Positions 1 through 38,206 of a DNA stretch of 38,206 nucleotides are shown here, one piece after another. This DNA comes from an uncultured Thermoanaerobaculia bacterium (GTDB lineage: Bacteria; Acidobacteriota; Thermoanaerobaculia; Thermoanaerobaculales; Sulfomarinibacteraceae), in assembly GCA_964408845.1 (NCBI GenBank), contig CAYPBC010000001.1:1-38206 (forward strand). Direction: 5' to 3'. The notes under the pieces were generated by a model that saw nothing but the letters and a program-made list of their open reading frames with translations, ran no database searches and was not told where the DNA came from. The position numbers and the translations under genes were made by a program. Positions within the stretch are counted from its first letter, which is position 1; the number at the start of each line of letters is the position of its first letter.

Positions 1-114
1 AGGCGCGCCGTAACGTACTGTCAAGTACGACTCCGCGCCCCTCAGATCGAAAACCCCACTGGGCACAGCACCTCGCCGGCCTCGCCACGAAAGCTGGTGA
101 GAAAAGCGGGCTAG
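1..114. repeat. Right arm of palindromic MITE-like repeat, copy A (truncated by window edge)
   Basis: nt 9-114 align without gaps to nt 8038-8143, about 86 of 106 identical by hand count. That region is the right arm of the complete element at 7957-8143. Copy A ends GGTGAGAAAAGCGGG-CTAG; copy B ends GGTGAGATATGCAGG-TTAA. The left arm would lie outside the window. Confidence 0.7.
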
Positions 115-161
115 CAAGTCCGCAGATCGGTTTCTGGGACGGTTACCGGTTACGGTTACAT

Positions 162-1265
162 TCAATCGAGGTAGCGGCCGGAGTTTGGCTTGTGGCCCGA
201 GGAATCCCCGTCAGCGCCGGTCTGGTGCTCGATGACAGGCAGTTTCCGGTCAGGATCAAGCTCCAGGAGCTCACGGCGATGATCCGCGAGAGGATTGGCG
301 CCCAGGACGCGGCCGGAGCTTTCCAGAAACGAATACATGTCGGTGCATCCGCAGCGGGTCATTGGGCAGGGCACTGGACCGGCAAAGAGCCGCGGTAGGC
401 TCTCGTCGAAAAAAGACCCGGCGACCTCGGAATGACACCCCACATGGATACGGCCTGCAGCATCCATCTGGTAGGCGATGCCGGGGAAGAGGCAACGCCG
501 GCCCCGCGGCGATTTTTTTAATGCCCGGTATTGATAGTCGACCTCCTTCGGGAGGTAGCGGCGGAGGAGAGCCAGCTCGTCGGCATCATAGTAGCCCGAG
601 GGCCCCCAGAGCGGGTTGGGGTACAGAGCGATACCCTGTTCGCGGAACAGCTTCCACCTGCGTTCAAAGTCGCTCATGTTCTCGCGGGTGAATACATAGT
701 TGACCTGTCCAATATTGAATCCCTCGGCCCGGAGAACCTCGAGCCGGCGAAGGAACCCAGACTCATCGATCTGACTCGGGTGGAATGTACACATCAGGAT
801 CAACTTCCGGCGGTCGACCTGCCGAAAGGGAAGTGGATCCCAGCGAGCGTTCGTGTCGATGCGGATGGACTCCACTCCGGCCATCGTTGTGAGTGCCACA
901 AGAAGCTTCGGCATCGACTGCCGGTCGAGCATGGGTTCGCCACCGGTGAGAACCAGAGTTGCCCTCTGATCCGAGAAGTGATTCCCAAACGCCTCGATCC
1001 AACGAGCGACCGAGTAGTTGTCGAAAGCGTGCGCCGTGAAGTGCTCGCCGAGCGGCGCATCCCGCTTATGGTTCTGGGGGCAATATGGGCAGCTGTAGTT
1101 GCACCAGCGCGTCAGCTGCCAGCGCAACAGCACCAGCCGTCTCTCCTGGGCGGGCTTCCAGATTGCCAGGAGATCCCGAAACTTCGCGCGATCCCGCCAG
1201 CTCATCCGGCGATATGGCGAGAACAGGTTCCAGAATCTCCGGCGGGTCCTCAACTGGTCAAGCAT
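162..1265 (-). CDS. Radical SAM enzyme with Cys-rich C-terminal (SPASM/twitch-like) region
   Basis: ORF 162..1727 trimmed to ATG 1265 (MLDQLRTRRRF...), because the upstream part only mirrors the neighbouring gene region. CX3CX2C motif read directly (RWCNYSCPYCPQ). GGEP-type SAM motif (LTGGEPML). C-terminal Cys cluster PCPMTRCGC. Alternative start ATG 1205. Protein ends ...SGRYLD. Confidence 0.8.
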   Translation of the reverse strand: MLDQLRTRRRFWNLFSPYRRMSWRDRAKFRDLLAIWKPAQERRLVLLRWQLTRWCNYSCPYCPQNHKRDAPLGEHFTAHAFDNYSVARWIEAFGNHFSDQRATLVLTGGEPMLDRQSMPKLLVALTTMAGVESIRIDTNARWDPLPFRQVDRRKLILMCTFHPSQIDESGFLRRLEVLRAEGFNIGQVNYVFTRENMSDFERRWKLFREQGIALYPNPLWGPSGYYDADELALLRRYLPKEVDYQYRALKKSPRGRRCLFPGIAYQMDAAGRIHVGCHSEVAGSFFDESLPRLFAGPVPCPMTRCGCTDMYSFLESSGRVLGANPLADHRRELLELDPDRKLPVIEHQTGADGDSSGHKPNSGRYLD

Positions 1266-1496
1266 GCACTGGATGATACAAGATCGCCGGCTTCCGTGGG
1301 GGGATCGAAGGTTTTGAACTTGTCCGACGGCGGTCGCCCGCGGAATGCCGCCAACAGGGGAACGGCCCGAAAACGCGAGAGTTCTGGTGACAATCGATCG
1401 ACTGAACGGCCTGTCTTGGACCCCCGAGAGAGTGGGTGTGCTACGTTGGCCGCGGGTCGGCGTGCCCTCATCCCTCAAGAGGAGATCCAACCGACA

Positions 1497-2897
1497 ATGA
1501 AAACCACAAACCGACTGGCGCTGTTTCTTTTCCTCGTTCCGGTCGTAGGTGGTGTCTGTGTCATGATCGGCTGCGGAGCTAGCGACGAGGCGGCTTTCGA
1601 CGACAAGCTGAACCTGATCATCATCTCGCTCGACACGCTGCGGGCCGACCACCTTGGATCGTATGGGTACGAGAGGAATACAAGTCCGAATATCGACCGA
1701 TTCGCAGGAGAATCGACCCTCTTTCAAAACTCGTTTTCAAACTCCAACTGGACACTCCCATCCCACATGTCCTTGATGACCTCGCTGTATCAGACCGAAC
1801 ACAATGTCGTCGGCAAGACAAACAAGCTGTCAACCAGGATTCCGACGCTCGCCGAGGTGTTGAAGCGCGAGGGATACCATACCGCGGCGTTCACTTCCGG
1901 TTACTTCGTTGACCGGAAGTTTGGATTCGACCGGGGATTCGACGTCTACCACCAGTCGTATGACTTTCAGCGTCAGAATAGTGGCCAGGGCTGGCGCCTC
2001 GAGCATCTTGAAAAAGACCTCTTCTCGTGGCTGGATACCCATAGTCAAGAGGATTTCTTTCTCTTTGTCCACAGCTACGATGTCCACGAACCGTTTATTG
2101 CGCACCAATACCTTGAGGAGTTTAGCCCGGATTACAGCGGATGGGCGACCAATCTCCACAACATGGAGAGGTTCAAAGCGAGCCCCGAGTACAAGGCTTA
2201 CGTGGAAAGCGAAGGAGTGAGATACTTCAACATCAATCTCTATTACCAAAAGGTCATCAACGCGGGTCTGATCGAACTTACCGATGCTGACCGCGACCAC
2301 CTGGTGGCCCTGTATGACAACGAGGTGCGGTTTGCAGACGAGTACTTCGGCCGCCTCCGGCAGAAGCTGGAAAGTCTCGGCCTGTGGGAGAACACGGTCA
2401 TCGTGTTGTGGTCTGATCATGGTGAGGAGCTCTTCGAGCGCGGTGGGATTCGGCATGGAGGACAGCAGCTGCACGACGAGGTACTCCGGGTACCGTTGGT
2501 GATTCGGATCCCGGGGGTTGAGCCGAAGGTCACGCCCGAACTCGCCCAGGGAATCGACATCGCACCGACCGCTCTCGATATTCTAGGTATCGCACCCGAG
2601 ACCTCGTTTGCCGGAACGTCGCTCTTCGACGAAGGCGCTTCGAACGCATTTGTGATCGCAGAAGGGAAAGACTGTGAGTGCATCCGGACAGATAAGTGGA
2701 AGCTCAGCGCCCTCAGGGATGGCCGCATTTTCGAGCTCTTCGATCTGGAAGACGATCCGGATGAGAACTCCAATCTGGTGATGAGCCGTTCCGACCAGGT
2801 GACAGAGCTGACCTCCCTGTTGAACGAGGCACTCAACCGGATGGTGACAGACGAACAGATGCGGCAACAGCTCGAAGCCCTCGGTTACCTCGATTGA
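1497..2897 (+). CDS. Sulfatase-family (alkaline phosphatase superfamily) lipoprotein, Thr-nucleophile type
   Basis: ORF 531..2897 trimmed to ATG 1497, with GAGGAG about 12 nt upstream. N-terminus MKTTNRLALFLFLVPVVGGVCVMIGC is a signal peptide with a lipobox-like IGC. Family hallmarks: IIISLDTLRADHLG, WTLPSHMSLMTSLY (Thr codon 1752-1754), VLWSDHGEEL, LRVPLVIRIPG, FELFDLEDDPDENSNL. Ends QLEALGYLD. Confidence 0.85.
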   Translation: MKTTNRLALFLFLVPVVGGVCVMIGCGASDEAAFDDKLNLIIISLDTLRADHLGSYGYERNTSPNIDRFAGESTLFQNSFSNSNWTLPSHMSLMTSLYQTEHNVVGKTNKLSTRIPTLAEVLKREGYHTAAFTSGYFVDRKFGFDRGFDVYHQSYDFQRQNSGQGWRLEHLEKDLFSWLDTHSQEDFFLFVHSYDVHEPFIAHQYLEEFSPDYSGWATNLHNMERFKASPEYKAYVESEGVRYFNINLYYQKVINAGLIELTDADRDHLVALYDNEVRFADEYFGRLRQKLESLGLWENTVIVLWSDHGEELFERGGIRHGGQQLHDEVLRVPLVIRIPGVEPKVTPELAQGIDIAPTALDILGIAPETSFAGTSLFDEGASNAFVIAEGKDCECIRTDKWKLSALRDGRIFELFDLEDDPDENSNLVMSRSDQVTELTSLLNEALNRMVTDEQMRQQLEALGYLD

Positions 2898-2980
2898 GTT
2901 GCGTAGGTGTCAGGACCCAAGTTCAGAATTTCAGGGTTGAAAGATGAGTGTCCGATAGATCCGCGTGGTTGCCTGAGGTG

Positions 2981-3847
2981 ATGATGAAACTGCTTGATCT
3001 CCTACAGCCGTCTCATTCCAGAGCGAACAAGAACATCGTGGTTTTTGGTGCCGGCCGCAGCGGGACGACATGGCTTTCCCAGATTATCGCCAGCGCCGGC
3101 CTCGAGTTCGTGTTCGAGCCTCTCAACCCGGGCGAGGTCCCGGAGGCCAAGGTCTTGAAACCGCTTCCCCTTTATTGCCGAAAGCATGATGCCTTCGAGT
3201 GGGAGGAACTGTTCACGAGGATGATAAACGGTGAGGTTCGGAATTCCTGGACCATTCGCTTGAACCCGGGCGCGGAACGGAAGGTAATCAAGTTCATCCG
3301 CGCCAACCTGCTGATTGAGTGGATCCTTCACAACTTCGACGTCCATCCAGTCTTCATCATCCGAAACCCCCTGGCCGTCGTGGCGTCGATCAAGGAACAG
3401 GGATGGGAGTTGGAGGCCGGGTGGGTTCAAGATGTCCTCACCTCACCACGCCTCAAGCAGCCGTTCTTCTCGAGGATTCCGGAGGTGTCGGAGTGGGTGT
3501 CTCGGGATCTCACTGATGCCGAGGTCAAGGCGCTCTACTGGTGCATTCATAATTACGTTCCGAGGAGACTGGGCTGTTTTAGCAAGCTCCATCTCGTGCG
3601 GTACGAGGAGCTGTGTCAGGATCCCGACAAGGTGTTCGGGACGCTGGCACCGAAGATCGGCATTGAGATGACAGAGAGCATACGGTCTGCGTTCACCAAG
3701 CCGTCGTTGATGCGCGGCAAGCGGCAGGGAAGCAAGGGTTACGACCCGAGAAGAGCCTGGAGAGACGTGCTCTCCCCGGAGGATGTCGAGGCGGTCAAGC
3801 GGATCGTCGGGGCCTTCGGGCTCGAGAGGTACATCGACGACGCCTGA
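2981..3847 (+). CDS. PAPS-dependent sulfotransferase family protein
   Basis: 5-prime PSB loop FGAGRSGTTWLSQ and 3-prime PB-like IIRNPLAVVASI read by eye. The ORF track starts at GTG 2948; ATG 2981 (MMKLLDL) is preferred because GAGG lies just upstream. No signal peptide. Confidence 0.8.
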   Translation: MMKLLDLLQPSHSRANKNIVVFGAGRSGTTWLSQIIASAGLEFVFEPLNPGEVPEAKVLKPLPLYCRKHDAFEWEELFTRMINGEVRNSWTIRLNPGAERKVIKFIRANLLIEWILHNFDVHPVFIIRNPLAVVASIKEQGWELEAGWVQDVLTSPRLKQPFFSRIPEVSEWVSRDLTDAEVKALYWCIHNYVPRRLGCFSKLHLVRYEELCQDPDKVFGTLAPKIGIEMTESIRSAFTKPSLMRGKRQGSKGYDPRRAWRDVLSPEDVEAVKRIVGAFGLERYIDDA

Positions 3848-3869
3848 TGCTCCTCCGGTGGCGGAGGCT

Positions 3870-4721
3870 TCACCACCCGTCGTCGGACTCGTAACCCAAT
3901 TCGATGAGAAGATCTCCGGCCAGTTCCTTGACGATATCCTTGGCCTCGTTGGTCGTGAGGTGGTTCCTCCAGTCTCCAACGACGCCCTTGCGGAAAAGAG
4001 GGCGGACGGTTTTCGCCCGCTCCAGGTGCTCGGCGAGAGGCCTCGGTTCGTCGGCCCCCGGCGATTGAACCAGGTCCGCGTCGGTCAGGCCGAGACCGCT
4101 GAACTCGAGAACCCGGCGCACGGTGGCCTCGAAATCCTCGATCAGGTGCTCGTACGTCAGGCGCAGATGCGGGATCTTCGCTCTTCGCAAGAGCTTTTCG
4201 CACTCCAGGGTCGCCCGGCAGTTCTTCACCGCATGCCACAGGTACGACCAGTGCCGCAGGTACTCACTATCGCCGATTTGCTCGTTTGGCTCGCTGTCCC
4301 CGAGCACCTGCTGGTGGAAGAACTGGAGCGATACGAAAATGTCTCGGGGGTCCCTGTACATGATGACGATACGGGAATCTCGAAAGACATCGTAGTACCG
4401 AGGGAAGGCGAGGACGTTGGATGGTGACTTGTCGATGAGCATCTTGAGATCGGGGTGTCGCTCCCGCTGGAGACGGTAGAGCTCTCTCAGCTTGTCGAGC
4501 GGGCTCAGCGTGGCGTTCTCTCGGACTCGAAGAAACGCGGGGTCGTCGGCCGTCCTCCGATTCCACTGCTTCTCGAGCGGGAACTCGAGAAAGAAAATGA
4601 AATCGAGCTCGCCTGGGGGGGCGAGGAAGGGCCGGACCGACAGCGCCTTGGCCAGCCAGGTGCTGCCGCATTTTCCCGGATTGAGTATGAACAGGTAATC
4701 GCAGAGGGGATCGGTCGCCAT
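3870..4721 (-). CDS. PAPS-dependent sulfotransferase family protein (second, divergent paralog)
   Basis: PSB loop LNPGKCGSTWLAKAL, DKSPSN, and 3-prime PB motif YRDPRDIFVS. Convergent with the first sulfotransferase across a 22-nt gap. No signal peptide. Confidence 0.8.
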   Translation of the reverse strand: MATDPLCDYLFILNPGKCGSTWLAKALSVRPFLAPPGELDFIFFLEFPLEKQWNRRTADDPAFLRVRENATLSPLDKLRELYRLQRERHPDLKMLIDKSPSNVLAFPRYYDVFRDSRIVIMYRDPRDIFVSLQFFHQQVLGDSEPNEQIGDSEYLRHWSYLWHAVKNCRATLECEKLLRRAKIPHLRLTYEHLIEDFEATVRRVLEFSGLGLTDADLVQSPGADEPRPLAEHLERAKTVRPLFRKGVVGDWRNHLTTNEAKDIVKELAGDLLIELGYESDDGW

Positions 4722-4830
4722 CTCTGGACCTCAGCCTTCGCCACACACCGGCCGGTGTAGATTGGAGTGCCGATCGAAGATCTCGCTCGTGGAGTCTACG
4801 CGCATCTCGAAACTTCCTCCGGCTGACATC

Positions 4831-5430
4831 TTAATCGAGGTAGTCCAGCGTCCGGAGCCGCTCCTTAGTGTCCTCGGAAAGCTCCACTTCATTTTTCTGT
4901 GTTGGCGATGAAGAAGCCTGTGGAGTAGCCGGCCTCGCTGAGGCGTTGTGCGAAGCTGGGGCGATCAGCGGGATAGGGGATCTCGAAACACCCATCGCGG
5001 TGCACCCGCGACGAGAACGAACCTTGCCGGTCAACAACTCTGATCCCCAGATCACTCCGACTCCTCCTCCCTCCAGAGATGCTGCTTTGCAGGGACCGAA
5101 CTCCAAGGGGATATTAGCACCCGAGTACGTTGCTCGATTCTCAAGATCCGCTGCTGGGAGCCTGCAGCTGCCTTCTGCCAGTGTGCCCGTCATAATTGGT
5201 GTGGAGTATCGAGGGCGCCGAGGCGCCTTCCTGCCTGTGCTTCGCGACCTAGGAATACTCTTATGTATGTTGAGGAAGCGAAGTGCAGGCAGGGTGGATG
5301 CACCGGCGACCAAATACCACTCCAGTGGTGCCGGAGTACACTACGCTCGGCGACGTCAGCAGCCATTGACACCAAACCCGGAGAGAGGGACTTCGACGTG
5401 AAAGGCGACGGCAATGTCAGCCTGGGAATG
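4831..5430 (-). pseudogene. Decayed sulfatase-family paralog (internal deletion plus frame change)
   Basis: Two frames on the minus strand match the intact paralog at 31057..34110. The tail PTQKNEVELSEDTKERLRTLDYLD-stop (4831-4902) matches AEVELSEETIEQLRTLGYLD-stop in 15/19 positions. An N-proximal piece PADRPSFAQRLSEAGYSTGFFIAN-TEK-stop (about 4889-4972, other frame) matches PRDHPSFARHLGDAGYHTGFFTAN in 16/24. The roughly 800 codons normally between these pieces are missing. Weaker remnants (SPGLVSMAADVAERSVL) lie further upstream. Confidence 0.6.
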
Positions 5431-5438
5431 AAATCACG

Positions 5439-6842
5439 ATGAAAAGGAAGAACCTCGTCCTCATCACGGTCGACGCGCTTCGCCGCGACGCTCTCGGCTG
5501 CACGGGCTCGGCGGGCGCCTCCACGCCGCACCTGGACTCGCTCGCCGAGCGGGGAATCCTCTTCGATCAGGTGATTTCGAACGGGCCCCGGACCCAAGCA
5601 TCCTTCCCCTCGATCATGTGCTCACTCTACCCCCTGGTGGCCGGCGAGCGAAAGGGCCTGCCGGCGGGCGCCGCCACCCTGGCGGAGGCGACCCGCCTCG
5701 CCGGGTACGCGACGGCCGGCTTCAACCCCTCCAACCCCTTCCTCACCCGCGAGACCGGGTACGACAGGGGCTTCGACCTGTTCATCGACTTCTGGGATGT
5801 GCACGACCGCAGGGGGTCACGGGTGAGGAAGGGACCCTGGGCTGCAGCGAAGAAGTCTCTCCATGACGCCATGGGTCGGCGAAACCTCGGCTTCCTCATG
5901 CTCTTTCAGGCCGCGGTACTGGCCGAGGGCGGTCAGTACCTCACGGGGAATCTCATCACCGAGCAGGCGCTGGCCTGGCTCGCCGACCAGAGAGCTCCCT
6001 TCTTTCTCTGGCTGCACTACATGGATGTCCACTACCCCTATCAACCCCTGCCCGGCGAGCGGACGTGGCGCGACCGGCTGTCCTATCTCCGGGGCATGGC
6101 GGGGATGTTGGGGGGACGCCGGCAACCGGCAGCGAGCGCCTTGCGCCGCCTGTACGACTGCCGGGTCGAGCTTGTCGACGGGTTCATCGGGGATTTCCTC
6201 GAGGGACTCGGAGGGTTCGGTTTCGAGAGCGACACCGTAGTCGCCGTCACCTCCGACCACGGGGAGCAGCTCGGCGAGCGCGGCCGCTGGGCGCACGGAC
6301 CCGATCTCCACGACGAGTTGCTCCGGGTCCCGCTAATCCTCCGGGATCCTGATTTGGAGTCATCCCGAGTCATCCGCGAGCAGGTGGAGCTGCTCGGCCT
6401 GGCGCCCACCCTCTTGGATCTTCTCCAGATCGAGGCTCCAGAGACCTTCCTGGGATCGAGCTTTCTGCCCCTGCTGCGCGGGGACTCAGCCGCCGGTGCC
6501 GCCCACGTCTTCAGCGAGGCGATGCACGGCGGCGCACGGCTGAGCCGGACCGGGGTTCCGGACACTCACCGCATCGTCTCCTGCCGCGGGCGCAGCTGGA
6601 AGTACATCCGGGACGACGAGGGTCCGAGCGAGGAGCTTTATGACCTCGAACGCGACCCGGGCGAGCGCACCAACCTCGTCGGCGAGCAGCCGCAGAAGGC
6701 CGGCGAGTTTCGCGGTTTGGTGGAGGACCATGATTCCCTGGTGGTTCGCGAGGCCGCCAGGTACGAGCAGGACGGGGAACGGCCGATGACGACCGACGAC
6801 GAGGAGATGCGGAGGCGCCTCGCGGCTCTAGGGTACCTGTAA
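5439..6842 (+). CDS. Sulfatase-family (alkaline phosphatase superfamily) protein, no signal peptide
   Basis: Starts directly with the catalytic core MKRKNLVLITVDALRRDALG. Nucleophile segment PRTQASFPSIMCSLYP (Thr codon 5592-5594). VAVTSDHGEQLGE, LLRVPLILRDP, ELYDLERDPGERTNLV. Ends RRLAALGYL. Confidence 0.85.
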   Translation: MKRKNLVLITVDALRRDALGCTGSAGASTPHLDSLAERGILFDQVISNGPRTQASFPSIMCSLYPLVAGERKGLPAGAATLAEATRLAGYATAGFNPSNPFLTRETGYDRGFDLFIDFWDVHDRRGSRVRKGPWAAAKKSLHDAMGRRNLGFLMLFQAAVLAEGGQYLTGNLITEQALAWLADQRAPFFLWLHYMDVHYPYQPLPGERTWRDRLSYLRGMAGMLGGRRQPAASALRRLYDCRVELVDGFIGDFLEGLGGFGFESDTVVAVTSDHGEQLGERGRWAHGPDLHDELLRVPLILRDPDLESSRVIREQVELLGLAPTLLDLLQIEAPETFLGSSFLPLLRGDSAAGAAHVFSEAMHGGARLSRTGVPDTHRIVSCRGRSWKYIRDDEGPSEELYDLERDPGERTNLVGEQPQKAGEFRGLVEDHDSLVVREAARYEQDGERPMTTDDEEMRRRLAALGYL

Positions 6843-6889
6843 GGCGGGGGCAAGGCGCGAGTGCGGGAAGGGGTAAGGTCTCCCAGACG

Positions 6890-7960
6890 ATGACGAGCGA
6901 AATCCAGCCTCTCTCAGAATGGTTTCCGGTGGACGATCCGGCGCCGTGGGTGATCGCGGGGCCATGCAGTGCCGAGTCAAGGCAGCAGGTGTTGTCCACC
7001 GCCCGCCAGATTGCCGAAGTCCCCCACGTCAGGGTATTTCGGGCCGGTCTTTGGAAGCCTCGAACACGCCCGGACTCTTTTCAGGGGGTGGGGGAAGCCG
7101 GGCTGGGTTGGCTGCAGGCGGTCAAAGAGGAGACATCGCTGAAGGTCACCACCGAAGTGGCTTGCGCCAAGCATGTGGAGCTGTGTCTGGAGGGTGGCAT
7201 AGACGTTCTCTGGGTTGGAGCGAGAACGACGGTGAACCCGTTCCTTGTACAGGAGATCGCTAACGCGTTGAGGGGCTGTGACCTGCCGGTGATGGTCAAG
7301 AATCCTGTCAGCTCGGAGCTGGGCCTGTGGCTCGGAGCAATAGAGCGGATGTACCAGGCCGGAATAAGGAAGATCGTCGCCATCCACCGGGGGTTTTCGG
7401 TTTACCACGAGACCCAATACCGGAACCAACCAAACTGGCAAATCCCCATTGAACTGAAACGCCGGCTCCCGAATCTCCCTCTGGTCTGTGACCCGAGCCA
7501 TATCGCCGGTGATCGGAAGCTCGTGGGACAAGTTGCTCAAATGGCTCTGGATCTGGGAATTTATGGTCTCATGATCGAGACTCACTGTGATCCTGATCGA
7601 GCCCTGAGCGACGCGAAACAACAGATTACCCCTGAATCGCTGTCGACGTTGCTGCGGACTTTGCGGGTGAGAAAGGCCGGAACCGGTGATCGGCCGCCCG
7701 ACGCCGACATCGCGCGGATTCGATCGTTGATTGATGAAGTGGACCGCCGGATTATTCTCGATTTAGCGGAGCGCCTGAGTCTGGTTGAGGATATTGGCCG
7801 GATCAAGCGCCAGCATCACATTCCGGTATTGCAACTCCACCGGTGGGAAGACCTTCTGGAAGACCACTTGGCGCGCGCCAGGGAAATGGGCCTTGACTCC
7901 CAGTTCATCAAGGCGGTGTTCGAACTTATCCATGCCAAGGCGGTCGAAATGCAGCTTTAA
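6890..7960 (+). CDS. Bifunctional 3-deoxy-7-phosphoheptulonate (DAHP) synthase type I-beta / chorismate mutase
   Basis: N-terminal VIAGPCSAES...VFRAGLWKPRTRPDSFQGVG...CDPSH pattern of the DAHPS/KDO8PS I-beta family. The C-terminal ~90 aa (IARIRSLIDEVDRRIILDLAERLSLVEDIGRIKRQHHIPVLQLHRWEDLL) look like an AroQ-type chorismate mutase. Confidence 0.85.
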   Translation: MTSEIQPLSEWFPVDDPAPWVIAGPCSAESRQQVLSTARQIAEVPHVRVFRAGLWKPRTRPDSFQGVGEAGLGWLQAVKEETSLKVTTEVACAKHVELCLEGGIDVLWVGARTTVNPFLVQEIANALRGCDLPVMVKNPVSSELGLWLGAIERMYQAGIRKIVAIHRGFSVYHETQYRNQPNWQIPIELKRRLPNLPLVCDPSHIAGDRKLVGQVAQMALDLGIYGLMIETHCDPDRALSDAKQQITPESLSTLLRTLRVRKAGTGDRPPDADIARIRSLIDEVDRRIILDLAERLSLVEDIGRIKRQHHIPVLQLHRWEDLLEDHLARAREMGLDSQFIKAVFELIHAKAVEMQL

Positions 7961-8143
7961 CCTGCATATCTCACCAGCTGCCGGCTTGCGGCCGGCGATG
8001 CACCGCCTCCAGCGTCGTTTTCTCGCCTCGGGGTGCTCGCGACGTACCGTCAAGTACGCCTCCGCGCCCCTCGGGTCGAAAACACCACTGGACACGGCAC
8101 CTCGCCACCCTCGCCACGGCACCCGGTGAGATATGCAGGTTAA
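7957..8143. mobile_element. 187-bp palindromic MITE-like element, copy B (complete)
   Basis: Perfect 19-nt terminal inverted repeats: TTAACCTGCATATCTCACC (7957-7975) and GGTGAGATATGCAGGTTAA (8125-8143). The interior arms are also imperfectly complementary around the centre CGTAC-cgtcaa-GTACG (8043-8058). No ORF with transposase features. The outer TTAA on each side could be a target-site duplication. Confidence 0.65.
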
Positions 8144-8424
8144 CCCGCCACTCTCACCACGTCGCGAAGCGAGGCAGCGAGAAGGGCGGGCAAAATCGGT
8201 TGTCATTTTTTCGAGCGACCTGAAATTACCGAACGTGCGTCTCCGCTTGAGTCAGCCTGACGGGCAATTCGTCCCCGTCCGCGTTCCCGATGCCGAGATG
8301 CCTTTCGGACCAGATTTCTAACTAGTCGCCATGGAGCGGTTTACCTTCACTCGACACGTGACGAGATCCGGGTACGGGGACGGGGATGGGAACGGGTTCA
8401 ACCTGAACCAACCGGAGACGCACG

Positions 8425-9345
8425 TTACCGAATTCTTCCCATGCGTACAGGATTCAGAGGATGTGTGTGCCATTTTACGGTGGCGCCGGCGTCTTCGTTC
8501 CTGAAGTAGGCGCTTTCGAATAAATCAGGCTGTGTGATCTTGAAGGTGGAGAATCCCATTTCACCGAGCCGATGAATGTCGTGCATCTTGGGTTTACTTT
8601 TTTCAGCAACGCACCATGGCATTTTGGGATTGAAATAGTCGCGTTCCTTATACGAGATTCCGTACTTTTTGTGGTTATAGAAAGCGATGTGGTCCTGACC
8701 CAAAATATAGTAGTGATGAACTCGATTTTTTCCGCACAGATTGAGGCAAACTGACGTTGCAAAAAGGACTACTTTCTCTGGGCTCTTGATAGCGTGAAGT
8801 GTCTCCTCATTGTCATTGACCTCCGGGAAGCAGCATACTTCGTCAAAAACCTCACAGGCATCGTTGATTTCATCCGGCTTGAGGTAATTGTAAATGCATG
8901 AAGCACGGAGCTGATATTTGGGGTACGTATCCCGAATATATTGAGCGATCTGGTCGTTCGCCACGATGACGCCGTTTACCGGTCGTTCGTAACGCTTCAG
9001 GATCTTATTGGTGTGAGAATCTTCCAGATACTCCGTGGCGACGGTGATATTCGTCAGGGTAAACGAGTATCCTATTCCAATATCATTCAGTTGATCAATC
9101 ACCTCCATAGGATACGGATTGCATAGGCTGCGGGGCCGTCCTCCGTTGAGCGGTGACTCAAAAAGAGAACCGAATACTCGCCTCAATAGAGGAAGAGCAT
9201 CGTATCTCTTGAATAAATCAACGATCTCCATTGGGTGGTGATATCTTGCGGATACTGTAAAGTCCATTGAGCTCTCCGGGTGCGACATCGTGCCCTTTTC
9301 AAGAGGATGGCAAAAGGTCTCGCTGCGGTCCAGGGAGATCCCCAT
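8425..9345 (-). CDS. Hypothetical Cys-rich protein, low-GC gene; loose resemblance to U32 (PrtC/RlhA/UbiU) TIM-barrel family
   Basis: 306-codon ORF with no competing ORF. Marked drop in GC and use of AGA, TTA, AAT, GAT and TAT codons. The segment VNGVIVANDQIAQYIRDTYPKYQLRASCIYN...VVLFATSVCLNLCG resembles the U32 layout, but the PROSITE-type signature is not matched exactly. Alternative start ATG 9288. Confidence 0.55.
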   Translation of the reverse strand: MGISLDRSETFCHPLEKGTMSHPESSMDFTVSARYHHPMEIVDLFKRYDALPLLRRVFGSLFESPLNGGRPRSLCNPYPMEVIDQLNDIGIGYSFTLTNITVATEYLEDSHTNKILKRYERPVNGVIVANDQIAQYIRDTYPKYQLRASCIYNYLKPDEINDACEVFDEVCCFPEVNDNEETLHAIKSPEKVVLFATSVCLNLCGKNRVHHYYILGQDHIAFYNHKKYGISYKERDYFNPKMPWCVAEKSKPKMHDIHRLGEMGFSTFKITQPDLFESAYFRNEDAGATVKWHTHPLNPVRMGRIR

Positions 9346-9427
9346 CTTTCTTCTTTAGGACGCTTCATCTTAACAGACAATGCCGGACATCCTAAACGGC
9401 ATCCATTGATATGGTAGGGTTGATCAA

Positions 9428-10717
9428 TTGAAGGTACTCCTCATTTCATCTGCTACGCCCGAACACAGGATCGAGGGCGGTATCGTGACGCACCTGGCCC
9501 TTCTCAAACGGGATCTGTCGAGTCGAGGTCACAGCGTTCACACGTTGACAGCAATCCCCGCTGGTGCGAGCGAAGCGCCGTCGAGCGGGTCTATCTCCTA
9601 TGTCGGTCCTGCCCTCCGTGACGGTGTTCCCTTCAGCTATCATCTCAGCCTGGTGGGCGCCTACACGCGGCTGCGCTCGACTTTCTCTCCCGACGTAGTC
9701 CACATTCATTCCCACTCCGGCACGGCGATTGCGATGAAGGAGCGGCGGATTCCGATCGTGACGACGGTGCACGCAGCCAATCCACCGGATATCAACCTCG
9801 CGGAAGGCCGGCTGACTAGTCTCTACAGAACTGCGGAAAGTACGGTAAAGCGTCGGCAGATCTCGGCCCTCCTGAAATGCTCGGACAGGGTCTTTGTGCC
9901 GAGCGCGAAGACGGCTCGCGACCTGAGGCGGCTCTGTCCCCAACTCGATCTTGGTGATCTGGAAATTCTGCCGGTCGGCATCGACCTGCATCGGTTTCGG
10001 CCGATTGACAAGGCGGATGCCAAGGCTCGTCTCGGTTTCGCAGGGCATTTCGTATTCCTCTTCGTGGGAAGAATGACCAGAAAAAAGGGCGCCGATGACC
10101 TCGTCCAAGCCGCTCCAGAAGTCCTTATCGAAATCGAGGATGCGATCTTCGTCATTGTCGGTACGGGTCCCGTGCGAGAGGAGCTCATGAGGGAAGCTTT
10201 TCGCCTGGGGGTCTCTGATCGTTTCCATTTCATCGGGGCTGTGCCGAACAGCGAGCTGCCCGCCTACTACAGCGCTGCCGATGTATTCGTCAACCCCACG
10301 CGGGAGAACGAGACCTTCGGATTGACGACGGTCGAAGCGATGGCTTGCGGATTGCCCGTGATCATCTCGCACTCGGGCGCAGAAACTGGAATCGCGTCGC
10401 CGCGAGAGGCCAGGTTATTTGACGGTCGCGATGAGTTGATTTCAAACATGAAAGAGCTTTGGGCAGATGAGGGACTGCGGGATGCGCTGGCAGCCAGAGG
10501 ACGTGACAAGGTGAAGCAATTCTCGTTTGACCGGGTGGCCGGGCGCCTCAACGACAGTTACCTGGATTTGATCACGGCTGGAAAAACTTCCTCGGCCGCA
10601 ACCGCTGACCGGGGCTGGGGTTCGTTCTGGTGTGCAAACATGGCTGATGGGGGAATCCGTTGGCTGCGGCGGACGCGGAACCGTGTTTCAGGCTATGGGG
10701 AGAGCAAAACCAAATGA
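9428..10717 (+). CDS. GT4-family glycosyltransferase
   Basis: TTG start giving (M)KVLLISSA. GRMTRKKGADDLVQA and FVNPTRENETFGLTTVEAMACGLPVI (EX7E region). The stop overlaps the next start as ATGA. Confidence 0.85.
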   Translation: MKVLLISSATPEHRIEGGIVTHLALLKRDLSSRGHSVHTLTAIPAGASEAPSSGSISYVGPALRDGVPFSYHLSLVGAYTRLRSTFSPDVVHIHSHSGTAIAMKERRIPIVTTVHAANPPDINLAEGRLTSLYRTAESTVKRRQISALLKCSDRVFVPSAKTARDLRRLCPQLDLGDLEILPVGIDLHRFRPIDKADAKARLGFAGHFVFLFVGRMTRKKGADDLVQAAPEVLIEIEDAIFVIVGTGPVREELMREAFRLGVSDRFHFIGAVPNSELPAYYSAADVFVNPTRENETFGLTTVEAMACGLPVIISHSGAETGIASPREARLFDGRDELISNMKELWADEGLRDALAARGRDKVKQFSFDRVAGRLNDSYLDLITAGKTSSAATADRGWGSFWCANMADGGIRWLRRTRNRVSGYGESKTK

Positions 10718-11667
10718 ATCAGATCGACAGCTTGAGCCTCACGTTGTCGGCTGTTTGCAGCGCCGACTGCGTTTTCTGCCCGAGGCCCCACGCCCGGAAA
10801 CATCAGCCACCTTTCATGCCGCCGGACCTCGTCGGGAAGATTCTGGACGAGTCCGCGGTCTACGACATCGTTTCTATCGATGTTGGCGAGAATGGTGATT
10901 CCTTCCTGAATCCACAGGTATTGGAGATCTTGCGCCTCATTCGGTCCAAGAGCCAGGCGATGGTCAGGATGTTCACCAACTTTCGCACCTTCAAGCCGGA
11001 CTTGATCGATGCGGTGCTTCAAGAGGGCCTTCTTGACAAGGTGATCACCAATATTGATGGGGCGACACCGGAGGCTTATCGAGCCGTCAAGGGCCTCGAA
11101 TTGGAACGTGTGGAGCCTAATATCCAGCATTTTCTGGCTCGCAAAGAGGCGCTCCGGAGCCCGACGGAATTTCGCATCCAGGCCCTCACTCTCCATCACT
11201 ACGTTGACACGGTAAGGCGGGTTCTCGGCCGAGATCCGATTCACGTTCCCGACCATCTGGTGGATTCGATCGATGATTTTGACCAGATTGTGGAGCGTTG
11301 GCGGTCTCGGGGCGTCGTTCCGGAGCGTTCGGTCGTCACTCTGTGGGTTGAAGGCCAGGATCCAGGCAGGGAGCGGACCTCCCTTCGGCAGGTTGCTCGA
11401 CGGATTCAGCGCCGCGTCTTTCCGAGATCTTGCCGGATGTTGGACAAGATCGAACGTGGGCTGTTCGTAGCACCGTCGGGCCAGGTCTATCTCTGCTGCG
11501 CGGATTTCGAGTTCGAGATCATTCTTGGAGATCTGAGACAACAGACCGTGCGGGAGGTCGTGGAAAGCGAAAGAAGACGAGAGATTCTGAAGGCGTTGAC
11601 GCGCAGTGAGTTTCACAAGATCGGGGGTCCGTGCAATACCCCTGAAATGTGCAGAATCTACCTGTGA
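10714..11667 (+). CDS. Radical SAM enzyme with SPASM/twitch-like C-terminus
   Basis: ORF 10660..11667 trimmed to ATG 10714, which overlaps the upstream TGA (ATGA). CX3CX2C read as SAVCSADCVFCPR. C-terminal Cys pattern: GQVYLCCADFEFEIILGDL ... GGPCNTPEMC. Confidence 0.8.
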   Translation: MNQIDSLSLTLSAVCSADCVFCPRPHARKHQPPFMPPDLVGKILDESAVYDIVSIDVGENGDSFLNPQVLEILRLIRSKSQAMVRMFTNFRTFKPDLIDAVLQEGLLDKVITNIDGATPEAYRAVKGLELERVEPNIQHFLARKEALRSPTEFRIQALTLHHYVDTVRRVLGRDPIHVPDHLVDSIDDFDQIVERWRSRGVVPERSVVTLWVEGQDPGRERTSLRQVARRIQRRVFPRSCRMLDKIERGLFVAPSGQVYLCCADFEFEIILGDLRQQTVREVVESERRREILKALTRSEFHKIGGPCNTPEMCRIYL

Positions 11668-11673
11668 CCTGAA

Positions 11674-13188
11674 ATGAGCGATCTTCAGGTTCCGCTACGA
11701 AAACGGAAAGACCTGCAGGACAAGACCTCGACGCTGGCGATCACGGGGGCCAAGTGGGTTGCCATCGGATCGCTGTCGCAAAAGTCGATCCAGATGTTGC
11801 TCATCGTGTTTCTGGCGCGGCTCCTGTCGCCCGAAGATTTCGGCCTGATCGCCGTCGCCTCGCTGATGCTCATTCTTGCGGGACGCGTCAAGCAGCTTGG
11901 GCTCCACGGTGCTCTGGTCCAGCGCAAGGCAGACCTGGAAGAAGCCGCCAACGCCTATTTTTTCCTCAACATCGGGCTCGCGGTGCTGACCTTCGCCCTT
12001 GTTCTTGCGGTTTCCCCCCTCGCTGCCTGGTTTTTCAACGACGAAAGGGTGGCCCTGGTCGTCAACGTCATGGCGCTGAGGCTCCTGGTCGAGGCTGGTG
12101 GAGCCGTGCAGCGATCGCTGACTGTTCGCGCCCTCGACTTTCGTCGGCAGACATTTGTCCTTCTCGCCGAGACCTTGGTGACTGCGGGTGTGGCAGTCTT
12201 GCTGGCCGCCAAGGGTTTCGGCGTATGGGCGCTGGTATTCGGGATGGTACTCGGCGCCGTTTTGGCGGCTGTGCTCTGGTGGGTGACAACCCCTTGGCGT
12301 CCGACCCGTGTATGGAGTTGGCCCGTGGCCCGCCAGATGCTCCGGTTCGGAGTCGGACTCTGGTCGGCGTCCAACCTCAGCTATCTCATCGAATCCGCAA
12401 GTCGGGTTTTTGTCGGACGGTTCCTCGGAGTAGTGCCGCTGGGCTTTTACGAGTTCACGAATCGGGTGGTCCACGGGCCGACCAGCAGCCTGACCGAAAC
12501 GAGCAACCGAGTGGCCCTGCCGGCTTTCTGCCGGGAACAGGAGGATCTCCGACAACTGGGCGTGTGGTACCTCAAGATGACGGGCTACGTTTGTCTGCTC
12601 ACGGCGCCGGTCGCCGCGGTGCTGCTGCTTTTGGGGGACCTGATCATCCCCGTGATCTTCGGTCCCCAGTGGGTGAGCATGATTCCCCTCGTCAGGGCGT
12701 TGGCTCCCTTCGTATTCATGACTCCGCTGGTCTTCGCGTGGCCTGTCTACGTTGCGACCGGCCGGCCCGACGTGCTTATTCGGTTCACTGCACTTCGTTT
12801 TTTCATCACAGTCCCGCTCCTGCTGATGGCGGCCCGGGAGAGCCTTCTCGCGGTCTGCGTCGTGGAGTCCCTGGCAGCGTGTATCTTGGCGCCTGTCAAT
12901 CTGTACCTGGTGACGAGACTGATCTCCGTTCGCTTCTCCGATCTCCTGCGCTCGTTGGGACAGCCGCTCATCGGCAGCGGAGTGTTCGCGGTGGTGGTTC
13001 TGGCGCTGCGATTCCTCGGCCGACGGTGGTTTCCTGCGCACGGTGTGCTGTCGCTTGCGATCTGTCTCCTGACAGGCCTGGTGGCTTATCTGGTCACCAT
13101 GTCCCGCATGCAACCTCAACTCTTTTCGGATCTTCGCCGGCTGATCGTTGTCGCGCTCGGGCGGCATGCCGAGGCTGAACAGGGCTGA
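11674..13188 (+). CDS. Wzx-type polysaccharide flippase (MOP/PST superfamily membrane protein)
   Basis: About 12-14 hydrophobic segments. N-terminal pattern GAKWVAIGSLSQKSIQMLLIVFLARLLSPEDFGLIAVA is typical of the oligosaccharide flippase family. Starts 6 nt after the upstream stop. Confidence 0.8.
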   Translation: MSDLQVPLRKRKDLQDKTSTLAITGAKWVAIGSLSQKSIQMLLIVFLARLLSPEDFGLIAVASLMLILAGRVKQLGLHGALVQRKADLEEAANAYFFLNIGLAVLTFALVLAVSPLAAWFFNDERVALVVNVMALRLLVEAGGAVQRSLTVRALDFRRQTFVLLAETLVTAGVAVLLAAKGFGVWALVFGMVLGAVLAAVLWWVTTPWRPTRVWSWPVARQMLRFGVGLWSASNLSYLIESASRVFVGRFLGVVPLGFYEFTNRVVHGPTSSLTETSNRVALPAFCREQEDLRQLGVWYLKMTGYVCLLTAPVAAVLLLLGDLIIPVIFGPQWVSMIPLVRALAPFVFMTPLVFAWPVYVATGRPDVLIRFTALRFFITVPLLLMAARESLLAVCVVESLAACILAPVNLYLVTRLISVRFSDLLRSLGQPLIGSGVFAVVVLALRFLGRRWFPAHGVLSLAICLLTGLVAYLVTMSRMQPQLFSDLRRLIVVALGRHAEAEQG

Positions 13189-13245
13189 TCGCGAGCCGAT
13201 ATTCCAGATTCCGCGGATCGATCGATCGCGCTGCCAAGCCCGTTT

Positions 13246-14457
13246 TCAACCAGGTAATCCGCTGCTCATTCGTTGGCAGGCCGTCAGATCCCCGCTGTCC
13301 CAGGCGAAGCGGACCCTGAACCCGTCCTCCTCGAGCATGAAGGCCGCCCCCTCCAAGTTCTGCTTGAACACTGGAAACTGAGGTTTGCCCTGTGCGGGCT
13401 TCGAGTAGCCTCCGGGAGCGGTGCAGCACGTCAGGGTCAGCACCACCCCCCCTCCGTAGGTGTTGATCAGATGCCGGTTGAACTCGAAAGTCTCGCGGGT
13501 CTGCAGCCAAAGTGCTCCGTCGAAAAGCACCCTGTCGAGGGCGATGTTCAGCTCGTACTCCTCGTCGGACACTGCGTGCTCCCTGATCGTCATCGAGCCC
13601 AGGAAGCGACCCTTGACCCGTGGGCTGCCGATGATCGAGAAACCTCGTCCCCACCGCGATTTCAGGTACTGGTCGAAGAGATAGAGGATCACCTCCTCCT
13701 TGCGCCAGTCATGAAGCCCCTTCAGAAATGCTCCGGCGACATGCTCGATACCCGCCTCTTTGGCTCGGTCGAAAGAGTCCAACCTGAAGCTCTGGTTTCC
13801 TTTCGGGCCGGTGTTCACGTGGAGCCGGGAGTACTGGCCGGGGTCGAAGGTCTCGAGCCAGGCCAGAAAGCAGTCGAGGCCTGAGGCCTTTAACTCCTCG
13901 AACCCCGGCGTGCAGACTGGCGGGATGTTGCTGGTGATCATCCCGCCGCCCACGTCGGCGAGCTGCCCACCGAGGATTTCGAAATACCGCGCGGTGTTGG
14001 CGACGTCAAAGCGTTGGTCGTCCGGGTCAGTAGAATCCTCGCGAACGAAGAGTTCCGGATCCTGGCTGCTCACCAGCTCGATGCTGCGGTAACCCATCCC
14101 GAGGAGCGCATCCACCTCCTCGCGAAACTCCGCGTGGTTCAGGCGCAGGCCGTTGCCCGTTGAGAAATCGCAGTAGGAGCACTTGTTCTCGCAGATGCTC
14201 GACAAATAGAGGGGCGGCAGGAGCAGGATGTCGTCCTCACGAGGTCTCGCATACCCCTTTGAAAAATCCAGCACCGTGCGCGCGTTAGCGGGTTTAGACA
14301 GGCCGTTCAGCAACGAAACGATCTCCTGGCCGTCGAGGCTCTCGCGGTTGCCCGCCTTCTCCAGCAACTCGAGCGTCTCCCGCTCGCCGATCGGGGTACT
14401 CGAGCCGACCTGTGCGGCCTGCTCGACGAATCCTGGGAATACCTCGCTGAATAACAA
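13246..14457 (-). CDS. ThiH/HydG-family radical SAM enzyme (aromatic amino acid lyase-like)
   Basis: PPLYLSSICENKCSYCDFS matches the ThiH/HydG PLYLSNxCxNxCxYCGF cluster region. The C-terminal TAPGGYSKP...QFPV... resembles ThiH TQPGGY...EQF. TTG start at 14457 with GGAG 6 nt upstream; there is no in-frame ATG in the first ~120 codons. Confidence 0.75.
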   Translation of the reverse strand: MLFSEVFPGFVEQAAQVGSSTPIGERETLELLEKAGNRESLDGQEIVSLLNGLSKPANARTVLDFSKGYARPREDDILLLPPLYLSSICENKCSYCDFSTGNGLRLNHAEFREEVDALLGMGYRSIELVSSQDPELFVREDSTDPDDQRFDVANTARYFEILGGQLADVGGGMITSNIPPVCTPGFEELKASGLDCFLAWLETFDPGQYSRLHVNTGPKGNQSFRLDSFDRAKEAGIEHVAGAFLKGLHDWRKEEVILYLFDQYLKSRWGRGFSIIGSPRVKGRFLGSMTIREHAVSDEEYELNIALDRVLFDGALWLQTRETFEFNRHLINTYGGGVVLTLTCCTAPGGYSKPAQGKPQFPVFKQNLEGAAFMLEEDGFRVRFAWDSGDLTACQRMSSGLPG

Positions 14458-14591
14458 TACGATCTCCGTTCAGGGGATTCTAGCAGGGGCCCCACGAAGC
14501 CGCCACCGCTGCCGATCGACGCTCCCGGTGAGAAACACCGGCTAGAATACACCGAGAGACGGGGCTTGCCGGTTCCGAGATTGAGGGGACG

Positions 14592-15881
14592 ATGTACGGT
14601 GTGTTCAGCCTGTCGCGGTTGGCCGGTAGCCAGTGGCGCAGCCGCGAAGAGCTCGAACGGCGACAGCTGGCCAAGTTGCGCCGGCTGTTGCGCCATGCCT
14701 ACAACAACGTTCCCTTCTACCGCCGTCTCTTCGACGAGGCCGGCATCGCGGTGGATGAGATCGTCGGCCTCGACGACCTTCAGCGCCTGCCCATCGTCAG
14801 GCGCGAGGACATCCAGCCGCTGCCGGAGAGCGATCTCGTTGCGCGGGGCGCCAATCTCTCGACCTGCATCAGGACCCACACCAGCGGCTCCACCGGAGTG
14901 CCGCTTCAGATCATCTCCCGCCGCAGCGACCGCTCGGTCTTCAACCCCTCTTTCCTACGGGTTTACATTGGGTGGGGTCTGCGACCCTGGCACCGGTTGA
15001 CGTACTTCCAGTCCAGACCCGAGTCCCTGAGTCAGAAATCCTGGTACGAACGCCTCGGGATCTTCCGCCGGCAGATGCTATTCTCCCGCGATGACCCCGA
15101 GGTGTGGATCGACGGGCTCCGGCGATGGCGGCCCCACCTGATCCACGGGTACTCGCTGACTCTGAAGCTGCTGGCTGACGCCCTTCGTCACACCGGCACG
15201 ACGGACATCCACGTTCCTCTGGTAATGAGCACCTCCGGTGTGCTCGACGATGTGGCCCGCGAGCTGCTGACCTCGACGCTCGGCTGTCAGGTCGTCGATA
15301 TTTACGCCTCGGAGGAAGCGGGCTCGGTCATTGCCTGGGAGTGTCCTCGGTGCCCCGGATACCACATCGGCCTCGACACTGTGATCGTCGAGTTCGTCAA
15401 GGACGGGCGGCCGGCAGAGCCGGGAGAGGACGCCACCGTGCTGATCACCAACCTCAGCAATTTCACCATGCCGTTCATCCGCTATGACCAGGGTGACGTC
15501 GCCCGCATCTCCAGCCGACAGCCCGTCTGTGGACGAGGCTTTCCTCTGATGGACTCGATCCAGGGCCGCGCCGGCGATTACGTAGTTTTGGGGTCGGGGC
15601 GGAAGCTGACCCCGCACCCCTTCTTCCTCATTCTGGATCACGCAATCGGCGTCGCTCGATGGCAAATCATCCAGGAGTCGCTCGATCGCCTCACCGTGCG
15701 AATGACGATGCCCGATGGCCACGACGCGGTCGAGTGCGAGGCCGTCAGATCCAAGATCCGCGGTCTGGTCGGGGAGGACATGGTGGTCGAGATCGAGGTC
15801 GTCGACCGCTTGGGGCGGAACGCGAGCCAGAAGCTTCGCTCGGTGATCTGCAATCTGCCCGAAGGACAGACGCCGGGGTAA
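14592..15881 (+). CDS. CapK/PaaK-like adenylate-forming enzyme (phenylacetate-CoA ligase / F390 synthetase family)
   Basis: LRHAYNNVPFYRRLFDEAGI...LQRLPIVRREDI N-terminus and AMP-binding motif HTSGSTGVPL. GAGGGGA precedes the ATG. Confidence 0.8.
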   Translation: MYGVFSLSRLAGSQWRSREELERRQLAKLRRLLRHAYNNVPFYRRLFDEAGIAVDEIVGLDDLQRLPIVRREDIQPLPESDLVARGANLSTCIRTHTSGSTGVPLQIISRRSDRSVFNPSFLRVYIGWGLRPWHRLTYFQSRPESLSQKSWYERLGIFRRQMLFSRDDPEVWIDGLRRWRPHLIHGYSLTLKLLADALRHTGTTDIHVPLVMSTSGVLDDVARELLTSTLGCQVVDIYASEEAGSVIAWECPRCPGYHIGLDTVIVEFVKDGRPAEPGEDATVLITNLSNFTMPFIRYDQGDVARISSRQPVCGRGFPLMDSIQGRAGDYVVLGSGRKLTPHPFFLILDHAIGVARWQIIQESLDRLTVRMTMPDGHDAVECEAVRSKIRGLVGEDMVVEIEVVDRLGRNASQKLRSVICNLPEGQTPG

Positions 15882-15905
15882 ACGCCTCAGCGATGCCGTG
15901 CCACG

Positions 15906-16757
15906 TTACGACCTCGCTCTGGCGTCTTCAGGCGTCTTTTCAAGAATAAATTCTATCGCCCAAGTGCTCAAATCAGCTATCGAAAACTCCTCTGAGAGTG
16001 CCCGCAAGGTGTCCTCGTCCGGTGTCTCATCGTAGATTCGCTTAAAGGATACACAGCGCAATTTCGAGGCAATGGCCATCTCTTCGATATCCGAAGGTGA
16101 AAGACGGTTCAGATTTTTCGAAAAATGGATGTGTTCTACAATCTTCTTCACGTGATCTGGTGGAACGCAGCGCTCGACAAGTCGTTCGTGGAACTCAACA
16201 GGTGAGAATTGGAGATGCTCCCAGGCATTCACCGGCTGTTCGTCGCCACTTCCATTAAAGAAATACCTGGTCCCATCCTCCGCAACAGTCCACAAGTGGT
16301 GGCCTTTCGAACCAGTCCATACGGGCCCGCCGTGGATAAGCGCCCTACCACCAGGTTTGAGCAATTCGGCGATCTTGTCGAGGACCGAAGGGATGTTCAG
16401 GATGTGTTCAATCACGCACGTGCTAAGGACGATGTCAATGCACCCGGTCTTGATATCGACATCCTCAGCAAACGACCCGTAAAGGCGGACATGAGGGTTA
16501 TTAAACTCTTGAATCTTTGTTTGATACCAGGGCTCAGCAAACCAGGGATTTGCCACGATCACATCTTCTGCACCCAATGCGAGACAGGCTAATGCTTCGT
16601 GTTCGGTTCCACCAACTATGAACACTCTTCCGTGAATACCCGGGTTTCTTGAAGCTCTTTGATAAAACGATCTCAAGTAAGGGTGTAACCCGTCAACTCG
16701 GTTCAGAGGCGATTCACCCAAAGAGTCTGTTTGCGACATCTTCTTCTGTTCTTTCAT
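15906..16757 (-). CDS. Class I SAM-dependent methyltransferase (low-GC gene)
   Basis: Motif I-like VFIVGGTEHEA, IDIVLSTCVIEH, LKPGGRALIHG. GC is visibly lower than the flanks, with AGA and TTA codons. Confidence 0.75.
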   Translation of the reverse strand: MKEQKKMSQTDSLGESPLNRVDGLHPYLRSFYQRASRNPGIHGRVFIVGGTEHEALACLALGAEDVIVANPWFAEPWYQTKIQEFNNPHVRLYGSFAEDVDIKTGCIDIVLSTCVIEHILNIPSVLDKIAELLKPGGRALIHGGPVWTGSKGHHLWTVAEDGTRYFFNGSGDEQPVNAWEHLQFSPVEFHERLVERCVPPDHVKKIVEHIHFSKNLNRLSPSDIEEMAIASKLRCVSFKRIYDETPDEDTLRALSEEFSIADLSTWAIEFILEKTPEDARARS

Positions 16758-16904
16758 ACTTTGGATTTAAACGCCGAATGGTGGCCAGGAATGTCATTTT
16801 CCGGTTCCTCTCAGAGAGAGAGTCTACCACCCTGCCTGGGAGCCGGCTTGGGGACTGCGGGACTCTTTCTTGGGGAAGGAAGCAACCGGGCTCGACGTTT
16901 CGAG

Positions 16905-17858
16905 TCACCCGTTGTCGCTCGCGCGAAGAGCCCTGACGGCTTCGGGCAGGGAAGCCACGCGCCGCAGGAAGAGAACGAGCATTCCCGCCGGCACCTCCAG
17001 GAGGCTGAACCCCGCCACCCGCCGGTGACGGAGGAGCCGCTGCCAATCCAGCAGCGTCCGGCCAAGGGTCGCCGCGATCACGCCGGGGACGCCGGCGCGA
17101 ACGAACGCCGCATACCGTATCGAAGGCTCGATCTTCCGCGCTTCGACGAAGCTCCTGCCATAGCGTTTCGCCCTGTCCAGCAGATCCTTCATCTCCACCG
17201 ACGGCCGGTGGACGACGGCGACTCCAGGATCGTAGATCAGCTTCGCGCCCTTCCGGCGCAGCGTCTCGGCGAAGAGGGTATCCCCGCCGGCGCGGGCGAG
17301 ACGCGGATCGAATCGCACCCCACCCAGAACCGTCCGCGTCAGGCCCATGTTGCAGGTTGGGATGGCACGAACCTCCTTGAGTTGAAGACCCTGGTACTCA
17401 CCGAAGTCGGCAATACCGGTCAAACGCTGCCAGAAGCTCCCGCGGTGCAGCACCCTGCCGCCGATCACGGTGTTGGGCTCGTCGATCAGCCGCTCGGTCA
17501 TCCGCGCCAGCCAGTCCGGGAACGCTGTACAGTCCGAGTCAATGAAGGCGATGATCTCGCCCGTGCTCTCCTCGATCCCGCGGTTCCGCGACACATCAGC
17601 GCCCTCGTTGGACTTGCTGATCACCCTCATGCCCGGAAACTCATTTCGGAGCACATCGGCCGTGCCGTCGGTGCTGCCGTCATCCACCACCACGACCTCG
17701 GTCGTCGCCGCCGGGTAGTCCTGCTCCGCGAGTGACTGCAGGCAACCGACGAGGTTGTCGAGATCGTCGTAGGTAACAATGACCACGCTTACGCGAGGAT
17801 GAGCCGGCCCCCGTTCGCCGTCCCCCATGCGCGCATGCGCCTGGCGATGCTCGTTCAT
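16905..17858 (-). CDS. GT2-family glycosyltransferase
   Basis: VSVVIVTYDDLDNLVGCLQSLAEQDYP...EVVVVDDGSTDGT and FIDSDC (DXD). The start overlaps the upstream stop as ATGA. Confidence 0.85.
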   Translation of the reverse strand: MNEHRQAHARMGDGERGPAHPRVSVVIVTYDDLDNLVGCLQSLAEQDYPAATTEVVVVDDGSTDGTADVLRNEFPGMRVISKSNEGADVSRNRGIEESTGEIIAFIDSDCTAFPDWLARMTERLIDEPNTVIGGRVLHRGSFWQRLTGIADFGEYQGLQLKEVRAIPTCNMGLTRTVLGGVRFDPRLARAGGDTLFAETLRRKGAKLIYDPGVAVVHRPSVEMKDLLDRAKRYGRSFVEARKIEPSIRYAAFVRAGVPGVIAATLGRTLLDWQRLLRHRRVAGFSLLEVPAGMLVLFLRRVASLPEAVRALRASDNG

Positions 17859-19204
17859 CGCTCGGCCCGTAAGTTCGAATTGCCGCCGGCCATATCAGGG
17901 TTGGGCGAAATGCTGAGGAAGTCCTCGGCGATGAGGCTGCCGGCGAGCGCCGCACTCTCCTCGACCTCAGGGAGAACCTCCTGCAGATGCTCGCGGATCT
18001 TCGCCTCATCTCGGGATAACGCCTCGAACCGATTCGTGAGCGTCTCCAGCGAGAGGTCCTCGATGGGAACCACGAAGTCTTCGAGACCGAGAGCCGCCAT
18101 GATGCCCCGGGTTTTTGGCTGGTAGGCGATAGCTACGGTCGGCACTCCGAGCGACAGGGCAAAGATGTTGGAGTGCATGCGCGTGCCAACGAAATAATCC
18201 ATCCGGCCGCACTGCCACTTGATCTCCTCCGGGCCCAGCTCGTCCTCCACAATCCGGACCCGGTCGTGGCGAGCCACCGAGGCGACCACGCTGCGGGCCG
18301 CCTCCCGGTCGTCGTCCTCGCCCTCTGCGTACGTGACCTGGGGCAGGAAAACGACCTCGGCACCCCATTCCTCGACCAGCCAGTCCACGAATGACGCCAT
18401 GGTTCGCTCGTACTCCACCTGCTGGTCGGGATTCCGAAACCACTTCCTGACCGTCATACCGATCGTGGGCTTGCCTCTCGTGCCAACGATTCCGAGGCCT
18501 CCGTCGGGCGGGCACGCCTCGAGAAGGAAGGCGGCATCGGTCGCGTTCTGAACCGGTGTCGGCAGATGCCAGCCATCCAGCAGCCGCCTCGACACACCCT
18601 CTCGAACCTCCACCAAGCGCACCCTGGAGAGCGCCTGGCGCACGATCCATGCCTGCAACGTGCCGGCGAAGGGGCCGATGGACTGGGCGTAGAGAGAGAC
18701 CGGCTTGCCGAGCAGTACTCCGAAGAAGAAGCTGTAGACGGTGATCAGCAGCACCACGTTGCCGTGGATCGCCGAGGTCGTGTAGAGGTAACCCCCGCCG
18801 GCCGCAACCACCAGATCCGCACGGGCGTAGGCCCGCATCAGCTCGCGAAGAGGCCAGGGGAGCGAAAGGTCGAGCCCCCCCAGCCGCCAGGCGATGGCCC
18901 ACAGCAGGCTCAAAGGCAGCAACACGACGAGGAAGTACAGGGAATTGACACTCGAGCTGCTCGAAAACCTGTTCTTGAGCGAGTGAAAGGACGGAAGCAC
19001 CTGCACGGGATAGCGCGCCGTGTCGGCTGGGTAGTCGGCCGACGAGACCCGGATCTCCGCCTCCCGAAAAACCTCGGTGCGGCGCAGACTCTCCGCCATG
19101 CCGAGGATGATTGCTGCATCCCCCCGATTGCTAGCGCTGTACGCATTGGTGATGAGAATCTCCGTCATTGTCCCAGTCGAGTTTAGCAGTGGGTACCACC
19201 CCAC
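17855..19204 (-). CDS. Polysaccharide pyruvyl transferase family protein (WcaK/CsaB-like)
   Basis: ILITNAYSASNRGDAAIILG near the N-terminus and DYFVGTRMHSNIFALSLGVPTVAIAYQPKTRG near the C-terminus. The ORF track begins at GTG 19204; ATG 19168 (MTEILITN) is an equally good start. Confidence 0.75.
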   Translation of the reverse strand: MGWYPLLNSTGTMTEILITNAYSASNRGDAAIILGMAESLRRTEVFREAEIRVSSADYPADTARYPVQVLPSFHSLKNRFSSSSSVNSLYFLVVLLPLSLLWAIAWRLGGLDLSLPWPLRELMRAYARADLVVAAGGGYLYTTSAIHGNVVLLITVYSFFFGVLLGKPVSLYAQSIGPFAGTLQAWIVRQALSRVRLVEVREGVSRRLLDGWHLPTPVQNATDAAFLLEACPPDGGLGIVGTRGKPTIGMTVRKWFRNPDQQVEYERTMASFVDWLVEEWGAEVVFLPQVTYAEGEDDDREAARSVVASVARHDRVRIVEDELGPEEIKWQCGRMDYFVGTRMHSNIFALSLGVPTVAIAYQPKTRGIMAALGLEDFVVPIEDLSLETLTNRFEALSRDEAKIREHLQEVLPEVEESAALAGSLIAEDFLSISPNPDMAGGNSNLRAER

Positions 19205-19288
19205 AGCAGAGGGGGTGGATTTTCCGCTTCTGTTATCTTTCCTAAGCTGTCTTGCCTTGCGACGGCGTCTATCGGAGGACAGTGGTCA

Positions 19289-21730
19289 ATGCAGATCTCA
19301 AGAACAATTTGCCTCGGCGTCGGAGCGGCTCTCCTGCTCGCCTCAGCGGGATGTGCGAGTAGCTCCTCGAAGAAACCCTACGTTGGGCCCACGAAGAGCG
19401 CCTTGGTCACCGCAGATTTGCCCCCACTCGTGTACGACTGGCCGCTGGATGTCCAAAGGTATTGGGTTGGACCGGACTTTTGGGCCAACCGGGTCCAGGA
19501 TTGGCAGGTAACCGGCGGCCGGCTCGTCTGTCTTGCAACTAGCCGGCGCCAGCCGCTGCGCACGGCACATTGCATCACCCGGGAAATCGCACCAGGAGCG
19601 GAGAGCTTTCACATCTCCGTGCGCCTCGGCCTGGTGGCCGAGAACAACCACCGGGGATGGAGCGGCATCATCTTCGGCGTCGGAGGTGGAGAGCTCGACC
19701 ACAAACGCGCCGCGATGGTCCACCACAATCCCGGCCCCGGCGGGGGCATCCTGGCAGCCTACAAGCTCATCGGAGGGGTCGAGTTCTTCGACAATAACGA
19801 AGACACACGGACGTTCTACAGAGCCTCCTCGCTCGAGGCAGACGGCGACGCGGCTCAACACCAGCGCACGGCGGACGAGGATGTGCGGCTCGACCTGCGC
19901 GGGACGCCTGCAGGTGATGGCCTCTTTGATCTCAGGTTGTCGGCGACCGATCTCATAACGGGACGCCTGATCGATGAAAAGACCCTTCGCGGGGTTCCTG
20001 AAGCGGACATTCTCGGGGGAATCGGTCTCTTTGCCCACCCGAAGTCAGAGGGAGAGGCCGCACAGTTCTGGTTCGACGAGTTCAGAGCCGGCGGCGCCAA
20101 GGTCGCGGTCCACCCGGAAAGGGCCTTCGGTCCGGTCGCAAGCACCCTGTACAGCCTCGCCGACAAAACCCTCAAGCTCTCCGCTCAATTTGTCTTGCTG
20201 GGCGAGGGGGAACCTCTGGAAGCCACCCTGCAGAAAAGACTCAGCGGGACTGACCACACGTGGCAGGAAGTGGCGTCCGCGCAGATCGTCATTCCGGGAT
20301 GGACCGCCCTGTTTCGCTGCGAGGATTGGGACGATTCGAGGGCATGGGACTTCCGCGTGGTGTATCGTGATGGCGAGGGCGCAACCCATAGATACTCCGG
20401 GGTGATTGGCAAACCTCCCACCGATCAGGATGAGGTGGTGATGGCGGCCTACACCGGCATGATGATCATGGGTATTCCCGCGGACTTCAGTTGGGGGAGC
20501 AAGGGCTATGGACTCCCCGAAAGCCGGTGGATCAAGGAGAACCTCTGGTTCCCACACGAGGATATCGTCAGGAACACCCTGGCCTTGGGCGCCGACATCC
20601 TCTTCTTCACCGGCGACCAGATCTACGATTCGGGGAACCCCACGGCAGGCGACTCCTCTTCACTCATCTTGGACTACATGAACCGCTGGTACTACTGGTG
20701 CTGGGCCTTCGGTGAGCTGACGCGGCAGATGCCGGCAATTCTTCAGGTGGACGACCACGACGTCTACCAAAGCAACATCTGGGGTTGGGGCGGAAAGCGC
20801 AACACAGCCCGCGATGTGGCGCTCGGCGGATACCTGCAGGGGCCCGCGTTCGTGAACATGGTCCAAAGGGTGCAATGTGGGCACGACCCTGACCCGTACG
20901 ATCCGACCCCCGTCGAGCAGGGGATCACCGTCTACTACACGGGTTTCGAATATGGGGGGGTTGGATTCGCGGTGATCGAGGACCGCAAGTTCAAGACGCC
21001 ACCGGGGTATGACGGAGACCGGCCAGTCTTGCTCGGTGATCGACAGCAGCGGTTTTTGGCCGAGTGGGCCGAGGACTGGGAAAACCAGGACCTCAAGGTA
21101 TGCGTGAGCCAGACCAACTTTGGGTCCATTCTGACTTACGCGGGCGGTGGTCTCGGCGGGAGTAGGGATACTAATGCGGCGCCGGTCGAAGGGCGTCGTC
21201 GCGCATTGAAGTCCCTGCGCGTGGCCGGGGCCGTCGTTGTTGCCGGCGATACCCATCTGGCCACGCTTGTGCGGGCGGGGATCGACACGCCCACCGACGG
21301 CGTCTACATGTTCACTGTTCCGCCCGTCGCCAACAAGTTCCGGCGGTGGTTCGACCCCGCGTGGCCGGGCGAGAACCACCCCGACGGTGCACCGAACTAC
21401 GTCGGCGACTTCACAGACAGATTCGGGAATCCGATGCGCGTGCTTGCGGTGGCAAATCCGACGGTCTCCCAGGCCGAGGTCGAGTCCTGGAATGCCGAGC
21501 GGGGGCGCAGGGACTCGTTCGGGGTGATCGGGCGGGAGTTCGTTCGCGACGGATTCGGGATCGTGAGACTCAACAAGCGGGAACGGACCGTGCGCTTCGA
21601 GTGCTGGCCGTGGAACGCAGATATCACCGAGGGCGACGCTGCCCAGTTCGAAGGCTGGCCGGTAACGATCAGAGTCGAGGCGCCGTTGAAGAAAAGACAA
21701 CCGCGCAACCAAAACCGAGAGTCGGATTAG
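19289..21730 (+). CDS. Lipoprotein with PhoD-like metallophosphatase domain
   Basis: Signal peptide plus lipobox LLLASAGC. GGAGGA upstream. C-terminal half has FFTGDQIYDSG, LQVDDHDVYQSNIWG, VIEDRKFK and VVAGDTHLATLV, which resemble PhoD-type phosphodiesterase or phosphatase motifs. The N-terminal ~380 aa are unassigned. Confidence 0.55.
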   Translation: MQISRTICLGVGAALLLASAGCASSSSKKPYVGPTKSALVTADLPPLVYDWPLDVQRYWVGPDFWANRVQDWQVTGGRLVCLATSRRQPLRTAHCITREIAPGAESFHISVRLGLVAENNHRGWSGIIFGVGGGELDHKRAAMVHHNPGPGGGILAAYKLIGGVEFFDNNEDTRTFYRASSLEADGDAAQHQRTADEDVRLDLRGTPAGDGLFDLRLSATDLITGRLIDEKTLRGVPEADILGGIGLFAHPKSEGEAAQFWFDEFRAGGAKVAVHPERAFGPVASTLYSLADKTLKLSAQFVLLGEGEPLEATLQKRLSGTDHTWQEVASAQIVIPGWTALFRCEDWDDSRAWDFRVVYRDGEGATHRYSGVIGKPPTDQDEVVMAAYTGMMIMGIPADFSWGSKGYGLPESRWIKENLWFPHEDIVRNTLALGADILFFTGDQIYDSGNPTAGDSSSLILDYMNRWYYWCWAFGELTRQMPAILQVDDHDVYQSNIWGWGGKRNTARDVALGGYLQGPAFVNMVQRVQCGHDPDPYDPTPVEQGITVYYTGFEYGGVGFAVIEDRKFKTPPGYDGDRPVLLGDRQQRFLAEWAEDWENQDLKVCVSQTNFGSILTYAGGGLGGSRDTNAAPVEGRRRALKSLRVAGAVVVAGDTHLATLVRAGIDTPTDGVYMFTVPPVANKFRRWFDPAWPGENHPDGAPNYVGDFTDRFGNPMRVLAVANPTVSQAEVESWNAERGRRDSFGVIGREFVRDGFGIVRLNKRERTVRFECWPWNADITEGDAAQFEGWPVTIRVEAPLKKRQPRNQNRESD

Positions 21731-22860
21731 GTCTTTTGGCCGAATCGGCCAAACCGATGTCTCGTCATCTCCAACAATGTCCGCGGCAGGTCCTTCTCGA
21801 TCTCCCAGCGCGTCCGCGTGTACGGGGGGCAGTGCCGGCACTCGGCCTGCTGCAGGTCCCGTTTTCGGTACTCGAGGTTGCTCGGGTCGTAGTAGATCTC
21901 CCGCGGCGAATCGTCCAGACAGCTGCCGATCTCCTTGCTGTGCGAGCAGTAGTAGAGCCGGCCGTCGTGACCCAGGAGAAGACCGCCCATGGCGTAGTGG
22001 CAAGCCAGGGACCTCGTCTTCCGCCCCTCCAACATGGCCGCGAGCTCACGGTACTTGCCCGCCGAGGCCGCAGACTGAGAGGGGTCCTCCACGAGGCTAC
22101 GCAGGAAATCGATCAAGGGCTTCTGGCCGTCGGGATCCACGAAGGCCTCGTCCAGCCCCTCGGTGCGGAACCTGCGTCTGCGCTCCCCGACCACGAAGCT
22201 GAGGGGGATCCCCCGACCTTGGGCCCACTTTCTCAGCTGTCCGGCGCTGGTGAGGTTCTCCGACAGCAGAACGCAGTTCATCGAAAAGCTCAGCTGTTCT
22301 TCATCGCGAAGCTCCTCCAGAACCCCGATCGTCTGTTCGATCTTCTCGAAGGCTCCCTCCACACCGTAGATCCCCGCCAGCGTCTCGCCCATGCCGTGCA
22401 CGGAAACCGACACATCCAGAAGCGCGCCGGCGCTTAGTGCACGGTCCGCGATCTCGGGAAGTACGGTGCGTATGCGCTGGGTGAGCAGGCCGTTGGTGGT
22501 CAGGCTGAGGCGTTTGACCGTCCGGCACTCCTCCAGAAACACCGCACTCAGCTCCGCCAAGTCATCGCGAAGGAACGGCTCGCCCCCGCTGATTCCGACA
22601 AACTCCATACACGAAAACAGCCGGTCGCCCACGATCCCGCTCAGCGCTTCGGGCGACAGCTCCTCGGCGCGAGTTCCGGTCTCCTTCCAGATGCCGCACA
22701 TCACGCAGCGCGCGTTGCACCGGTGGGTCGAGATGAAGTCCATCGCGCGCGGGAGACCTGGCTGGGAGCGCAGGGGCTCGACGAGGTTGTGGCGAAACCA
22801 CACCGCAGCCGCCTCGGCGGCCAGGGAAACTGTTTCGCGGGCCGAACGCCGGCGGCTCAT
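21727..22860 (-). CDS. Radical SAM / SPASM-domain enzyme
   Basis: ORF 21727..23601 trimmed to ATG 22860 (MSRRRSARE), which overlaps the upstream stop as ATGA. CX3CX2C read as THRCNARCVMCGIW. ISGGEPFL. C-terminal pattern CHYAMGG...GRLYYCSH...GSC...AECRHCPPY. Confidence 0.8.
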   Translation of the reverse strand: MSRRRSARETVSLAAEAAAVWFRHNLVEPLRSQPGLPRAMDFISTHRCNARCVMCGIWKETGTRAEELSPEALSGIVGDRLFSCMEFVGISGGEPFLRDDLAELSAVFLEECRTVKRLSLTTNGLLTQRIRTVLPEIADRALSAGALLDVSVSVHGMGETLAGIYGVEGAFEKIEQTIGVLEELRDEEQLSFSMNCVLLSENLTSAGQLRKWAQGRGIPLSFVVGERRRRFRTEGLDEAFVDPDGQKPLIDFLRSLVEDPSQSAASAGKYRELAAMLEGRKTRSLACHYAMGGLLLGHDGRLYYCSHSKEIGSCLDDSPREIYYDPSNLEYRKRDLQQAECRHCPPYTRTRWEIEKDLPRTLLEMTRHRFGRFGQKT

Positions 22861-24329
22861 GCCCCGGCTGCCTCCGCAGGCTTCGCAGACCGCCGGCTCC
22901 CCGGCAAGAACCGGCGCTTGAGCTTGCGCCACAGCAACGGGCCGCCGATAGCGGGTGGGATGCTGATGAAGTGCGTGCCGAAGTTGATGCACGTCATGTA
23001 CATGAGCTCGAAGAACCGGTTGGGCGGGAGCTTGATCAGTAGCCGGATCACGGGCTTCAACCACGGGAACCAGACCACTAAGGGGAAGAACTTGTGGAGA
23101 TTCTCGATCTGCCGGATTTCCCCCGCGTCGTTGCCCTTCAGGGCGGTGGTGAATCCGAACCCGCCCTGGGAGACCCTCTCCAGATGATCGTCCTCCAGAA
23201 GGCCGAGATCCTCTGCAATCTCGTGGATCTCGGTTCCTGGGAAGGCCTGGAGAATCGCCGCGGAGGCATAGTTGGGGCGGGCACGGATGTTCAGATCCAC
23301 GGTCTCCCAATCCTCGTCGATCGTTCCCCCGGGGATGGCCAGGATGTTGGCGGTCACAAGCTTGATCTTGGCCCCACGGATGATCCTCGCAGCCTCGAGG
23401 ATCTGCTCCGAGGACATGCGGCGCTTGAGGATCTCCAAGCGCAGGCGGTCGTTGCCCGCCTCGATCCCCATCATGATCCGGTGACAGCCGGCTTCCTTCA
23501 GGCTCCTGACAATCTCCTCGGTGACCAGGTTGGCCCTGACGAGGCACGTGAACGGGAGACCGATCTCCTCCCGATACCTGCGCGAGAACTCCTTCACCCA
23601 TTCGGGCAGGAGGATGAAGAGGTCGTCCATAAAGCGGATGAACCCGCAGCCGTCCTCCTTGAGCTGTCGCAGCTCGCGCATCACATGATCGACGCTACGC
23701 CGCCGGACCACATTGCCCTTGCCCGCGTAGAGCTTGTGATAGACGTGGTTGTAGCAGTAGCTGCAGTGGTAGGGGCAGCCACGACCGGTCATGACGATGG
23801 CGTGCGAGATTGACTGGTCGGCGGCGCGACGGAAGATGCCGCGGTCTGGAACCGGAAGCTCGTCGAGGTCCTCAATGAGGGGGCGAACCGCGTTGCGGTG
23901 GATGGTGCCGTTGTCCTTGATCCACCAGTTTTCGAGCGATTTGACGGACTCGCCTGCCGCACGAGCCATGACCAGCTCGAGCATCGGGTACTCGCCCTCC
24001 CCGACACAGACGCCGTCGACGCCCTCCTCCTCGACCATCTTGGGGAAGTAGGTCGGATGGGTCCCTCCGAAGACCGAAAACACCTGTGGGTGCCTCCGCT
24101 TGAGCTGCCGGTTGAGCTCGACGTAGACCGTCGCCAGGGCGGACGGGGTGCTGTAGGCGAGGATGACCTCATCGTCGCGCTCGACCCTCTTCGAGATAAG
24201 CTCGAGGTCGGTTGGAACGACCTCCGTCGAGATGCCGTGCTCCTTGAGCACGGCCGAGATCGTCATGATCCCCAGATACTGGCTGTGATCCATCTCGAGC
24301 TGATGGACCGGCCACAAGACGAGCATCAC
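22857..24329 (-). CDS. B12-binding-domain radical SAM enzyme (class B type)
   Basis: N-terminal Rossmann-like part ending VFGGTHPTYFP...VCVGEGEYPMLEL, then MTGRGCPYHCSYCYN (CX3CX2C). Start is GTG 24329 or ATG 24326 (GTGATG), overlapping the upstream stop. Confidence 0.85.
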   Translation of the reverse strand: MMLVLWPVHQLEMDHSQYLGIMTISAVLKEHGISTEVVPTDLELISKRVERDDEVILAYSTPSALATVYVELNRQLKRRHPQVFSVFGGTHPTYFPKMVEEEGVDGVCVGEGEYPMLELVMARAAGESVKSLENWWIKDNGTIHRNAVRPLIEDLDELPVPDRGIFRRAADQSISHAIVMTGRGCPYHCSYCYNHVYHKLYAGKGNVVRRRSVDHVMRELRQLKEDGCGFIRFMDDLFILLPEWVKEFSRRYREEIGLPFTCLVRANLVTEEIVRSLKEAGCHRIMMGIEAGNDRLRLEILKRRMSSEQILEAARIIRGAKIKLVTANILAIPGGTIDEDWETVDLNIRARPNYASAAILQAFPGTEIHEIAEDLGLLEDDHLERVSQGGFGFTTALKGNDAGEIRQIENLHKFFPLVVWFPWLKPVIRLLIKLPPNRFFELMYMTCINFGTHFISIPPAIGGPLLWRKLKRRFLPGSRRSAKPAEAAGA

Positions 24330-25171
24330 TTCTCCAAGACGGCGACGAGGCGCGTCACCACGTACTCACGCAGGAACGTAGAGCGGGTCAGGAACGATCC
24401 GAGACCCCCGGGGGTCTTGAGGCGCACCAGCCTCGCCCTGAAAACTGTTTCCCGAACGAGGCGCAGGAACTCAGCGATCGTCATGCGGTTGAGATCCCAC
24501 AGCTCGGCGACGGTTTCCGCATTCATGATACATCGGGCCCGCATCCGGGTGCAGTATGTCTCCCCCTTCGCGAGCTGTCGCTCATGCCTGGTTCGCCGAA
24601 CGTCCAGCAGCTCCCGTTTCGGAAAGAGGACGTGGGCCCAGGGAACCCGGATGTGGGTAAAGAGATGCGCCCCCCACGGCGAGAGGTACGGCGGAAAGCC
24701 GACCAGGGCCATTCCCCCGTAACGGAGAACCCTGGCGCACTCGAGGAGCGCCGCCAGCGGGTCCTCCAGGTGCTCGATCACGTCTGCCAGAACGACGAGG
24801 TCGAAATGGTCCCCGGGGAATCCGAGGGAGGAGACCGACTGGGCGGCAAACGACACATTCGCGATTCCGGCCTCGACCGCCAGGATCCGCGCCCAGTGAA
24901 TCTTCTCGGGATCGGTGTCGACGCCGACGACCTCAGCGGCGCCGGAGGCGGCCATGGCAACCGTCTTGGCGCCGAGGCCGCAGCCCACGTCTAGGACCCG
25001 TCTCCCTTCGATCTCGTTCAGGGGCGCGAACTCGTCGAGGAACTCGGTGCCGCGGCCGAGGCTCCGCTTCAGGAATTCGATCATGTCCGTGCGGTCGTCC
25101 ACCGCTGGAGCAGGAGCGATCCGATTCAAAGGGGGCACGGAGAACAGCCTATTTACAGTGCGGCACAGCAT
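24326..25171 (-). CDS. Class I SAM-dependent methyltransferase
   Basis: Motif I VLDVGCGLGAKT, then VVGVD, FDLVVLADVIEHL and LRYGGMALV. Alternative start ATG 25084 (MIEFLK) would remove the 19-nt overlap with the upstream gene. Confidence 0.8.
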   Translation of the reverse strand: MLCRTVNRLFSVPPLNRIAPAPAVDDRTDMIEFLKRSLGRGTEFLDEFAPLNEIEGRRVLDVGCGLGAKTVAMAASGAAEVVGVDTDPEKIHWARILAVEAGIANVSFAAQSVSSLGFPGDHFDLVVLADVIEHLEDPLAALLECARVLRYGGMALVGFPPYLSPWGAHLFTHIRVPWAHVLFPKRELLDVRRTRHERQLAKGETYCTRMRARCIMNAETVAELWDLNRMTIAEFLRLVRETVFRARLVRLKTPGGLGSFLTRSTFLREYVVTRLVAVLEK

Positions 25172-26355
25172 GACGCTGGATCATCCCCCGTGATGACAGC
25201 CCGGTAGATTTCAAGCAGCCGATCCACATGGCCCTCGGCCGTAAAGGCCTCGCTGAAGGCCGCCGACGCACGACGGCCCATCTCCTCCACCCTGGCCGGT
25301 TCGCCGACGAGTGAGCCGAGTTTCCGGGCGAGGTCGTGGTGGTCCCCGCGCTGGACGAGGTAGCCGGTCATTCCGTCCTCGACCAGCTCCGGTACGCCCC
25401 CGATCCTGGTGGCGACCACCGCCCGGCCATGGGCCAGCGCCTCCAGGACAGCCACCGGGCAGTTTTCCATCCACAGCGTCGGCAGCAGGCAGATGCCGGC
25501 TCTGCGGTACTGCTCATCAAGATCGCCCACTCCCAGCGAGCCGATGAACTCCACGGCGTCCTCCACGCCGAGGGTCGAGGCGAGTTGTTCGAGATCCGCC
25601 CGCTCCGGACCGTCGCCGGCGATGCACAGGAAGGCCTGTGGATGCTCCTCGACCAGGAGGGCCATGGCCCGAAGCAGAACGTCCACCCCTTTCTCACGGC
25701 TCAGGCGTCCGGCGAAGAGCAAGCGGTGCGGGTTTGCCGCCGGTGTGGGTCCGTCCACCGGGCGGCGGGTGAAGTTCGCCAGGTGAAAGACCTTTTCGAC
25801 GCCAAGGCTTCGCCGCATCCAAGAGCCCAGATGGCGGGACGGGCACACGAAGACATCGACCCAGGACCGCAACATCCGCCGGTGCAGGGCCGTCTTCAAC
25901 CATCTCAGATCGTTGTAGGGAAGCCATTTCCATCCCTGCCTCGAACCGCGGCAGTTGGACAGGAGGCAGCGGGCGCCGAAGCCGGACTCGCACGGCCTGT
26001 CGTCGGCTGTGATCATCCACTTTCGCGGGCACACGAGGTTGTAGTCGTGGACGGTCATGACGACCGGGATCCCGGCATGCTTCGCGGCGCGGAGCGGCAA
26101 CGGCGACAGTCGCATCCACAAATTGTGGGCGTGTACGATCGCCGGCCGGTTGCGCTCGAGCCGGGACGCAAGCTCGCGCTCGTACCCGCGCCCGGCCCAT
26201 CGCGTGAGGTGGTCGGCCACGCGACCGGTGTTCCGGGGCGGGTTCCACACCTCGCAGTCGACCCCCGCATCGGGCAGGATCTCGCAGAGCTCCCTGAGGT
26301 AGGTCTGCACCCCGCCGACGCTCGTTGTGTCGTCGGTGATATGCAGGACCCTCAC
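25153..26355 (-). CDS. GT4-family glycosyltransferase
   Basis: GTG start giving (M)RVLHITDD, overlapping the upstream TGA (GTGA). GRLSREKGVDVLLRA. LLPTLWMENCPVAVLEALAHGRAVVATRIGGVPELV. Confidence 0.85.
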   Translation of the reverse strand: MRVLHITDDTTSVGGVQTYLRELCEILPDAGVDCEVWNPPRNTGRVADHLTRWAGRGYERELASRLERNRPAIVHAHNLWMRLSPLPLRAAKHAGIPVVMTVHDYNLVCPRKWMITADDRPCESGFGARCLLSNCRGSRQGWKWLPYNDLRWLKTALHRRMLRSWVDVFVCPSRHLGSWMRRSLGVEKVFHLANFTRRPVDGPTPAANPHRLLFAGRLSREKGVDVLLRAMALLVEEHPQAFLCIAGDGPERADLEQLASTLGVEDAVEFIGSLGVGDLDEQYRRAGICLLPTLWMENCPVAVLEALAHGRAVVATRIGGVPELVEDGMTGYLVQRGDHHDLARKLGSLVGEPARVEEMGRRASAAFSEAFTAEGHVDRLLEIYRAVITGDDPASCCAAL

Positions 26356-27593
26356 CCAGGCACCGTTTTGTGTTGGGCCTCAGCGCCTGAACCTGTTCCT
26401 GGGGCGTCGAGGCAGCTCGAAAAAAGCCCCTCGAGCTTCCCGCCGATTCGGGACCAGCTGAACTCGGTCTCGACCAGACGCCGCCCCTTTTCGGTTGTTC
26501 GCCTTCTCAGGTCGTCGTCCCCCAGCATCTGCAGGCACTTCTCGGCCAGATCCTCGGGGTCCTGGCTGCGGCAGAGCAGACCGGTCTCGCCGTCGTGGAT
26601 GATATCGGGGATGCCTCCGACGTCCGTCCCGACCACGGCAGTCCCGCTGGCGAGCGCCTCGAGGAGGACCACGCCGAGACCCTCAACCTTGATTGAAGGC
26701 AGGACCAGGAGATCGGCCGAGGCCATGTAGGTCGGGATTTTGTCTCGGGACACGCGCCCGAGGAGCTTCACCTCCGCCTGCAGTCCTCGTGAGGCGATGG
26801 CACGGCGGATGGTCTCTTCCTCGGGCCCATAGCCGACCAACGCCAACCGGGTTTCAGCCATCTCCTTCAGGATAGTCTTCATGGCGGCGACCAGGTCGGA
26901 AACGCCCTTGTTCGTGGAGAACCGGCCGACGTAGAGAAGCTGGGGCTTGCCGTCGCCCATCTCTTTGCGCACTGCGGCCGAGGCCGTGTGCTTTCCGTAT
27001 TTCGAGGGATAAACACCCATGGGAACGGGCTCGATCCGGGTTGCCGGGTTGATCCTGGAAACCAGCTCACCGCTGCGCCGGCTGTTGACCGTGCATGCGC
27101 GGCAGCGGCCGAGCACGAAGCGGTCCAGTGTCTTGAAAAGAGCGTTTTCGGTGAAGACGTCGCTGCCGTGCGCGGTTACCACGAGCGGGGCATCCCCAAG
27201 ACCCGCGAAGAGCGCTCCCATCAGGCCGCTGGTTATCAACCAGTGGCAGTGGATGAGGTGATACCGCTTGCGGGCTGCCATTCGCGCCACGGCGGAGGCC
27301 TGAGCGAGAACGAAGAACGGGAGGTTGAGACGAGCCCACCAGCTCCGCCGCAGGTTCGGCAGGATGCCGCCGTTGTAGCAGAGCCTCTGCAGCGAGGCGG
27401 GGAGAAAGTAGCGGAACCGTTCGATCCGCACGCCATCCACGATCTCGGAAACCGCAGCCCCTCTCGCATGCGGAAGCAACGCGGTCACCTGATGACCGAG
27501 ACCGACCAGCTCGCGGTTCACCGCGAGCACGTACGACGGCTCGGAGTCGCCCGCGAAACGCGGGTGCGTGGTGGCGACGCTGAGGATCCTCAT
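26352..27593 (-). CDS. GT4-family glycosyltransferase
   Basis: MRILSVATTHPRF..., GRFSTNKGVSDLVAA, LVLPSIKVEGLGVVLLEALASGTAVVGTDVGGIPDII. Confidence 0.85.
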   Translation of the reverse strand: MRILSVATTHPRFAGDSEPSYVLAVNRELVGLGHQVTALLPHARGAAVSEIVDGVRIERFRYFLPASLQRLCYNGGILPNLRRSWWARLNLPFFVLAQASAVARMAARKRYHLIHCHWLITSGLMGALFAGLGDAPLVVTAHGSDVFTENALFKTLDRFVLGRCRACTVNSRRSGELVSRINPATRIEPVPMGVYPSKYGKHTASAAVRKEMGDGKPQLLYVGRFSTNKGVSDLVAAMKTILKEMAETRLALVGYGPEEETIRRAIASRGLQAEVKLLGRVSRDKIPTYMASADLLVLPSIKVEGLGVVLLEALASGTAVVGTDVGGIPDIIHDGETGLLCRSQDPEDLAEKCLQMLGDDDLRRRTTEKGRRLVETEFSWSRIGGKLEGLFSSCLDAPGTGSGAEAQHKTVPG

Positions 27594-27684
27594 GGGTTGC
27601 CCTCGGTCCTTCCGGGCAGAATCAACTGCCTTCTCCGATTATCCGGCGTCCATGGTAGCAGCGTGGTCGACCGACCGCCGGTCT

Positions 27685-29721
27685 TCAATCACCCGCGCCC
27701 GGGCATGGCGCGAAGCCGACCTCGCGCACGACGAAGGTGTTCTTTCCGCCGCTCCACAGCGAGAACGGCTCCTCCTTGCGGTCGATGAACAGCCACAGCT
27801 CGACCAAGCTCCCCGGTGTGTCCGGCTCGGAGTCTTCGCCGAGGGTGATCAGCCGTTTCCAGGGTCGGCCCGGAACGGGTCGGGCGGTGCGAACCTTTCG
27901 GTGGTCGACCCTCACCTCGAGGCGCGGCCGTTCTCCCGCCTCCGGCGAGATCCAGGTGTCGATCAGGAGGCACCCGCGGTCGCTCCGATCGAGCAGAAAC
28001 CCTGCGACGGCGTTGGAGTAGCGCCCGGAGGGTGCCTTCCGGCCGAGGCCCCCGACAAACGGGTACTCTTCGTACTTTGGTCGATTCGCCGGAATGAGAT
28101 CATCGATTCCATCGGGCTCTGGAATCGGCGGATAGGGCAGGACCGTCTCCAGTCCATACAGGGCGCAGTCGCCCGCCTGCACCACGGCATGGTGGACCGT
28201 CCGGGCCAGGATTCTCCTCACCGCCTGCGGCTGGTGACTTGCAAGGTGGTTGTCGACCACGAAGAAGGTGTGCGGCAACTGCTTGCCGTATCTCGGAATC
28301 GGGAACCGTTTGAAGTCCCTGATCTCTCTGCCCGAGAGGAGGGCCAGTACCGGCGCCTGGTACCAGCCTGCGCCGTAGAAGACAGCGTCCCGGGCGCGCG
28401 CCCGCATGACCTCGGCGACCGTTTCGATGGCCAGGCGCTGCGGAAGGGGCTCGGTCCTCAGCCTGAAATGCGGTAGGTTCGCCACGAGGACGGTGGCGAC
28501 GCTCACCAGGAGGAGGAGGGCCAGCGTCCCGACCGCCCACAGGGCGGCCCGGGAGCTTCCGTGGTCCCGTTTTCGCCGACGCCGCGCGACCCACCGGACG
28601 GCCTGGATCAGGACGATTGAGATCAGCAGCTCCTGTAGCAGCAGCCCTATGAGAACCCGTCGCGGCCAGGCGCGACTCGTCGGAGTCAACACCAACCACC
28701 AACCAAGGAAGGCTGTCGCCGCCAGCCACAGGGAGACGACCGACACGGGGATCGACGATCCCCGGCCGTCCGACGCACGCGCCGAGAGCCGTACGAGGGC
28801 AAGAAGCAGCGTCGGGACCAGAAGCAGCAGCAGTACCGTCCACGCCGGCACGCCGACGCTGTCGCCGAGGATTCCCAGATGAGTCGCGGCCTTCGGTACC
28901 GCCCCGGCGGTGTCCGGCATCCCCAGCGGCAGGCCCTGGCCCGCGATTCTCCGCACCATCACGGCCCACCATTCCACCCACCCATCAGGGCCGAGGACGA
29001 TGAGCTTCACCGCCTCGAAAACTGCCGACGGGAGGACCATCCCCCCCGCCAGGGCTGCCCAGTGGCGCAGCCTCGCGGGGCGGCGGCCGATGGAGGCGAC
29101 GAGGACGGCCAGCGCGACGGCCGAGACGGGGATCAACATCACGATCTTGGTCAGGATCGCGAGCCCGAAGAGGACGCCCGCCGCCACGGCAGGAAGAACG
29201 CCTGGACGACTCTCCAGGCCGTCCAGGAGCAGCAGGCCGCCCAGGAAGAAAAAGAGAGCCGGGACTTCGCCGTACAGGCCGAACCCAAGAGGGCCGAGGC
29301 GCGGCGTCTGAGCGAGCAGCAGGATGGCGAGGAAGGCGCCCTCGGGCCCCGAGTGCCGGTAGGTGTAAAGGGCGGCGGCGACAAAGAACAGAACGAAGTA
29401 CGGGAGGTTGACGAATTGGAGGGTGCTGTTTCCGGCGCCGAACAGGCGCAGGCTCAAGGCGGTCGGGAGCACGACCGTGGGACCGGTCTGCACGCGGTGG
29501 TCGAAGTCCCGGATCTCGGCGCGGCCGGGCCCGTAGCGTCCGCACTCCAGCAGATTCAACGCCGCCTGCGCGTTGAGCGCCCCGTCGAAGGACAGGGGCG
29601 TGGTCAACACCGTGCTGATGCCCATCGCGCCGGACACGATCACCGCGAGGGCCAGAAGGAGGACCCGCTCCCGCTGCCTTGCTCCGGATCGTGTTTCTGT
29701 GGCGGTCTTCGAGATCATCAC
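27685..29721 (-). CDS. Polytopic membrane protein, putative GT-C fold glycosyltransferase (ArnT/PMT-like) with ~230-aa C-terminal soluble domain
   Basis: About 11-13 hydrophobic segments in the first ~440 aa. The first loop FDGALNAQAALNLLECGRYG resembles the acidic-loop region of PMT_2/ArnT-like enzymes. Function is assigned by architecture only. Confidence 0.45.
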   Translation of the reverse strand: MMISKTATETRSGARQRERVLLLALAVIVSGAMGISTVLTTPLSFDGALNAQAALNLLECGRYGPGRAEIRDFDHRVQTGPTVVLPTALSLRLFGAGNSTLQFVNLPYFVLFFVAAALYTYRHSGPEGAFLAILLLAQTPRLGPLGFGLYGEVPALFFFLGGLLLLDGLESRPGVLPAVAAGVLFGLAILTKIVMLIPVSAVALAVLVASIGRRPARLRHWAALAGGMVLPSAVFEAVKLIVLGPDGWVEWWAVMVRRIAGQGLPLGMPDTAGAVPKAATHLGILGDSVGVPAWTVLLLLLVPTLLLALVRLSARASDGRGSSIPVSVVSLWLAATAFLGWWLVLTPTSRAWPRRVLIGLLLQELLISIVLIQAVRWVARRRRKRDHGSSRAALWAVGTLALLLLVSVATVLVANLPHFRLRTEPLPQRLAIETVAEVMRARARDAVFYGAGWYQAPVLALLSGREIRDFKRFPIPRYGKQLPHTFFVVDNHLASHQPQAVRRILARTVHHAVVQAGDCALYGLETVLPYPPIPEPDGIDDLIPANRPKYEEYPFVGGLGRKAPSGRYSNAVAGFLLDRSDRGCLLIDTWISPEAGERPRLEVRVDHRKVRTARPVPGRPWKRLITLGEDSEPDTPGSLVELWLFIDRKEEPFSLWSGGKNTFVVREVGFAPCPGAGD

Positions 29722-29838
29722 CCCGGTGAACCCCCGTCGCTCTCGAGACGATTGTACCTGTGCGTCGGGCCCACGAAGCTCCCGTCAGTACCACGGCCGA
29801 TGCAGTAGACTCTCCCCGAGAGGTTCGGAAATCGATCA

Positions 29839-31035
29839 ATGGCCAAGGTCCTCTTTCTCCAGCAGACCCCCTCGTTGTGTTTGGGGGTACCCACGTGACG
29901 CTCGATCCCGAGGAGAGCATCGCCGACCCCAGCGTGGACGTGATCTGCAGGGGCGAGGGCGAGCTGCCCTTGGCGGAGCTGGCCGATGCGGTGGACAGGG
30001 GAGAGGACTACACCTCCATCGCCAACCTGTGGGTCAAGACCGAAGAAGGCGTCATCAGGAACGAGATGAGGAACCTGGTGGAGGACCTGGATTCTCTGCC
30101 GTTTCCGGATCGGCGGCTCTACACCAGGTATGAGTTTTTCCAACGAAGAGGCAAGCGATCCCTGATGCTGGGCAAGAGGGTGCCCCTACGCGTGCGCCCA
30201 TTGCCACAACTCGGCAAAGCGGGCGGTCTTCAAGGACAAGGGCCGGTACGTTCGTTGGCGCAGCCGCGGGAACATTCTGGACGAGATCGACGCACTCCTG
30301 GAAACCGAGTTCGTGACCGTCCTCCACTTCATCGACGACAGCTTCGCCGCCAACCGGGAGTGGCTGGTCGAGTTGGTCCGCGCTCTCCTCGCCAGGAGGG
30401 GAAGCTCGGTTGCCCTGCAAGCGAACATCAGGGCGGATCTCGTCACCGACGAGCTGTGTGCGGCTCTCGGAGAGTACGGCGCCGACAAACTGCGCTTGAG
30501 AATCGCGGTGGAAACCGGCAACGAGGAATACCGTCGCAGGATCCTCAAGAAGAACATCTCGGACGACGAGCTGGTTGGCGCCGCGGACACCCTCAACCGG
30601 TACGGAATCGACTTCGTCACGTACAACATGCTCGGTCTTCCCGGCGAGTCCTACGAGGAGGCACTCGAGACGCTGCGGTTCAACTGTCGGTTGAAACCCG
30701 CTCTCGCCCTGTGCTTCATCTTCCAACCCTTCCCTGGAACCGAACTCGCACGGTTTGCGGTGGAGAAGGGATTTCTACCACCCGAAAACCTCAGCAGAAT
30801 TGGTACGGCGGAATACGGGGTTTTTTTCCACTCGCGAAGCCCGCTGAGACAGCCGGAGATCGAAAAGATCGAAAACCTCCACGCCGTCTTCGGGTTCGTG
30901 GTGAGTTACCCGGTCTTCGTCCCGTTGGCGGGGGCCATTTGCCGGATCATTGTCCTGGCGCCGCTGTTTCGCCACTTCTACCGCACCTATCTCCGCTGGA
31001 TTCTGTGGCGCCGGAAGAGCAGGGACGCCTACTAG
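29839..31035 (+). pseudogene. Disrupted B12-binding radical SAM paralog (N-terminal deletion plus frameshift), or sequencing-error-affected gene
   Basis: MAKVLFLQQTP (ATG 29839) runs into a stop. VVFGGTHVTLDPEE...VICRGEGELPLAEL...SLMLGK continues in another frame. RGCPYACAHCHN (CX3CX2C, from 30175) through the stop at 31035 returns to the first frame. Collinear with the intact paralog 22857..24329, but about 65 aa of the B12-binding domain are absent. Confidence 0.6.
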
Positions 31036-31056
31036 CCCCCTTTTTCTCACCGTGCG

Positions 31057-34000
31057 TCAGTCGAGGTAGCCGAGGGTTCGAAGCTGCTCGATGGTCTCCT
31101 CCGACAGCTCGACCTCGGCCGCTTTGTCTCGCTGGCCCCAGGAGTCGCTGGAGGCCAGCAGCGCTGCGAGATGCCCATGGAGCCGGGTGAACACCTCCGG
31201 GCGGGTGTGAACGAGGTTTCGTCTCTGCTCCGGGTCCTCGTCGAGATCCACCAGAACGCACTGCGAGGGATCGGAGCGTTTCAGATCTAGGAAGTCGGTC
31301 GTGCAGAGGGGAAGATCCGCAACGCGGTGGTTCCCAAGGTCCGCTTTGACTACCTCTCTCCCCTCGTCGTTCCCGGTTGTGACCACAAAGGGTCCGCGGC
31401 TGTTCGAGTAAAGGCTGGGCCACCTCTCTGCCAGGCGAAGCTTGAGCGAGAGGCCCACGGTCCCCGGCTCGAGCTCGAGGCGAATCGTCTCCACAACCGC
31501 CTCCCCCATCTCCCAGGCGTGGGTCGGCCGCTGCTCGCCGCCGACAAACCACCACAGCCACCGCTCGGTCCGCTCCCCCGAGGTCGGGACCATCGAGGCG
31601 GCGAGCTTGCCCGAGAAGGTGTGGGAGGAGGCAGCCTCGGCCTCCCAGTACAGCGTCAGGTAGACGCAGGAATCGCCACGGCACAGATCGAAGCCGGTGA
31701 GCGACACCAGATCGCCGAACCGGGTCAGTCTGGCATGCACCGGAGTCAACAGCGCCAGATCGGTGGCAGCATCTCGCTCACCGAGATCGGTGAGCTCGGT
31801 GAGAGCAGAGGGGTGGAATGGAGTCTTTTGTACGCAGTTTCGGAGAAGCTCCCGTCGCTCGCCCTCGGTCCGGGCGATCTGAGCCAGGAGGAAGTCCAGA
31901 TGTCCCTGGCTGGGAAAGCGTTTCGCCAGCGCTTCAAGCGCCGGGCGCTCGCTGGGCCCGGCGTGGAAACCGGGCGGCAGCCGCAAACTCTCGATCCCGA
32001 GCTGGTCACGTTTGTGGGCCAGAAGACTCTCGGACCGGGACCCGCAAACCTCGAGGGTGGTCATGGGAACCGGATCCACGGCCGTGACGACTCGCTTCCA
32101 CCAGAAGAGCTTCGAGTGGTCCAGCAGGCCGACCTGCACCCGGTGGGCTCCTCGGCACGACGAGGCCGGCACGGTCCACCAGAACGAGTCCTCGAAGTCG
32201 AGTGATCCGTGGGAGAAGGTCGTGTCCTCGATCTTGGAGTCCTCGACGAGAGGCTGAGGCTCGGCCCCTTTCTCCAGGACACGACGAAAAAAGGTCCTGG
32301 CCTCGCTGATCGTCACCCGGTTCTGCGGGTCGACCAGCTCGACGAGGATGCCGACCTCCTTACCGACATTGCGGTGGGCGCGCCAGTGGAGAGTGATGTA
32401 GACCGCGTCGCCGGGACAGGCCACCGGAGGCTCTGCCGTGACCGCCAGGATCTCCAGAACATCACTCAACCGCCGGGGGTTCTCCACGGGCGCGGTCAGC
32501 ACTCCGAGCCAGCCGGTCTCCGGAGGTCCGGACCCTGTGCCGGTCCATCCGGCACCCTCCACGATCAGTCGCTTGGCTGCCCTCTCCTCGGAGACCGTTA
32601 TCTCACCTTCGAACTCCCCACCAGAGAAGGTGCCGAGGGAGACCACCGACGTCGCGGTCGTCCGGACGCGGAGAGCCAGCCGTCCCGTCTCGTCGTCGGT
32701 GCGCAAGGTTCCGGAAAATCGAAGCTTCGACCCGGGGGTCACCAGGCGGCGGTGGAGGGCGAAATTCTCCAAAACCACACCGTCGCAGATCTTAAGGCGC
32801 CGACGCAGGGCGCCCGGAGGCACCGGCAGTGGCGTCCCGGCGACGGTGGAGGCCGCCGACTCCGCCGATCGGACCTCCATGAGGTGTCCACTGCCGAAGC
32901 GGGCCCCACCGTTGTAAATCAACCGCCATTGACCCGACGTCAGCGCCCAAGCGCTCTCGGACCTTTCCAGGCCTTCCTGGCTTACCACCACCCTCTCCGG
33001 AGACCCCTCTCCAAGGAGGGACTCGTTCATCATCCCAAAACGCACTGGCCCGCCCGCCAGCTCGAGAATCGTGGGGCCGAGATCGAGATGTGAAACGGGT
33101 CGCGTCATCGTGACCGGACCGGTTGACTCGGTGTCGTGGAGGATGAGCGGTACGTGCAGGATCTCGTCGCTCAGGATCATCCCGTGATCGCACATCAGTC
33201 CGTGTTCACCCAAGCCCTCGCCGTGATCGCTAGTCACGATGAAAACCGTGCGACGGCTCCCCCGAATTTCCAGCCATCTCGCGAAGAAGCCTGCAGCCAG
33301 AGAATCGGCGTAGGCGATATTCGCCTCGTACCGCTGTTGGTAATCGAGGAGATCGACTCCGAGCCCCACCTTCGCCTGATACCAGGGGATCCTCCCGAGA
33401 ACACCGGCCGCCAGGGAGACCCTCGCCCCATCGCGGTCGTGGTGGGCGAGGTGGCCGGCGACCGGCATCGGCCGGCCTTTTGCCTGCCGAAGGAACCGAT
33501 CCGGCGCCTTATATGGTCCGTGGGGCGGCCAGTAATGGATATAGACGAAGGCAGGCCGGGGGCCGCCCAGGGACCTCACCCAGGCCATGCAGTCGTCGGT
33601 CAAACGAGGGCCGAAATCACTGTCCTTGGCGGCCTCAATGGACACATGATCAAAGTGCTCCTCCATGCCGAAACCTTCGCCGATGGCAGGGTTCGCCGTG
33701 AAGAAGCCGGTGTGATAGCCGGCATCACCGAGGTGACGCGCAAAGCTGGGGTGATCGCGCGGGAAGGCCTTGTTGATTCGCCATCCGCGGTGTTCGAGGG
33801 GCGGAAGCCCGGTGAGAATGCTGGTGACTGACGGTCGGGTCCAGGTGGCTGCCGAATGGCAGCGGTTGAACAGGGTGGACCGCGCGGCGAGATCGGAGAG
33901 GAACGGCGCCGTGTCCCACTGATGCCCGTAGAACGGCAGCGACCGCGCGCGCAGGGAGTCGAGAACGAGGAGCACGATGTCGGGACGACCGTCACCGGGA

Positions 34001-34110
34001 GGAAGATCTCCGAATCTCCCACACCCGGCCAGGCCGAGGCCCAGCGCGGAGACACCCAGACCTTGGAGGAAGCCGCGACGGGAGAACTCTGTGCCAGGAT
34101 TACCTTTCAC
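31057..34110 (-). CDS. Large Tat-exported lipoprotein: sulfatase-family (Thr-nucleophile) catalytic domain with ~540-aa nested insertion
   Basis: GTG start with GGAG upstream. SRRGFLQGLGVSALGLGLAGC is a twin-arginine motif plus lipobox. IVLLVLDSLRARSL, ATWTRPSVTSILTGL (Thr codon 33838-33840), VTSDHGEGLGEHG, LHVPLILHD. The canonical end LVDLDEDPEQRRNLV...EQLRTLGYLD is separated from the core by an insertion at about 31278-32898. Confidence 0.8.
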   Translation of the reverse strand: MKGNPGTEFSRRGFLQGLGVSALGLGLAGCGRFGDLPPGDGRPDIVLLVLDSLRARSLPFYGHQWDTAPFLSDLAARSTLFNRCHSAATWTRPSVTSILTGLPPLEHRGWRINKAFPRDHPSFARHLGDAGYHTGFFTANPAIGEGFGMEEHFDHVSIEAAKDSDFGPRLTDDCMAWVRSLGGPRPAFVYIHYWPPHGPYKAPDRFLRQAKGRPMPVAGHLAHHDRDGARVSLAAGVLGRIPWYQAKVGLGVDLLDYQQRYEANIAYADSLAAGFFARWLEIRGSRRTVFIVTSDHGEGLGEHGLMCDHGMILSDEILHVPLILHDTESTGPVTMTRPVSHLDLGPTILELAGGPVRFGMMNESLLGEGSPERVVVSQEGLERSESAWALTSGQWRLIYNGGARFGSGHLMEVRSAESAASTVAGTPLPVPPGALRRRLKICDGVVLENFALHRRLVTPGSKLRFSGTLRTDDETGRLALRVRTTATSVVSLGTFSGGEFEGEITVSEERAAKRLIVEGAGWTGTGSGPPETGWLGVLTAPVENPRRLSDVLEILAVTAEPPVACPGDAVYITLHWRAHRNVGKEVGILVELVDPQNRVTISEARTFFRRVLEKGAEPQPLVEDSKIEDTTFSHGSLDFEDSFWWTVPASSCRGAHRVQVGLLDHSKLFWWKRVVTAVDPVPMTTLEVCGSRSESLLAHKRDQLGIESLRLPPGFHAGPSERPALEALAKRFPSQGHLDFLLAQIARTEGERRELLRNCVQKTPFHPSALTELTDLGERDAATDLALLTPVHARLTRFGDLVSLTGFDLCRGDSCVYLTLYWEAEAASSHTFSGKLAASMVPTSGERTERWLWWFVGGEQRPTHAWEMGEAVVETIRLELEPGTVGLSLKLRLAERWPSLYSNSRGPFVVTTGNDEGREVVKADLGNHRVADLPLCTTDFLDLKRSDPSQCVLVDLDEDPEQRRNLVHTRPEVFTRLHGHLAALLASSDSWGQRDKAAEVELSEETIEQLRTLGYLD

Positions 34111-34128
34111 AGCGATGACACTGCTCCG

Positions 34129-34881
34129 TTATTGCCCCGATACTGTCGTAGTGTAGTCCGAGATGACCTGCTCGGTCGGTCCGATGGTCTTCATGACGCC
34201 GCGGTCCAGGAAGAGCGCGCGGTCGCACAGTGCGGTGACCATCTGGAGACCGTGGGAGACCAGAAGCACCGTGGCGCCGTTTTTTCGGAAGCTCTCGATT
34301 CGCGTCGTGCACCGGCGGCGGAACTCCTCGTCTCCGACCGACATGATCTCGTCGAGCAGCAGGACATCAGGCTCGACGTCGGTCGCGATGGCGAAGCCGA
34401 GCCGGGCACGCATGCCCGTCGAGTATGTCCGCAGCGGCGAATCGATGAACTCTTCGAGCCCGGCGAAGTCGACGATGTGGTCGTACCGGGCCTGCATGTC
34501 GTGGTAGGAGAAGCCGAGGGTCGCGCCGCTCAGGAAGATGTTCTCTCTGCCGGTGAGCTCGTCGTTGAATCCAGCTCCCAGGCCGAGCAGGGGCGCTACC
34601 AGTCCCCGGACCACGACTCTTCCACCGGTTGGTCTCAGCACCCGAGCAATCACCTTGAGAAGAGTCGTTTTGCCGGCGCCGTTGCGGCCGACGATGCCGA
34701 ATACCTCACCCGAGTCGACCGAGAACGACACGTCCCGCAGTGCCCAAAAATCGGTGATCATCAGGTTCCGCTTCAGACGGCGAATCGCGTACTCCTTGAT
34801 CGAGCCGACCTTTTCGTGCGGCACGCGATAGCACAGCGACACCCGGTCGACATCGATCACTGGGGGAGGGGAGACCGCCAT
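34129..34881 (-). CDS. ABC transporter ATP-binding protein, polysaccharide/teichoic-acid export type (Wzt/TagH/KpsT-like, no C-terminal carbohydrate-binding domain)
   Basis: Walker A GRNGAGKTTLLK, signature-like YSTGMRARLGFA, Walker B VLLLDE. 250 aa. Confidence 0.9.
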   Translation of the reverse strand: MAVSPPPVIDVDRVSLCYRVPHEKVGSIKEYAIRRLKRNLMITDFWALRDVSFSVDSGEVFGIVGRNGAGKTTLLKVIARVLRPTGGRVVVRGLVAPLLGLGAGFNDELTGRENIFLSGATLGFSYHDMQARYDHIVDFAGLEEFIDSPLRTYSTGMRARLGFAIATDVEPDVLLLDEIMSVGDEEFRRRCTTRIESFRKNGATVLLVSHGLQMVTALCDRALFLDRGVMKTIGPTEQVISDYTTTVSGQ

Positions 34882-34882
34882 C

Positions 34883-35773
34883 TCAGGCCCTCAAGGCGAA
34901 CTGGTAGGAGCGCCGCGAGAATACCCACCACCCGACGAGGAGCGTGCCGACGGACCAGACGAGGGCCTTGAGGACCGAATCCATCGGCGGCAGGGCGCCG
35001 CGATAGATCGGTTCCCGCCAGCACAGCATCATGTCATAGAGGGGATTGATCTTGACCAGCCAGATGAGTCGCTCGGGCACGATTTCCTCGGGGTACATCA
35101 CCGGCGTCAGGTAGAAGAGAGCGCGGACGATGACGCCCCACATCTCCACCACATCGGAGAAAACCACTGCAATGCTTGACAGGATGAGGCCGACGCCTAG
35201 GGAGAACATCGCCGCCATCGCCATTGCCGCGGGGACGAACAGCAGTGTCCAGTTCAAGGGCTGCTTGAAATAGAGAGTGATCAGCAGCAGCGGAACGAGG
35301 GTCAGCCCGAGGTTGACCAGGGCGGTGCCGACGGCCGAGATCGGGAAAACGGCGGCCGGAACGTAAACCTTTTTGAGCAGGGCGCTGCCCCACAACAGAG
35401 AGGTCATGCTCTGGGTTGTGCTCTCCTGAAAGAAGTTGAAGAAGACCAGGCCGGCGAGCACGTACACCGGGTAATTCGGCACCGAGAACCTGAAGATGGC
35501 GGAGAAGGCGACGGTGATCACGATCATGGTCAGCAGCGGGCTGAGCAGGGTCCACGCCACGCCGAGCACCGAGCGTTTGTACCGGGCCTTGATGTTGGTG
35601 GCGATCAGAAGTCGTAGAAGATCCTTGTAACGGATCAGCTCCACGACAGCTTCGCGCATCGGACTGCCGTCCGTCGCGGCGGAATCGTAGACGGGCGCGG
35701 TGCGCACGGCATCGGTCCCCATGTCCCCACCCGGGGGTGTGCTCGCCGTCTTAGGCATTATGCGGTTTCCCAT
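34883..35773 (-). CDS. ABC-2 type transporter permease (Wzm/TagG/KpsM-like)
   Basis: RYKRSVLGVAWTLLSPLLTM motif followed by about six hydrophobic segments. The stop lies 1 nt before the ATPase start. The start is uncertain (35773, 35758 or 35722); the two longer choices overlap the upstream gene. Confidence 0.85.
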   Translation of the reverse strand: MGNRIMPKTASTPPGGDMGTDAVRTAPVYDSAATDGSPMREAVVELIRYKDLLRLLIATNIKARYKRSVLGVAWTLLSPLLTMIVITVAFSAIFRFSVPNYPVYVLAGLVFFNFFQESTTQSMTSLLWGSALLKKVYVPAAVFPISAVGTALVNLGLTLVPLLLITLYFKQPLNWTLLFVPAAMAMAAMFSLGVGLILSSIAVVFSDVVEMWGVIVRALFYLTPVMYPEEIVPERLIWLVKINPLYDMMLCWREPIYRGALPPMDSVLKALVWSVGTLLVGWWVFSRRSYQFALRA

Positions 35774-38009
35774 TGTGCGAGGTTACACCAGAGCGATCCG
35801 ATGTCGCCCCGTCCTCTCCCTTCCACTTCGCGAGAAACCGCCGTCGATTGGCCTCGTAGATCCGCGCATACTCCTCCTCGGGAAGGGCGCCGAAGCTGGC
35901 CTCCTGAAAGTGGTGGACCCAGGCGCCGCGTAGGCAACGGATGTCGTACCCTGCTTGGCGGATGCGCCGGCTGAAGTCGTCGTCCTCGAAGAGCCCGACC
36001 TCGAAGCGCTCGTCGAGGCCACCCACCGCCCCCCAAACCTCTCGCCGGAGCGCTGCACAGTAGAGCGCCAGCATGGGGATGGGGAAGCTCTCCTGATCGT
36101 GGTCCCACACGTAGCGTTCGGCCCACTCGGGGAGCCCGGCCAGATCGCGGTACCCCGGCGTCACTCTCGCCTCGTTGGCGACGCCGTTCGAGGAGGGACC
36201 CACGAGGCCGAGCTTCGGATCTCTCATGAGGGCGCCGACCATGGCCGACAGCCACCCGCGGGTGACCACGGTGTCGTTGTTGAGCAGACAGAACACCTCG
36301 CCCTGTGCCCCGGCGAAGGCCTGGTTGCAGGCGGGGGCGAAGCCCCGGTTGGAGCGGTTGAGGATGACCCGCAGCTTCGGGCGCCGTGCGGCCTCGTCCT
36401 CGAGCCATGCGGGAGTTCCGTCAGTGGATGCGTTGTCGACGACGACGATCTCGTAGCTGGGGTGCACGGTACAGCGCTCGATGCTGTCGAGGCACAGCTC
36501 GGTCAGCTCGCGGTTGTTGAAGGTGACGATGCCGATGGTGACCGCCGGGAAGAGCTTTTCGAGCGCCCTTTCGAGCTCGGCGGCGCGAGTATCCCAGGTG
36601 TTGGCGCGGGCGAAGGCGAGGCGCCGGTCGTGCGCCTCACCGCCGGATGGGGCCTCGAGAACCTCCTCGATGGCTCCGAGAAAGCCCTCGACTCCCTCGG
36701 CGAGACGGACAAGATCGCCGTGCGCTTCCATTTCGGGCAGCGGCGGCGCGACGACCTCGAGTCCGAGGGCCATCATCTCGTAGAGCTTCACCGGGTCCAT
36801 GGCCTCGGTCAGGGGTGTTCTCCGGCGCGGGATGATGCCGACATCAAACGCGGCCGCCAACGCCGGAAGCTCCTCGTAGGGACGCTCACCCAGAAGGTGG
36901 ACGTTCGGCAGAATCGCGAGCCTGGAGGTGTCGGCTCCCCAGGTCGAGCCGATGAGCACGAAGGACCAGTCGGGGCGGCGGGTCGCCAGTCCGACCACCA
37001 GCTCGGTGTCGAACCACTCCGAGATGGCGCCGAAGTAGCCGATGATCGGTCTCGGGATGTGCTCGAGATCGGGCGACGGCGACGCGCCCTCCCAGTGACC
37101 GGGATCGCAGGCGTTGGGCAGTCTGAGAGCCTTCAGGTTCGGCAACCCGTCGATCTTCTCCAGGACGCCGGACGATGCCGTCACCAGATCGGCCTCCTCG
37201 AGAAGCAGTCGCTCCTCCTCCTCCGCCGAAGCGCCTGTAGTGGAAAACCCCTGGTGCAGGTCCATCCGGTCGTAGACCACCGGCCATCCGAATTCCTCCC
37301 TCAACCGGAGGGCGAGGGGGCGCCAGAGGGGGGAGTGGCACAGGACGACGCCTTGGTGAATTCGTTCACGGCGCCGGAGCACGGCGAACGCCCGGACCAT
37401 GAGGGCGACGTCGTCCACACGCAGGTCATCCTCTCCCACCGTGAGGGATTTCCGGCCGGGCAGGGTGATGGTCCGGACGGCCTCGGCCACCGGCTCGGGA
37501 TGTATGGCGATCTCCTCTGCACCCACTCCGAGATCCGGGTTGGCGTAGAGAACCGGCCAGCCGCCGGCGGCGAGGCGCGCGAGGAGGTGGTGCGGCCGCT
37601 GTACCCGCAGGAACCAATCGATGAGAGGCAGGCAGATGATCGTCGGTCGAGGCGGCGGCGCCTCGTTCGCGGGTGCGGCTGCGGACCGGAAGAAGGCTTC
37701 ACGGTCCGCCGAGGAGCGCGCGCCGGTACCGGCTCCGCGACCCATGGCTCGGAGCAGTCGCGCCCGGAGACGGTAGGGGAGGGCCCGTGAGGCGAAGGTG
37801 CGCAGAGAGTCGAACGGGTGGAGGAGACGGTGCCGCCAGAGGTCGATCTCGAGCCCGAGGCGCCGGCGCCGAGAGGTGTGACCCGCTGCCGGCCGATTCT
37901 GTGCAGGCTCCGAGCACCCATCGTCCGGCCGGTGCTGGAGTTCGGGATCGGAGTTCTCGCGATACTCCGCAGAGGAGTCATCGGGGTGGGCCCCGTGGTT
38001 GTCCGTCAT
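35751..38009 (-). CDS. Two-domain glycosyltransferase (GT1/GT4-like N-terminal module + GT2 C-terminal module) with ~120-aa low-complexity leader
   Basis: The N-module has RVQRPHHLLARLAAGGWPVLYAN ... IGYFGAISEWFD ... LIGS ... LGERPYEELP (TuaH-like GT1 pattern). The C-module has VTIGIVTFNNRELTELCLDSIERC...EIVVVDNASTDGT, LLNNDTVV and FEDDDFSRR. Confidence 0.8.
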   Translation of the reverse strand: MTDNHGAHPDDSSAEYRENSDPELQHRPDDGCSEPAQNRPAAGHTSRRRRLGLEIDLWRHRLLHPFDSLRTFASRALPYRLRARLLRAMGRGAGTGARSSADREAFFRSAAAPANEAPPPRPTIICLPLIDWFLRVQRPHHLLARLAAGGWPVLYANPDLGVGAEEIAIHPEPVAEAVRTITLPGRKSLTVGEDDLRVDDVALMVRAFAVLRRRERIHQGVVLCHSPLWRPLALRLREEFGWPVVYDRMDLHQGFSTTGASAEEEERLLLEEADLVTASSGVLEKIDGLPNLKALRLPNACDPGHWEGASPSPDLEHIPRPIIGYFGAISEWFDTELVVGLATRRPDWSFVLIGSTWGADTSRLAILPNVHLLGERPYEELPALAAAFDVGIIPRRRTPLTEAMDPVKLYEMMALGLEVVAPPLPEMEAHGDLVRLAEGVEGFLGAIEEVLEAPSGGEAHDRRLAFARANTWDTRAAELERALEKLFPAVTIGIVTFNNRELTELCLDSIERCTVHPSYEIVVVDNASTDGTPAWLEDEAARRPKLRVILNRSNRGFAPACNQAFAGAQGEVFCLLNNDTVVTRGWLSAMVGALMRDPKLGLVGPSSNGVANEARVTPGYRDLAGLPEWAERYVWDHDQESFPIPMLALYCAALRREVWGAVGGLDERFEVGLFEDDDFSRRIRQAGYDIRCLRGAWVHHFQEASFGALPEEEYARIYEANRRRFLAKWKGEDGATSDRSGVTSHNGKPHNA

Positions 38010-38060
38010 GGCGCGACGATTCTACAGCATGGAGCTCTTGGAGATTGTGCCGTGAAGCCA

Positions 38061-38095
38061 GAAAAAGGCGCCGGGCCCTGTGGGGGCCCGGCGCC
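38061..38095 (-). terminator. Rho-independent terminator of the upstream minus-strand gene
   Basis: A 12-bp GC stem, GGCGCCGGGCCC (38067-38078) paired with GGGCCCGGCGCC (38084-38095), with a 5-nt loop. On the minus strand it is followed by TTTTTCT (complement of 38060-38066). It lies 35 nt downstream of the stop at 38130. Confidence 0.7.
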
Positions 38096-38129
38096 GGTTC
38101 AAGCCGTCAGGTGACAGCGGGGTTGTTGG

Positions 38130-38206
38130 TTACTCCGGCACGTCACACATCGGCAGGCCGATGGAGACGACGACCATCTTGGCCATCTGCGCACGGGTCG
38201 TCGGGT
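38130..38206 (-). CDS. 3-prime end of an unidentified gene (partial, continues beyond window)
   Basis: Open frame reading ...PTTRAQMAKMVVVSIGLPMCDVPE-stop (TAA at 38130-38132), followed by the terminator hairpin. Too short for a functional call. Confidence 0.4.
   Translation of the reverse strand, partial: PTTRAQMAKMVVVSIGLPMCDVPE

What the first reader, a model, noticed from the sequence alone, without database searches (positions are those of the whole stretch)
162..38009. Radical-SAM-rich, sulfotransferase-bearing glycan assembly and tailoring supercluster
One 38-kb stretch combines many tailoring functions. It has seven glycosyltransferase domains in six proteins, two PAPS-type sulfotransferases, a pyruvyl transferase and two methyltransferases. 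It also has a CapK-like adenylating enzyme and five intact radical SAM enzymes, each with CX3CX2C read directly, plus one disrupted copy. Four alkaline-phosphatase-superfamily or PhoD-type exported enzymes and two export routes complete the set. Bacterial carbohydrate sulfotransferases are uncommon, and I know of no characterised polysaccharide pathway with this many radical SAM tailoring enzymes. The predicted product is a heavily decorated polymer (sulfated, pyruvylated, methylated and possibly C-modified). The window lacks an initiating phosphoglycosyltransferase, Wzy/Wzc/Wza, PAPS synthesis genes and nucleotide-sugar genes, so the locus probably extends beyond it.
Basis: partly seen in the sequence, partly recalled or inferred. 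Interest (0 to 1): 0.75.

Follow-up and report, generated by a model that had tools for sequence, protein, structure and literature searches.

The report
Radical-SAM-rich surface glycan locus beside SLH proteins
This is a real, evolutionarily conserved gene cluster of uncultured Acidobacteriota that builds a decorated cell-surface sugar polymer; the pyruvate groups it probably carries may anchor the surface proteins encoded next to it, and a set of radical enzymes in it has unknown chemistry.

Summary
The cluster is not a chance juxtaposition. At least 14 contigs from Thermoanaerobaculia/Holophagae-type Acidobacteriota keep a collinear core: GT-C, GT4, GT4, methyltransferase, B12-type rSAM, rSAM, pyruvyl transferase, GT2, CapK/PaaK-like ligase, ThiH/HydG-like rSAM, Wzx, and an alkaline-phosphatase-fold enzyme.

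Three corrections apply.
- The three "Sulfatase"-family proteins lack the Cys/Ser-x-Pro-x-Arg formylglycine motif and have Thr at the nucleophile position, so they are not classical sulfatases.
- The sulfotransferases, the left-end rSAM/AP pair, the PhoD-like gene and a block carrying DAHP synthase are lineage-specific accessories.
- The flanks do not hold the "missing" Wzy, Wzc, Wza or initiating-transferase genes.

The right flank encodes a large protein ending in three SLH domains. SLH-trimer proteins sit beside this pyruvyl-transferase locus in about eight differently arranged relatives.

My best reading is therefore a pyruvylated wall-associated glycan that anchors SLH proteins (CsaB/SLH logic), found in a Gracilicutes-type phylum and carrying an uncharacterised radical-SAM/ligase tailoring cassette. 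I rate it a new variant of a known kind, of moderate to high interest.

The parts
162..1265 (-). Radical SAM protein (rSAM_L), weakly STM4011-like. It is an accessory gene of the window lineage.
   Evidence: PF04055 31.7 bits; CNYSCPYC motif; NF038073 83.8 bits against a cut-off of 200. Found only in near-identical contigs. The start is uncertain: 1133, 1205 or 1265.
1497..2897 (+). AP-superfamily 'Sulfatase'-family protein Sulf1. It has a signal-like N-terminus and Thr at the nucleophile position.
   Evidence: PF00884 174 bits. No C/SxPxR motif; the corresponding sequence is WTLPSH. N-terminus reads MKTTNRLALFLFLVPVVGGVCVMIGC; the protein ends LGYLD.
2948..3847 (+). Sulfotransferase-like protein ST1.
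   Evidence: PF13469 28.9 bits and PF00685 26.2 bits. GRSGTTW and RNPLAVVAS motifs. Homologs at 43-54% identity lie in L019, L020, L036, L057 and L058.
3870..4721 (-). PAPS-type sulfotransferase ST2. It is an accessory gene.
   Evidence: PF13469 68 bits and PF00685 56 bits. Matches SULT structures. Carries PGKCGSTW, YRDPRDIFVS and RKGVVGDWRNH motifs. Absent from relatives.
5439..6842 (+). AP-superfamily enzyme Sulf2. It has no signal peptide and is a member of the conserved core.
   Evidence: PF00884 151 bits. The alignment to sulfatases puts Thr and Phe where the FGly Cys and Arg lie. Sits next to Wzx in 12 or more relatives at 55-65% identity.
6890..7960 (+). DAHP synthase fused to a C-terminal chorismate mutase domain.
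   Evidence: PF00793 136 bits and PF01817 64 bits; NCBIfam DAHP synthase models 166-194 bits, below their cut-offs of 268-335. Present at this position only in the window lineage and in L008/L011.
8425..9345 (-). Conserved hypothetical protein (hyp306).
   Evidence: No Pfam or NCBIfam hit. 74% identical homolog in L008/L011.
9428..10717 (+). GT4 glycosyltransferase GT4a. It belongs to the accessory block.
   Evidence: PF00534 110 bits and PF13439 77 bits. Shared only with L008/L011.
10660..11667 (+). Radical SAM/SPASM protein. It belongs to the accessory block and is not an anSME.
   Evidence: PF04055 35.5 bits and PF13186 35.1 bits; CSADCVFC motif. No anSME model among the NCBIfam hits.
11674..13188 (+). 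MOP-family (Wzx-like) flippase.
   Evidence: PF13440 228 bits. NF007773 225 bits against a cut-off of 273. About 11 hydrophobic segments. Conserved next to the ThiH-like gene even in Aminicenantes and a PVC-group MAG.
13246..14457 (-). ThiH/HydG-like radical SAM enzyme. It is the signature gene of the cassette.
   Evidence: PF04055; CENKCSYC motif. ThiH model 125.8 bits against a cut-off of 380. HydG 4wcx E=5e-29 and ThiH 7pd1. 224 homologs at E<=1e-10, the best 120 of them at 53-95% identity.
14592..15881 (+). CapK/PaaK-like adenylate-forming ligase.
   Evidence: NCBIfam DVU_1553 family 131 bits and PaaK 110 bits, both below cut-off. PDB PaaK 4r1l E=7e-23. CapK_C annotation. Always adjacent to the ThiH-like gene.
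15906..16757 (-). Class I SAM methyltransferase MT1 (weak match).
   Evidence: PF08241 29.6 bits. A methyltransferase occupies the same position in L009 and L010. In L008 a NodZ-like gene and a UDP-sugar dehydrogenase replace it.
16905..17858 (-). GT2 glycosyltransferase.
   Evidence: PF00535 105 bits. Core member at 56-65% identity.
17855..19204 (-). Ketal pyruvyl transferase; its best family match is CsaB.
   Evidence: PF04230 113 bits. TIGR03609 CsaB 113.5 bits against a cut-off of 213; WcaK 90 bits. Core member at 49-90% identity.
19289..21730 (+). PhoD-like metallophosphatase with a signal-like N-terminus. It is inserted inside the core.
   Evidence: PF09423 34 bits. Among relatives found only in L046 (90% identity), at the same position.
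21727..22860 (-). Radical SAM enzyme rSAM_M with a Cys-rich C-terminus (twitch/SPASM-like).
   Evidence: PF04055 50.6 bits; CNARCVMC motif. Core member. Fused to the B12-rSAM as one 733-aa protein in L008.
22857..24329 (-). B12-binding-domain radical SAM enzyme.
   Evidence: PF04055 96.6 bits and PF02310 45.8 bits; CPYHCSYC motif. Best solved relative is AprD4 6fd2, E=1e-19. HpnJ 119 bits and PhpK 96 bits, both below cut-off.
24326..25171 (-). Class I SAM methyltransferase MT2.
   Evidence: PF08241 78 bits. Core member.
25153..26355 (-). GT4 glycosyltransferase GT4b.
   Evidence: PF00534 131 bits. Core member.
26352..27593 (-). GT4 glycosyltransferase GT4c.
   Evidence: PF00534 150 bits. Core member.
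27685..29721 (-). GT-C fold membrane glycosyltransferase (ArnT/PMT-like) with a C-terminal beta-rich domain.
   Evidence: PMT_2 22.5 bits. AlphaFold model pLDDT 81.9; Foldseek top hit ArnT 5f15 E=1e-9, followed by STT3, PglB and Emb. Invariant S44-x-D46-G47 after TM1. Conserved in L044-46, L055 and L061.
29839..31035 (+). Pseudogene of a second B12-binding radical SAM enzyme.
   Evidence: Compared with the intact 467-aa L046 copy (78-82% identity), the window copy has lost about residues 11-77 and changes frame near 30172-30185. The same sequence occurs in L047.
31057..34110 (-). 1017-aa AP-superfamily protein Sulf3. It has a Tat-like/lipoprotein-like N-terminus and a ~650-aa C-terminal extension.
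   Evidence: PF00884 132 bits. SRRGFLQ...LAGC at the N-terminus; WTRPSV in place of CxPxR. 76% identical in L046 and L056.
34129..34881 (-). ABC transporter ATPase (TagH/Wzt-like).
   Evidence: PF00005 81 bits. TagH-type 193 bits and galactan Wzt 190 bits, both below cut-off.
34883..35773 (-). ABC-2 permease (Wzm-like).
   Evidence: PF01061 60.5 bits. Galactan Wzm 84 bits.
35751..38009 (-). 752-aa protein combining a GT1-like and a GT2 domain.
   Evidence: PF00535 83.5 bits and PF13692 35 bits. 56-87% identical in L045, L046 and L053-L059, always followed by the ABC-2/ABC pair.
38130..38204 (-). Last 24 codons of a large surface protein (1072 aa or more) that ends in three SLH domains.
   Evidence: The window reads PTTRAQMAKMVVVSIGLPMCDVPE*. 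The near-identical contig L048 supplies the rest of the protein. PF00395 58 bits; three SLH repeats.

Best explanation
The window holds most of a conserved cell-envelope glycan locus from an uncultured Thermoanaerobaculia/Holophagae-like Acidobacteriota bacterium.

What it most likely makes: a pyruvylated, otherwise decorated, wall-associated glycan. This glycan would serve as the ligand for the SLH-domain surface proteins encoded beside it. That is the CsaB/SLH secondary-cell-wall-polymer logic, rather than a free exopolysaccharide.

Proposed steps. Only the first clause of each is shown; the rest is inferred.
1. Cytoplasmic GT4, GT2 and GT1/GT2 enzymes build lipid-linked glycans. The initiating transferase is encoded elsewhere.
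2. While the glycan is still lipid-linked, several enzymes add non-carbohydrate or C-modified decorations. These enzymes are a CsaB-like PEP-dependent pyruvyl transferase, two SAM methyltransferases, and a conserved cassette. The cassette comprises a ThiH/HydG-like rSAM, a PaaK/CapK-like adenylating ligase, an AprD4-like B12-domain rSAM and a twitch-type rSAM.
3. A TagGH/Wzm-Wzt-like ABC transporter and a MOP (Wzx) flippase move two kinds of intermediates across the membrane.
4. An ArnT-like GT-C enzyme joins them on the outer face.
5. Thr-nucleophile alkaline-phosphatase-fold enzymes and a PhoD-like enzyme process or transfer phosphoester groups. They are not classical sulfatases.
6. In this lineage, two PAPS sulfotransferases add sulfate as an optional extra.
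7. SLH trimers bind the pyruvate-ketal epitope.
For: - Domain inventory.
- Collinear core in at least 14 relatives at 45-90% identity.
- Gene fusions support functional coupling: B12-rSAM with rSAM in L008, and pyruvyl transferase with GT4 in L062.
- Overlapping start and stop codons along 21727-27593 and 34129-38009 suggest operons.
- The pyruvyl transferase's best named family is CsaB.
- An SLH-trimer protein lies immediately beside the locus in the window lineage (L048), L045, L046/L054 (three in a row), L053, L055, L056 and L061. In L062 the SLH protein sits among a UDP-GlcNAc-2-epimerase-type gene and a PyrT-GT4 fusion.
- The SLH repeats carry TRAQ motifs.
- Published precedent: SLH proteins bind pyruvylated SCWP made with CsaB, and the csaB loci lie next to SLH protein genes (PMC6030368; bioRxiv 10.1101/2021.05.31.446380).
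- GT-C fold of 27685-29721.
- The ABC ATPase is closest to wall-polymer exporters TagH and galactan Wzt.
- The PF00884 proteins lack the FGly motif.
Against: - The pyruvyl transferase scores 113 bits against a CsaB equivalog cut-off of 213. It could equally be an EPS-type enzyme of the WcaK or EpsO kind.
- No TagO/WecA, TagA, MnaA or LCP-ligase homolog is present in the window or its sequenced flanks.
- SLH adjacency was seen only in relatives of one lineage, so shared ancestry inflates the count.
- CsaB/SLH systems are reported as practically absent from Gracilicutes. This makes the reading either interesting or less likely a priori.
- The chemistry of the rSAM/ligase cassette is entirely unassigned.
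- All the data come from metagenome contigs. No expression or product data exist.
Confidence: 0.5

Rival explanations
1. The locus makes a secreted or capsular exopolysaccharide that is sulfated, pyruvylated, methylated and radical-SAM-modified. The two export systems serve one free polymer.
For: - The window contains a Wzx-like flippase, several GT4 and GT2 enzymes, a pyruvyl transferase and sulfotransferases.
- The GT4 enzymes give weak hits to EPS and PEP-CTERM-associated GT families.
- Pyruvyl transferases of the WcaK type also score 90 bits.
Against: - No Wzy, Wzc, Wza or initiating transferase is found in the window. None is found in the sequenced flanks (L001, L048) or at the cluster borders of relatives.
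- The sulfotransferases are not part of the conserved core.
- SLH-protein genes are consistently adjacent.
- The transporter is closest to wall-polymer exporters.
Confidence: 0.2
2. The locus is an S-layer/surface-protein glycosylation (slg-type) cluster. The glycan is built on a lipid carrier and exported by the ABC transporter. The GT-C enzyme then transfers it onto the adjacent SLH-domain protein.
For: - It lies next to large SLH surface proteins.
- The GT-C model matches protein-glycosylating enzymes (STT3, PglB, PMT) as well as ArnT.
- ABC-2-dependent glycan synthesis with methyltransferases is typical of S-layer glycan clusters in Bacillales. This last point rests on my own knowledge.
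Against: - The best structural match is ArnT, a lipid-modifying enzyme, not an oligosaccharyltransferase.
- No Wzy_C/WsaB/PglL-type O-oligosaccharyltransferase is present.
- This reading does not explain the conserved CsaB-like pyruvyl transferase.
- The core is also present where no SLH gene lies within 10 kb (L044).
Confidence: 0.15
3. The locus is an LPS O-antigen or other outer-membrane glycolipid locus of a diderm Acidobacteriota. Its two arms are alternative ABC-dependent and Wzx-dependent O-chains, and the GT-C enzyme is a periplasmic modification enzyme.
For: - A Wzm/Wzt-like pair follows a bifunctional GT.
- A Wzx flippase is present.
- The GC content is mosaic (0.54-0.68), and accessory genes vary between relatives, as in O-antigen loci.
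- The GT-C resembles ArnT.
Against: - No WaaL ligase, Wzz or Wzy is present.
- The core stays collinear down to about 55% identity, which is atypical for hypervariable O-antigen loci.
- The SLH linkage is left unexplained.
Confidence: 0.1
4. The window is a chance juxtaposition of unrelated operons, for example a sulfatase/sulfotransferase island, an aromatic amino-acid gene and several independent glycan operons. There is no common product.
For: - The modules are separable. The ABC arm occurs without the core (L057, L058), and the core occurs without the arm (L044, L061).
- The left 5 kb and several insertions are lineage-specific.
- The GC content is heterogeneous.
Against: - The 11-12-gene core is collinear in at least 14 relatives.
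- The whole right half, including the PhoD-like insertion and the second B12-rSAM, is reproduced in L046.
- Gene fusions link neighbouring genes.
Confidence: 0.05

Closest known systems
CsaB/CsaA-SLH system for pyruvylated secondary cell wall polymer (Bacillus anthracis csaAB; Paenibacillus alvei csaB-tagA-tagO locus next to spaA/slhA)
   Same: Both have a PF04230 pyruvyl transferase whose best family match is CsaB, and a Wzx-like flippase. In both, the locus lies directly beside genes for proteins with a terminal SLH trimer.
   Different: - The host is a diderm phylum of the Pseudomonadati/Gracilicutes, where CsaB/SLH is reported to be nearly absent.
- No TagO, TagA or MnaA gene is present in the window.
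- The CsaB equivalog score is not reached.
- This locus adds an ABC exporter, a GT-C enzyme, three to five rSAM enzymes, a PaaK-like ligase, AP-fold enzymes and sulfotransferases.
Streptococcal rhamnose-polysaccharide (Group A carbohydrate, gac) type pathways with extracytoplasmic decoration. Comparison from my own knowledge; not tested here.
   Same: One wall-glycan locus combines an ABC-2 exporter, a Wzx-type flippase, a GT-C transferase acting outside the membrane, and a PF00884 Thr-nucleophile enzyme (GacH-like).
   Different: - The PF00884 proteins here lack the N-terminal multi-TM domain of LtaS and GacH. One of them (Sulf2) has no signal peptide at all.
- There are no rhamnose genes.
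- The rSAM cassette and the pyruvyl transferase have no counterpart.
ThiH / HydG tyrosine-lyase radical SAM enzymes
   Same: 13246-14457 aligns over about 340 residues with HydG (4wcx, 5e-29) and ThiH (7pd1), and it has the CX3CX2C cluster.
   Different: - It scores 126 bits against a ThiH cut-off of 380, and 85 bits against 312 for HydG.
- It is not in a thiamine or hydrogenase context.
- It is always paired with a PaaK-like ligase and a Wzx flippase.
- It forms a separate family.
AprD4 and cobalamin-domain radical SAM sugar/lipid tailoring enzymes (AprD4, HpnJ, PhpK, GenK-type)
   Same: 22857-24329 has the B12-binding plus rSAM architecture. Its best solved relative is AprD4, which modifies an aminoglycoside sugar.
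   Different: All family cut-offs are missed by a wide margin. The reaction type (methylation, dehydration or rearrangement) is unknown.
S1 formylglycine sulfatases with anSME maturases
   Same: The three AP enzymes share the PF00884 fold and C-terminal SGSH_C-like region, and are closest in sequence to S1 sulfatases. A rSAM/SPASM gene lies nearby.
   Different: - The Cys/Ser-x-Pro-x-Arg motif is replaced by Thr-containing sequences in all three.
- The rSAM/SPASM protein does not match the anSME model.

Membership tests
CsaB/SLH pyruvylated cell-wall-polymer anchoring system | Ketal pyruvyl transferase of the CsaB type | tested here: inconclusive
   PF04230 113 bits, above the gathering score. 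TIGR03609 CsaB is the best NCBIfam hit, but its 113.5 bits fall below the 213.1 cut-off.
CsaB/SLH pyruvylated cell-wall-polymer anchoring system | Proteins with a terminal trimer of SLH domains encoded in the same genome, typically nearby | tested here: met
   The flanking gene carries PF00395 at 58 bits and three repeats (window 38130-38204 plus L048). The same arrangement occurs in L045, L046/L054, L053, L055, L056, L061 and L062.
CsaB/SLH pyruvylated cell-wall-polymer anchoring system | TagO/TagA-type initiation, UDP-ManNAc supply, and LCP ligation to peptidoglycan | tested here: not met
   None of the scanned window ORFs or flanks gave such a hit. An Epimerase_2 gene lies beside the SLH protein only in L062. 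These genes could lie elsewhere in the genome.
CsaB/SLH pyruvylated cell-wall-polymer anchoring system | Pyruvate-ketal-dependent binding of SLH domains to the polymer | not testable with these tools
   Requires biochemistry.
Wzx/Wzy-dependent EPS or capsule locus | Wzx flippase together with a Wzy polymerase, a Wzc/Wza export apparatus and an initiating phosphoglycosyltransferase | tested here: not met
   Only the Wzx-like protein is present. The large membrane protein has a GT-C fold and is not Wzy. The flanks of the window and of relatives hold unrelated genes.
ABC-transporter-dependent glycan export (Wzm/Wzt, TagG/TagH) | Adjacent ABC-2 permease and ATPase next to a polymerising multi-domain GT | tested here: met
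   PF01061 60.5 bits and PF00005 81 bits. TagH 193 bits, galactan Wzt 190 bits and Wzm 84 bits, all below equivalog cut-offs. The pair always follows the GT1/GT2 fusion.
Formylglycine (S1) sulfatases | Cys/Ser-x-Pro-x-Arg motif at the nucleophile position | tested here: not met
   The motif is absent from all three PF00884 proteins. In the alignment of Sulf2 to sulfatases, Thr replaces Cys and Phe replaces Arg.
PAPS-dependent sulfotransferases | PF00685/PF13469 domain with a 5'-PSB loop and a 3'-PB motif | tested here: met
   ST2 scores 68 and 56 bits and carries PGKCGSTW, RDPRDIFVS and RKGVVGDW motifs. ST1 is just above threshold (28.9 bits) and carries GRSGTTW and RNPLAVVAS.
Radical SAM superfamily | PF04055 domain with a CX3CX2C cluster motif | tested here: met
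   Five intact ORFs score 31.7-96.6 bits against a cut-off of 29.5, and each has the motif. The pseudogene fragment scores 80.6 bits and has CPYACAHC.
ThiH / HydG equivalogs | Score above the curated equivalog cut-off, plus a thiamine or hydrogenase-maturation context | tested here: not met
   125.8 bits against 380 for ThiH, and 85.2 against 312 for HydG. The context is a glycan locus.
GT-C glycosyltransferases | Multi-TM GT-C fold with an acidic residue in the first outer loop | tested here: met
   Model pLDDT 81.9 and pTM 0.82. Foldseek matches ArnT at E=1e-9, followed by STT3, PglB, ALG and Emb. D46 is invariant after TM1.
Anaerobic sulfatase-maturating enzyme (anSME) | rSAM/SPASM protein matching the anSME family, with a sulfatase substrate carrying C/SxPxR | tested here: not met
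   The best NCBIfam hits of 10660-11667 are unrelated maturases at 44 bits or less. No substrate motif is present.

The most novel reading that the evidence does not exclude
A cassette comprising a ThiH/HydG-like rSAM, one or two PaaK/CapK-like ligases, a B12-domain rSAM, a methyltransferase and often a twitch-type rSAM is always linked to a MOP flippase. It is conserved from Thermoanaerobaculia to Aminicenantes and a PVC-group MAG. In the most novel reading, this cassette installs a previously undescribed non-carbohydrate substituent on a lipid-linked sugar. The substituent could be an amino-acid-derived fragment that is ligated and C-modified. The resulting pyruvylated polymer would be the anchor of an SLH-protein surface layer in a Gracilicutes-type phylum. 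That would be an independent or laterally acquired CsaB/SLH envelope system with new glycan chemistry.
Probability: 0.3. Interest if true: 0.8.

Novelty: new variant of a known kind. Interest (0 to 1): 0.55.

Why it matters
If this reading is right, it matters in three ways.

1. It extends the CsaB/SLH anchoring principle into Acidobacteriota. That principle is thought to be a hallmark of Terrabacteria envelopes and is used in arguments about outer-membrane tethering and the diderm-to-monoderm transition.

2. It defines a widely conserved, wholly uncharacterised radical-SAM/adenylating cassette dedicated to glycan tailoring. Very few radical SAM enzymes are known in polysaccharide pathways. 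A ThiH/HydG-type enzyme in a glycan locus has, to my knowledge, no precedent.

3. It warns against annotating the many 'sulfatases' of these sediment and soil Acidobacteriota as sulfate-ester hydrolases. The ones here lack the formylglycine motif, which affects inferences about sulfated-glycan degradation in metagenomes.

Tried and rejected
- **anSME idea.** I considered that the rSAM/SPASM gene matures the neighbouring 'sulfatases'. I rejected it because there is no anSME model hit and no C/SxPxR motif.
- **Wzy idea.** I considered that the 678-aa membrane protein is the missing Wzy polymerase. I rejected it because the fold is GT-C, ArnT-like.
- **Assembly-artefact idea.** I considered that the disrupted B12-rSAM is an assembly error. 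This is unlikely, because the sequence is identical in a second assembly.
- **RNA elements.** An Rfam scan at gathering thresholds found no family match, so no known riboswitch or other structured RNA was detected, and the tRNA scan found none.
- **Literature.** Searches for a characterised homologous locus (CapK + radical SAM; Acidobacteria EPS + sulfotransferase; ThiH + flippase; Thermoanaerobaculia + S-layer; radical SAM + pyruvyl transferase) returned nothing relevant.
- **Failed look-up.** An exact-sequence look-up of the GT-C protein failed, probably because the gene caller used a different start.
- **GT2 as GtrB/ArnC-type synthase.** PDB sequence search gave only weak similarity to DPMS, GtrB and ArnC, behind ordinary GT2 enzymes. 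The question remains unresolved.
- **ORF 4868-5401 (hyp177).** It has no family hit, no homolog in relatives and a low-complexity translation. It is probably not a gene.
- **High-GC relatives L056/L057.** Simple ORF tiling was unreliable there, so I did not pursue it.

Full report
**1. Observation**

The window is high in GC, and the GC content varies between 0.54 and 0.68. I tiled the long ORFs and scanned them against Pfam and NCBIfam.

Radical SAM (rSAM) genes:
- Five intact rSAM ORFs each pass the PF04055 threshold and carry a CX3CX2C motif. Their motifs are CNYSCPYC, CSADCVFC, CENKCSYC, CNARCVMC and CPYHCSYC.
- One of them also has a SPASM domain, and another has a B12-binding domain.
- A sixth copy, at 29839-31035, is broken. 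I compared it with the intact 467-aa ortholog in relative L046. The window copy has lost about residues 11-77 right after MAKVLFLQQT, and it changes frame near 30172-30185.
- The same sequence, without a single gap, occurs in a separate assembly (L047). It is therefore a real pseudogene.

Other functions:
- Glycosyltransferases: three GT4 enzymes, one GT2, one GT1-like+GT2 fusion, and a 678-aa membrane protein. The membrane protein's PMT_2 hit is sub-threshold. Its AlphaFold model (pLDDT 81.9, pTM 0.82) matches ArnT (E=1e-9), followed by STT3/PglB, ALG and Emb/Aft enzymes. It is a GT-C enzyme, not Wzy.
- ST2 (3870-4721) has textbook PAPS-binding motifs and matches SULT structures. ST1 is weaker but also carries the motifs.
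- The CapK-like protein is a PaaK-type adenylate-forming ligase.
- The window also encodes a pyruvyl transferase, two methyltransferases, a MOP/Wzx flippase and an ABC-2/ATPase pair.
- No tRNA or Rfam element is present.

**2. The 'sulfatases' are not sulfatases**

All three PF00884 proteins lack the Cys/Ser-x-Pro-x-Arg formylglycine motif. In the HMMER alignment of Sulf2 to solved S1 sulfatases, Thr replaces the catalytic Cys and Phe replaces the Arg.

They are therefore Thr-nucleophile alkaline-phosphatase-fold enzymes. By analogy with NPP, LtaS and EptA, I infer that they handle phosphoesters. That analogy rests on established knowledge of the superfamily and was not tested here.

Consequently the nearby rSAM/SPASM protein has no anSME role, and it does not match that family either.

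Sulf1, Sulf3 and the PhoD-like protein have signal-like N-termini ending in Cys; Sulf3 has a Tat-like SRRGFLQ. Sulf2 has none.

**3. Source and synteny**

Proteins from the window occur identically on short contigs from several metagenomes. These contigs extend the window by 3.1 kb on the left (L001) and 2.7 kb on the right (L048).

Homologs of the ThiH-like rSAM are named Acidobacteriota, Thermoanaerobaculales, Holophagae or Aminicenantes MAGs.

I ran tblastn with all window proteins against 33 genome loci and several metagenome loci, and used the gene tables. Together these give a clear picture.

The conserved core:
- At least 14 contigs keep the collinear order (GT-C)-GT4c-GT4b-MT2-B12rSAM-rSAM_M-PyrT-GT2-(MT)-CapK-like-ThiH-like-Wzx-Sulf2, at 45-90% identity. 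The CapK-like, Wzx and Sulf2 genes lie on the strand opposite to the other core genes.
- In L008 the B12-rSAM and rSAM_M are fused into one 733-aa protein. This argues for a joint function.

The right arm:
- L046 reproduces the whole right half of the window: GT1/GT2, ABC-2, ABC, the 1017-aa AP enzyme, an intact second B12-rSAM, and the GT-C.
- L046 also has the PhoD-like gene inserted between rSAM_M and PyrT.

The locus is nonetheless modular:
- The ABC arm exists without the rSAM core in L057 and L058.
- The core exists without the arm in L044 and L061.
- ST2, rSAM_L with Sulf1, and the PhoD-like gene are missing from most relatives.
- A lower-GC block (DAHP synthase/chorismate mutase, hyp306, GT4a, rSAM/SPASM) sits between Sulf2 and Wzx only in the window lineage and in L008/L011.
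- ST1-like genes recur near the locus in five relatives.

In distant taxa only a mini-module survives. In an Aminicenantes chromosome it is Wzx | ThiH-like, B12-rSAM, CapK-like, CapK-like, MT. In a PVC-group MAG it is Wzx, AP-fold enzyme, ThiH-like..., CapK-like, MT, PyrT.

**4. Borders**

This is not what the flanks show.
- On the left are one more AP-fold gene and an M28 peptidase.
- In relatives the Wzx/Sulf2 end abuts Mrp antiporter genes.
- On the right, the last 75 bases of the window are the 3' end of a gene for a protein of 1072 aa or more. Its C-terminus carries three SLH repeats, with TRAQ motifs in the second and third.

**5. The SLH link**

I built an HMM from these repeats. It finds an SLH-trimer ORF immediately upstream of the GT1/GT2-ABC arm in L045, L046/L054 (three SLH proteins in a row), L053, L055 and L056.

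In L061 a 1576-aa ortholog lies directly upstream of GT-C and the rSAM core, with no ABC arm in between.

In L062 the ortholog lies between a UDP-GlcNAc-2-epimerase-type gene and a pyruvyl-transferase-GT4 fusion.

The window's pyruvyl transferase matches CsaB best, although below the equivalog cut-off.

Published precedent supports this kind of linkage:
- Pyruvylated secondary cell wall polymer is the ligand of SLH trimers.
- csaB loci lie next to SLH protein genes (PMC6030368).
- Acidobacteriota belong to the Pseudomonadati.

The most economical reading is therefore a wall-associated, pyruvylated glycan that anchors SLH proteins. I give this a probability of about 0.5.

The two 'export routes' then resemble wall-polymer pathways in which an ABC exporter, a flippase and a GT-C enzyme cooperate. 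That comparison, to streptococcal rhamnose polysaccharides, rests on my own knowledge. The ATPase's best hits are TagH and galactan Wzt.

Rival readings:

| Reading | Probability |
|---|---|
| Free EPS | 0.2 |
| Glycosylation of the SLH protein itself | 0.15 |
| O-antigen | 0.1 |
| Chance juxtaposition | 0.05 |

**6. The radical SAM cassette**

- The ThiH-like enzyme aligns with HydG and ThiH but falls far below their family cut-offs.
- The B12-domain enzyme's best solved relative is the sugar-modifying AprD4.
- rSAM_M has a Cys-rich C-terminus of the twitch/SPASM kind.

None can be assigned a reaction.

My working hypothesis is low-confidence. The ThiH-like enzyme generates or rearranges a small amino-acid-derived unit. 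The PaaK-like ligase attaches it to a sugar carboxylate or amine. The other two rSAM enzymes C-modify the sugar. Two hints fit this but do not establish it: a UDP-sugar dehydrogenase next to the ligase in L008, and the DAHP-synthase/chorismate-mutase gene in the accessory block.

**7. Comparison and novelty**

No paper in the searchable library describes such a locus.

The assembly and export logic and the pyruvylation/SLH logic are both known kinds. Three things are new:
- the host phylum;
- the combination of CsaB/SLH-type linkage with an ABC exporter, Wzx and GT-C;
- the conserved rSAM/ligase cassette.

I classify the finding as a new variant of a known kind, with interest 0.55. The main caveats are that all evidence is comparative and comes from metagenome contigs, that the SLH association is drawn from one lineage, and that the key enzymes miss every curated equivalog threshold.

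Noticed in passing
window 2873-2897, 6819-6842, 31057-31083; also L001, L008, L012-L020, L030, L033, L035-L039, L046, L056: Every AP-superfamily protein in these loci ends with the same extreme C-terminal tail, (R/Q)L.(A/T/S/D/N)LGY[LI](D). This includes a PF01663-type enzyme in a PVC-group MAG. Of 1107 ORFs of 250 aa or more, 33 end with the searched tail pattern; 31 of them are these AP enzymes. The other two are the left-end rSAM (window and L001 copies), which end GRYLD. The function of the tail is unknown.
   Followed up: partly
window 29839-31035: The second B12-domain rSAM is a pseudogene, with a ~68-codon deletion that removes much of the B12 domain plus a frameshift. It is identical in an independent assembly and intact (467 aa) in relative L046. 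This suggests recent loss of one tailoring step in this population.
   Followed up: yes
window 6890-11667: A lower-GC block (0.54-0.58) sits between Sulf2 and Wzx only in the window lineage and in L008/L011. It contains DAHP synthase/chorismate mutase, a conserved hypothetical protein, GT4a and an rSAM/SPASM protein. A shikimate-pathway entry enzyme travelling with glycan-tailoring genes hints at supply of an aromatic precursor. It could also simply be the organism's housekeeping copy.
   Followed up: partly
window 162-2897: The left-end rSAM is weakly STM4011-like (84 bits). The divergently transcribed AP-fold protein next to it gives a weak STM4013/SEN3800 hit (26 bits). This echoes an uncharacterised Salmonella rSAM/AP-enzyme pairing.
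   Followed up: no
L008 1282-3483; L062 20039-22531: Two gene fusions occur in relatives: B12-rSAM fused to the neighbouring rSAM (733 aa), and pyruvyl transferase fused to a GT4 (830 aa). These are Rosetta-stone-type support for functional coupling of the neighbouring genes.
   Followed up: partly
L024 8194-16191; L033 6717-16397: A compact mini-module persists in an Aminicenantes chromosome and a PVC-group MAG without the surrounding glycosyltransferases. It contains a Wzx flippase, a ThiH-like rSAM, a B12-rSAM, one or two CapK-like ligases and a methyltransferase, with or without an AP-fold enzyme and a pyruvyl transferase.
   Followed up: partly
window 4722-5438: A 717-bp divergent intergenic region lies between ST2 and Sulf2. 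The ORF called there (4868-5401, 177 aa) has no family hit, no homolog in relatives and a low-complexity translation. It is probably non-coding and may hold divergent promoters.
   Followed up: partly
L054 1-9881: One relative carries three consecutive genes for SLH-trimer proteins upstream of the glycan locus; one of them is about 1750 aa. Orthologs elsewhere are ~1570-aa CarboxypepD_reg-repeat proteins. These are candidates for an S-layer or a large surface array in these Acidobacteriota.
   Followed up: partly

What the first reader, a model, noticed from the sequence alone, without database searches (positions are those of the whole stretch)
162..6842. Recurrent extreme C-terminal ...L-x-x-LGYL(D)-COOH tail on five ORFs, including a radical SAM enzyme
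Protein ends read directly from the sequence are as follows. 1497..2897 ends QQLEALGYLD and 5439..6842 ends RRLAALGYL. 31057..34110 (outside this range) ends EQLRTLGYLD, and the pseudogene tail at 4831 ends ERLRTLDYLD. The divergently encoded radical SAM protein 162..1265 ends NSGRYLD. The codons differ between copies (for example GGG TAC CTG versus GGT TAC CTC GAT), so conservation is at the protein level. The three enzymes differ in predicted localisation (Sec lipoprotein, no signal peptide, Tat lipoprotein), so this is not an obvious sorting signal. A Tyr-containing free C-terminus next to several radical SAM/SPASM enzymes recalls systems where such enzymes act on C-terminal Tyr motifs. That link is pure speculation. 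A docking or PDZ-type recognition tag is an alternative.
Basis: seen in the sequence. Interest (0 to 1): 0.6.

Follow-up and report, generated by a model that had tools for sequence, protein, structure and literature searches.

The report
Conserved "LGY" C-terminal helix tail
Three sulfatase-like enzymes and one gene relic in this sugar-coat gene cluster end in the same short capped helix (…L-x-x-L-G-Y-L-x), a widespread and apparently undescribed protein-protein contact tag; the radical SAM enzyme's similar-looking ending is coincidence.

Summary
The tail is real, but it is neither local to this window nor linked to radical SAM enzymes.

- **Enrichment.** L-x-x-L-G-Y-[LIVM] lies 0-1 residue from a stop 12 times in this genome, against 0.04 expected.
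- **Carriers here.** Ten of 12 sulfatase-like ORFs carry it, as do two ASST-like beta-propeller proteins and a 64-aa RHH-like protein.
- **Enzyme type.** The carriers have a threonine nucleophile (W-T-L-P-S-H). They are not formylglycine sulfatases and need no maturase.
- **Conservation.**
  - About 100 of 120 sulfatase-like homologs have the tail.
  - 118 of 120 ASST-like homologs have it.
  - 110 of 150 small-protein relatives have it.
  - It also occurs in named genomes of many bacterial phyla and of Archaea.
  - Its Gly and Tyr are as invariant as the catalytic residues.
- **Radical SAM.** The "RYLD" ending is absent from all 120 homologs. That enzyme family was found in 0 of 150 sampled genomes of the phylum, while 87 of them have tails.
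- **ORF at 4831.** It is a collapsed relic of a P0004-like gene, with the invariant Gly changed to Asp.
- **Form.** The tail is a capped 11-13-residue helix that AlphaFold2 does not dock in monomer models of two unrelated folds.
- **Reading.** An intermolecular packing or docking helix is most likely. The partner is unknown.

This scan met the same tail before on other DNA, and I found no paper describing it. Interest is moderate.

The parts
1497..2897 (+). P0002, Sec-lipoprotein, Thr-nucleophile sulfatase-fold enzyme; tail helix and cap at 2835-2894 (...TDEQMRQQLEALGYLD)
   Evidence: Pfam PF00884 E 1.3e-51; tail-profile hit 28 bits; AF2 helix 453-462, tail pLDDT about 72 against >95 for the core; T86, G463 and Y464 invariant
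5439..6842 (+). P0003, cytoplasmic Thr-nucleophile sulfatase-fold enzyme; tail at 6795-6839 (...DDEEMRRRLAALGYL, no residue after GYL)
   Evidence: Pfam PF00884 E 4.6e-44; tail-profile hit; the ortholog in the closest relative ends identically...RRRLAALGYL
31057..34110 (-). P0004, Tat-lipoprotein, 1017-aa Thr-type sulfatase-fold enzyme with a large unassigned segment between the Pfam sulfatase match (aa 43-353) and the C-terminal element; tail at 31060-31116 (...LSEETIEQLRTLGYLD)
   Evidence: Pfam PF00884 E 3.9e-38; best tail-profile hit in the genome, 33.5 bits
4834..5002 (-). Collapsed relic of a P0004-like gene: one piece matching aa 107-140 (5002-4901) abuts a piece matching aa 987-1017 (4917-4834) in another frame; tail ...SEDTKERLRTLDYLD has the invariant Gly changed to Asp
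   Evidence: tblastn 53% identity over 34 aa, E 1e-7, and 58% over 31 aa, E 2e-5; blastn 75% over 56 nt with the P0004 3' end; tail-profile hit 19.2 bits

Best explanation
The tail is a small self-contained structural unit. It starts with a hydrophobic residue, then an N-cap (D/S/T) and an acidic first turn. Three helical turns follow, carrying an L..L[KR][AS]L stripe. The helix stops at an invariant Gly in a pattern that matches a Schellman C-cap (L-x-x-L-G-Y). After the cap come an invariant Tyr, one aliphatic residue and usually one polar residue before the stop. It is the hallmark ending of a very large, uncharacterised clade of threonine-nucleophile alkaline-phosphatase-superfamily enzymes that databases call sulfatases. 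The same unit has been copied onto unrelated proteins of the same envelope-glycan loci: ASST-like sulfotransferases, NPP-type phosphodiesterases and a tiny RHH-like protein. I infer that it works as an intermolecular packing helix. Its hydrophobic face and the Gly-Tyr-aliphatic hook would bury against another subunit, either the same enzyme or another member of the set, most plausibly an AlkP-fold core. This would assemble homo- or hetero-oligomers on either side of the membrane. Shown here: the sequence pattern, its conservation, its portability across folds, its presence in both compartments, and its independence from radical SAM enzymes and from the DUF106-like cassette protein. Inferred: that the contact is intermolecular, and what it binds.
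For: Enrichment is 12 terminal copies against 0.04 expected. The tail is on 10 of 12 sulfatase-like ORFs, 2 ASST-like proteins and 1 RHH-like protein. G463 and Y464 are among only 19 invariant columns, alongside catalytic D46, T86, D307 and H308. The tail is conserved in about 100 of 120 sulfatase-like homologs, 118 of 120 ASST-like homologs and 110 of 150 small-protein representatives. It lies within 20 residues of the stop in 67 of 80 loci from named genomes, including Archaea. In the phylum sample 88 of 151 genomes carry it, with up to 40 copies each. The column profile shows N-cap D/S/T in 38 of 50 sequences, L at -7 and -4 in 48 of 50, and G, Y and an aliphatic residue in 50 of 50. AF2 predicts a helix at pLDDT about 70 on two unrelated, otherwise confident folds, and the invariant GYIQ of the ASST-like protein falls below 50, so the monomer offers no contact that would explain the invariance. 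Carriers are both cytoplasmic (P0003, the RHH-like protein) and exported or anchored (11 of 13), which favours a partner that travels with the protein. The small tailed gene starts 6 nt after a tail-less NPP-type enzyme gene, and read-through gene calls elsewhere confirm that gene order.
Against: No structure or complex was available. The tools gave no model coordinates and no multimer prediction, so the intermolecular contact is unproven. In the P0002 subfamily only about 5 residues separate the last helix of the domain from the tail helix, which would also suit a simple intramolecular helical hairpin. A pLDDT near 70 is not proof of non-docking. The near-constant placement one residue before the stop is not explained by an oligomerisation helix alone.
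Confidence: 0.45

Rival explanations
1. The tail is a docking peptide for a dedicated receptor or scaffold, most plausibly a TPR protein. It would resemble C-terminal peptides bound by TPR domains (Hsp70/Hsp90 EEVD, PTS1-PEX5).
For: It is portable across at least four folds. Its position next to the C-terminus is nearly fixed. TPR arrays are fused directly after the motif in both AlkP branches: NPP-type C126 and L044 and sulfatase-type L111.
Against: The one specific candidate tested, the DUF106/EMC3-like membrane protein of the small-protein cassette, is missing from 45 of 88 tail-positive genomes, including those with 20-40 tails. A single receptor would have to act in both cytoplasm and periplasm. 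The TPR fusions may only mean that the tail marks the end of the enzyme module.
Confidence: 0.2
2. The tail is purely an intramolecular element: the last helix of the enzyme packs back on its own C-terminal subdomain and stabilises it.
For: It always follows the conserved LYDL..DP.E..N element and last helix at a short, quantised distance of 35-51 residues. Internal copies at domain boundaries behave like an end-of-module element.
Against: AF2 gives it much lower confidence than the body on two folds despite deep conservation. S1 sulfatases of known structure align only up to the preceding helix.
Confidence: 0.15
3. The tail is a C-terminal degradation or processing tag read by a protease or adaptor.
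For: It is terminal, short, portable and on proteins of many families, as with ssrA-type tags.
Against: It is a capped helix ending in a polar residue, not a non-polar unstructured end. It occurs in both compartments. Internal copies exist. Constitutive tagging of dozens of enzymes per genome has no obvious rationale.
Confidence: 0.05
4. The invariant Tyr is a modification site or tethered pseudo-substrate: sulfated, phosphorylated or cross-linked by the neighbouring sulfotransferases or radical SAM enzymes.
For: Tyr is invariant. Sulfotransferase genes lie between the tailed genes (2948-4721) and next to the C55 cassette. All carrier folds nominally handle aryl sulfate or phosphate esters.
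Against: The P0001-type radical SAM was found in 0 of 150 other genomes against 87 with tails and is not adjacent in the closest relative. Its own YLD ending is not conserved. The residue before Tyr is Gly, not acidic. The locus context is glycan biosynthesis. Nothing here tests modification directly.
Confidence: 0.04
5. The tail is a membrane-binding amphipathic helix or an envelope sorting signal.
For: All carriers act at or near the membrane, and the bilayer is present on both sides.
Against: Mean net charge of the last 20 residues is -0.7 plus the carboxylate, mean hydrophobicity is -0.29 and the hydrophobic moment is 0.43. No hydrophobic span or basic cluster follows the motif. It occurs on cytoplasmic proteins and on proteins that already have Sec, Tat or lipoprotein signals.
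Confidence: 0.04

Closest known systems
C-terminal oligomerisation extensions of alkaline-phosphatase-superfamily sulfatases and phosphonate monoester hydrolases (choline sulfatase 6FNY/6G5Z, PMH 2VQR/2W8S/4UPH)
   Same: Same fold: Foldseek E about 1e-25 to these entries. From my own knowledge, a C-terminal segment beyond the catalytic core is used there for subunit contacts. An earlier follow-up in this scan drew the same parallel.
   Different: Those enzymes have the Cys/Ser-x-Pro-x-Arg formylglycine motif and long, family-specific extensions. Their sequence alignments stop before the tail. None carries the L-x-x-L-G-Y-aliphatic-x ending.
Short C-terminal docking peptides on tethers: chemoreceptor NWETF, SSB DDDIPF, Hsp70/90 EEVD-TPR, PTS1-PEX5
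   Same: It is short, sits next to the C-terminus, often follows an acidic or variable linker, and is portable between protein families.
   Different: Those peptides are unstructured and depend on the free carboxylate and a known receptor. This tail is a capped helix, tolerates internal placement, and has no known receptor. The comparison rests on general knowledge and was not tested here.
Helix-Gly-aromatic caps of the UBA domain (MGF/Y loop), POTRA helix 1 (TamA) and ribosomal protein eS17
   Same: These were the only PDB sequences that resemble the tail profile (e.g. TamA ...REGLKALGY, eS17 ...DMLKSLGY, RAD23 UBA). They show that helix-Gly-aromatic is a common helix stop that presents a hydrophobic contact patch.
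   Different: All E-values are non-significant (0.016 or worse). Those motifs are embedded in larger folds, and homology is not implied.
Anaerobic sulfatase-maturating enzymes (radical SAM/SPASM, anSME/AtsB/ChuR) with their sulfatase substrates
   Same: A radical SAM gene lies divergently next to a sulfatase-fold gene (162-1265 and 1497-2897).
   Different: The substrate motif is absent: Thr replaces Cys/Ser and His replaces Arg. The radical SAM best matches the STM4011 family, below its cutoff. The pairing is not conserved.

Membership tests
Alkaline-phosphatase superfamily, sulfatase fold (Pfam PF00884) | Sequence and fold match to the sulfatase-type AlkP core, with conserved metal-ligand Asp/His residues | tested here: met
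   PF00884 E 1.3e-51, 4.6e-44 and 3.9e-38. The AF2 model matches S1 sulfatases and PMHs at E about 1e-26. D46, D307 and H308 are invariant.
S1 formylglycine-dependent sulfatases | Cys/Ser-x-Pro/Ala-x-Arg motif providing the formylglycine nucleophile | tested here: not met
   The aligned column is Thr in 127 of 129 family members (W-T-L-P-S-H). Only the tail-less C234 protein has C-S-P-A-R.
Substrates of radical SAM/SPASM maturases (anSME-type or RiPP-type C-terminal Tyr modification) | Conserved co-occurrence or adjacency of the maturase with its substrate, and a conserved target motif shared by the set | tested here: not met
   The P0001 family was found in 0 of 150 other genomes against tails in 87. 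It is not adjacent in the closest relative. None of the 120 radical SAM homologs has the ending.
PDZ-type or carboxylate-dependent C-terminal ligands | The motif must be at the free C-terminus | tested here: inconclusive
   The motif is within 0-3 residues of the stop in most cases. It also occurs with 5-20-residue extensions and internally before TPR arrays. Position 0 is polar and variable.
C-terminal envelope sorting signals (PEP-CTERM, LPXTG, GlyGly-CTERM and similar) | Signature motif followed by a hydrophobic span and basic cluster, on exported proteins only | tested here: not met
   At most a few polar residues follow the motif. Carriers include cytoplasmic P0003 and the RHH-like protein.
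Membrane-targeting amphipathic helices (MinD/FtsA type) | Net positive charge with high hydrophobicity and hydrophobic moment | tested here: not met
   Net charge -0.7, mean hydrophobicity -0.29, hydrophobic moment 0.43 over 50 tails.
'LGY tail' carriers as defined by this scan (undescribed in the literature searched) | An N-capped helix of about 12 residues ending L-[KR]-x-L-G-Y-[LIVM]-x at or next to the C-terminus, conserved in orthologs | tested here: met
   P0002, P0003 and P0004 score 17-33.5 bits on the 20-column tail profile. Their orthologs keep the tails. The relic scores 19.2 bits with a G-to-D change. The radical SAM does not match.

The most novel reading that the evidence does not exclude
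The LGY tail is a universal assembly tag. It would bring Thr-type AlkP enzymes, ASST-like sulfotransferases, a tiny RHH-like adaptor and transporters together into multi-enzyme machines that decorate envelope glycans or lipids. It would do this through a conserved receptor surface, either the AlkP core itself or a TPR scaffold, on both sides of the membrane and in both Bacteria and Archaea.
Probability: 0.2. Interest if true: 0.7.

Novelty: new variant of a known kind. Interest (0 to 1): 0.45.

Why it matters
Thr-type "sulfatase-like hydrolase/transferase" genes are among the commonest unannotated enzymes in the surface-polysaccharide loci of environmental bacteria. Some genomes sampled here carry 20-40 tailed copies. 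A motif as invariant as the catalytic residues, shared with unrelated enzymes of the same loci, is a concrete experimental handle. A synthetic tail peptide could fish out partners, and tail mutants could test whether these enzymes work as complexes. For annotation, the tail separates this clade from true formylglycine sulfatases, which it is routinely confused with. For this window, the result removes a tempting but false link between the tails and the neighbouring radical SAM enzymes.

Tried and rejected
1. Radical SAM membership was rejected: 0 of 120 homologs have the ending and the family was not found in 150 other genomes of the phylum.
2. The DUF106/EMC3-like cassette membrane protein was rejected as a general receptor: all 43 cassette-positive genomes have tails, which is trivial because the cassette contains a tailed protein, but 45 tail-positive genomes lack it, including the richest.
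3. The membrane-helix reading was rejected on charge and hydrophobicity.
4. I looked for a solved structure containing the tail, using both the tail profile and the small protein. Only non-significant look-alikes came back.
5. Literature searches for the motif strings and for descriptions of such a tail found nothing relevant; one further query was rejected for syntax.
6. The apparent fusions of the small tailed protein to longer proteins (P0378, P0373, P0503) turned out to be read-through or frameshift gene calls. They confirm gene order only.
7. The structure tool returns no coordinates, so I could not measure contacts of the tail and had to rely on pLDDT and secondary structure.
8. I considered comparing the last residue of the tail between genomes as a test for a co-evolving receptor. 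I dropped it because base composition would confound it.


Full report
**1. The observation**

The last ten codons differ synonymously between copies, with Gly as GGT/GGG/GGC and Leu as CTC/CTA/CTG. The conservation is therefore in the protein.

I laid the whole genome in the script box. It has 2.6 Mb in 465 contigs, is 70% complete, and the window is contig C1. I listed all stop-to-stop ORFs. The pattern L..LGY[LIVM] occurs 16 times, and 12 of those end 0 or 1 residue before a stop. From amino-acid composition, 0.042 such endings are expected among 23,706 terminated ORFs. The recurrence is real and genome-wide, not a peculiarity of this window.

**2. Who carries the tail**

In this genome:
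- Ten of the 12 sulfatase-like ORFs carry it: three in the window, plus C7, C11, C22, C26, C144, C197 and C261.
- The one canonical sulfatase, C234, has C-S-P-A-R at the nucleophile site and lacks the tail.
- The carriers have Thr there. In an alignment of 129 family members the column is Thr in 127 (W-T-L-P-S-H), Ser in one and gapped in one.
- These are therefore Thr-nucleophile alkaline-phosphatase-superfamily enzymes. They are not formylglycine sulfatases and have no residue for a sulfatase maturase to act on.

Outside the sulfatase fold, the tail ends several other proteins:
- Two adjacent ASST-like beta-propeller proteins on C22. They match PF05935 and PF14269 above cutoff, and the best PDB fold match is the ASST-type sulfotransferase Cpz4, 9kf4.
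- A 64-aa RHH-like protein on C55.
- An internal copy on C126, just before a linker and a TPR array.

By their N-termini, 11 of the 13 carriers are lipoproteins, Tat or Sec substrates, or signal-anchored. Two are cytoplasmic: P0003 and the small protein.

**3. Conservation elsewhere**

- Of the 120 best homologs of P0002 (32-100% identity), about 100 end in L-[KR]-x-L-G-Y-[LIV]-x, mostly with exactly one residue after the aliphatic position. A few have short acidic extensions or a further domain.
- In a 66-sequence alignment, G463 and Y464 are among only 19 invariant columns, together with catalytic D46, T86, D307 and H308.
- The ASST-like family keeps the tail in 118 of 120 homologs, as ...LREQQLKALGYV[NQ].
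- The small protein has 320 representatives in the 1.84-billion-protein library at E up to 0.001. Of the best 150, 110 end in the tail, and most of the rest look like frameshifted or truncated gene calls.
- A 20-column profile of the tail recovers every copy in the genome. Across the phylum sample it finds the tail in 88 of 151 genomes, with up to 40 copies per genome and about 800 matches in all.
- I fetched 40 of those matches. Of the 39 distinct ORFs (two were identical), about 31 carriers are sulfatase-type, 4 are NPP-type (PF01663) and one is the small protein. The rest are fragments.
- Among 80 loci from named genomes, the tail lies within 0-3 residues of the stop in 58 and within 4-20 in 9. 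These genomes include Acidobacteriota, Planctomycetota, Myxococcota, Nitrospirales, Spirochaetales, Patescibacteria, Altiarchaeota and Nitrosopumilus.
- One of these loci is the same contig as G119, a genome listed as the same class as the window's genome. By inference, the window comes from the Thermoanaerobaculia (Acidobacteriota).

**4. The two doubtful members**

*The radical SAM protein P0001.* It shares only Y-L-D with the set.
- None of its 120 homologs ends in Y-[LIVM]-x or holds LxxLGY, and a 96%-identical ortholog stops eleven residues earlier.
- Its family was found in none of the other 150 sampled genomes of the phylum.
- It is not adjacent to the P0002 ortholog in the closest relative. 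That locus keeps both tails letter for letter.
- Its ending is coincidence.

*The ORF at 4831-5313.* It is a relic.
- tblastn places P0004 residues 107-140 at 5002-4901 and residues 987-1017 at 4917-4834, in different frames.
- The invariant Gly is replaced by Asp.

**5. Context**

The window is a surface-polysaccharide locus. It holds:
- three GT4 and two GT2 glycosyltransferases;
- a Wzx-type flippase and an ABC-2 exporter pair;
- a pyruvyl transferase and methyltransferases;
- two sulfotransferases and a PhoD-like protein;
- five genes with radical SAM domains, counting P0001; one has a SPASM domain and one a B12-binding domain.

The radical SAM genes are best read as glycan-tailoring enzymes of this locus.

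**6. Anatomy of the tail**

The column profile is as follows, numbering back from the last residue as 0.

| Position | Residue(s) | Frequency in 50 tails |
|---|---|---|
| -15 | Leu | 28 |
| -14 | Asp/Ser/Thr (N-cap) | 38 |
| -13, -12 | acidic | common |
| -7 | Leu | 48 |
| -6 | Arg/Lys | 46 |
| -5 | Ala/Ser | 44 |
| -4 | Leu | 48 |
| -3 | Gly | 50 |
| -2 | Tyr | 50 |
| -1 | Leu/Ile/Val/Met | 50 |
| 0 | polar | variable |

From textbook helix-capping rules, this reads as a hydrophobic staple and capping box, three helical turns, and a Schellman C-cap in which Gly stops the helix and Tyr folds back towards the Leu three residues before the cap.

AlphaFold2 with family alignments agrees on a helix:
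- P0002: residues 453-462, mean model pLDDT 91.7.
- ASST-like protein: residues 548-560, mean model pLDDT 87.8.

In both models the tail scores only about 70 while the core scores above 90. The invariant G-Y-I-Q of the ASST-like protein falls below 50. The monomer therefore offers no confident contact that would account for the invariance. The tool gives no coordinates, so I could not measure contacts.

The tail follows the conserved ...DP.E..N element and last helix of the domain at 35-51 residues, in discrete classes.

**7. Mechanism**

The constraints are these. The unit is portable across at least four unrelated folds. It works in cytoplasm and periplasm. It tolerates internal placement and short extensions. 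It is not explained by monomer contacts. It is net acidic and not hydrophobic enough for a membrane helix.

The most economical reading is an intermolecular packing helix whose partner travels with it. That partner would be the same protein, or another member of the enzyme set, most plausibly the AlkP-fold core.

One arrangement supports tail supply in trans. On C55 the small tailed gene starts 6 nt after a tail-less, membrane-anchored NPP-type enzyme gene, and a membrane protein gene follows. Earlier notes of this scan report the same cassette in other genomes and call that membrane protein DUF106/EMC3-like. Pfam gave it no hit here. Read-through gene calls in the public library confirm the gene order.

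I tested that membrane protein as a general receptor and it fails. It is present in 43 of 151 genomes, all tail-positive, but 45 tail-positive genomes lack it, including those with 20-40 tails.

One lead remains open. TPR arrays are fused directly after the motif in both AlkP branches: C126 and G061:C60 (NPP-type, the latter also with an SPFH domain) and L111 (sulfatase-type). A TPR scaffold is the best candidate if a dedicated receptor exists.

My weights for the readings:

| Reading | Weight |
|---|---|
| Oligomerisation or packing helix | about 0.45 |
| Dedicated receptor | 0.2 |
| Purely intramolecular cap | 0.15 |
| Degron | 0.05 or less |
| Tyr modification | 0.05 or less |
| Membrane helix or sorting signal | 0.05 or less |

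**8. Comparison with what is known**

The fold is that of S1 sulfatases and phosphonate monoester hydrolases. The defining formylglycine motif is not met, so these are not members of that family.

No PDB chain carries the tail. The tail profile only picks up non-significant helix-Gly-aromatic caps: the UBA MGF/Y loop, TamA POTRA1 and eS17. Full-text searches for the motif strings and for descriptions of such a tail returned nothing relevant.

The scan itself has met the tail repeatedly on other DNA. Earlier follow-ups reached similar conclusions: a portable, undescribed docking or packing helix with an unknown partner.

- the ASST-like carrier family;
- the rejection of the radical SAM link and of the DUF106-like receptor;
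- the capping anatomy;
- the phylum-wide copy counts;
- the recurrent TPR fusions.

**9. Verdict**

The feature is real, strongly conserved and apparently undescribed, but it is not new to this scan and its function is still inferred. Interest is moderate.

Noticed in passing
window 4834-5002 (-): A collapsed pseudogene lies between the sulfotransferase gene and P0003. Two short pieces homologous to the N-terminal part and the extreme C-terminus of P0004 abut in different frames, so nearly the whole gene has been deleted.
   Followed up: yes
window 31057-34110 (-), roughly P0004 residues 400-940: P0004 has about 550-600 residues with no Pfam match between the sulfatase-domain match (aa 43-353) and the C-terminal DLDEDPEQRRNL element and tail.
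   Followed up: no
G000 contig C55, 794-4801: A conserved cassette is present in this genome too: a divergent sulfotransferase, a membrane-anchored tail-less NPP-type enzyme (N-terminal AYIGPGAGF anchor), the 64-aa RHH-like tailed protein starting 6 nt after it, then a 280-aa membrane protein. Earlier notes call that membrane protein DUF106/EMC3-like; Pfam gave no hit here. It occurs in 43 of 151 sampled genomes of the phylum.
   Followed up: partly
G000 contig C126 2-718; L044 (G061:C60); L111: The architecture 'AlkP-type enzyme, LKALGYIG(D/E)D or LKSLGYIW, linker, long TPR array' recurs in both NPP-type and sulfatase-type branches. L044 also has an N-terminal SPFH/Band-7 domain.
   Followed up: partly
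window 162-1265 (-) and 1497-2897 (+): The radical SAM P0001 best matches NCBIfam STM4011 (84.9 bits, below the 200-bit cutoff). P0002 and P0004 weakly match the STM4013/SEN3800 hydrolase model. This hints at a distant parallel to that uncharacterised Salmonella gene set, but the pairing is not conserved in relatives.
   Followed up: partly
window 10660-11667, 13246-14457, 21727-23601, 23598-24329: Four further radical SAM-domain ORFs lie in one polysaccharide locus, one with SPASM and one with a B12-binding domain. Also present are an 813-aa PhoD-like protein (19289-21730) and a 678-aa ORF with no Pfam match (27685-29721).
   Followed up: no
window 6890-7960 (+): A DAHP synthase fused to a chorismate mutase type II domain lies directly downstream of P0003. 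It looks unrelated to the glycan locus.
   Followed up: no
P0370 (library representative, 113 aa): This protein is a tandem duplication of the RHH-like module in one chain. Only the second copy keeps the LGY tail; the first is cut just before it.
   Followed up: no
G055:C6 8742-8798 and 92678-92734 (L023, L024): Two identical 115-aa ORFs ending in the tail (...SEETLEALRALGYIR) lie 84 kb apart on one contig. They have no recognisable upstream domain and may be duplicated gene fragments.
   Followed up: no

Follow-up and report, generated by a model that had tools for sequence, protein, structure and literature searches.

Three sulfatase-fold (PF00884) paralogs encoded in the window, the whole 38,206-nucleotide stretch of DNA analyzed here, are best explained as metal-dependent enzymes in which an S1-type two-domain fold houses an active site remodeled to transfer phosphoryl groups, with the radical SAM protein encoded beside paralog 1 acting independently and not as a maturase; we assign this reading a probability of roughly 60%. 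All three lie in a glycan cluster of the Wzx type that also encodes sulfotransferases and a PhoD-like protein:

162..1265, minus strand: STM4011-like radical SAM enzyme (Pfam Radical_SAM only)
1266..1496, no strand: divergent intergenic spacer of 231 bp, separating the radical SAM gene from paralog 1
1497..2897, plus strand: paralog 1, a 466-residue Thr-type sulfatase-fold lipoprotein, exported (PF00884, 1.3e-51)
2948..3847, plus strand: sulfotransferase-family protein (PF00685 and PF13469)
3870..4721, minus strand: sulfotransferase-family protein (PF13469, 1.8e-18)
4831..4925, minus strand: remnant of a fourth paralog, C-terminal tail ...LSEDTKERLRTLDYLD* (BLASTP)
5439..6842, plus strand: paralog 2, a 467-residue cytoplasmic Thr-type sulfatase-fold protein (PF00884, 4.6e-44)
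17855..19204, minus strand: polysaccharide pyruvyl transferase (PF04230, 2.7e-32), 16 kb from the radical SAM gene
19289..21730, plus strand: PhoD-like protein (PF09423, 2e-08; score 34.2 bits, cut-off 27)
31057..34110, minus strand: paralog 3, a 1017-residue Thr-type lipoprotein with a Tat signal (PF00884, 3.9e-38)

Paralog 1 has a signal peptide and a lipobox (VMIGC, by reading), the predicted catalytic residues D46, T86, H197, D307-H308, and H320, and the C-terminal tail ...EALGYLD. In paralog 2 these residues are D12, T52, H198, D273-H274, and H286, and the tail is ...AALGYL. The sequence-only reading had placed paralog 2 in the cytoplasm, and we concur: there is no room for a signal peptide, with only 23 hydrophilic in-frame codons upstream of a start position that is shared by its ortholog. 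Paralog 3 carries a twin-arginine signal and a lipobox (RRGFL...LAGC, by reading); its core (residues ≈20–430) and C-terminal segment (≈918–1017, ending ...RTLGYLD) are separated by an unassigned insert of ≈490 residues, and the family HMM matches it in two pieces. The remnant at 4831..4925 is 58% identical to the 31 C-terminal residues of paralog 3 (BLASTP, E = 5e-6). An extreme C-terminal tail of the form L-x-x-L-G-Y-[LIV]-x is a hallmark of the clade.

The nucleophile column

That all three PF00884 proteins carry Thr at the nucleophile position, as the sequence-only reading had claimed, is confirmed by phmmer and MAFFT alignments, and the segments it had quoted are found exactly: WTLPSHMSLMTSLY within 1497..2897 (Thr86 codon, 1752-1754), RTQASFPSIMCSLYP within 5439..6842 (Thr52 codon, 5592-5594), and WTRPSVTSILTGL within 31057..34110 on the minus strand (Thr91 codon, 33838-33840). 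The motifs read T-L-P-S-H in paralog 1, T-Q-A-S-F in paralog 2, and T-R-P-S-V in paralog 3, with His, Phe, and Val, respectively, in place of the motif Arg, and the C/S-x-P/A-x-R motif of type I formylglycine sulfatases (SulfAtlas S1) is missing from all three. Aligned by phmmer with PDB sulfatases, Thr86 falls on the Cys of 6hr5 (C-A-A-S-R) and the Ser of 7p24 and 5g2v (S-G-P-S-R), and in 4uph it stands opposite the first residue of x-S-P-A-R, which is printed as Ala and which we interpret as the modified formylglycine; the motif Arg is matched by His90. A MAFFT alignment with E. coli AslA (S-S-P-T-R), the canonical sulfatase of the same MAG (C-S-P-A-R), and EptA puts all three paralogs in the same column.

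This Thr is conserved in 119 of the 119 best homologs. In 153 domains drawn from 133 more distant representatives (50% identity clusters), the residue is Thr in 148, Ser in 4, Ala in 1, and Cys in none. Thr at this position is a family-wide trait, neither chance nor a local oddity, and because of it the three paralogs cannot be formylglycine sulfatases. The sulfate-binding GKWH-type Lys/His and late Lys are likewise absent or substituted by His in the paralogs; the canonical sulfatase of the MAG retains C-S-P-A-R, GKWHLNG, and GKKLQLWEGG. At least 10 of the 13 PF00884 "sulfatases" of the MAG have Thr in this column and for that reason cannot be formylglycine sulfatases either. The family extends to 23,949 clusters (50% identity) at E <= 1e-30, most of which, judging from score calibration, would be of the Thr type. 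SulfAtlas (2016) already pointed out Thr-bearing PF00884 members (PMC5066984); the type is known, and the paralogs described here are a further case of that kind.

The main practical value of these findings lies in annotation hygiene, as PF00884 matches are routinely counted as sulfatases when the degradation of sulfated polysaccharides is inferred from metagenomes. The scientific value of the Thr-type clade lies in its pairing of a sulfatase scaffold with an active site of the phosphotransferase type, and a single biochemical characterization within it would provide annotation for tens of thousands of proteins.

Fold, active site, and candidate chemistry

In whole-protein sequence, fold, and phylogeny, the paralogs are nearest to true sulfatases and phosphonate monoester hydrolases (PMH) and not to NPP, LtaS, or EptA. 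The AlphaFold model of paralog 1 has a pLDDT of 92.6, its top 50 Foldseek neighbors are all S1 sulfatases or PMH (TM 0.62-0.71), and the best PDB profile matches of the clade are all formylglycine enzymes (≈200 bits). In the tree, AslA, YdeN, YidJ, and the MAG's own C234 form a formylglycine clade with 99/99 support, and every Thr-type protein falls outside it; the Ept clade (100/100) occupies a separate long branch with the paralogs outside it, and OpgB and YejM, also on long branches, have no firm placement. The earlier suggestion that the nucleophile motif recalls NPP-type phosphodiesterases stands at the level of the motif but not for the protein as a whole: ENPP4 is the sole solved enzyme found in a search with the 33-residue motif only (against TLPSHMSLMTSLYQTEHNVV, E = 0.52). 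Paralog 1 reaches 45.1 bits with PF01663 (gathering score 23), a score that is not diagnostic since the canonical C-S-P-A-R sulfatase of the MAG scores equally (44.3 bits).

Residues D46, T86, H197, Y273, D274, D281, D307, H308, and H320 (paralog 1 numbering) are invariant in 74 sequences, and the Asp, the Thr, the equivalents of His197 and His320, and the Asp-His pair are common to all three paralogs. The Thr, Asp/Glu, Asp-His, and His set of LtaS, EptA, and OpgB is present and matches E. coli EptA column by column, with the Thr, H197, D-H, and H320 aligned by MAFFT with the EptA Thr, the His of "SHGP," "SDHGE," and the His of "YLHG," respectively. The MCR-1 counterparts are Thr285, His395, Asp465/His466, and His478, and the crystal structure of MCR-1 shows phospho-Thr285 (PMC5031297). 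The N-terminal multi-pass membrane domain is absent from the paralogs, and PF08019 is found in EptA and not in them.

Metal-dependent phosphoryl transfer through a phospho-Thr is the best reading of this residue set. An unmodified Thr (T86, T52, and T91 in paralogs 1, 2, and 3) would be the nucleophile, seated on a metal held by Asp46 and Asp307-His308, with ligand roles assigned from the alignment, and H197 and H320 would lie at the positions of His395 and His478, which hold the second zinc in MCR-1/LptA. The metal-activated Thr alkoxide would attack a phosphoester to form a covalent phospho-Thr intermediate, to be resolved by water in a hydrolase or by an acceptor hydroxyl in a transferase. 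The two lipoprotein paralogs would act outside the cytoplasmic membrane and the third in the cytoplasm. We infer both the substrate class and the hydrolase or transferase character of these proteins; the best inference for their putative role is phosphoester chemistry on the glycan, and the setting in a glycan cluster, near genes for sulfotransferases and a PhoD-like protein, makes phosphoester-linked groups on the glycan, or on its lipid- or nucleotide-linked precursors, the likeliest substrates. In the syntenic locus L067, both paralogs are found beside the flippase, with sulfotransferases and PhoD. The neighborhoods of 80 distant family members contain no recurrent gene partner that hints at a substrate.

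The two sulfotransferase genes between paralogs 1 and 2 leave room for a link to sulfate, and the paralogs may instead be sulfate-ester enzymes that edit the sulfation introduced by these neighbors, using Thr or a Thr-derived modified residue. The S1 sulfatase fold and the retention of this arrangement in L067 fit such a role, but we consider it very unlikely, as every S1 sulfate-binding residue is replaced and the release by elimination that formylglycine makes possible is closed to a sulfo-enzyme intermediate on Ser or Thr. Furthermore, the remoter orthologs (47-48% identity) are found in unrelated contexts without sulfotransferases. According to SulfAtlas, sulfatase function has been demonstrated for no Thr-bearing PF00884 protein (PMC5066984). 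Somewhat less improbable, if still unlikely, are general phosphate-scavenging phosphoesterases, analogous to PhoD, PhoX, or NPP and merely located in a glycan cluster: the family, with its 23,949 clusters, is very large, has no conserved operon partners, and is mostly exported (hydrophobic N terminus in 104 of 120 members, lipobox in 31), yet at least four Thr-type paralogs of the MAG lie within glycosyltransferase-rich clusters, the paralog pair beside the Wzx flippase has a syntenic counterpart in L067, and one paralog is cytoplasmic. Finally, paralogs 2 (T-Q-A-S-F) and 3 (T-R-P-S-V) lack the His that follows the nucleophile in paralog 1, and paralog 2 also lacks the motif Pro, as might be expected of catalytically inert binding or regulatory proteins of the kind discussed for YejM/PbgA; retention of the core Asp, Thr, His, Asp-His, and His residues by all three paralogs makes this highly improbable. 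Phosphoryl transfer through an unmodified Thr remains the favored interpretation.

The divergent radical SAM gene

Paralog 1 and the radical SAM gene diverge from start codons on either side of the spacer, the former at 1497 on the plus strand and the latter at 1265 on the minus strand, and a GAGGAG ribosome-binding site precedes 1497. The sequence-only reading had doubted that the radical SAM protein is a sulfatase maturase, a claim that is correct if unsurprising: it is not a member of the anSME family. The HMM comparison gave no match to TIGR03942 (anSME, cut-off 349 bits) among its NCBIfam matches at E <= 0.01; none of the window's four remaining radical SAM proteins matches this model at E <= 0.001, and its best match in the whole MAG (26.9 bits) is on another contig. 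SPASM (PF13186) is not found in the protein by Pfam, the BLASTP match to E. coli AslB (E = 0.026, 85 residues) covers the CxxxCxxC region only, and the top 50 Foldseek neighbors contain no anSME and include viperin-like proteins, MoaA, and twitch enzymes. Moreover, the window encodes no Cys/Ser-type sulfatase that could be an anSME substrate, all three PF00884 genes being of the Thr type.

The CxxxCxxC motif comprises Cys55, Cys59, and Cys62 (codons 1080-1103). Beyond these invariant Cys, an alignment of 42 homologs reveals five more conserved Cys in the C-terminal region, which suggest a twitch-like auxiliary cluster. The best NCBIfam match is NF038073 at 84.9 bits, short of its cut-off of 200. 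The expectation that the divergent pair would be auto-annotated as an anSME plus a sulfatase was not borne out for the radical SAM protein, as just one of the names borne by its homologs is "sulfatase maturation enzyme AslB" and the others are generic; it does hold for the sulfatase-like proteins, whose homologs go by "arylsulfatase A-like enzyme," "sulfatase," or "sulfatase-like hydrolase/transferase" in their sources.

The pairing with paralog 1 is not conserved. Besides the window, a clear sulfatase-like gene is found within ≈10 kb in only two of 57 loci, L005 (as a fusion) and L024, and the closest orthologs of the two genes are unpaired, both in L001 (73% ortholog of the radical SAM protein) and in L067 (77% ortholog of paralog 1). 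In other genomes, the gene that recurs beside radical SAM relatives is a pyruvyl transferase gene, within 3 kb in 19 of 57 loci versus 0 of 80 control loci. These patterns argue against the radical SAM protein and the Thr-type enzyme being functional partners that catalyze successive steps on one substrate, with the divergent pair a remote version of a module, as does the distance of the window proteins from the relevant families (STM4011, 85 versus 200 bits; STM4013, 29 versus 250 bits). We judge such a partnership unlikely, despite the 966-residue protein P0227 of L005, in which a Thr-type sulfatase-like domain (T-T-A-S-H; 31% identity to paralog 1, E = 2e-34) is fused to an STM4011-like radical SAM domain (NF038073, 100 bits; aligned end to end with the window protein, E = 3e-12). 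Three more fusion clusters (57-78% identity to P0227) point in the same direction, as does a Gemmataceae MAG in which the hydrolase of a genuine STM4013-STM4012-STM4011 cassette has this type of site (T-L-A-A-H ... ADHGE ... GH). This physical linkage of radical SAM relatives to Thr-type hydrolases, by fusion or in the STM4011/STM4013 cassette, had been omitted from the sequence-only reading. Given its occurrence in a small number of other lineages, that the two genes of the window are unrelated neighbors is likely, not certain.

A bolder and highly improbable extension holds that an STM4011-like radical SAM protein and a Thr-type alkaline-phosphatase-fold enzyme form a recurrent module, in which a twitch-type dehydrogenase oxidizes the Thr or makes an unusual phosphoester as substrate for the hydrolase, a proposal that derives in part from the twitch dehydrogenases SpeY and BtrN among the structural neighbors. 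The oxidation, a "methyl-formylglycine" analog of the anSME reaction, would leave a keto residue in place of the active-site Thr, and cassette, fusion, and divergent pair would be forms of one module. Neither the window nor the MAG has a match to NF006067 or NF038075 above cut-off (NF038075 scores in the window, 29.3 and 28 bits; cut-off, 250), and the cassette partners STM4012 (HemN-like) and STM4014/4015 are not found in the window. In the best explanation, the radical SAM protein is an independent, STM4011-like glycan-tailoring enzyme, and its substrate is probably a small molecule or a sugar.

Comparison with known systems

The radical SAM protein shares with anSME (AslB, AtsB, and anSMEcpe; TIGR03942) the CxxxCxxC core and extra C-terminal cysteines; however, anSME is marked by a SPASM domain with two auxiliary 4Fe–4S clusters, whereas the window protein has the five conserved C-terminal Cys only. 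STM4011 (NF038073) is its top-scoring family, under the cut-off. The STM4013/SEN3800 hydrolase (NF038075) has, in the member examined, a paralog-like site (T-L-A-A-H, ADHGE...GH), but STM4013 is a minimal domain of 261 residues, unlike the paralogs.

S1 sulfatases and PMH (AslA, P. aeruginosa arylsulfatase, choline sulfatase, and Rhizobium/Burkholderia PMH) have the same two-domain fold as the paralogs, including the SGSH_C-type C-terminal subdomain, and provide the best whole-protein matches. Of the S1 sulfatase residues, the paralogs keep both the first and the late Asp as well as the "H-x-P" His, whereas the Cys/Ser that is converted to formylglycine is Thr, the motif Arg is His, Phe, or Val, D-N is D-H, the late Lys is His, and GKWH is missing. 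NPP/ENPP enzymes (PF01663) and paralog 1 have in common the pattern T-[LF]-P-[SN]-H-x-S-[LI]-x-T-[SG]-L-Y-x-x-x-H around the nucleophile, but over the whole protein ENPP4 matches at E = 3e-8 and sulfatases at 4e-23. Finally, EptA, MCR-1, LptA, and EptC (PF00884 plus EptA_B_N) share with the paralogs the Thr nucleophile, the "SDHGE-x-LGE-x-G...HG" signature, and both conserved His. The paralogs differ from these Ept enzymes in an additional sulfatase-type C-terminal subdomain and in an Asp, rather than Glu, as first metal ligand; they also lack the N-terminal transmembrane domain through which the Thr-type PF00884 transferases EptA, LtaS, and OpgB reach their lipid donor.

Threonine at the nucleophile position of the sulfatase-like paralogs

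The 38-kb window, from a MAG of 2.6 Mb (70% complete), is a glycan biosynthesis cluster with glycosyltransferases, a Wzx-type flippase and an ABC-2 exporter, and it also encodes two sulfotransferases, two methyltransferases, one pyruvyl transferase, a PhoD-like protein and five radical SAM enzymes. Three sulfatase-like paralogs match PF00884:

1497..2897, plus strand: paralog 1, 466 residues; PF00884 (Pfam) at E = 1.3e-51; Thr86 codon at 1752-1754
5439..6842, plus strand: paralog 2, 467 residues; PF00884 (Pfam) at E = 4.6e-44; Thr52 codon at 5592-5594
31057..34110, minus strand: paralog 3, 1017 residues; PF00884 (Pfam) at E = 3.9e-38; Thr91 codon at 33838-33840

The motif segments quoted for these proteins in the sequence-only reading are found letter for letter in the three genes, and its claim that Thr, rather than Cys or Ser, occupies the nucleophile position of each is borne out by pairwise and multiple alignment and by homolog counts. 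In phmmer comparisons with solved structures, the paralog 1 segment nwTlpsHmsl lies opposite piCaasRasl of 6hr5 and lSgpsRac of 7p24 and 5g2v, and the same Thr motif lies opposite the x-S-P-A-R of 4uph; the Ala printed at the start of that motif is taken to be the modified formylglycine. MAFFT aligns the Thr of all three paralogs, in one column, with three reference residues: Ser in Escherichia coli AslA (S-S-P-T-R), Cys in the C-S-P-A-R protein encoded by the MAG itself (hereafter the canonical sulfatase) and Thr in E. coli EptA. All 119 best homologs carry Thr here, with the consensus W-T-L-P-S-H-x-S-x-x-T-S-L-Y-P-x-x-H-G; across 153 domains (133 representatives at 50% identity), the column holds Thr in 148, Ser in four, Ala in one and Cys in none. 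The 13 PF00884 matches of the MAG include one C-S-P-A-R, one Ser and at least 10 Thr proteins. Thr at the nucleophile column is a trait of the family.

The remark that paralog 2 has no signal peptide holds, a signal peptide not being possible there; by reading, paralog 1 is a predicted lipoprotein and paralog 3 a predicted Tat-signal lipoprotein. An insert of ~490 residues in paralog 3 (about 430-918; window 31360-32820), with no Pfam match, separates the catalytic core from its own C-terminal segment, and the family HMM matches the open frame in two pieces, residues 20-430 and 918-1023. Two tandem sulfatase-like domains, mostly with Thr at both nucleophile columns, occur in 19 of the best 133 family representatives (P0235-P0245, P0254, P0264, P0267, P0268 and others; 900-1550 residues). 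A fourth-paralog remnant lies at 4831-4925 on the minus strand; it forms the last 31 codons of a 160-residue ORF ending LRTLDYLD and is 58% identical to the C-terminal tail of paralog 3. Elsewhere in the MAG, contig C11 (32-18244) harbors a second glycosyltransferase-rich cluster (eight glycosyltransferase genes), which is also terminated by a Thr-type paralog (T-P-P-S-H).

Fold, active site and proposed phosphoester chemistry

By whole-protein sequence, the closest enzymes to the paralogs are the formylglycine sulfatases and the phosphonate monoester hydrolases (PMH), with a best PDB E-value of 4e-23; the LtaS-type primase 4uop reaches only 3e-9 and ENPP4 3e-8. A profile built from 74 family members reaches ~200 bits on the best solved sulfatases, and its PDB matches include no solved member of the Thr-type clade itself. 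The AlphaFold model of paralog 1 (pLDDT 92.6) has only S1 sulfatases or PMH among its 50 best structural neighbors (TM 0.62-0.71). In a maximum-likelihood tree, AslA, YdeN, YidJ and the canonical sulfatase form one formylglycine clade (support 99/99), the Ept transferases form a separate clade (100/100), and the soluble Thr-type proteins fall outside these two clades as an unresolved bush. Paralog 1 falls into a supported subclade with its own 45-52% homologs, and paralogs 2 and 3 sit on long branches, which make their placements, and those of OpgB, YejM and STM4013, unreliable.

The proposed resemblance to NPP-type phosphodiesterases survives for the local motif but not for whole-protein kinship. 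ENPP4 is the only solved enzyme found by a 33-residue motif search of the PDB, the paralog motif aligning with TLPSHMSLMTSLYQTEHNVV at E = 0.52, a likeness without statistical weight; over the whole protein, ENPP4 trails at 3e-8 versus 4e-23, and the PF01663 match (45 bits) has no diagnostic value, since the canonical sulfatase, as control, scores 44 bits. The designed repeat protein Tako8, also returned by the motif-only search, is an artefact of summed repeats.

Invariant across 74 sequences (paralog 1 numbering) are D46, T86, H197, Y273, D274, D281, D307, H308 and H320. The Thr, the SHGP His, the SDHGE motif and the YLHG His of EptA align with T86, H197, D307-H308 and H320, respectively; the counterparts in MCR-1 are Thr285, which has been seen phosphorylated, His395, Asp465/His466 and His478, and in LptA a second zinc is held by the His positions matching MCR-1 His395 and His478 (PMC5031297). 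The canonical sulfatase has a sulfate-binding Arg, a GKWH pair and a late Lys, whereas the Thr-type paralogs lack all three; together with Thr in the formylglycine column, this supports the earlier claim that they are not formylglycine sulfatases, and their active site is not of the sulfatase kind.

A phosphoester chemistry is plausible for such a site. As in EptA, NPP and alkaline phosphatase, a metal-activated Thr alkoxide would attack the phosphoester, and the resulting phospho-Thr would be resolved by water or by an acceptor hydroxyl. Two paralogs would act outside the cytoplasmic membrane and the third in the cytoplasm. Their location beside the flippase suggests that they target phosphoester-linked groups on the glycan itself or on its carriers, a reading to which we assign a rough probability of 0.6. 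That the paralogs are sulfatases after all is disfavored, because the sulfate-binding residues are lost and because formylglycine offers an elimination route that is closed to a Ser or Thr sulfo-enzyme. SulfAtlas argues likewise about Thr (PMC5066984). Phosphonate decoration, by a sulfatase-like transferase with a PhpK-like B12 radical SAM enzyme, was set aside, as no PEP mutase is found in the 70%-complete MAG.

The divergent radical SAM enzyme and its neighbors

162..1265, minus strand: radical SAM enzyme, divergent from paralog 1; CxxxCxxC at Cys55/59/62; conserved Cys258, 277, 300, 305 and 307 (257-306 in the numbering of alignment A1, whose query started one residue later)

That this enzyme is not a sulfatase maturase is supported by domain, family and structural comparisons. 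Pfam finds the radical SAM core only, with the SPASM domain absent; the best NCBIfam family is STM4011 (84.9 bits; cut-off 200), and TIGR03942, the model for anaerobic sulfatase-maturating enzymes (anSME), is absent from the NCBIfam matches at E <= 0.01. BLASTP similarity to E. coli AslB (E = 0.026) is confined to the cluster-binding region. The AlphaFold model (pLDDT 90.8) has as structural neighbors MoaA, viperin-like enzymes, two twitch dehydrogenases (SpeY and BtrN), EpeE and PqqE, all at modest TM (0.3-0.55), with no anSME among the top 50. TIGR03942 matches none of the other four radical SAM enzymes of the window at E <= 0.001, and no anSME scores above cut-off anywhere in the MAG, which has two FGE-family genes. 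Homologs are named "radical SAM protein," "organic radical activating enzyme" or "hypothetical protein" in their sources, and only one "sulfatase maturation enzyme AslB."

The pairing of this gene with paralog 1 is mostly not meaningful. Adjacency to a sulfatase-like gene is not conserved in 54 of 57 loci with radical SAM relatives, a clear sulfatase-like gene lying within ~10 kb only in L005, L024 and the window; locus L001, with an ortholog 73% identical, has no sulfatase-like neighbor. In the syntenic cluster L067, whose ortholog of paralog 1 is 77% identical, both paralogs are retained along with PhoD, the flippase and the sulfotransferases, but a pyruvyl-transferase/glycosyltransferase fusion takes the place of the radical SAM gene. 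A polysaccharide pyruvyl transferase is found within 3 kb of the radical SAM relative, often directly adjacent, in 19 of the 57 loci versus 0 of 80 control loci, which suggests that this radical SAM family is functionally tied to the decoration of glycans with ketal-pyruvate (loci L003, L009, L017, L024, L032, L037, L042 and L050, among others; in the window the two genes, 162-1265 and 17855-19204, are 16 kb apart). A functional link between the radical SAM and Thr-type enzymes is kept alive by three observations: a 966-residue protein in L005 (11404-14304; P0227) in which a Thr-type sulfatase-like domain with T-T-A-S-H is fused to a radical SAM domain of the STM4011-like type, three further fusion clusters (P0229, P0230 and P0232), and a genuine STM4013-STM4012-STM4011 cassette in a Gemmataceae MAG, whose hydrolase shows the same type of site (T-L-A-A-H and ADHGE...GH). 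The fusions (966-1007 residues, sulfatase-like domain N-terminal, radical SAM domain C-terminal, no signal peptide) sit in a glycan cluster beside a PAPS-reductase-like gene. This Gemmataceae cassette (L051, 6137-10897) is complete and runs STM4013 (354.9 bits), a 510-residue protein, STM4012 (461.9 bits) and STM4011 (284.8 bits), and its STM4013 hydrolase has a minimal version of the Thr-type site; a search of the window's MAG for a true STM4013 gave only weak cross-matches to Thr-type paralogs.

Two direct-repeat copies of 101 nt, 83% identical (13-113 and 8042-8142), flank the first 8 kb of the window, which hold the radical SAM gene, a DAHP synthase/chorismate mutase gene and two genes each for Thr-type paralogs and sulfotransferases; the module may thus have arrived by insertion, or its present arrangement may result from a local rearrangement. 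An 80-nt inverted repeat (7957-8143) overlaps the second copy. The radical SAM protein ends in GRYLD, and its last 12 nt (TACCTCGATTGA) are common to this gene (162-179) and paralog 1 (2880-2897); its orthologs have no such GRYLD-type tail, so the shared 12 nt reflect either chance or a local recombination scar.

The Thr-type clade among known PF00884 enzymes

A C-terminal tail, L-x-x-[LM]-G-Y-[LIV]-x, is found in 95-99 of 120 homologs and is therefore a hallmark of the clade. In the MAG, L-x-x-[LF]-G-Y-[LVI]-x-COOH ends every Thr-type PF00884 paralog and the one Ser-type paralog (window 2877-2897, 6822-6842 and 31057-31077; contigs C7, C11, C22, C26, C144, C197 and C261) and is absent from the canonical sulfatase. 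The family comprises 23,949 clusters at E <= 1e-30. Across 80 metagenome loci of the wider Thr-type family, no neighboring family recurs in more than five, and more distant paralog orthologs in L068 and L069 sit in unrelated contexts. NCBI names such proteins "sulfatase-like hydrolase/transferase," a label that reflects the published fact that PF00884 includes many Thr-bearing non-sulfatases (Thr in 30 of 59 Pfam seed sequences; PMC5066984). Our literature search found no characterized soluble Thr-type PF00884 enzyme, turning up only the SulfAtlas warning and work on EptA, LtaS and YejM, and neither the literature nor the PDB yielded an assayed or solved member of the paralogs' clade. The clade is large, mislabelled and uncharacterized. 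The characterized Thr-type members EptA, MCR-1, LtaS and OpgB are membrane-anchored transferases; in contrast, the clade of the paralogs is soluble, retains the C-terminal subdomain of sulfatases and carries the conserved C-terminal tail.

What the first reader, a model, noticed from the sequence alone, without database searches (positions are those of the whole stretch)
13246..15881. ThiH/HydG-like radical SAM lyase divergently paired with a CapK/PaaK-like adenylating enzyme inside a glycan cluster
The 403-aa protein has the ThiH/HydG-type cluster context (PLYLSSICENKCSYCDFS) and the C-terminal PGGY...QF region. Characterised members of this family (ThiH, HydG, NosL, CofH) cleave the C-alpha to C-beta bond of Tyr or Trp. 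It shares a 134-nt divergent promoter region with an ATP-dependent acyl-adenylate-forming enzyme of the phenylacetate-CoA ligase/CapK family. A methyltransferase, a GT2 and a pyruvyl transferase follow, and a DAHPS-chorismate mutase lies 6 kb away. One hypothesis is that an aromatic-amino-acid-derived fragment is generated by radical chemistry, activated by adenylation and attached to the glycan. I know of no described polysaccharide pathway that uses a ThiH-like enzyme.
Basis: partly seen in the sequence, partly recalled or inferred. Interest (0 to 1): 0.7.

Follow-up and report, generated by a model that had tools for sequence, protein, structure and literature searches.

The report
Radical-SAM/ligase tailoring module in polysaccharide loci
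A diverged relative of the tyrosine-cleaving enzymes ThiH and HydG sits next to a CapK-type ATP-dependent ligase and two more radical SAM enzymes in the exopolysaccharide gene clusters of uncultured Acidobacteriota, so it probably puts an undescribed amino-acid-derived decoration on a sugar polymer and is not a vitamin B1 gene.

Summary
A 403-aa ThiH/HydG-like radical SAM protein (13246-14457, minus) and a 429-aa CapK/PaaK-like adenylating enzyme (14592-15881, plus) are divergent across 134 nt inside a Wzx-dependent glycan cluster. The radical SAM protein is not ThiH: it scores 126 bits against a thiH cutoff of 380, and no thi genes are nearby. It belongs to a discrete clade of about 220 proteins, all from metagenome-assembled genomes and mostly Acidobacteriota. 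It keeps the Thr/Arg pair that binds the amino-acid backbone but lacks the phenolate-stabilising Arg306 and Glu158 of ThiH. The pairing is strongly conserved: 23 of 24 loci with full flanks carry the CapK-like gene within 6 kb. The one exception has a TupA-like ATP-grasp ligase instead. The unit is larger than a pair. A B12-binding radical SAM enzyme, a SPASM/twitch-like radical SAM enzyme, a Wzx flippase and usually a pyruvyl transferase travel with it, and some loci add an EgtD-like amino-acid N-methyltransferase. The DAHPS-chorismate mutase link is not conserved. A 2026 paper shows the CapK-like VpsH is needed to add glycine to a uronic acid. The ligase may therefore activate the glycan carboxylate instead of the radical product. 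The chemistry is unknown, and I found no description of this module.

The parts
13246..14457 (-). ThiH/HydG-like radical SAM enzyme (403 aa). It is a member of a discrete, uncharacterised clade.
   Evidence: CX3CX2C is C89/C93/C96, invariant in 17 homologs. NCBIfam gives thiH 125.8 bits (cutoff 380) and HydG 85.2 bits (cutoff 312). All 17 family members hit both models well short of those cutoffs; the best thiH E-value is 1.8e-38. Foldseek matches HydG, ThiH and NosL at TMq 0.80, 0.77 and 0.69. T320/R321 correspond to ThiH T299/R300. N327 replaces R306, N177 replaces E158, T341 replaces S318 and C/S344 replaces S321.
14458..14591 (.). 134-nt divergent intergenic region between the two genes
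   Evidence: Sequence read directly. No sigma-70 consensus promoter was found.
14592..15881 (+). CapK/PaaK-like adenylate-forming ligase (429 aa)
   Evidence: PDB PaaK 4r1l at 84 bits. NCBIfam DVU_1553 family at 131 bits and PaaK at 92-110 bits, all below cutoff. Nine orthologs conserve TSG(S/T)TGxP, DxYxxxE, MPxIRYxxxD, GRxxD and the C-terminal KxRxV. The 97%-identical P0271 carries PF27533 CapK_C.
22857..24329 (-). B12-binding-domain radical SAM enzyme (490 aa), a conserved module member
   Evidence: Pfam B12-binding plus Radical_SAM. Best NCBIfam hit is HpnJ at 119 bits (cutoff 577). Best PDB hit is AprD4 6fd2 at 74 bits. A B12-rSAM of one of two subtypes lies within 6 kb of the ThiH-like gene in 18 of 24 full loci.
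21727..22860 (-). Second module radical SAM enzyme (377 aa) with a C-terminal Cys-rich SPASM/twitch-like region
   Evidence: Pfam Radical_SAM at 52.5 bits. Only weak NCBIfam hits such as MoaA, AhbC/D and PqqE. Orthologs at 36-78% identity occur in most loci and often overlap the CapK-like stop codon. Its ATG overlaps the TGA of the B12-rSAM gene as ATGA.
11674..13188 (+). Wzx-type MOP flippase, tail-to-tail with the ThiH-like gene
   Evidence: Pfam Polysacc_synt_3 at 228 bits. A Wzx-like gene lies within about 2 kb of the ThiH-like gene in 26 of 41 loci.
17855..19204 (-). Polysaccharide pyruvyl transferase. It usually co-occurs and is the only carboxylate-installing enzyme encoded in the cluster.
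   Evidence: Pfam PS_pyruv_trans at 113 bits. Found within 6 kb in 15 of 24 full loci and within 10 kb in more.
24326..25171 (-). Class I SAM methyltransferase, conserved in the window's sub-clade next to the B12-rSAM gene
   Evidence: Pfam Methyltransf_11/25. Orthologs at 41-53% identity in 10 loci.
15906..16757 (-). Methyltransferase-like protein (283 aa). It is variable and specific to this window.
   Evidence: Weak Methyltransf_11 hit at 29.6 bits. No ortholog in 41 loci.
16905..17858 (-). GT2 glycosyltransferase of the same operon
   Evidence: Pfam Glycos_transf_2 at 105 bits. Syntenic in the window's sub-clade.

Best explanation
The gene pair is the visible half of a conserved four-enzyme tailoring module. 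The module comprises a ThiH/HydG-like radical SAM enzyme, a B12-domain radical SAM enzyme, a CapK-type adenylate-forming ligase and a SPASM/twitch-like radical SAM enzyme. It travels with its own Wzx flippase, with methyltransferases and usually with a pyruvyl transferase, and it is embedded in Wzx/Wzy-type exopolysaccharide clusters of anaerobic, uncultured Acidobacteriota and a few other phyla.

Proposed mechanism (inferred, not shown). The ThiH/HydG-like enzyme binds a free alpha-amino acid, probably an aromatic one, through its retained Thr320/Arg321 pair. It abstracts the amino hydrogen with 5'-deoxyadenosyl radical and breaks or rearranges a C-alpha bond. Because the phenolate-stabilising Arg and the ThiH Glu158 are replaced, the substrate and/or the scission differ from the Tyr-to-dehydroglycine reaction. 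The result is a non-standard amino-acid-derived building block. In some lineages an EgtD-like enzyme N-methylates it, and the B12 radical SAM enzyme and SAM methyltransferases modify it further.

The CapK-type ligase then uses ATP to join that building block to the lipid-linked repeat unit by an amide or ester bond. Two directions are possible. It could adenylate a glycan carboxylate (a uronic acid or the pyruvate ketal), following the VpsH precedent. Or it could adenylate the building block, following the NosL/NosI precedent. The dedicated Wzx then flips the decorated unit.

What is shown: family placement, residue pattern, fold, module composition and co-inheritance. What is inferred: substrate, product, direction of ligation and acceptor.
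For: 1. It is not ThiH or HydG but is their closest kin. thiH scores 126 bits (cutoff 380) and HydG 85 bits (cutoff 312), and all 17 family members hit both models with E-values no better than 1.8e-38 and 5.1e-31. The profile search against PDB gives HydG 148 bits, ThiH 98 bits, and NosL and PylB below 40 bits. Foldseek ranks HydG, ThiH and NosL first.
2. It is a discrete clade. Full-length family representatives score 615 and 444 bits (two fragments 459-466). There is then a gap to 315, 234 and below 200 bits.
3. Active-site pattern. T299/R300 of ThiH bind the Tyr amino and carboxyl groups (PMC9046217) and are kept as invariant T320/R321. R306 becomes invariant N327 and E158 becomes N177.
4. 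Co-occurrence. The CapK-like gene lies within 6 kb in 33 of 41 loci and in 23 of 24 loci with at least 6 kb on both flanks. Identities of the two proteins to the window copies correlate across loci (r = 0.87, n = 28).
5. Non-orthologous replacement. In L036 a TupA-like ATP-grasp ligase (PF14305, 189 bits) lies 55 bp downstream in place of CapK. L021 and L022 carry a weak FemAB-like GNAT.
6. An EgtD/EasF-family amino-acid N-methyltransferase lies between the ThiH-like and CapK-like genes in L024 (PF10017, 108 bits). Related proteins occur in L037, L015 and L040.
7. CapK-type ligases are glycan enzymes. VpsH is required for the glycine substituent on GulNAcA in Vibrio polysaccharide (PMC13463779). 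A CapK_C+GT2 fusion exists (P0388), and CapK_C genes sit in other glycan loci.
8. The adenylation motifs are conserved.
9. Seven Pfam-annotated neighbourhoods were checked. Six show glycan genes and the seventh (L002) only a Wzx; none has thiG, thiS, hydE or hydF.
Against: No biochemical data exist for any member, and all sequences come from uncultured organisms. The retained Thr/Arg pair shows only that an alpha-amino-acid-like ligand is plausible. The substrate could instead be a glycan-bound amino acid or an amino sugar acid. One locus (L002) has the module and a Wzx but no glycosyltransferase or pyruvyl transferase within 10 kb, so a non-glycan product is conceivable. No UDP-sugar 6-dehydrogenase appears in the window or in the seven annotated neighbourhoods, so the glycan carboxylate needed for a VpsH-like reaction is not evident apart from the pyruvate ketal. 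The EgtD-like gene is present in only about 4 of 41 loci. I could not retrieve the VpsH sequence, so homology of the window ligase to VpsH itself was not tested.
Confidence: 0.45

Rival explanations
1. Post-attachment trimming. The CapK-like ligase first amide-links a whole amino acid to a glycan carboxylate, as VpsH does with glycine. The ThiH-like enzyme then acts on the glycan-bound residue and cleaves its side chain. This would leave a glycyl or dehydroglycyl group or a primary amide. The other radical SAM enzymes would modify the remnant further.
For: The VpsH precedent for CapK-like amino-acid addition. The ThiH-like and CapK-like genes are adjacent or divergent in most loci. R306 and E158, which in ThiH fix free tyrosine, are changed. 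The family has an insertion of about 18 aa after beta2 that could open the site to a larger substrate.
Against: In ThiH, NosL and HydG the conserved Arg contacts a free alpha-amino and alpha-carboxylate group. An N-acylated residue would lose the amine that is the site of H abstraction. The EgtD-like enzymes found in some loci act on free amino acids (established knowledge of the EgtD/EasF family). No member of this fold is known to take a polymer-bound substrate.
Confidence: 0.2
2. CofH-like radical transfer. The ThiH-like enzyme cleaves tyrosine and delivers the 4-hydroxybenzyl fragment directly onto a sugar or other acceptor. The methyltransferases then cap the phenol. The CapK-like ligase performs a separate, unrelated amidation.
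For: CofH, a Tyr-dependent relative, transfers the hydroxybenzyl group (named in NCBIfam TIGR03551). The hydroxyl 'crown' residues T320, T341 and S/C344 are retained. Several SAM methyltransferases are conserved in the module.
Against: CofH-family models score only 16 bits. It does not explain the near-obligate co-inheritance with an ATP-dependent ligase, or the replacement of that ligase by an ATP-grasp enzyme in L036.
Confidence: 0.1
3. The four enzymes plus the MOP-family transporter make and export a small molecule or lipid unrelated to the polysaccharide. The location in glycan loci is incidental.
For: L002 has Wzx, the ThiH-like gene, B12-rSAM, the CapK-like gene, rSAM2 and two methyltransferases, with no GT or pyruvyl transferase within 10 kb. 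The MOP superfamily also contains drug and metabolite exporters (established knowledge).
Against: In six of the seven Pfam-annotated neighbourhoods, and in most tblastn-mapped loci, the module is interleaved with GT2/GT4 glycosyltransferases, pyruvyl transferase, an initiating phosphoglycosyl transferase or sugar-nucleotide enzymes. The transporter hits the Wzx-type Pfam families Polysacc_synt and Polysacc_synt_3. CapK_C ligases are fused to GT2 in P0388.
Confidence: 0.1
4. It is a housekeeping thiamine ThiH (2-iminoacetate synthase), or a HydG-like maturase supplying CO/CN-type ligands, that merely happens to lie in the cluster.
For: ThiH and HydG are the best-scoring characterised families.
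Against: Scores are far below both curated cutoffs in the window protein, and all 17 members hit these models only weakly. R306 and E158 are replaced. There is no HydG C-terminal domain or auxiliary-cluster cysteines: the protein is 403 aa and the only other invariant Cys is C196. No thiG, thiS, thiF or hydE/hydF was seen in the seven Pfam-annotated neighbourhoods or in the window ORFs that were scanned. Glycan-cluster context is conserved across phyla.
Confidence: 0.03

Closest known systems
ThiH (2-iminoacetate synthase) and HydG: radical SAM tyrosine lyases
   Same: Same fold: a full TIM barrel with an N-terminal alpha-domain, at TM 0.76-0.84. Same CX3CX2C motif, the 'TRE' loop with the substrate-binding Thr/Arg, the PGGY...QF C-terminal region, and Asn at the ThiH-E158 position as in HydG.
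   Different: Identity is 22-29%, and scores are far below the equivalog cutoffs. The phenolate-stabilising Arg306 is an invariant Asn. There is a family-specific invariant Glu127 ('IELV') and 'SSQD' in place of the GGE-type motif. An insertion of about 18 aa follows beta2. There is no HydG C-terminal cluster domain and no thi or hyd gene context; the context is a glycan cluster instead.
NosL + NosI (nosiheptide): a radical SAM tryptophan lyase makes 3-methyl-2-indolic acid, and an adenylating enzyme activates and attaches it. The pathway logic is from my own knowledge of the literature; the NosL reaction is described in PMC9046217.
   Same: It pairs a ThiH-family radical SAM amino-acid C-C lyase with an ATP-dependent adenylating enzyme and a further radical SAM methylating enzyme. 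Like NosL, the window protein lacks the Arg306 equivalent.
   Different: NosL is only a distant relative: 28 bits by sequence, 21.5 bits on the NosL model against a cutoff of 400, and TMq 0.69. NosI is a different class of ligase. The target there is a ribosomal peptide, not a glycan.
VpsH of Vibrio cholerae (PaaK/CapK-like; required for the glycine modification of L-GulNAcA on the lipid-linked VPS disaccharide; PMC13463779)
   Same: It is a PaaK/CapK-like ATP-dependent enzyme in a Wzx/Wzy polysaccharide locus that installs an amino-acid substituent on the lipid-linked repeat unit.
   Different: The vps locus as described in that paper includes no radical SAM partner. The substituent there is plain glycine on a uronic acid, and no uronic-acid-forming gene is visible here.
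PylB + PylC (pyrrolysine): a radical SAM amino-acid mutase of the same BioB/ThiH/HydE fold group, plus an ATP-grasp amide ligase. The pathway is from my own knowledge.
   Same: The logic is the same: a radical SAM enzyme reshapes a free amino acid, and an ATP-dependent ligase attaches it through an amide. All 17 family members give weak PylB hits. In L036 the partner ligase is an ATP-grasp enzyme.
   Different: Similarity to PylB is low (32 bits; TMq 0.58). There is no pylD or pylS context, and the acceptor is presumably a glycan.
AprD4 and HpnJ: B12-domain radical SAM enzymes acting on sugar moieties. They are the closest relatives of the module's B12-rSAM.
   Same: Near full-length similarity to AprD4 (6fd2, 74 bits) and HpnJ (119 bits). 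Both act on carbohydrate-derived substrates (established knowledge).
   Different: Scores are far below family cutoffs (500 and 577). The function here is untested, and it could equally be a C-methyltransferase.

Membership tests
Radical SAM superfamily (PF04055) | CX3CX2C [4Fe-4S] motif and a Pfam score above the gathering cutoff | tested here: met
   C89-x3-C93-x2-C96 is invariant in 17 homologs. PF04055 scores 35.5 bits against a cutoff of 29.5.
ThiH (TIGR02351, 2-iminoacetate synthase) | Equivalog HMM score of at least 380 bits | tested here: not met
   The window protein scores 125.8 bits, and the best E-value among 17 family members is 1.8e-38. It is 29% identical to E. coli ThiH.
ThiH (TIGR02351, 2-iminoacetate synthase) | L-Tyr binding set E158, T299, R300, R306, S318, S321 (TcThiH numbering, PMC9046217) | tested here: not met
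   T320 and R321 are kept. S318 becomes T341 and S321 becomes C/S344. R306 becomes invariant N327 and E158 becomes invariant N177.
ThiH (TIGR02351, 2-iminoacetate synthase) | Genomic association with thiG, thiS and thiF | tested here: not met
   No thi gene was found among the window ORFs scanned or in seven Pfam-annotated homolog neighbourhoods. For comparison, E. coli thiH sits in thiCEFSGH.
ThiH/HydG/NosL fold group | Full (beta-alpha)8 radical SAM barrel with an N-terminal alpha-domain, and best structural match to these enzymes | tested here: met
   AF2 model pLDDT 89.9 and pTM 0.90. Foldseek gives 4wcx at TMq 0.80, 7pd2 at TMq 0.77 and TMt 0.84, and 4r33 at TMq 0.69, all ahead of PylB, HydE, MqnE and BioB.
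HydG (TIGR03955) | Equivalog score of at least 312 bits, and a C-terminal domain of about 90 aa with an auxiliary Fe-S cluster | tested here: not met
   It scores 85.2 bits. The protein ends at residue 403, where the alignment to HydG stops at about residue 389 of 480. Apart from the SAM-cluster cysteines, the only invariant Cys is C196.
NosL (TIGR04158, 3-methyl-2-indolic acid synthase) | Equivalog score of at least 400 bits | tested here: not met
   It scores 21.5 bits.
ANL/PaaK-type adenylate-forming enzymes | P-loop T/S-S-G-S/T-T-G-x-P, the Y..E, RY...D and GR..D motifs, and a C-terminal catalytic Lys | tested here: met
   HTSGSTGVP, DIYASEEAG, IRYDQGDV, GRAGD and K..R.V are conserved in 9 orthologs. 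The protein aligns with PaaK structures 4r1l and 2y27.
PaaK (phenylacetate-CoA ligase, TIGR02155 / NF041878) | Equivalog scores of at least 646 and 700 bits | tested here: not met
   It scores 92.5 and 109.7 bits.
CapK-type glycan-locus ligases (Pfam PF27533 CapK_C) | Match to the CapK_C model | tested here: inconclusive
   The evidence is indirect. The 97%-identical cluster representative P0271 and many homologs carry a precomputed PF27533.1 hit. The local Pfam copy reported no CapK_C hit even for L040's CapK_C-annotated protein, so it probably lacks the model.
VpsH-like amino-acid:glycan ligase function | ATP-dependent addition of an amino acid or amine to a glycan carboxylate | not testable with these tools
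   Only literature precedent is available (PMC13463779).

The most novel reading that the evidence does not exclude
A previously unrecognised clade of ThiH/HydG-type radical SAM enzymes performs new C-C scission or rearrangement chemistry on an aromatic amino acid. Its product is further worked on by a B12-domain and a SPASM-type radical SAM enzyme. A CapK-type ligase then grafts it onto an exopolysaccharide, possibly onto a pyruvate-ketal carboxylate. This would be a class of glycan decoration and a biosynthetic logic (the 'NosL/NosI logic applied to sugars') not yet described.
Probability: 0.35. Interest if true: 0.85.

Novelty: new variant of a known kind. Interest (0 to 1): 0.62.

Why it matters
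Characterised ThiH-family enzymes (ThiH, HydG, NosL, CofH) each revealed distinctive radical chemistry. This is a well-delimited clade of about 220 sequences with a changed active-site pattern, a fixed set of partner enzymes, and a context that points to a product: a substituent on a polysaccharide. That makes the function experimentally tractable. If the mechanism holds, it would add a new kind of non-carbohydrate decoration to bacterial glycans. It would give a role to three co-inherited radical SAM enzymes. It would extend the newly reported role of CapK/VpsH-type ligases in amino-acid decoration of glycans. It also concerns the extracellular matrix of abundant but uncultured anaerobic Acidobacteriota (Thermoanaerobaculia, Holophagae, Aminicenantes), about which very little is known. 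Finally, it corrects a systematic mis-annotation: JGI labels these proteins '2-iminoacetate synthase ThiH'.

Tried and rejected
1. Housekeeping ThiH. Rejected on HMM cutoffs, residues and context.
2. DAHPS-chorismate mutase as a precursor supplier. It is a neighbour only in the window and L005, and is absent next to the module elsewhere, so it was dropped from the unit.
3. A link to the DVU_1553/DVU_1556 cassette, suggested by the best NCBIfam hits. Scores are far below cutoff (131 against 300; 20-53 against 155), and a paper mentioning 'ThiH-like' in Desulfovibrio concerns an unrelated gene.
4. The idea that the radical SAM enzymes next to the sulfatases are anaerobic sulfatase maturases. No anSME model appears among the listed NCBIfam hits for 10660-11667 or 21727-22890.
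5. Promoter scan of the divergent gap. No sigma-70-like site was found, which is uninformative for this phylum.
6. Literature searches for ThiH-like, HydG-like or NosL-like enzymes in polysaccharide pathways found nothing relevant.
7. A first greedy ORF clustering picked wrong-strand ORFs in high-GC loci and under-counted families. I replaced it with tblastn mapping.
8. Pfam gave no domain for the CapK-like protein. Family assignment rests on PDB and NCBIfam hits and on precomputed CapK_C annotations of homologs.
9. One call failed on wrong coordinates and was repeated correctly.

Full report
**Observation**

13246-14457 (minus strand) encodes a 403-aa protein that starts with TTG and contains PLYLSSICENKCSYCDFS and PGGY...QF. 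14592-15881 (plus strand) encodes a 429-aa protein. The two are separated by 134 nt.

The surrounding genes are a glycan cluster:
- GT4, 9428-10717
- radical SAM/SPASM, 10660-11667
- Wzx flippase, 11674-13188
- methyltransferase, 15906-16757
- GT2, 16905-17858
- pyruvyl transferase, 17855-19204
- PhoD-like protein, 19289-21730
- a second radical SAM gene, 21727-22860
- B12-binding radical SAM, 22857-24329
- methyltransferase, 24326-25171
- two GT4 genes, 25153-27593

A DAHP-synthase/chorismate-mutase fusion lies at 6890-7960. A consensus scan found no sigma-70-like promoter in the gap. The 'divergent promoter' is therefore inferred from geometry only.

**What the radical SAM protein is**

Pfam sees only the generic Radical_SAM domain. 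NCBIfam places the protein nearest ThiH (125.8 bits, cutoff 380) and HydG (85.2 bits, cutoff 312). PylB, NosL and CofH score 32 bits or less. All 17 diverse homologs hit the ThiH and HydG models; their best E-values (1.8e-38 and 5.1e-31) match the weak score of the window protein.

Against solved structures, a family profile scores HydG 4wcx at 148 bits, HydG 4rtb at 134, ThiH 7pd1 at 98, PylB at 38 and NosL at 29. Identity to E. coli ThiH is 29%. An AlphaFold2 model built on the 17-sequence alignment is confident (pLDDT 89.9, pTM 0.90). Foldseek ranks HydG (TMq 0.80), ThiH (TMq 0.77, TMt 0.84) and NosL (0.69) ahead of PylB, HydE, MqnE and BioB. The fold assignment to the aromatic-amino-acid-lyase group is therefore sound.

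**Active-site comparison**

The L-Tyr-bound ThiH structure paper (PMC9046217) names these substrate contacts:
- R300 binds the amino and carboxyl groups.
- E158 pairs with the carboxylate. It is Asn in HydG.
- T299, S318 and S321 form a hydroxyl crown around the phenolate.
- R306 stabilises the phenolate. It is conserved in ThiH and HydG and absent from NosL.

Mapping these through the HMMER and MAFFT alignments gives the following for the family:

| ThiH residue | Family residue |
|---|---|
| T299 / R300 | T320 / R321, invariant, in a 'QTRE' loop |
| S318 | T341, invariant |
| S321 | C or S at 344 |
| R306 | N327, invariant |
| E158 | N177, invariant |

The family also has an invariant E127 in an 'IELV' strand that ThiH and HydG lack. 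It has 'SSQD' where those enzymes have 'TGE' or 'AGED'. It carries an insertion of about 18 residues after beta2. It has no HydG-type C-terminal domain, and its only invariant cysteine beyond the SAM-cluster triad is C196.

My reading, which is inference, is that the site still fits an alpha-amino acid. The determinants that make ThiH and HydG tyrosine C-alpha/C-beta lyases are altered.

**How big and how separate the family is**

A word-indexed search found 224 relatives, and the best 120 are 53-95% identical. Every hit that carries a source name comes from a metagenome or a MAG. Named sources are Acidobacteriota, Thermoanaerobaculales and Aminicenantes, and JGI labels them '2-iminoacetate synthase'.

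An exhaustive profile search of 1.84 billion representatives gave full-length family representatives at 615 and 444 bits (two fragments at 459-466). The scores then drop to 315, 234 and below 200 bits. The next clades are themselves uncharacterised ThiH-like proteins, scoring 170-230 bits on the thiH model against a cutoff of 380. They share IELV, N177 and TRE and also lack the R306 equivalent. A genuine HydG (P0141, 607 bits on the HydG model) scores only 177 bits against the family profile. The window protein therefore belongs to a discrete clade inside a larger unexplored radiation next to ThiH and HydG.

**Is the pairing conserved?**

Yes. I fetched 33 loci from species-representative genomes and 8 more from metagenome contigs. 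They come from Acidobacteriota (Thermoanaerobaculia, Holophagae, Aminicenantes). There are also MAGs labelled Verrucomicrobiota, PVC group, delta proteobacterium and 'Eubacteriales', and one Woesearchaeota contig.

tblastn mapping finds a CapK-like gene within 6 kb of the ThiH-like gene in 33 of 41 loci. It is usually within 2.6 kb. Among loci with at least 6 kb on both sides the count is 23 of 24.

The eight loci without it break down as follows:
- Four are cut by a contig end on the relevant side (L014, L017, L027, L031).
- L036 has a TupA-like ATP-grasp ligase (PF14305, 189 bits) 55 bp downstream, followed by a FadD-type AMP-binding enzyme.
- L021 and L022 have a 346-aa protein with a weak FemAB-like GNAT hit.
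- L037 is a short archaeal contig.

Identities of the two proteins to the window copies co-vary across loci (r = 0.87, n = 28), consistent with co-inheritance. The ligase family itself is broader. CapK_C-annotated homologs occur in other glycan loci without a ThiH-like gene (L043, L044), and one is fused to a GT2 domain.

**The unit is larger than a pair**

Across loci the ThiH-like gene travels with several partners (unless noted):
- a B12-binding radical SAM enzyme, in two subtypes about 25% identical to each other (18 of 24 full loci);
- a second radical SAM enzyme of about 375 aa with a C-terminal Cys-rich region (14 of 24 at the strict threshold);
- a Wzx-type flippase, immediately adjacent (26 of 41);
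- usually a pyruvyl transferase and SAM methyltransferases.

In Aminicenantes-type loci the order is Wzx, ThiH-like, B12-rSAM, (EgtD-like MT), CapK-like, rSAM2, MT, pyruvyl transferase. The CapK-like stop codon overlaps the rSAM2 start.

In the window's sub-clade the same genes are split. ThiH-like and CapK-like are divergent. B12-rSAM and rSAM2 form an ATGA-overlapping pair 6 kb away.

The window's B12-rSAM is most like AprD4 (6fd2, 74 bits, near full length) and HpnJ (119 bits). Both act on sugar-derived substrates, but the scores are far below the family cutoffs. rSAM2 has no informative relative.

An EgtD/EasF-family methyltransferase lies between the ThiH-like and CapK-like genes in L024 (PF10017, 108 bits; EgtD model 79 bits). 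Members of that family N-methylate the alpha-amino group of aromatic amino acids. Related proteins occur in L037, L015 and L040.

The DAHPS-chorismate mutase gene is next to the cluster only in the window and its closest relative L005. It is not part of the conserved unit.

**The ligase**

The protein aligns with PaaK structures. Nine orthologs conserve the adenylate-forming motifs TSG(S/T)TGxP, DxYxxxE, MPxIRYxxxD, GRxxD and a C-terminal KxRxV. It fails the PaaK, F390-synthetase and DVU_1553 equivalog cutoffs. Close homologs, including one 97% identical, are annotated with Pfam CapK_C.

The only functional evidence I found for this kind of enzyme in a glycan pathway is genetic and comes from a July 2026 paper. 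V. cholerae VpsH, described as PaaK-related and CapK-like, is required to add glycine to the L-GulNAcA residue of the lipid-linked VPS disaccharide. [quoted passage not shown] I could not obtain the VpsH sequence, so I could not test direct homology.

**Mechanism**

The best-supported reading is a glycan-tailoring module that makes an amino-acid-derived substituent and attaches it. Four observations point to 'amino-acid-derived group joined by an ATP-dependent ligase':
- the retained Thr/Arg amino-acid-binding pair;
- the occasional EgtD-like partner;
- the near-obligate presence of an ATP-dependent carboxylate ligase;
- the replacement of that ligase by an ATP-grasp enzyme in L036.

The loss of R306 and E158 argues that the reaction is not simply tyrosine to dehydroglycine plus p-cresol. 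Two precedents share the same logic: NosL/NosI in nosiheptide and PylB/PylC in pyrrolysine (my own knowledge of those pathways).

The sequence evidence cannot decide several points:
- which amino acid is the substrate;
- which bond is broken;
- what the acceptor is.

No UDP-sugar 6-dehydrogenase appears in the window or in seven annotated neighbourhoods. The co-travelling pyruvyl transferase therefore provides the only cluster-encoded carboxylate. A pyruvate-ketal amide is an intriguing possibility but remains speculative.

The rivals are listed with their tests in the rival-explanations section. They are post-attachment trimming of a glycan-bound residue, CofH-like hydroxybenzyl transfer, an unrelated exported small molecule, and a housekeeping ThiH or HydG-like function.

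**Novelty and verdict**

I found no paper describing a ThiH-, HydG- or NosL-like enzyme in a polysaccharide pathway. No curated family captures this clade. The parts belong to known superfamilies, and amino-acid decoration of glycans by CapK-like enzymes now has a precedent. I therefore rate it a new variant of a known kind. There is a substantial chance (about 0.35) that the chemistry and the decoration are truly new.

Its interpretation is partly supported. It is right about family, non-ThiH status, conserved pairing and absence from the literature. It is wrong to include the DAHPS-CM gene, incomplete about the size of the module, and unproven (possibly reversed) on what the ligase activates.

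Noticed in passing
window 531-2897 (+), 5439-6842 (+), 31057-34110 (-); 2948-3847 (+), 3870-4721 (-): There are three sulfatase-family proteins and two sulfotransferases in one 38-kb window. A sulfatase also sits next to the Wzx gene in many related loci (L006, L010, L011, L013, L032, L034, L035, L041). This suggests the polysaccharide is sulfated or that sulfate esters are remodelled.
   Followed up: partly
window 162-1727 (-) versus 531-2897 (+): A 521-aa ORF with an STM4011-family radical SAM hit (84 bits) overlaps about 1.2 kb of the 5' part of a 788-aa sulfatase ORF. The sulfatase domain of that ORF only begins at residue 361. The true gene boundaries are unclear, and the sulfatase probably starts further downstream.
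   Followed up: partly
window 29760-31190 (+): This ORF is a further B12-binding-domain protein with weak KedN5- and HpnJ-like hits. It is 46% identical to the module's B12 radical SAM enzyme by BLAST. Counting the 162-1727 ORF, the window has six radical-SAM-related ORFs in all.
   Followed up: no
window 19289-21730 (+): An 813-aa PhoD-like protein is inserted between the pyruvyl transferase and rSAM2 in this window only; no ortholog was found in 41 related loci. Other loci carry a type I phosphodiesterase (PF01663) directly upstream of the ThiH-like gene (L003, L025, L029, L039). An alkaline-phosphatase-superfamily enzyme may therefore be a loose accessory of the module.
   Followed up: partly
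window 8425-9345 (-): A 306-aa protein with no Pfam or NCBIfam match. It is conserved (74% identity) only in the closest relative, L005.
   Followed up: partly
window 34129-35773 (-) and 35751-38009 (-): An ABC-2 transporter pair (ATPase plus permease) lies next to a 752-aa GT1/GT2 fusion. This points to a second, ABC-transporter-dependent glycan pathway adjacent to the Wzx-dependent one.
   Followed up: no
window 22857-22860: The start codon of rSAM2 overlaps the stop codon of the B12 radical SAM gene (ATGA). In other lineages rSAM2 instead overlaps the stop of the CapK-like gene by 4 nt. The partner of this translational coupling has therefore switched between sub-clades.
   Followed up: yes
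L016, L018, L019 (about 12.8-15.4 kb in each locus): In several Aminicenantes-type loci the CapK-like gene is duplicated in tandem. The two copies are 38-44% identical to the window protein. This hints at two ligation steps or two substrates.
   Followed up: no
P0128-P0151 (one search hits): There is a broad radiation of other uncharacterised ThiH-like clades, scoring 170-230 bits on the thiH model. They share the IELV, N177 and TRE pattern and also lack the ThiH/HydG Arg306. Their contexts were not examined.
   Followed up: no
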